DNA of 15,609 nucleotides from Gemmatimonadales bacterium (lineage in GTDB: Bacteria > Gemmatimonadota > Gemmatimonadetes > Gemmatimonadales > GWC2-71-9). The translations under genes were made by a program, and so were the position numbers. Of this stretch, positions 1-15,609 are shown piece after piece. How positions within the stretch are numbered: position 1 is the first letter of the stretch; every line of letters starts with the position of its first letter. Where the stretch lies: contig JBBCJC010000008.1 in NCBI GenBank assembly GCA_037189525.1, forward strand, positions 1-15,609, written 5' to 3'. The notes below the pieces were generated by a model. The model did no database searches. It saw only the letters and a list, made by a program, of their open reading frames with translations, and was not told the origin of the DNA.

Positions 1-141
1 GCCGCCCGCGAGGAAGCGAAGGAGTTGAAGAAGCGGATCGACGTAGGCGAAGACCCTATGGCCGAGGTTGAGGCCGACAGGGATGCGAAGACCGTCGCGG
101 ACCTGTGCCAGCGTTTCGAAGAAGAACACCTCGCCAAAAAA
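1..141 (+). repeat. Terminal overlap, copy 1 (circular contig junction)
   Basis: GCCGCCCGCGAG...CTCGCCAAAAAA is identical to 15469-15609 and lies in the middle of the integrase gene. Confidence 0.97.
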
Positions 142-1044
142 CGCCCTGCAACGCAGCGCGACTATAAGGCGCTGATGAAGCGTGAAATCCTTCCCGCGTT
201 CAAGCACAAGAAGGTGACGGAAGTCGAGTTCACCGACATTGACGGCCTGCACCGCAAGATCAGCAAGCGCGCGCCCTATCTGGCGAACCGCACCGTCGCT
301 GTCCTGTCAAAGATGTTCGCGCTGGCGATCCGGTGGAAATGGCGCACCGACAATCCGGCGAAGGGTATCGAGCGCAACGAGGAGCAGAAGCGTCACCGAT
401 ACCTGTCGCCGGCAGAGTTGAAGAACCTCACCAGTGCGCTCGCTGCGATGCTGGACCATCAGGGCGCGAACATCATCCGCATGTTGCTGCTTACTGGCGC
501 GCGCAAGGGTGAAGTTCTGGCCGCGCGCTGGGAACAGTTCGACCTTAGCGAAGGCGTCTGGACGAAACCGGGCAGCACGACGAAACAGAAGACACTGCAC
601 CGCGTGCCCCTATCGGCTCCTGCCCGCCAGTTGCTTGCGGGGCTTCGAGAGAGCGCGAAGGACAACGCGGAGTATGTATTTCCGGGTCGAGGCGGCAAGG
701 GCAGCCGCGAGGAAATCAAAAAGGCGTGGCATGATGTCTGTGTCGCTGCCGGCATCGTAACCACGGAAGTCGAAAAGCTCCCCAATGGCCGTGAGCGCAT
801 CGTGGTAAAGCCTTCGGCTCGCATCCACGATCTGCGCCACACATACGCCTCCGTGCTGGCGAGTGCAGGCCTGTCCCTGCCGATCATAGGCGCGCTGCTG
901 GGACACTCGCAGCCGGCGACCACGGCGCGCTACAGCCACCTGATGGACGACCCGCTGCGGCAAGCCACCGAGCGTGTTGGTGCAATCGTGATGTCGTCAC
1001 ACGGTAACGGCGCGGAGATCGTGCCGATGAAAGGGGGCGCATGA
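1..1044 (+). CDS. int: Tyrosine integrase (P4-like), core-binding and catalytic domains
   Basis: Catalytic motifs LLTGARKGE, TKQK, HDLRH, LLGH and TARYSH are all intact. Confidence 0.96.
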   Translation, partial: AAREEAKELKKRIDVGEDPMAEVEADRDAKTVADLCQRFEEEHLAKKRPATQRDYKALMKREILPAFKHKKVTEVEFTDIDGLHRKISKRAPYLANRTVAVLSKMFALAIRWKWRTDNPAKGIERNEEQKRHRYLSPAELKNLTSALAAMLDHQGANIIRMLLLTGARKGEVLAARWEQFDLSEGVWTKPGSTTKQKTLHRVPLSAPARQLLAGLRESAKDNAEYVFPGRGGKGSREEIKKAWHDVCVAAGIVTTEVEKLPNGRERIVVKPSARIHDLRHTYASVLASAGLSLPIIGALLGHSQPATTARYSHLMDDPLRQATERVGAIVMSSHGNGAEIVPMKGGA

Positions 1045-1712
1045 TGGACGGAAAGAAACTCGACCAAGACCCAATGCAGATGCCTTCATGGTCTATAGGC
1101 ATGGCCTGCGTCTGGATTGTCAACCGAACGTCGGAAGCATCGGGCAGGCTGTGGGAAGGCAGCTTGGAAGATGCGCTTCTCAATCACGATGACAGCCCGA
1201 ATGACGAAATCCAGAACGCGAGAACGGAGCTTATCAACGCTCTTACGACCGGCGACGTGCAGGCTACTGGCCTGCTGCCGAACGGGCAGCGCGCGCCTAT
1301 CCCTGCGCTGGAGTGGGAGGACATGACCTTTTCCTATGACTTGCGCAATGATGACGGTCTTGTTCAGCGGGCCACAAGCGCTGACGGCAGCCTCTATACA
1401 TATATTCGCCTCGGCCGGCAGGCCGTCCTAGAGCGATGGCCTGCTGAGGCCAGTCGCACGGCCGACGTAATCACTTTCCCAGCCTGCCGACGACGCGGCC
1501 GCCGGCCCGCGTATGATTGGTCTGCGCTAGAAACTGCATATTGGCGAGAAGTGCAACTTCGGGGGACGCCAGATCCACTCAATGAGGATGGATGGCAAAC
1601 TCAAGCCGACGTGGAGCGCTGGATTGTGCAGCAACGCGAATTCAGACAGGCCAGCACGTCAACGGTAAGGCGATATGCTCGCGCTTGGCTTAATCAGGTT
1701 CACAAATCCTAA
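1041..1712 (+). CDS. Hypothetical protein, possible C-terminal DNA-binding region
   Basis: 223 aa, ATGA-coupled to int. Basic RRRGRRPAYDW segment and an HTH-like end (QADVERWI...STSTVRRYARAW). Confidence 0.7.
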   Translation: MMDGKKLDQDPMQMPSWSIGMACVWIVNRTSEASGRLWEGSLEDALLNHDDSPNDEIQNARTELINALTTGDVQATGLLPNGQRAPIPALEWEDMTFSYDLRNDDGLVQRATSADGSLYTYIRLGRQAVLERWPAEASRTADVITFPACRRRGRRPAYDWSALETAYWREVQLRGTPDPLNEDGWQTQADVERWIVQQREFRQASTSTVRRYARAWLNQVHKS

Positions 1713-1718
1713 GGTCGA

Positions 1719-1743
1719 TTGCGGACCTTTGCGGACCTTTGTG
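1719..1743 (+). repeat. Tandem 10-bp repeat TTGCGGACCT x2 (+TTG) upstream of alpA/xis
   Basis: Seen directly. Shares the TGCGGAC core with the attP arm-type repeats. Confidence 0.75.
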
Positions 1744-1773
1744 AGCCGACAGTTTGCTTATGACCTGAATATT

Positions 1774-1813
1774 CATCTGCTGTCACTTCAACAGAAGGAA
1801 CAGACAGCAGATG
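1774..1813 (+). promoter_or_regulatory. 11-bp perfect inverted repeat burying the alpA/xis start codon
   Basis: CATCTGCTGTC (1774-1784) pairs with GACAGCAGATG (1803-1813), whose last three bases are the ATG. Confidence 0.6.
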
Positions 1814-2017
1814 TCCTTGCTTCAAGACTACCTGACACGCGATGAACTCGCCGCCGAACTTCGCGTTACGCCTCGCACTATCATGCGCTGGCAGAACCAG
1901 CCGGACGGATTGCCCTATACCGAGTTGGGGGCGCGTATTTTCTACCGCCGCCAGACGGTCCTTGCATGGATCGAGACGCGAGAGCGTCATCCGAACCAGC
2001 GTCGGAGGGCGGCATAA
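1811..2017 (+). CDS. AlpA/excisionase-like winged-HTH DNA-binding protein
   Basis: 68 aa with the pattern YLTRDELAAELRVTPRTIMRW...GLPYTELGARIFYRRQTVLAWI, typical of HTH_17/AlpA/Xis. RBS GAAGGA. Confidence 0.88.
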   Translation: MSLLQDYLTRDELAAELRVTPRTIMRWQNQPDGLPYTELGARIFYRRQTVLAWIETRERHPNQRRRAA

Positions 2018-2259
2018 TGGCGGCGTCCGATTTCCAGCCCACGCCGGCCATGGTGGCTGCTGTTGTCGAGTGGCAGGAACGCCGGCCAGATGATCGCATC
2101 AGGCGGCCGCTTGTTCCCTTCCTCCGCGAAAAGTTCAACATCAGCAACGCCGAGGCGATTGCCGTTCTTCGCGTCTCGCCTGGCCCGGATGAACATGCCG
2201 ACCTGAAGGCCCGCATCATTTCGGCCATTCTCCAGGGTGGAGGTCTCGATGCTGCCTGA
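2017..2259 (+). CDS. Hypothetical protein (80 aa)
   Basis: TAATG coupling to the previous gene and GGAGG RBS. Start revised from 1966 to 2017. Confidence 0.7.
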   Translation: MAASDFQPTPAMVAAVVEWQERRPDDRIRRPLVPFLREKFNISNAEAIAVLRVSPGPDEHADLKARIISAILQGGGLDAA

Positions 2260-2449
2260 CAAGCGAAAGCCCACCACGGGCAAGGTGGCGGGCTTCCTGA
2301 TGTCTACCGATGCTCTCAGGATCGATGCTCAGGAAGATAGTCCGAACCCTCGTGAACTGCAAGTTCATCGGCTCCGTCGCCGGTGGCCGAACCTGTCTCT
2401 GCCGCTGGCGCGCGCCGTGGCCGAACTCGCATTCGGGAGGGCGGCATGA
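2249..2449 (+). CDS. Hypothetical protein (66 aa)
   Basis: GGAGGT RBS before ATG 2249. Stop is ATGA-coupled to the next gene. Confidence 0.65.
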   Translation: MLPDKRKPTTGKVAGFLMSTDALRIDAQEDSPNPRELQVHRLRRRWPNLSLPLARAVAELAFGRAA

Positions 2450-2712
2450 ACATTGTATCCTTCCCGAACTTCATCGCCGTTGAAATCAACGGCTGCACGG
2501 TGCAGTCCGCTACCATCACGGACGCAAACGGCACCCGTCCCGTTCTGACCGACGTTGGACGCTTCTTCTACTTCGTTGACGTGATCGAGCGTGACGGTGG
2601 CCGAATTGGCATGTGGCATGGCACCGACCACGCGGAGGCTGTTCGGCAGGCCAATATTCTCGCCATCGATTTCGGCGGAAAGGTTCATGATCGGACGGGA
2701 GGCGCGGCATGA
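2446..2712 (+). CDS. Hypothetical protein (88 aa)
   Basis: GGAGG RBS and ATGA overlaps at both ends. Confidence 0.7.
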   Translation: MNIVSFPNFIAVEINGCTVQSATITDANGTRPVLTDVGRFFYFVDVIERDGGRIGMWHGTDHAEAVRQANILAIDFGGKVHDRTGGAA

Positions 2713-3230
2713 TCCCGCTCCCCGACCTCTCCCTCTACAAGCCGTTGGCCGAAGATCAGATGGGCTGGCTTCTCCGCTCCGGCGTTTCGGTGGAGACGAT
2801 TGGCGATGCGATGCCATTGCGTGTCGCATGCGGGGTCGTGGCCCGTGACGGTCGGTTCGATGATCGCGTGGACGGCCAGAACTTCATTGTGTTCCCCGAG
2901 CAGGAAGACGTGGTGTTCTGGCAGCCGCGTTCGGGCGAATTGGCGTCGTGGAACGGGCGCGCCTTCGCCTTGAACGAAGGTGCAGTCACCAATCCGGAGA
3001 CATACAGTTTCGATTGCAATCTGAATGTCTGGCCTGACCCCCTCATGTGGCTCAGGGCGAAGCGCGACGGTTGCGTCGTTCTCGATTGGGCGCGGGCATG
3101 GTCCCGCCTTCAGGATGTTCCCCGCGTTGCTGTGCATGAAAGCCTGCTGCTCTCCTATCGCCGGCACATGAAGCCGCCTCGCGGACCTGAAACCTTTGTC
3201 CTGACCGATAGTCTGGCGGTGGCCGCATGA
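2709..3230 (+). CDS. Hypothetical protein, possibly a divergent primase/Toprim-like replication partner
   Basis: 173 aa, coupled directly upstream of the helicase in the position PICIs use for pri. The function is inferred from position only. Confidence 0.5.
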   Translation: MIPLPDLSLYKPLAEDQMGWLLRSGVSVETIGDAMPLRVACGVVARDGRFDDRVDGQNFIVFPEQEDVVFWQPRSGELASWNGRAFALNEGAVTNPETYSFDCNLNVWPDPLMWLRAKRDGCVVLDWARAWSRLQDVPRVAVHESLLLSYRRHMKPPRGPETFVLTDSLAVAA

Positions 3231-4285
3231 CCGAGCCTATTCCCCTTGAAGTCTATGAGAGGGACACGCCGCCGCAACCGCGGTTGCACTTCTTGTCATA
3301 TACGGAAATGGAGCGCCTTCCTGAACCGGAATGGTTGGTGGAAGGGGTCATTCAGAAGCGCAGCGCTGCGCTGATGTTCGGGAAGTCCAACAGCTTCAAG
3401 AGCTTTCTCGCCATTGATATCGGCCTGTCTGTCGAGGCAGGCCGCTCATGGCATGGAAATGCGGTATCGCCCGGTGGGGTGTTGTTCGTTGCCACTGAGG
3501 GGGCCAACGGCGTCGGACGGCTGCGTATCCCTTCATGGTATGAACGCCACGGCGTTGCTCGCGATCGACGTAGTGCATTCCTCTACCCGAAGGAAATCAG
3601 GCTCGACGTGGCCGATGATGTTTCCGCGCTGATCGGCGCTATGAAGACATCGGGGCCATTCTCCCTCATGGTCCTCGATATCTTCGGCGGCTCGATGGCC
3701 GGTTCCGAAATCGAGGACCAGACAGCGCGCCGTTGGGTTCATGGCATCCAGCGCATCTTGCGGGAAACCGAAGCTGCTATCCTGACTGTCGCCCATACAG
3801 GGTGGCAGGATGATACCAGAGCCCGAATGCATACCCATTTCTGGGGCAGCTTCGATACCCGTATGCGTGTCGAGGGCGACAAGGATGCTATGACCAGCAC
3901 CTTGACCATAGAGCGGCACAAGGACGCCGACAGCGCCGGTCAGTGGGGGTTCAGGATGGCTCAGGCGGGCGACAGCCTCGTTCCCGAGCGAGACGACGCC
4001 GTGAAGCCTTCCAAGGCTCGCAATCTGACCGTGAAGCAGCGGACGGCGCTAGAAGCCCTTGATGACGCCTTGCAGGCGCACGGCACGATCAGGACAGGTT
4101 CCGACTGGCCGCCTTGCAAGGTCGTTCCCGTAGAGCGATGGCGGGAAGCGGCGTACCGGCACGGCATCACGGACAGCGATAAGCCAGATAGTCGCAAAAA
4201 GGCATTCCAGCTTCAGCGTGATGCCCTGTTAGACAAAGGCATTATCCGCATATTTGATGAGCATGTCTGGCGGTGTTTCACATGA
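3227..4285 (+). CDS. AAA_25/RSF1010 RepA-like replicative helicase with C-terminal domain
   Basis: PEWLVEGVI lead-in, Walker A GKSNSFKS, VLFVATEG, Walker B LMVLDIF and AHTG motif. Confidence 0.85.
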   Translation: MTEPIPLEVYERDTPPQPRLHFLSYTEMERLPEPEWLVEGVIQKRSAALMFGKSNSFKSFLAIDIGLSVEAGRSWHGNAVSPGGVLFVATEGANGVGRLRIPSWYERHGVARDRRSAFLYPKEIRLDVADDVSALIGAMKTSGPFSLMVLDIFGGSMAGSEIEDQTARRWVHGIQRILRETEAAILTVAHTGWQDDTRARMHTHFWGSFDTRMRVEGDKDAMTSTLTIERHKDADSAGQWGFRMAQAGDSLVPERDDAVKPSKARNLTVKQRTALEALDDALQAHGTIRTGSDWPPCKVVPVERWREAAYRHGITDSDKPDSRKKAFQLQRDALLDKGIIRIFDEHVWRCFT

Positions 4286-4298
4286 TGGCCGATGCAGG

Positions 4299-4399
4299 CG
4301 GGAAGCGGGAAGTGTCTATATACACACTTCCCGTTCCTTCCCGTCTACGCTGCAATCGGGATGGTCGGGAAGTTTCCCGTTCCTTCCCGTTCCTTCCCG
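4299..4399. repeat. Putative replication origin: TTCCCG/CGGGAA iterons and palindrome
   Basis: TTCCCG at 4328, 4338, 4374, 4384 and 4394 (10-bp period within each cluster). CGGGAA at 4299, 4306 and 4366. Perfect inverted repeat CGGGAAGTGT-ctatatac-ACACTTCCCG at 4306-4333. Lies immediately after the helicase and before an AT-rich tract. Confidence 0.8.
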
Positions 4400-4594
4400 T
4401 TTATGGAAGACCTGAAAATTCAGGGCTGTTTGTCCTCGCGACACACAAACCATTTTCGCGGCTTTTTCTTCGATCTGCCATCTATCCCCGTCACGTCTGA
4501 AATTGTGTGAAAAAGTATGACACTGATTTGTTATCAGTAGACATATCCCGACAACTATATTGATATCACTTGTATTTTTCTCAATCTATGCCTT

Positions 4595-4614
4595 TGTGTC
4601 CGCACTGTATCCGC
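4595..4614 (-). promoter_or_regulatory. Arm-type repeat pair upstream of the packaging operon
   Basis: Reverse complement GCGGATACAGTGCGGACACA matches 15231-15250 at 17/20 positions. Confidence 0.55.
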
Positions 4615-4628
4615 GATGAGCGAGTGAA

Positions 4629-5030
4629 ATGACGGCAGAAGCGGCAACGATAGAGACAGAAAGGCCGATAGATACCGGTGGGAAGCAAGGCGGCAAGACT
4701 CGCCTTCTGACGCTTGATGATCTGGACGGACGCACGCGAGCGGCTCAGCACGTCAAGGATACGCGGCTAGAGGTCATTGCCGATCTAGGAGGGGATGATC
4801 GGCTTTCTTCGCTAGAGCGTGCTGCCGTCGATCACGTCTCCCTGCTTGATGCGATGACGAAGGATGCAGGTGCTCGCTGGCTCATGGGCGAACCTATCGA
4901 CGTGGCGAGCATCGCAACGTTGGTGAACGCCTTCAATCGGACGGCGACCGTTCTCGGATGGAAACGACGAGCCACTAACGTAACCCCGTCATTGGGAGAA
5001 TATGCGTTGATGAAACAGGAGACCCGCTGA
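4629..5030 (+). CDS. Putative terminase small subunit
   Basis: 133 aa, helical, with motif LDGRT...ADLGG..RLS..ER...N...R....LG..RR..NVTPSL.EY. First gene of the operon containing TerL. Confidence 0.55.
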   Translation: MTAEAATIETERPIDTGGKQGGKTRLLTLDDLDGRTRAAQHVKDTRLEVIADLGGDDRLSSLERAAVDHVSLLDAMTKDAGARWLMGEPIDVASIATLVNAFNRTATVLGWKRRATNVTPSLGEYALMKQETR

Positions 5031-5923
5031 TGAGCGAGGAAACCACACTCACATTGGATCAGGCTGCCGAGATAGATTTCGCTGATGAAGGCGCGGGCAA
5101 CCTCGTTCCTGTCCAGCAGCCGGCACAGGAGGATCACTATGACCCGCCCTATGAGCCGGAAGGCGAGTTGCATACCGACAATGCCCTGACGCTGGATCAA
5201 GCCGTCGCCCTGTACGATGACGGCGAGAATGAAGACGGCAACCGAAAGGCCGCGCCTCAATCCGCCGCAGCGGTGATCGACGGCAAGACGGTCACGATGG
5301 CCGATCTGGTGCAGGGGTACGTCAGTTGGCGGCGTGCGATGCACTTTGTCAGCCGCCTAGAGGAAGAATATGAAGCCGTGCAGGCCGCCGCTGATGGCGT
5401 TGTGTCGAGCGCATGGGAGTTGTCCCGTTTCATGGTCGGGCAGATGCCCCCTGAGCCGGACATGTGGTTACTTCAGATGAACCCGGATGAGTACGTTCGG
5501 ATGAAGGCTCAGCATGATCAGGCGCTTGGTAGCGTTCACCACGTTCTAGGGCAGGCCCAGCATGCCAGGGCGTCCGCATCGGCATTGCAGGAACGCTATC
5601 GCGACATGAACTTGCAGACTGAGAATGCCCGGTTGGTCCAGCACTTCCCCGAGACGGCTGATACGAACCAGCGGCATGCATTCTTCAACCGAATGCTGGA
5701 TGTCGCAGCCGCTTGCGGCTTCAACCGGGCCGAGTTTGAGCAGGTGGTTGATCACCGGATATTCCGGCTCGGCGCGTTGGCATTGAAGGGCATGGAGGCG
5801 ATTGCCGAGCCTCCCAAGACGAAGGAACGTCGCCGCCACCGCCGGCAGAGGTATAGCGATGCGATGGAGAAATTGGCCCGCACAGGCTCCATTGAAGACG
5901 CCTTGGCGATTGATTTCGAGTAG
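5030..5923 (+). CDS. Putative podovirus-type capsid scaffolding protein
   Basis: Acidic, disordered N-terminus. Motifs IDGKTVTMADLVQGY, PPEPD..LL..NPDEY, GF...E...VVDHR and C-terminal AMEKLARTGSIEDALAIDFE, a succession I recognise from short-tailed phage scaffolds. Confidence 0.65.
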   Translation: MSEETTLTLDQAAEIDFADEGAGNLVPVQQPAQEDHYDPPYEPEGELHTDNALTLDQAVALYDDGENEDGNRKAAPQSAAAVIDGKTVTMADLVQGYVSWRRAMHFVSRLEEEYEAVQAAADGVVSSAWELSRFMVGQMPPEPDMWLLQMNPDEYVRMKAQHDQALGSVHHVLGQAQHARASASALQERYRDMNLQTENARLVQHFPETADTNQRHAFFNRMLDVAAACGFNRAEFEQVVDHRIFRLGALALKGMEAIAEPPKTKERRRHRRQRYSDAMEKLARTGSIEDALAIDFE

Positions 5924-5927
5924 CGCC

Positions 5928-7382
5928 ATGCAGCAGCCGGTTATCACCTTCGCCGACGCATGCCTTGACCCGAACCTGTTTGGAGACTGGTTCGCGGGGG
6001 AGACGTGGGCCAACTGGCGGGTGATCGACAAGGCGATGTTCGGGGAGCCGCTGACAGATGAAGAGCTTACCGTGCTTCAGGAGCTTACCGGGCGGGATAG
6101 CGCCCCGGATGAGGCAGCGAAGGAAATCTGGCTGATCGTCGGTCGTCGTGGCGGCAAGGACGTGAAAAGCTCTGCGCTGGCGTCGTATCTCGCGACGATT
6201 GGCGTTGATCGGTATGGCTGGCGAAACCGGCTTGTCGGGGGCGAGCGTGGCGTTGTCCAGCTTCTAGCTGTTGACCGCGATCAAGCGAAGGTGGCTTTCC
6301 GCTACATCTCAAGCATGTTCGAAAAGCCGATACTCGCGCAGATGGTCGCGCGGGACACGGCCGACACAATCGAATTGAAGAACGGCTTCGCCATTGAGGT
6401 GACGACTTCTGATCAGCGCCGTGTTCGGGGTCGCACTGTGGTCGCCGCTATTTTCGATGAGGTCGCGTTCTGGAAAAGCGAGAATACCAACTCTCCGGAC
6501 GTGGACGTTTACCACGCCGTCAAACCCGCAATGGCGACGATGCCCGGCGCGATGATAATCGGGATTTCCTCGCCCTATGCCCGTAAGGGGCTGCTCTGGC
6601 GACAGCACCAGCGGCATTACGGCAAGGAAGGCAGGGTGCTTGTCGTGAAGGCCCCGACATGGGTGATGAACCCGACAGTCGGGCGCGATAGTGAGACGAT
6701 CCTTGCCGCCTACGAGGAAGACCCGGAGGCGGCCCGCGCGGAGTTCGGCGCGGAGTTTCGCGACGACATTTCGGCCTTCGTTCCCCGCGATGCAGTAGAG
6801 GCTTGCATAGAGGCCGGTGTGCGCGAGCGGCCGCCTCAACGTCAATTCCGCTATGTCGGGTTTGTCGATCCCTCGGGCGGTTCGGCGGACAGCATGACGA
6901 TGGCGATAGCGCACAAAGAAGGTGACACGGCCATTCTCGACGTGTTGCGGGAGGTTCGGCCGCCGTTCTCGCCCGAGGCTATCTGTGCCGAGTTCGCCGA
7001 GCTTCTGAAGCAATATCGCCTGTCTCAGGTGACGGGCGACCGATACGCCGGGGAATGGGTGAAGGAGCCATTTCGCCGTAAGGGCATATTCTATCAGGCG
7101 AACGCGGCCCCGAAATCGGACCTGTATCGCGATCTGCTTCCGCTCATCAACTCCCGCTCCGTTGATCTCCTGGTGCATGACCGGATGGTGAACCAGCTTT
7201 GCGGCCTTGAGCGCAAGACCGGTCGATCAGGGAAAGATAGCATCGACCACGCCCCGGGATGTCATGACGACGTAGCGAACGCGGTGGCGGGCGCTCTGAC
7301 ATTGGCAATGCAATCGCCCGGTTCTGGAGCCCACGATAATTCCGCTTGGCAACAAAGTTGGAAGCCTCGCGAAGTCGTCTGA
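5928..7382 (+). CDS. terL: Terminase large subunit (484 aa)
   Basis: Walker A GRRGGKD, Walker B AAIFDEVAFW, motif C ISSP. RNase H-like nuclease acids in FVDPSGG..DS, GDRYAG and HDDVANA. Start revised to ATG 5928. Confidence 0.9.
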   Translation: MQQPVITFADACLDPNLFGDWFAGETWANWRVIDKAMFGEPLTDEELTVLQELTGRDSAPDEAAKEIWLIVGRRGGKDVKSSALASYLATIGVDRYGWRNRLVGGERGVVQLLAVDRDQAKVAFRYISSMFEKPILAQMVARDTADTIELKNGFAIEVTTSDQRRVRGRTVVAAIFDEVAFWKSENTNSPDVDVYHAVKPAMATMPGAMIIGISSPYARKGLLWRQHQRHYGKEGRVLVVKAPTWVMNPTVGRDSETILAAYEEDPEAARAEFGAEFRDDISAFVPRDAVEACIEAGVRERPPQRQFRYVGFVDPSGGSADSMTMAIAHKEGDTAILDVLREVRPPFSPEAICAEFAELLKQYRLSQVTGDRYAGEWVKEPFRRKGIFYQANAAPKSDLYRDLLPLINSRSVDLLVHDRMVNQLCGLERKTGRSGKDSIDHAPGCHDDVANAVAGALTLAMQSPGSGAHDNSAWQQSWKPREVV

Positions 7383-7399
7383 AAACAGGAGAGATTTCG

Positions 7400-8071
7400 A
7401 TGCTGAATGATGATGACATTGATGTCGAGTTTGAAAAGCTAAGGAAAGAACGCGGCATCTTTCCTTATGTGACTGTGATCGATCTCAAAACAGGTGAAAT
7501 ATCCACTTGCCGCCGCGAGGATGCCAAGAGAGATATCGATTTCGGCAGCGTCATAGAAACGGTGCCGGCAGACCCCGACCATGCGAAAATCTGGCTCGCA
7601 AAGCTCCATTCGGACGTCATGGAGCAGATGAGAGCCAAGGGCGCATGGCAGCCGTCCGAATATCTTGGCCGTGAGATGAGTGACATCGATGTTTTCGATG
7701 ACTGGTCCGCGTGGTGTGGCACAAACGGCTTTCGCTCGCTCCCTGTCGAGGATGTCAATGTTTTGGTGCGCTATCTCATCGAAAGACATCGTGATGGCGT
7801 TCAGGAGTCTTATGTGCGCCGCTACGCCACCATCGTCAGCAGGTTTCACGAATGCACGAAACATCCAGTGCTTGACGGGGGGAAGCTGACCCGGACCAGT
7901 CTTTCCAGAAAAGCGGAGGACGCCTTCTCCCGCGCTCTGAGCTTCGCCAGAAACCGCTTGTCCGCCGAGGAGCGGAGCATCCATCTCGCCGGGCAAGCCG
8001 TCGCGGCGCGTGCGCTGGAGATGTTCCCTGACGGCGATATTCCGAGGCATTCGCATGAAATCGCGGCATGA
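7400..8071 (+). CDS. Protein with an orphan tyrosine-recombinase core-binding (SAM-like) domain
   Basis: AGGAG RBS. The segment DDWSAWCGTNGFRSLP...VLVRYLIERHRDGVQESYVRRYATIVSRFH resembles Cre-like N-terminal domains. No catalytic domain follows. Confidence 0.6.
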   Translation: MLNDDDIDVEFEKLRKERGIFPYVTVIDLKTGEISTCRREDAKRDIDFGSVIETVPADPDHAKIWLAKLHSDVMEQMRAKGAWQPSEYLGREMSDIDVFDDWSAWCGTNGFRSLPVEDVNVLVRYLIERHRDGVQESYVRRYATIVSRFHECTKHPVLDGGKLTRTSLSRKAEDAFSRALSFARNRLSAEERSIHLAGQAVAARALEMFPDGDIPRHSHEIAA

Positions 8072-8420
8072 AAAGATTGCGGCGCTTCTGAATAGCCCGG
8101 TTGAAGGCGAGCGAGTAGCAGCAGCCGCCGCGCTTGGTCGCTTGAAGCCGCCAAAGGCTGGCACCATCGAATGGCAGCAGCGCGTCTCCGAGTGGAACTG
8201 TGAAATCGAATGGGCGATGGCCCGGCTCGGGTCGAAGCACCTGACGCCGGGGGAGCAGCGCACAATCCGCAATTTACATCGCCATCGCGGATTCCCTTGG
8301 TCGCGTGGCTCGGATGAGTTCAGGGAAGTCCTCAAGAAGCTGAAAACGGCAGAGAAACAGGGAAATGCCGTTACATCTGCTGACGGAGATGGTATTATAT
8401 TACCACAGGAGAGCATCTGA
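8055..8420 (+). CDS. Hypothetical protein (121 aa), DUF2786-like N-terminal helix pair
   Basis: GAGG RBS and N-terminal EKIAALLNSPVEGERVAAAAALGRL. Confidence 0.6.
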   Translation: MKSRHEKIAALLNSPVEGERVAAAAALGRLKPPKAGTIEWQQRVSEWNCEIEWAMARLGSKHLTPGEQRTIRNLHRHRGFPWSRGSDEFREVLKKLKTAEKQGNAVTSADGDGIILPQESI

Positions 8421-8421
8421 G

Positions 8422-8796
8422 ATGAGCCAGTATTTTGATCCGAATGGGCCGATGCAGGTTCCCGGTATGGGACAGCGCTACGATCCTGCTCTTGAGCTTC
8501 AGAAGCTCAGGGATCATTTCAGCGCGCTCATTATGGGGAAGCAGTCAGAGAGGCCGAGGCAGGACATAGGCCGGCGCATCGACCCTGTGATGCAGACCAT
8601 CGAGGCCAATTTTTCGCAGCCAACCCCTCAAACGGCCGTTGAGGGTGCCTTGCAGGGCATGGCTTCTATCGTCAGGGGGGCGAGGGCAAGGCAGGACGCC
8701 ATGGGTCCCTTTCCCGACATGCCAGCAGGCGGGCAGCGAAGCCCGTTGACTGGGCTTGCCAATATGTTCGGCTTCTCGCGTGGGGGGCTGTACTGA
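8422..8796 (+). CDS. Small putative virion/ejection protein (124 aa)
   Basis: Gly/Met/Pro/Gln-rich and TGATG-coupled to the lysozyme-bearing protein. Occupies the slot of the smallest ejection protein (inference). Confidence 0.5.
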   Translation: MSQYFDPNGPMQVPGMGQRYDPALELQKLRDHFSALIMGKQSERPRQDIGRRIDPVMQTIEANFSQPTPQTAVEGALQGMASIVRGARARQDAMGPFPDMPAGGQRSPLTGLANMFGFSRGGLY

Positions 8797-10730
8797 TGAG
8801 TTACATTTTCGACGCGAGACGAGAGACGCCAAGCAGCATCGCGCGCAAGCGTGAATTGGCGGCGATGATGATGATGGCGAATTCGCGCGCGCCCAGCAAT
8901 GTCGGCGAGGGCTTTCACGCGCTCGGCAGAGGCATCCTCGCAGGCGTCCTTTCCCGCCGAGCGCGTGAAGCAGAGAAAGCCGGAATGGCTTCGGCGGAAA
9001 GCGCTCGCACTGATTATGGCAACTACATCGCCAACCGCAACTACTTCCCGCCCCAGCCCGGCGCGGAGGCTTCGATGTCTTATGGTGATGCTGCATCCGT
9101 CCCGAGTGGCGAGCGCGCATCCTATATCCGCGCAGGCCTCATCAACCGGGGATTGCCCGAGCATGTGGCGGATGGGTTCCTGATGAACTTTCAGGACGAG
9201 AGCGGCCTTGATCCGGGCATCAACGAGCGAAATCCGATAGTACCCGGCTCGCGTGGTGGTTTTGGCCTCTACCAGCTTACCGGCCCGCGTCGTCGTGCCT
9301 ATGAGGCGTTTGCAGGTCAGCGCGGCGTCGATCCTTCCGACATCGATGCGCAGCTTGATTTCATGATGACCGAGCTTCAAGGGCCGGAGGCCCGTGCCGC
9401 GCAATCGATCTTCGGCGCACAGGATACAGGCTCCGCTGCAGCGGCCATCGTCAACGACTTCCTGCGCCCCGCTGCTTCGCACCGGCAGGCGCGCGAAGCC
9501 AGGTATCTTCGCACCGGTGGCGCGGCTCCTGCCGTGGTGGCAAATGAGGCGCTGGCGCGCGGACAGCCCATGCCTGCCGTCATGACGGCCGATATGGCTG
9601 GAAACTACATGCCTCACAATCTCGTCCAGACGCCGGAAAGCACGGCGGGGATGGAGATGCAGCCGTTGATGCCCCCGCAGATGGTGCGGGATCGTCCCGT
9701 CGCGCCAATGGAGATGGCTGATGCTGGAAATCATCGTGTCGAAATGTCTGGCTTGGTGGACCGCCCGGTCCCTCCCGACATCCAATTGCTGATGCGAACG
9801 GCGTCGAACGAGTTTCTTGATGATTTTACGCGAAAGTCGGCACAGGCGCAGGTTCAGCAGTTCATCCAGAGCCAAGACCCTGCCGCGCAACTTGAGATGG
9901 ATTACAAACGCGCGCAGATGCAGAAGATGCAGCGCGAGATGGAGCGCGGGCGGCTTCATAATGCCGGCGGCGGCGTTTTCTACAACGAGGATACCGGCGA
10001 GTGGATCACGGCTCCCAATGCCGGAGAGAAGCCCGGTTTCAGGCAGGCTACGCCGGAGGAAGCAGCGGCCTACGGCGCGCCTGCGGGCCAGTTCGGTCCA
10101 GATGGCCGCTTCTACCCGGTCAATCCGCCTTCCGGCATGTCCATCGAAAGCGATGGCCAAGGCGGTTTCAGAATGGTTCAGGGGCCAGGAGCCGGAGGCG
10201 GGAAGGCATTCACGGAAGGGCAGACCAAGGATATGGTCTATTCGACCCGCGCGCGCGGTGCGCTGCCGACGCTCAATGAGTACGAGGCCGCGCTTGCCGA
10301 ATATCGCGACCGGCTTCTTGACAACGATCCCACAGGCTTCGCTCGCGGTCGCTGGCAATCGGAAGATTATCAGGTTGCGAGGGCTGCCGGCGACGAGTTC
10401 TTGCAAGCCATCCTGCGCAAGGACACCGGCGCGGCGATCACCGCGCAGGAGCAGGATCTTTACGGCAAGACCTATCTTCCCCAGCCCGGCGATAGCGCCG
10501 AAGTCATCAGCTACAAACGGCAGGCGCGCGAGCGAGCGATAGCGGCAATCGAATCCGGCATGTCGCCGGCTCAGATCGTTGCGCAGGAGCGTGCCTTGGA
10601 GCGTAGCAAGATGGCAGCGAACATCCCGCCGGCTGCGGCCGACATGCTGCGCAATGATCCGTCCCTCGCCGCGCAGTTCGATCAGAAATACGGTGAGGGC
10701 GCGGCCGCCCAAATCCTTGGAGGCCAGTGA
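8796..10730 (+). CDS. DNA-ejection (internal virion) protein with phage tail lysozyme domain
   Basis: Residues ~108-238 (RGLPEHVADGFLMNFQDESGLDP...GFGLYQLTGPRR...AQLDFMMTEL...AAAAIVNDFLRP) fit the Phage_lysozyme2 pattern with a Glu in ESG. The C-terminal LRKDTGAAIT..E.....YLPQPGDS motif is typical of podovirus DNA-transfer proteins. Confidence 0.78.
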   Translation: MSYIFDARRETPSSIARKRELAAMMMMANSRAPSNVGEGFHALGRGILAGVLSRRAREAEKAGMASAESARTDYGNYIANRNYFPPQPGAEASMSYGDAASVPSGERASYIRAGLINRGLPEHVADGFLMNFQDESGLDPGINERNPIVPGSRGGFGLYQLTGPRRRAYEAFAGQRGVDPSDIDAQLDFMMTELQGPEARAAQSIFGAQDTGSAAAAIVNDFLRPAASHRQAREARYLRTGGAAPAVVANEALARGQPMPAVMTADMAGNYMPHNLVQTPESTAGMEMQPLMPPQMVRDRPVAPMEMADAGNHRVEMSGLVDRPVPPDIQLLMRTASNEFLDDFTRKSAQAQVQQFIQSQDPAAQLEMDYKRAQMQKMQREMERGRLHNAGGGVFYNEDTGEWITAPNAGEKPGFRQATPEEAAAYGAPAGQFGPDGRFYPVNPPSGMSIESDGQGGFRMVQGPGAGGGKAFTEGQTKDMVYSTRARGALPTLNEYEAALAEYRDRLLDNDPTGFARGRWQSEDYQVARAAGDEFLQAILRKDTGAAITAQEQDLYGKTYLPQPGDSAEVISYKRQARERAIAAIESGMSPAQIVAQERALERSKMAANIPPAAADMLRNDPSLAAQFDQKYGEGAAAQILGGQ

Positions 10731-12238
10731 TGGCGAACATCTTCGATCAGTTCGACACACCCCCACGCGGGGCGAACCCTTTCGACAGGTTTGATGAGGT
10801 TCATCCGCCAATGGCGGTTGGACGCCCGCCTCCCGTTCAACAGCCCGAAAGCGGGAGCTACGGTTCGCAGATATTCTCCGGTCTTCTGGAAGGTGCCACG
10901 GGCGCGCTCGGCTTCCCTGTCGATGCCGCAAACGCTGCGATTGGCCTTGGCATGCGAGGCGTTAACGCGGCGTTTGGGACTGATTTTCAGCCTTCAGCAG
11001 AACCGCTCGGAGGCTCTGCCGGTCTACGCCGAGGCTTGGCCATCTCGCCGCCGTCTGAAGATGTTGGGCCGCAGATGGCGCGCCGCGCCTCACAGTCAGT
11101 AGGCGGGGCGCTAGTTCCTCTTTCCACGACAGCAAGGACGGCCGGGCAGGCGGCAGCGGGCATTGGAGCGGCGTTCGGCGGCGGCCTTGGCGGCGCGACC
11201 GCCCAGCAGCTATTCCCCGACAACATGGGCGCGGAGATTGCGGGCGAGCTTCTGGGCGGCCTCGGGACAGGGGCGGCTATAGGCGGGATAGCAGACAGAT
11301 ACGCGCGCCGGGCGGCCGAAAGAGCGGTCCCGACCGTTGACGAGTTGCGCGCGCGCGCTTCCGCCCAGTATGACGCAGCAGAGGCGCGGGGCGTCGTAGC
11401 CGGGCCACAGGATACTCAGGCACTCGCCGGCCGGGTGAGGCAGATTGCCCGCGACAACGAGCTTATCACGCCGACAGGGCGCGTTTCCGGCGCGTATCCC
11501 CGCGCATCCGAAGCGATGGGCCTGCTTGACGATTATTCCGGCCATCCGATGAACCCGACACAGATGCAGGTCATCAGGGACACGCTGGCGGATGCGAGAA
11601 ACGCGACGGACGGCAAGGAGCGGCGCATTGCGAGCAAGATGCTTGATGAGTTCGACCGCTTCACCGATCCGCTTGCGCCGGAACTGAAAACGGCCCGCTC
11701 CCTGTCTCAGCGCGCCATCAAGGGACGGCAACTCGAAACCCTGCGCGAAGTGGCTGAGTCTCGGGCTGGGCAGTACAGCGTATCGGGCACCGAAAACGCG
11801 ATCCGCAATGAGTACGACAAACTAAACCAGCGCATCATTCGCGGCGACGAGGGCGGCTGGACGCCGAGCCAGCGCGCGGCGATTGCTCGCACAGCGGAAG
11901 GGACAGTGGCATCTCGCGCCGCGCGTCGTGTCGGCAAGTTGGCTCCCAAGGGTGTTGTCAGTTTGGGTGTAGGCGGTGGAGTTCCCTACATGATTGGTAG
12001 CTCCATCGGTGGCCCTGGCCTTGGTGCCGCATTCAGTGCCGCCACCATGGGATCAGGCATCATCGGAAACGCCGCCGCGACACAAATGCGCTCGCGCTAC
12101 GCCGAGCTTGCCGAGCTTGCCGCCCGCAACGGCGGAAAGGTGATGACGCCTTCCATGAAGGATTTACAGCGCCGAATCTTCGAGGCCATCCTTGGCGGTC
12201 AGACGGCTATTCAGAGCAACAGGCAGTCCATGCAGTGA
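10727..12238 (+). CDS. Large DNA-ejection/DNA-transfer protein (P22 gp16-like position)
   Basis: N-terminal NIFDQFD/NPFDRFD repeat, Gly/Ala-rich hydrophobic segments near both ends, and a charged helical middle. Overlaps the previous stop codon. Confidence 0.65.
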   Translation: MMANIFDQFDTPPRGANPFDRFDEVHPPMAVGRPPPVQQPESGSYGSQIFSGLLEGATGALGFPVDAANAAIGLGMRGVNAAFGTDFQPSAEPLGGSAGLRRGLAISPPSEDVGPQMARRASQSVGGALVPLSTTARTAGQAAAGIGAAFGGGLGGATAQQLFPDNMGAEIAGELLGGLGTGAAIGGIADRYARRAAERAVPTVDELRARASAQYDAAEARGVVAGPQDTQALAGRVRQIARDNELITPTGRVSGAYPRASEAMGLLDDYSGHPMNPTQMQVIRDTLADARNATDGKERRIASKMLDEFDRFTDPLAPELKTARSLSQRAIKGRQLETLREVAESRAGQYSVSGTENAIRNEYDKLNQRIIRGDEGGWTPSQRAAIARTAEGTVASRAARRVGKLAPKGVVSLGVGGGVPYMIGSSIGGPGLGAAFSAATMGSGIIGNAAATQMRSRYAELAELAARNGGKVMTPSMKDLQRRIFEAILGGQTAIQSNRQSMQ

Positions 12239-12269
12239 CGATAGAACGTATTGATGGGGAGCCGCTCGC

Positions 12270-12917
12270 TTGACGTATTCGATAGTTGCGAGAGACGAAA
12301 GAACCGGACTAGTCGGAGTCGCGGCTGCTTCCGCAATCCCCGGCGTCGGGTCAATTATCCCCTATGTCAGCTTGATAGGAGGGGCGGCAGCCATGCAAGG
12401 CGCGGCGGTCGGCCTTCGTGAACTTGGGAAGGGGGCCATATCTCTTCTTGATCGTGGGTTCTCAGCGGAAGCGGTTGTTTCCTCCCTCGTCAAGTTGGAT
12501 GTAGATCGAGAGGAGCATCAGTTTCACGTCATCAGCAGCGATGGCGGGTCTTCGTCTGCCCATACCGGTGGGCACTGTCCGAAATGGGCCGGCCATGCGA
12601 ACGCCGCTAACGTCTCTGTAGCTGGCAATACATTGGCCGGGCCGCAGGTGCTGAATGCAATGCTTGATGCGTTCAAAGGCAGTGCGCATCTTCCTTTTGA
12701 ACAGCAGCTTTTTGCCGCCATATCGGCTGGGGAAGTCGCGGGGGGTGACAGAAGGGGCGTAAGATCGGTTGTTCTAGCGACGGGCGAACGGATTTGGCGG
12801 GTAGACAACTCCGCTGCGCCGATGAAGGAACTGGCTGTGCGTGTAGGCGGTCAGGTTATCGGCGCTCGTGGAGAAGCGCTTCAGAAGCAAATCTTCCAGA
12901 CCATTCTAGGCGGGTGA
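12270..12917 (+). CDS. DUF1028-family Ntn-hydrolase-like protein
   Basis: MTYSIVARD..TG.VGVAAAS start, AHTG..CP.WAGH, SVAGNTLAGPQV, GE.AGGDRRG..S and RVD....P..EL. TTG start with GGGGAG RBS. Confidence 0.85.
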   Translation: MTYSIVARDERTGLVGVAAASAIPGVGSIIPYVSLIGGAAAMQGAAVGLRELGKGAISLLDRGFSAEAVVSSLVKLDVDREEHQFHVISSDGGSSSAHTGGHCPKWAGHANAANVSVAGNTLAGPQVLNAMLDAFKGSAHLPFEQQLFAAISAGEVAGGDRRGVRSVVLATGERIWRVDNSAAPMKELAVRVGGQVIGARGEALQKQIFQTILGG

Positions 12918-12952
12918 ACAGCCTTCCAGACACGGGTACAGGAGGCAGTGGC

Positions 12953-13261
12953 ATGCAGGTAGCGGACATAGCGAGAGAGATTGCCACGTTTGCCCGCATG
13001 GGCGGCGCAGATCATCATGACGAGGCGGCGGTGTGGCAATGCTTTGAGCGCATGATTGGCACAGATGCCATGGACACCAAGGATATCCTTGCCCTTCTGG
13101 CGACCGTCCGCACGCTTCTCAACGCGAACATGCTCCCCGAGGATACCCAAGAAGGTTACGGCCAGCACTGCGCGCTGTTGCTGCTCCGAAACGCCATCCG
13201 GGCCGTGGAGCGCCTGTCAGGTGAGCGTGAAGCCACCTACACCGGCCGAGAGTGGCAGTGA
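12953..13261 (+). CDS. Hypothetical protein (102 aa)
   Basis: AGGAGG RBS before ATG 12953. Helical composition. Confidence 0.7.
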   Translation: MQVADIAREIATFARMGGADHHDEAAVWQCFERMIGTDAMDTKDILALLATVRTLLNANMLPEDTQEGYGQHCALLLLRNAIRAVERLSGEREATYTGREWQ

Positions 13262-13326
13262 TGGCGTGGTTCGTCTCTGCCGTATCCGTGGCGTTTATAC
13301 TCGCTTTGGTGGCGGGAGTGATTTAG
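13261..13326 (+). CDS. Candidate 21-aa transmembrane microprotein
   Basis: TGATG-coupled. MAWFVSAVSVAFILALVAGVI has no charged residues. Not in the ORF track. Confidence 0.5.
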   Translation: MAWFVSAVSVAFILALVAGVI

Positions 13327-13406
13327 CGCTCGTCAATGACCGTTTCTGTCGATTCCCTCAAATTTGAGGGCATCTATCGGGATGATCGGAACCGGCAGCA
13401 GAATTG

Positions 13407-13595
13407 CTACCATAGGCGATAGGCGATCGCCGCCAGAAGGAACACGATCAGCCATACGCCAACCTGGATGTTATTGAGACGACGGCGGATGCCAACGAGG
13501 TTGAAGTTTGTCACCTCCTGCTCGGTTATGTCGTCTCTAGCCATCAGCTTCTCTATACGGCGGTCGTGGCTATCGGACCATTCTCCGAAGAACAT
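13407..13595 (-). CDS. Small membrane-anchored protein (62 aa)
   Basis: Strong RBS (AGGGGAGGT on the - strand) and C-terminal hydrophobic helix IQVGVWLIVFLLAAIAY. The only credible minus-strand gene. Confidence 0.7.
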   Translation of the reverse strand: MFFGEWSDSHDRRIEKLMARDDITEQEVTNFNLVGIRRRLNNIQVGVWLIVFLLAAIAYRLW

Positions 13596-13672
13596 GCTTA
13601 CCTCCCCTTGCTGACGCTACGGTGCGCCGTCACGCAGAAATGCGCAAGCCTTTGCCCCGGAGGGCAGGGTTA

Positions 13673-13701
13673 TTGAACTGTTTAGCAAATCAGGTCATTG
13701 T
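13673..13701 (+). promoter_or_regulatory. Putative sigma70 promoter for the C4 leader
   Basis: TTGAAC-N17-CATTGT directly upstream of the a1 hairpin. Confidence 0.45.
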
Positions 13702-13702
13702 G

Positions 13703-13732
13703 TCCGTGGGCTTAGCAACCCGGACCGCGATA
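13703..13732 (+). promoter_or_regulatory. C4 upstream target sites a1/b1
   Basis: TTAGCAA (13712-13718) sits in a GGG/CCC hairpin loop and CCGCGA lies at 13725-13730. They are complementary to TTGCTAA and TCGCGG in the C4 RNA. Confidence 0.7.
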
Positions 13733-13738
13733 GGCAGG

Positions 13739-13822
13739 ACATGATTGGCGTCATGTGCGCTGCTGACGCGCTAAGAGACCTTGGCGGGTCTCAATGCGCA
13801 TAGGTGACGCCTTGGCGGGCGT
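13739..13822 (+). repeat. Three hairpins with the identical loop TTGGCG
   Basis: ACATGA-TTGGCG-TCATGT (13739-13756), GAGACC-TTGGCG-GGTCTC (13775-13792) and ACGCC-TTGGCG-GGCGT (13807-13822). Confidence 0.8.
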
Positions 13823-13839
13823 TCCAACTCGGCTTTTAT

Positions 13840-13919
13840 GGCCGGGGGCGAACGCTATGTCCAGAGGGCAACCTTAAAATCGTTCGGCCTGTCTCGCGGC
13901 AGGTTGCTAACCCCCGGCT
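13840..13919 (+). ncRNA. C4-type (P1/P7 c4, P4 CI-like) antisense RNA
   Basis: Outer stem GCCGGGGG/CCCCCGGC and inner stem CGAACG/CGTTCG. Hairpin CCTGTC-TCGC-GGCAGG presents b', and a' TTGCTAA is unpaired. Matching targets lie both upstream and downstream. Confidence 0.75.
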
Positions 13920-13946
13920 CCGGGCCGACCCCGGATTAGGCTCGCC

Positions 13947-14003
13947 GTCCCGTAGCAAGGACCGCCAGCCGCCGGCCGAAGCAAGCCGGTTCAAACCGCG
14001 AGA
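13947..14003 (+). promoter_or_regulatory. C4 downstream target sites a2/b2
   Basis: GTCC-CGTAGCAA-GGAC hairpin (a2 TAGCAA, 13953-13958) and CCGCGAGA (13996-14003), 6 nt before ATG 14010. Confidence 0.7.
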
Positions 14004-14009
14004 ACTACC

Positions 14010-14804
14010 ATGCAACACGAAACTACAAACTTGCCGCCCTTCATGGAAGCGGACGGCCTCTTTTTCCTCACCCTCGCCAACGACCGCGCGACTGTCGCCT
14101 ACACCATCGAACGTCTGATCGACATGCTTGACGCGATGGAGCCTGATCCCGATCTTGAACCGTATCTAGCGGGCTGCCACCACAACGACCAGATGGTCGA
14201 CCTTGAGGGCGACGAAAGCCTATACGGCGACTGCGACCGCGAACCGTCGCTCGGATGGGCTGCGAACGGGCAGCACGGACAATGCGCCGGCTTTGCCACC
14301 ATCTTTGGCGATCTCGAAGAGCAATGCGAAGACGAGGGAGCCTGCATTCAATCGCAGCCGCACGACGAACGAGACGAGGGCAATGCCGAGCCGTTCCTTG
14401 GCTGGTCAGAACATCAATCCCTTCATGGAGCCATCGCCACCGGTGACGAGTTCCCACGGCAAGGGAACGGACCCGCGCACTTCGACGGCGACGGCTGCGT
14501 GGCAGCGCGCCGCGTTCTGAACAATCTTCGCGAGGCGCGTCCTGATGTTCCGCAAGAATACATAGGTGGATGGAGCAATGGCTCCTATGAGGCCCTGCGG
14601 GTAGAGGGCCTAACCATCAGGAGCAACAAGGGACGCGAGCGCCTTGGCCCGGATGAACTGACAATCTTGCGTCCCGGCGTCGCGATGGTTGGGGGCTATC
14701 GGGAAAGCGCAGTGATGAGGGCCATCGAGCCACGAGACGATGGCTTGATCCCGGAGATAGACCCGCTCGCTCATTACCGGGCGGCGCACGGTCAGCGCGC
14801 ATGA
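14010..14804 (+). CDS. Acidic repeat protein under C4 control
   Basis: 264 aa. Residues 41-130 contain 24 D/E versus 2 R/K. EPxL(A/G)(G/W) occurs three times. Confidence 0.7.
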   Translation: MQHETTNLPPFMEADGLFFLTLANDRATVAYTIERLIDMLDAMEPDPDLEPYLAGCHHNDQMVDLEGDESLYGDCDREPSLGWAANGQHGQCAGFATIFGDLEEQCEDEGACIQSQPHDERDEGNAEPFLGWSEHQSLHGAIATGDEFPRQGNGPAHFDGDGCVAARRVLNNLREARPDVPQEYIGGWSNGSYEALRVEGLTIRSNKGRERLGPDELTILRPGVAMVGGYRESAVMRAIEPRDDGLIPEIDPLAHYRAAHGQRA

Positions 14805-14875
14805 CCTATCTCGACTTGCTTTTCCTCGTCACGATCAGCGCGGGCATTCTCGCGCAGCGCCTGATAACGGGATAA
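14801..14875 (+). CDS. Candidate 24-aa hydrophobic microprotein
   Basis: ATGA-coupled. Sequence MTYLDLLFLVTISAGILAQRLITG, followed by a hairpin. Confidence 0.45.
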   Translation: MTYLDLLFLVTISAGILAQRLITG

Positions 14876-14898
14876 TCATTCCGTATCCGAAACGAACA

Positions 14899-14922
14899 TC
14901 CCGGCTGCTTATGTAGCCGGGA
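14899..14922. terminator. Hairpin, possible bidirectional terminator
   Basis: TCCCGGCTGC-TTAT-GTAGCCGGGA. It is followed by CTTAT on the + strand and TGTTCGTTT on the - strand. Confidence 0.55.
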
Positions 14923-14958
14923 CTTATACGGCAACCTTTTTCACGGCGGCCTCCCGGT

Positions 14959-15251
14959 TGCGGACATTATGCGGACACGATTCGGGATCGTCTGCGCAAT
15001 CGCCGTTTTGCCGCTCATAAATATCTGATTCTACTTGATTTTTGGTGAGCGCGCTGGGGCTCGAACCCAGGACCTACTGATTAAAAGTTCAATCCGAAGC
15101 CAATAATCAAACCCTTGAAATCATTCCTATTTTGCCATGTCCGCAAATAAGATGTTGATTCATAAGGGACATGATTTGACAAATCAGGACACCGTGCGAC
15201 ATTAGCAGTCAACGAACTGCCGTCAAGTGGACGGACACAGTGCGGACACGG
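14959..15251. promoter_or_regulatory. attP region: integrase arm-type repeats and IHF sites
   Basis: TGCGGACA(T/C) pair at 14959/14970, inverted copy at 15137-15145 and pair at 15230/15241 (11-bp spacing). Perfect WATCAANNNNTTR matches at 15105-15117 (+) and 15148-15160 (-). Confidence 0.8.
15043..15088 (-). other. attP core: 3' half of tRNA-Lys(UUU), anticodon loop to CCA
   Basis: Reverse complement ACTTTTAATCAGTAGGTCCTGGGTTCGAGCCCCAGCGCGCTCACCA contains the anticodon loop CTTTTAA, T-arm GGTTCGA, acceptor strand and CCA. The 5' half is absent. Confidence 0.92.
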
Positions 15252-15264
15252 GAACCTGCTGACA

Positions 15265-15609
15265 ATGGCGCAGAAGCTTTCAGATGCGATCGTGAAGGAC
15301 CTTCCGATCCCGCCCAAGGGCAACAAGATCACATACGATAGCGACGTGAAGGGCTTCGGGGTCCGCGTGACCGCCGCCGGGGCGCGCGCTTTCATCCTCA
15401 ACTATCGCACGCGCACCAGCCGCGAGCGCCGCTATACCATCGGAGCCTATCCCGATTGGAAGACCGCCGCCGCCCGCGAGGAAGCGAAGGAGTTGAAGAA
15501 GCGGATCGACGTAGGCGAAGACCCTATGGCCGAGGTTGAGGCCGACAGGGATGCGAAGACCGTCGCGGACCTGTGCCAGCGTTTCGAAGAAGAACACCTC
15601 GCCAAAAAA
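15265..15609 (+). CDS. int: Tyrosine integrase, N-terminal arm-binding part (continues across the junction into 1-1044; full protein 415 aa)
   Basis: ATG at 15265 gives MAQKLSDAIVKDLPIPPKGNKITYDSDVKGFGVRVTAAGARAFILNYRTRTSRERRYTIGAYPDWKTAAAREEAKELKKRID, a DUF4102/Arm-DNA-binding pattern. It is in frame with the ORF at 25..1044. Confidence 0.93.
   Translation, partial: MAQKLSDAIVKDLPIPPKGNKITYDSDVKGFGVRVTAAGARAFILNYRTRTSRERRYTIGAYPDWKTAAAREEAKELKKRIDVGEDPMAEVEADRDAKTVADLCQRFEEEHLAKK
15469..15609 (+). repeat. Terminal overlap, copy 2
   Basis: Identical to 1-141. The 141-nt length equals a common assembler maximum k-mer. Confidence 0.97.

Follow-up and report, generated by a model that had tools for sequence, protein, structure and literature searches.

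What kind of element is a closed circle of DNA that carries a terminase, a scaffolding protein and proteins of the virion interior, and in which no gene for a shell is recognized? The window, that is, the whole stretch of 15,609 nt analyzed here, comes from a metagenome bin assigned to the Gemmatimonadota; self-comparison showed that its bases 1-141 are exactly those of 15469-15609, leaving a unit of 15,468 bp. An independent Logan contig of 15,498 nt crosses the same joint (15468 to 1) at a depth of 118.2, and the closed circle proposed in an initial annotation made from the sequence alone therefore holds in two assemblies; a depth of 118 could equally reflect plasmid-like maintenance. The element was present in one metagenome run only, a soil run (Logan), from which the bin may itself have been derived. 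We consider it probable that the window represents the excised circular form of an alphaproteobacterial integrative phage satellite, packaged by its own terminase into the capsid and portal of a podovirus helper. Its features are collected in Table 1.

Table 1. Features of the 15,609-nt window, in circle order from the start of the integrase gene
Feature	Position	Strand	Basis
Tyrosine integrase, N-terminal part, continuing at circle base 142	15265..15609	+	
Assembler's terminal overlap closing the circle	15469..15609		141 nt, 100% identical to 1-141
Tyrosine integrase, remainder (bases 1-141 repeat 15469-15609)	1..1044	+	PF00589 E 3.1e-22, PF22022, phrog_1 E 1e-64
Conserved 223-aa protein adjoining the integrase	1041..1712	+	Similarity to L007 and L018 ORFs
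AlpA/excisionase-like HTH protein, 68 aa	1811..2017	+	PF12728 HTH_17 E 9.8e-8, 32.6 bits
Three small ORFs 5' of the replication gene	1966-2259, 2383-2712, 2709-3230	+	Coding-like GC3
Replication protein, AAA_25 (RepA/DnaB-like ATPase)	3227..4285	+	PF13481 E 3.6e-26
Iterons, three copies of a 21-nt unit	4327..4403		Direct-repeat family D2, 81-100% identity
TerS-like small helical protein	4629..5030	+	Position and weak fold match
Head scaffolding protein homologue	5030..5923	+	phrog_3927 E 3.8e-32
Terminase large subunit (TerL)	~5928..7382	+	phrog_2 E 1.4e-22, phrog_9, phrog_17415
DNA-binding protein, integrase-type SAM-like (core-binding) domain, 223 aa	7400..8071	+	Profile search and Atlas Phage_int_SAM clusters
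136-aa protein, conserved in scaffold-bearing relatives	8010..8420	+	50% and 38% identical to L007 and L008 ORFs
143-aa ORF, possible small internal virion protein	8365..8796	+	Position of Brucella phage Pr gp24 only
Internal virion protein with lysozyme domain, candidate ejection protein	8796..10730	+	PF18013 Phage_lysozyme2 E 4e-22, phrog_24864 E 1.2e-66
All-helical virion protein, candidate ejection protein, not capsid	10727..12238	+	59% identical to Pr gp26
DUF1028 (Ntn-hydrolase-type family) protein, cargo	12270..12917	+	PF06267 E 3.8e-46
Small ORF, conserved in L007 after the internal-protein genes	12794..13261	+	34% identical over 107 aa to L007:16462-16758
Acidic, Cys/His-rich 264-aa protein near the att end	14010..14804	+	Weak relatives at the same end of L010, L072 and L038
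attP core, 46-nt copy of the tRNA-Lys(UUU) 3' part, anticodon loop to encoded CCA	15043..15088	-	tRNA comparison

The attachment site identifies the kind of host. No tRNA gene was found in the window, only the 3' fragment of a tRNA-Lys(UUU), and the register of this attP core is that of the 46-47-nt direct repeats bounding three integrated relatives (L007, L012 and L018). The core matches the bin's tRNA-Lys at 40 of 44 positions; its acceptor strand fits the tRNA of Xanthobacteraceae/Nitrobacter, unlike that of the bin's own gene. Since these 46 nt correspond to the 3' end of a tRNA-Lys(UUU) of alphaproteobacterial type, the organism of the Gemmatimonadota bin is not the host, and the assignment of the element to it had to be abandoned. 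As judged from the sequence, the tyrosine integrase, a protein of 416 aa when read across the junction (15265 to 1044), would insert the circle into the 3' end of this tRNA gene.

The initial annotation described a PICI-like core of integrase, alpA, primase-replicase and origin. The integrase, the HTH_17 regulator (for which the cut-off is 27 bits) and the iterons, which directly follow the replication gene and form a candidate origin, agree with this description; the replication protein is an AAA_25 protein without a recognized primase domain, matching phrog_2850 and phrog_906 over the helicase part of primase/polymerase proteins, and is not a recognized primase-replicase. The ORF adjoining the integrase had no family match in Pfam, PHROG or further family searches, and shares, over a stretch of about 150 aa, 64% and 53% identity with the post-integrase ORFs of L007 and L018. 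No family matches were obtained for the three small ORFs either (Pfam, PHROGs, further searches), the last of which (2709-3230) shares 32% identity with a segment of L072 located at its primase gene.

Of the packaging genes proposed, TerL matches four TerL PHROGs and has 7,579 homologues at E <= 1e-3, with no PDB sequence match; invariant in 16 sequences are the Walker A motif G72-R-R-x-G-K77 (GRRGGK), D177-E178, D314, D371, D440 and D447-D448, which cover the N-terminal ATPase and the acidic residues of the C-terminal RNase-H-like nuclease. A TerL of the element's own is thus confirmed. For the TerS-like gene, the conserved small gene beside TerL stands (kept in 28 of 87 loci), and its position and weak fold match hint at a TerS identity. 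The scaffold-like gene was substantiated by homologues in podoviruses: outside satellites its relatives are found only in 40-44-kb alphaproteobacterial podoviruses (11 records), and its identity to the scaffolds of those from Sulfitobacter, Rhizobium and EBPR, with genomes of 40-44 kb, is 26-32%. One podovirus, C14, a complete and circular temperate phage of 42.7 kb in the same bin as the element, has a scaffold about 32-34% identical overall; the last 20 residues are identical at 14 of 20 positions, versus 34% overall. A full-length scaffold homologue with this conserved C-terminal end is found in three relatives, namely the element itself (C8), L007 and L008. A complex prediction for residues 200-297 of the element's scaffold with the C14 capsid protein scored 0.52 (best of three controls, 0.00). 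This mark was attained by 116 of 157 solved complexes, as against 2 of 215 mismatched pairs; scores of 0.60 or less accounted for only 18 of the 157 and for both mismatches that passed. Runs agreed in at least 65% of contacts, with a partner pLDDT of at least 56. The model hints that the scaffold may bind a helper-type capsid protein.

The podovirus character of the virion genes, which the initial annotation had recognized, is borne out by their relatives in 38-45-kb alphaproteobacterial podoviruses. Of three ejection-like genes proposed, two are homologues of genes of the Brucella phage Pr: the lysozyme-domain protein is 45% identical over 309 aa to Pr gp25, a "putative peptidoglycan hydrolase", and the protein that follows it corresponds to gp26, with homologues on contigs of ~15-17 kb and ~38-45 kb. 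The third, the 143-aa ORF, had no detectable homologue. The gp26-type protein also matches phrog_21712, labeled "major head protein" (E 3.8e-150). We rejected this identity as a propagated mislabel: the AlphaFold (AF2) model, from a 36-sequence alignment, has 20 helices, no strand of three or more residues and a pLDDT of 75.7, unlike the mixed alpha/beta HK97 fold with its A and P domains and E-loop. The model had no PDB match at E <= 1e-3, and there was no capsid protein among the Foldseek matches listed. In phage Pr, gp26 belongs to the tail/internal module and the true capsid protein, gp17, is encoded next to the scaffold; in C14, too, the true capsid gene (phrog_1328) is separate from the gp26-type gene. 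Most GenBank records of the homologues say "structural protein".

The absence of recognizable capsid, portal, tail and lysis genes noted in the initial annotation was upheld, both by this all-helical model and by Pfam and PHROG searches of 35 ORFs (20 ORFs and 15 small ORFs), in which no family of these four kinds was matched. The position where phages encode the portal is occupied by ORF 7400-8071. Its profile search gave 540 matches, the distant ones being tyrosine recombinases aligned on their N-terminal domain, and all six of the distant relatives checked carry PF02899; as a portal it was rejected, being too small at 223 aa for any known portal and having a SAM-like domain. Among the remaining ORFs, 8010-8420 had no family match, the DUF1028 gene was absent from the related loci compared, and the 264-aa protein near the att end, the largest without a family, falls with unnamed Atlas clusters of 177-218 aa. 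An autonomous minimal virus, with capsid and portal hidden in ORFs of unrecognized fold, could draw on the at least seven ORFs without family assignment and on structure models that cover two proteins; it is scarcely credible: a terminase motor presupposes an HK97-type shell together with a portal of some 250-300 aa at the least, no unassigned ORF exceeds 264 aa, the portal position is taken by a SAM-like DNA binder, and tail and lysis genes are absent.

The element is not alone. Of 76 related genome loci, 28 lie between direct repeats of 25-55 nt, which in nearly all cases copy the 3' part of the adjacent tRNA gene; the bounded islands span 9.6-18.3 kb (median 14.7 kb, n = 28), and the family is spread over hundreds of species, many tRNA sites and many genera. 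One of them, L007, is an island of 15.8 kb integrated at the same tRNA-Lys(UUU) register as the element's attP. Among the bounded relatives a portal was found in none of 28 and a capsid in one, counted over ORFs of 170 aa or more (80 aa or more in five loci), and the scaffold gene is absent in 26. The backbone common to the family is int-rep-TerS-like-TerL, and the cargo varies between islands: podovirus internal proteins are among the cargo types, and other members carry tape measures, neck proteins, fibres, baseplate hubs, or a protease and capsid. The class of "podovirus parasites" named in the initial annotation suits the virion genes of this element and is too narrow for the family, in which the same backbone occurs with non-podovirus cargo.

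This recurrence bears on the origin of the circle. Where all virion genes have phage homologues and the circle was recovered in a bin foreign to it, one might suspect the remains of a decayed prophage, a full podovirus shortened by deletion, or an artefact of assembly. Such an origin is highly improbable, for two assemblers gave the same circle, the main ORFs are all intact, and 28 loci from many genera show the same architecture and size, with att repeats intact. TerL, moreover, has no tblastn-level relation to the TerL of the matching podovirus type (the nearest found on a large phage-like contig, L086, is 43% identical), so the element is no shortened version of a phage of that kind. The window is a discrete integrative element, neither a misassembly nor a deletion derivative, and the caveat to that effect in the initial annotation falls away.

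We infer that the element depends on a helper and most likely travels, to judge from its gene content, in parts borrowed from a short-tailed phage. C14, which carries the same scaffold, portal and phrog_21712 families, is a candidate for this role. It has no nucleotide similarity to the element, its scaffold is no closer than those of unrelated phages (32% versus 31% identical), and its gp26-like protein is much further from the element's than are the versions of Brucella phages. In three genomes with integrated relatives, one of them complete, no second copy of the scaffold, portal or phrog_5880 families was found outside the satellite; in these genomes the expectation of a co-resident temperate helper was not borne out. 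This last result would suit an integrative, plasmid-like defense or interference island, the terminase, scaffold and internal homologues of which act as decoys that sabotage phage assembly, the element itself not being transduced; so would autonomous replication (AAA_25 and iterons), the high depth of the circle, and the methyltransferase/helicase or superinfection-immunity cargo of some family members (L037, L020). We regard such an island as quite improbable. PADLOC gave no matches in 14 ORFs of the element, TerL keeps every catalytic residue of an active motor and nuclease, and the element has no conjugation or mobilization genes, yet the family's presence in hundreds of species calls for a route of transfer; besides, interference and transduction are not exclusive in known satellites.

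For a satellite packaged by its own terminase, the following course can be proposed. With a podovirus of the Brucella Pr or Sulfitobacter pCB2047 type growing in the cell, the element would excise and replicate, and its terminase would cut the DNA and pump it into procapsids of helper capsid and portal proteins. Having no cognate portal, TerL must dock on a foreign one; a difficulty here is that the cargo of the various elements points to helpers of different morphotypes, and yet their TerL is conserved. The scaffold homologue, which would retain a helper-like, coat-binding C-terminal end, probably steers assembly toward smaller shells with room for 15.5 kb, which is ~36% of a helper of 42.7 kb; another possibility is that a normal head takes up about three copies of the element. 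The element's own internal proteins would be packed into the particle and later breach the envelope of the cell that it infects; a part for them in size matching finds no support, as they are no smaller than their phage counterparts.

The same satellite might also do without redirection of capsid size, its terminase packaging head-full concatemers of about three copies into normal helper heads and its scaffold homologue serving interference or supply, not size control. We hold this to be rather unlikely, although 3 x 15.47 = 46.4 kb fits a head of the 42.7-kb class, most family members (26 of 28 bounded loci) manage without a scaffold gene, and concatemers are proposed for VEIMEs, which are described as concatemeric in virions and free of capsid genes (PMC9618062); a full-length scaffold with a conserved C-terminal end in C8, L007 and L008 is hard to explain without an action in capsid assembly. 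The island sizes of 9.6-18.3 kb group around a third to a quarter of the usual helper genome, a range that would fit small-capsid and concatemer models alike.

Satellites in general lack the genes of a complete virion and integrate and replicate as discrete elements, and the same was found here. Like P4, the element is integrative, can be a circle, has its own replication and a genome of one-third size for a helper capsid. P4 acts through the external scaffold Sid and uses the terminase of its helper, the myovirus P2, whereas the helper envisaged here is a podovirus; no PHROG or Pfam match to Sid-, Psu- or Delta-type genes was found in the element, with the qualification that such families may be missing from these libraries. 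With classical PICIs and SaPIs it shares the layout of int, AlpA-type regulator and replication gene, a size of ~15 kb and a fixed integration site. In SaPIs, the alternative scaffold CpmB probably makes small capsids by sharing the C-terminal end of the helper scaffold, and the scaffold-type protein described here has such an end too. PICIs use the helper TerL, at most redirected by their own TerS, and possess a primase-replicase; the element has its own TerL and AAA_25 only. The Brucella phage Pr/Tb group (Perisivirus) and the temperate podoviruses of the Sulfitobacter pCB2047 type, the source type of its virion genes, are full phages of 38-44 kb that encode TerL, portal, capsid, tail and lysis functions themselves, in contrast to an element without shell, tail or lysis genes.

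In the SatelliteFinder models, as far as outlined by de Sousa et al. (2023, PMC10085698), cfPICIs are told apart from PICIs by TerL, and the PICI model has five core components: integrase, AlpA-type regulator, primase-replicase, TerS and a capsid-morphogenesis gene. The element has the first two, an AAA_25 protein in place of a recognized primase-replicase and a TerS-like gene by position and weak fold match; with an encoded TerL of intact motifs, it departs from the reliance of PICIs on helper TerL set out there (PMC10085698). cfPICIs are described as encoding capsid, portal, protease and head-tail adaptor/connector and stealing only tails (PMC10085698). Integrase, regulator, replication gene and own TerL are common to both, and TerS may be, but the element has no capsid, portal, protease or adaptor/connector and carries instead a scaffold and podovirus internal proteins; terL is present and the other head genes of the model are not, so that the element would stay far below 9 of 11 core components (PMC10085698). 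Neither model, in the form given in that paper, fits, and for these two classes the suggestion of an unfamiliar combination is supported (PMC10085698).

Two further groups resemble the element in part. VEIMEs, according to the description by Eppley et al. (2022, PMC9618062), are small integrative elements, many of them alphaproteobacterial, without capsid genes, some of which encode homologues of TerS as well as "motor-like ATPases"; their definition rests on concatemers in marine virions, and they are presumed helper-dependent and said to rely on helper large terminases (PMC9618062). The element, with its soil origin, bona fide TerL and virion-interior genes, is set apart by that description, and the datasets may overlap (PMC9618062). 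EPIPs of Mycolicibacterium are presented as small satellites with scaffold, tape measure, adaptors and TerS and with most other virion parts absent, in a preprint stating that tape measures are otherwise not known in satellites (PMC12822802); the tape-measure-bearing members of the element's family parallel them. EPIPs differ, as characterized there, in host phylum, in their serine integrase and in a TerS listed without TerL (PMC12822802); they have no sequence relation to the element. In the literature searched, internal or ejection proteins appear in no satellite description found, and no description of this family was found. The element is a member of a real and probably new satellite family, large and residing in soil Alphaproteobacteria, which would keep its int-rep-TerS-like-TerL backbone and swap in virion parts that match the local helper type.

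The element, contig C8, is one of 16 contigs in a 4.65-Mb metagenome bin, and the 141 bases at its start recur exactly at its end, which gives a unit of 15,468 bp. Given that an overlap of 141 nt is also the k-mer of the assembler, independent evidence for a circle was sought; a Logan contig of 15,498 nt (word depth 118.2), from one soil metagenome run that is probably the source, joins position 15468 to position 1. The circle is real in the soil sample containing it, and the closed circle of the initial annotation stands on both the end identity and this joint. Among public runs the element was found in one only, with next to no element words in two further runs from the study to which that run belongs.

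The genes of the element, and those of C14, a second circle of the bin, are collected in the table. That the element has a terminase and a scaffold of its own was confirmed by the PHROG matches of TerL and the scaffold homologue. Searches of Pfam and PHROGs with 20 of its ORFs and 15 further small ORFs gave no match to capsid, portal, tail, holin or endolysin families, as the initial annotation had claimed. PADLOC gave no match for 14 of the ORFs, and ORF 14010-14804 retrieved only unnamed clusters in an Atlas search. The DUF1028 gene, which adjoins the internal-virion genes, is without counterpart in related elements.

Features of the element (C8) and of the podovirus circle C14
Circle	Feature	Position	Strand	Match or context
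C8	tyrosine integrase, 416 aa	across junction	+	PF00589, phrog_1 E 1e-64
C8	conserved 223-aa protein of no assigned function	directly after integrase	+	conservation
C8	HTH_17 (AlpA/excisionase-type), 68 aa	1811-2017	+	
C8	three small ORFs, no assigned function	between HTH_17 ORF and replication gene	+	
C8	AAA_25 replication protein	3227-4285	+	
C8	iterons, three copies	4327-4403		just after AAA_25 gene
C8	TerS-like helical ORF, 133 aa	4629-5030	+	
C8	scaffold homologue	5030-5923	+	phrog_3927 E 3.8e-32
C8	TerL	~5928-7382	+	phrog_2 E 1.4e-22
C8	three ORFs, 136-241 aa	between TerL and lysozyme-domain protein	+	
C8	Phage_lysozyme2-domain protein, 644 aa	after three post-TerL ORFs	+	
C8	gp26-like protein, 503 aa	10727-12238	+	phrog_21712 E 3.8e-150
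C8	DUF1028 protein (Ntn-hydrolase-type)	12270-12917	+	
C8	two ORFs of no assigned function	end of gene set	+	
C8	copy of 3' 46 nt of tRNA-Lys(UUU)	15043-15088		177 nt upstream of integrase gene
C14	early genes: integrase, CI-type repressor, Erf, methyltransferase			
C14	packaging/head: TerL, portal, scaffold, capsid			portal phrog_1216, scaffold phrog_3927, capsid phrog_1328
C14	virion: two large tail/structural proteins, 712-aa lysozyme-type internal protein, phrog_21712 protein			
C14	other: Ant, fibre			
C14	tRNA-Arg(ACG)-like sequence	41366-41447		

The portal gene of phages usually lies directly after that encoding TerL, a position occupied in the element by an ORF of 223 aa (7400-8071, or 7346-8071 in a longer frame), here called the SAM-like protein. 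A HMMER profile of this ORF and three relatives matched 540 proteins, the close matches being 180-260 aa in length and the distant ones tyrosine recombinases of ~320 aa, which align on their N-terminal core-binding domain and carried PF02899 and PF00589 in all six checked. A language-model atlas agrees with the core-binding-domain assignment; a word-based homologue search with the longer frame returned only the query itself. These relatives led us to reject the ORF as a portal, and it is predicted to be a small DNA-binding protein.

A seeming contradiction of the lack of a capsid came from the gp26-like protein, as phrog_21712 is labelled "major head protein." Its phage homologues (~59% identity) come from 41 Brucella phage records and two others and are mostly named "structural protein"; the name "major head protein" is found only for the RefSeq copy from the Brucella podophage Pr. 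There, gp26 follows gp25 (a 729-aa peptidoglycan hydrolase) in a tail-proximal module, and the true capsid gene, gp17, comes after the portal and a scaffold-position gene; in C14, too, the capsid and the phrog_21712 protein are encoded by separate genes. An AlphaFold model of the gp26-like protein (36 homologues, pLDDT 75.7) has 20 helices and no strands, and neither this model nor that of the TerS-like ORF had a Foldseek match in the PDB at E <= 1e-3. Given an all-helical model and no PDB match, the protein was rejected as an HK97-fold capsid protein, which for this ORF is the exclusion that the initial annotation had named as a check on its reading. The label itself appears traceable to one RefSeq record (NC_019447.1 gp26) and is probably wrong.

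The lysozyme-domain protein shares 45% identity with Pr gp25 across 309 aa, and from position and features we infer that it and the gp26-like protein are internal-virion or ejection proteins. Homologues of the latter lie on contigs of ~15-17 kb and on contigs of 38-45 kb, and contig sizes of 15,323, 14,851, 16,944, 13,446 and 9,254 are common to the gp26-like and TerL matches. The contig-size classes, a poor proxy for element type, interleave on a quick tree of the gp26-like proteins (10 changes vs a shuffled mean of 11.9; 93 of 500 shuffles as low). Scanning viral contigs with the gp26-like protein alone as query found no relative.

The Walker A, DE and nuclease acidic residues of the element's TerL are invariant among the relatives aligned, and the enzyme is predicted to be catalytically intact; neither its alignment nor that of the TerS-like protein found a useful match in sequence-profile searches of the PDB. 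Of 8,000 candidates scored, 7,579 were TerL homologues at E <= 1e-3, and nearly all those with names were from Alphaproteobacteria. One-genome-per-species contigs held 361 stretches encoding TerL relatives, of which 76 loci were kept (TerL identity across loci, 45-72%); viral contigs gave only 11 loci, and metagenomes 31, mostly fragments or chromosomal. Direct repeats of 25-55 nt bracket TerL at 28 of the 76 loci, nearly all of them copied from the 3' part of a neighbouring tRNA gene; the islands so bounded measure 9.6-18.3 kb (median 14.7 kb) and use a dozen different tRNAs.

A PHROG scan of these bounded islands (minimum ORF length 170 aa in 23 of them, 80 aa in the other five) detected a portal in 0/28, a capsid in 1/28 and a head protease in 3/28; the one capsid is that of L069, which encodes a tape measure and a protease as well. 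Nothing but integrases, resolvases, invertases and a variety of primase/helicase or initiator proteins is encoded on the integrase side. The cargo downstream of TerL comprises a tape measure or tape-measure-like protein in 10/28, tail fibre in 3/28, neck/tail-completion proteins in 2/28, a baseplate hub in 2/28, podovirus internal proteins in 2/28 (L007, L018), scaffold in 2/28 (L007, L008), and no recognisable virion gene in 10/28. Three contigs from a viral database follow the same pattern, one with a fibre and two with protease and capsid, all without a portal.

Several loci merit separate description. Head protease and HK97-type capsid genes (phrog_80, phrog_10) with no recognisable portal occur at L069:11748-13494, L084:10570-12395 and L085:6909-8707; L084 and L085 have a ~240-aa ORF of no assigned function between TerL and protease, that is, at the position of a portal gene. 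Defence-like cargo replaces virion genes at L037:12456-19255 (a methyltransferase, phrog_2713; phrog_2668; and a 1,050-aa helicase-like protein) and at L020:15193-16122 (a superinfection-immunity homologue, phrog_1039). In three MAGs (L013:9455-11230, L023:9479-10666, L048:9416-10396) the TerS-like reading frame extends into the region of TerL before it is broken by a frameshift; these shifts are likely sequencing or assembly errors, not true fusions. L002 (KX853514.1, Virus Rctr16k, 16.7 kb, from an enrichment culture) combines integrase and replication genes with a terminase-like region of weak similarity to the element's TerL (26% identity over 46% of the query). Its annotation includes a putative tail protein but neither capsid nor portal, and it may likewise be an element of satellite type.

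The closest integrated relative, L007 in a Xanthobacteraceae MAG, is a 15.8-kb island at tRNA-Lys(UUU) with a 46-nt repeat, and shares the element's gene order: scaffold, TerL, SAM-like protein, lysozyme protein, large helical protein. Other integrated relatives are carried by Nitrobacter sp. TKz-YC01 (L018), Bradyrhizobium sp. CSS354 (L008) and Sinorhizobium fredii USDA 205 (L043). The synteny expected at this tRNA was thus recovered, but the co-resident podovirus expected with it was not, no matching helper being found in three carrier genomes.

The window holds no tRNA gene; the sequence shows site-specific integration at a tRNA, and the tRNA-Lys(UUU) copy that forms attP is in the register of the repeats at L007, L012 and L018. 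This copy is identical to the bin's own tRNA-Lys at 40 of 44 positions, with an acceptor strand that does not pair with the 5' strand of that tRNA and does pair with that of the Xanthobacteraceae/Nitrobacter tRNA. GC content is 0.599 vs 0.655-0.659 in the large contigs of the bin, and the tetranucleotide correlation is r 0.87 vs at least 0.999 for those contigs. From acceptor-strand fit, GC and tetranucleotide profile together we conclude that the element was binned wrongly and belongs to an alphaproteobacterial host. None of the contigs of the soil run placed on the element joins attP to a chromosome. Small contigs of the same bin (C4, C6, C7, C9, C12, C14 and C16, with C8 itself) have GC of 0.58-0.63 and tetranucleotide correlations of 0.84-0.95, below the large contigs; they are probably foreign DNA or mobile elements that were assigned to the bin in error.

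C14 is a closed circle of 42,830 nt including a 141-nt overlap (unit 42,689 bp, GC 0.605). It constitutes the complete genome of a temperate podovirus and matches neither the element nor the other contigs of the bin at the nucleotide level. The scaffolds of C14 and the element share 32% identity, with 14 of the last 20 residues identical; in P22-type scaffolds this C-terminal region binds the coat protein. Complex prediction for the element's scaffold tail with the C14 capsid protein scored 0.52 (best of three controls 0.00; contact agreement at least 65%, partner pLDDT at least 56). In calibration, 116 of 157 solved complexes reached this mark, as did 2 of 215 mismatches; at 0.60 or below stood only 18 of the 157, together with both mismatches that passed. 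The prediction lends weak support to binding. C14 as the specific helper is counted against by the lack of nucleotide similarity, by a scaffold no nearer to that of C14 than to those of Sulfitobacter and Rhizobium podoviruses, and by a gp26-type protein much closer to the Brucella phage protein than to that of C14. A 23-kb contig of similar depth touching the scaffold gene is not C14. In the three carrier genomes (one complete), scaffold and phrog_5880 genes occur in the satellites only and the phrog_1216 portal is absent; an incoming phage, not a resident prophage, may therefore act as helper. The temperate podovirus put forward as helper in the initial annotation accordingly finds agreement in the podovirus-type scaffold and internal proteins, but not in C14, which is not the closest relative, nor in the carriers, 0/3 of which have matching genes outside the satellite.

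On balance, a phage satellite is the best reading of the element, and a reasonably probable one. A helper phage would supply capsid, portal, tail and lysis, and the element's terminase would recognise and package its own DNA. The scaffold homologue would redirect assembly to a small shell, the 15.47 kb of the element being 36% of 42.69 kb; alternatively, about three copies of the element would fill a normal head. Under the satellite reading, with either head size, the element's internal proteins would be loaded into the particle and used for entry.

We regard a wider reading, of a widespread alphaproteobacterial satellite family, more tentatively. A terminase without a portal (TerS-like protein and TerL) would dock onto foreign portals, and swappable entry or interior parts would be matched to the local helper: scaffold and ejection proteins for podovirus helpers, as in the element, and a tape measure with neck, fibre or baseplate-hub proteins for long-tailed ones. 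The puzzle here is how one conserved TerL would serve the portals of helpers of different morphotypes. TerL tails past the last conserved motif are highly variable (15 to 75 aa), and in the scaffold-bearing C8, L007 and L008 they end in a basic-hydrophobic motif resembling the TerL ends of C14 and Pr, a likeness drawn from few sequences; the variable tail might be a portal-docking adaptor, and the likeness could also reflect shared descent. The entry-related cargo across the family (tape measure, ejection proteins, hub, fibres) belongs to the interior or tip of the particle; as such cargo acts there during DNA entry, one may speculate that these satellites customise entry, through host range or bypass of entry exclusion.

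P4, PICI, PLE and VEIME borrow the large terminase of the helper, and cf-PICI brings a whole head module. The published component lists comprise five core components without terL for PICI and eleven for cfPICI, including terL, capsid-related and head-tail joining genes, with at least nine needed (PMC10085698); judged against these lists the element fits neither model, in keeping with the earlier claim that its combination of genes lies outside the named classes. VEIMEs, as described in PMC9618062, are without capsid genes and reportedly rely on the large terminase of the helper, and the element is set apart from that description by its own TerL. Possession of a tape measure is unusual in a satellite according to the EPIP preprint (PMC12822802). 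Literature searches in a library with few subscription journals brought up no TerL-bearing, capsid-less and portal-less satellite in Alphaproteobacteria, and none described as having podovirus ejection proteins. The element and its relatives are probably a new satellite family.

If this is true, a family that contributes no more than the motor and certain parts for interior or entry would represent a third satellite strategy. The element would be the first known case of a satellite that supplies a podovirus ejectosome, rebuilding the interior of the helper particle and stealing shell, portal and tail. Satellites would be extended to podoviruses of soil and plant-associated Alphaproteobacteria (Bradyrhizobium, Sinorhizobium, Nitrobacter, Sphingomonas), whose transduction routes are poorly known, and the TerL family would be a simple genomic marker for hundreds of such islands. 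Ejection proteins, tape measures and fibres provided by satellites could alter host range or evade entry-blocking defences, and thereby bear on gene flow in soil.
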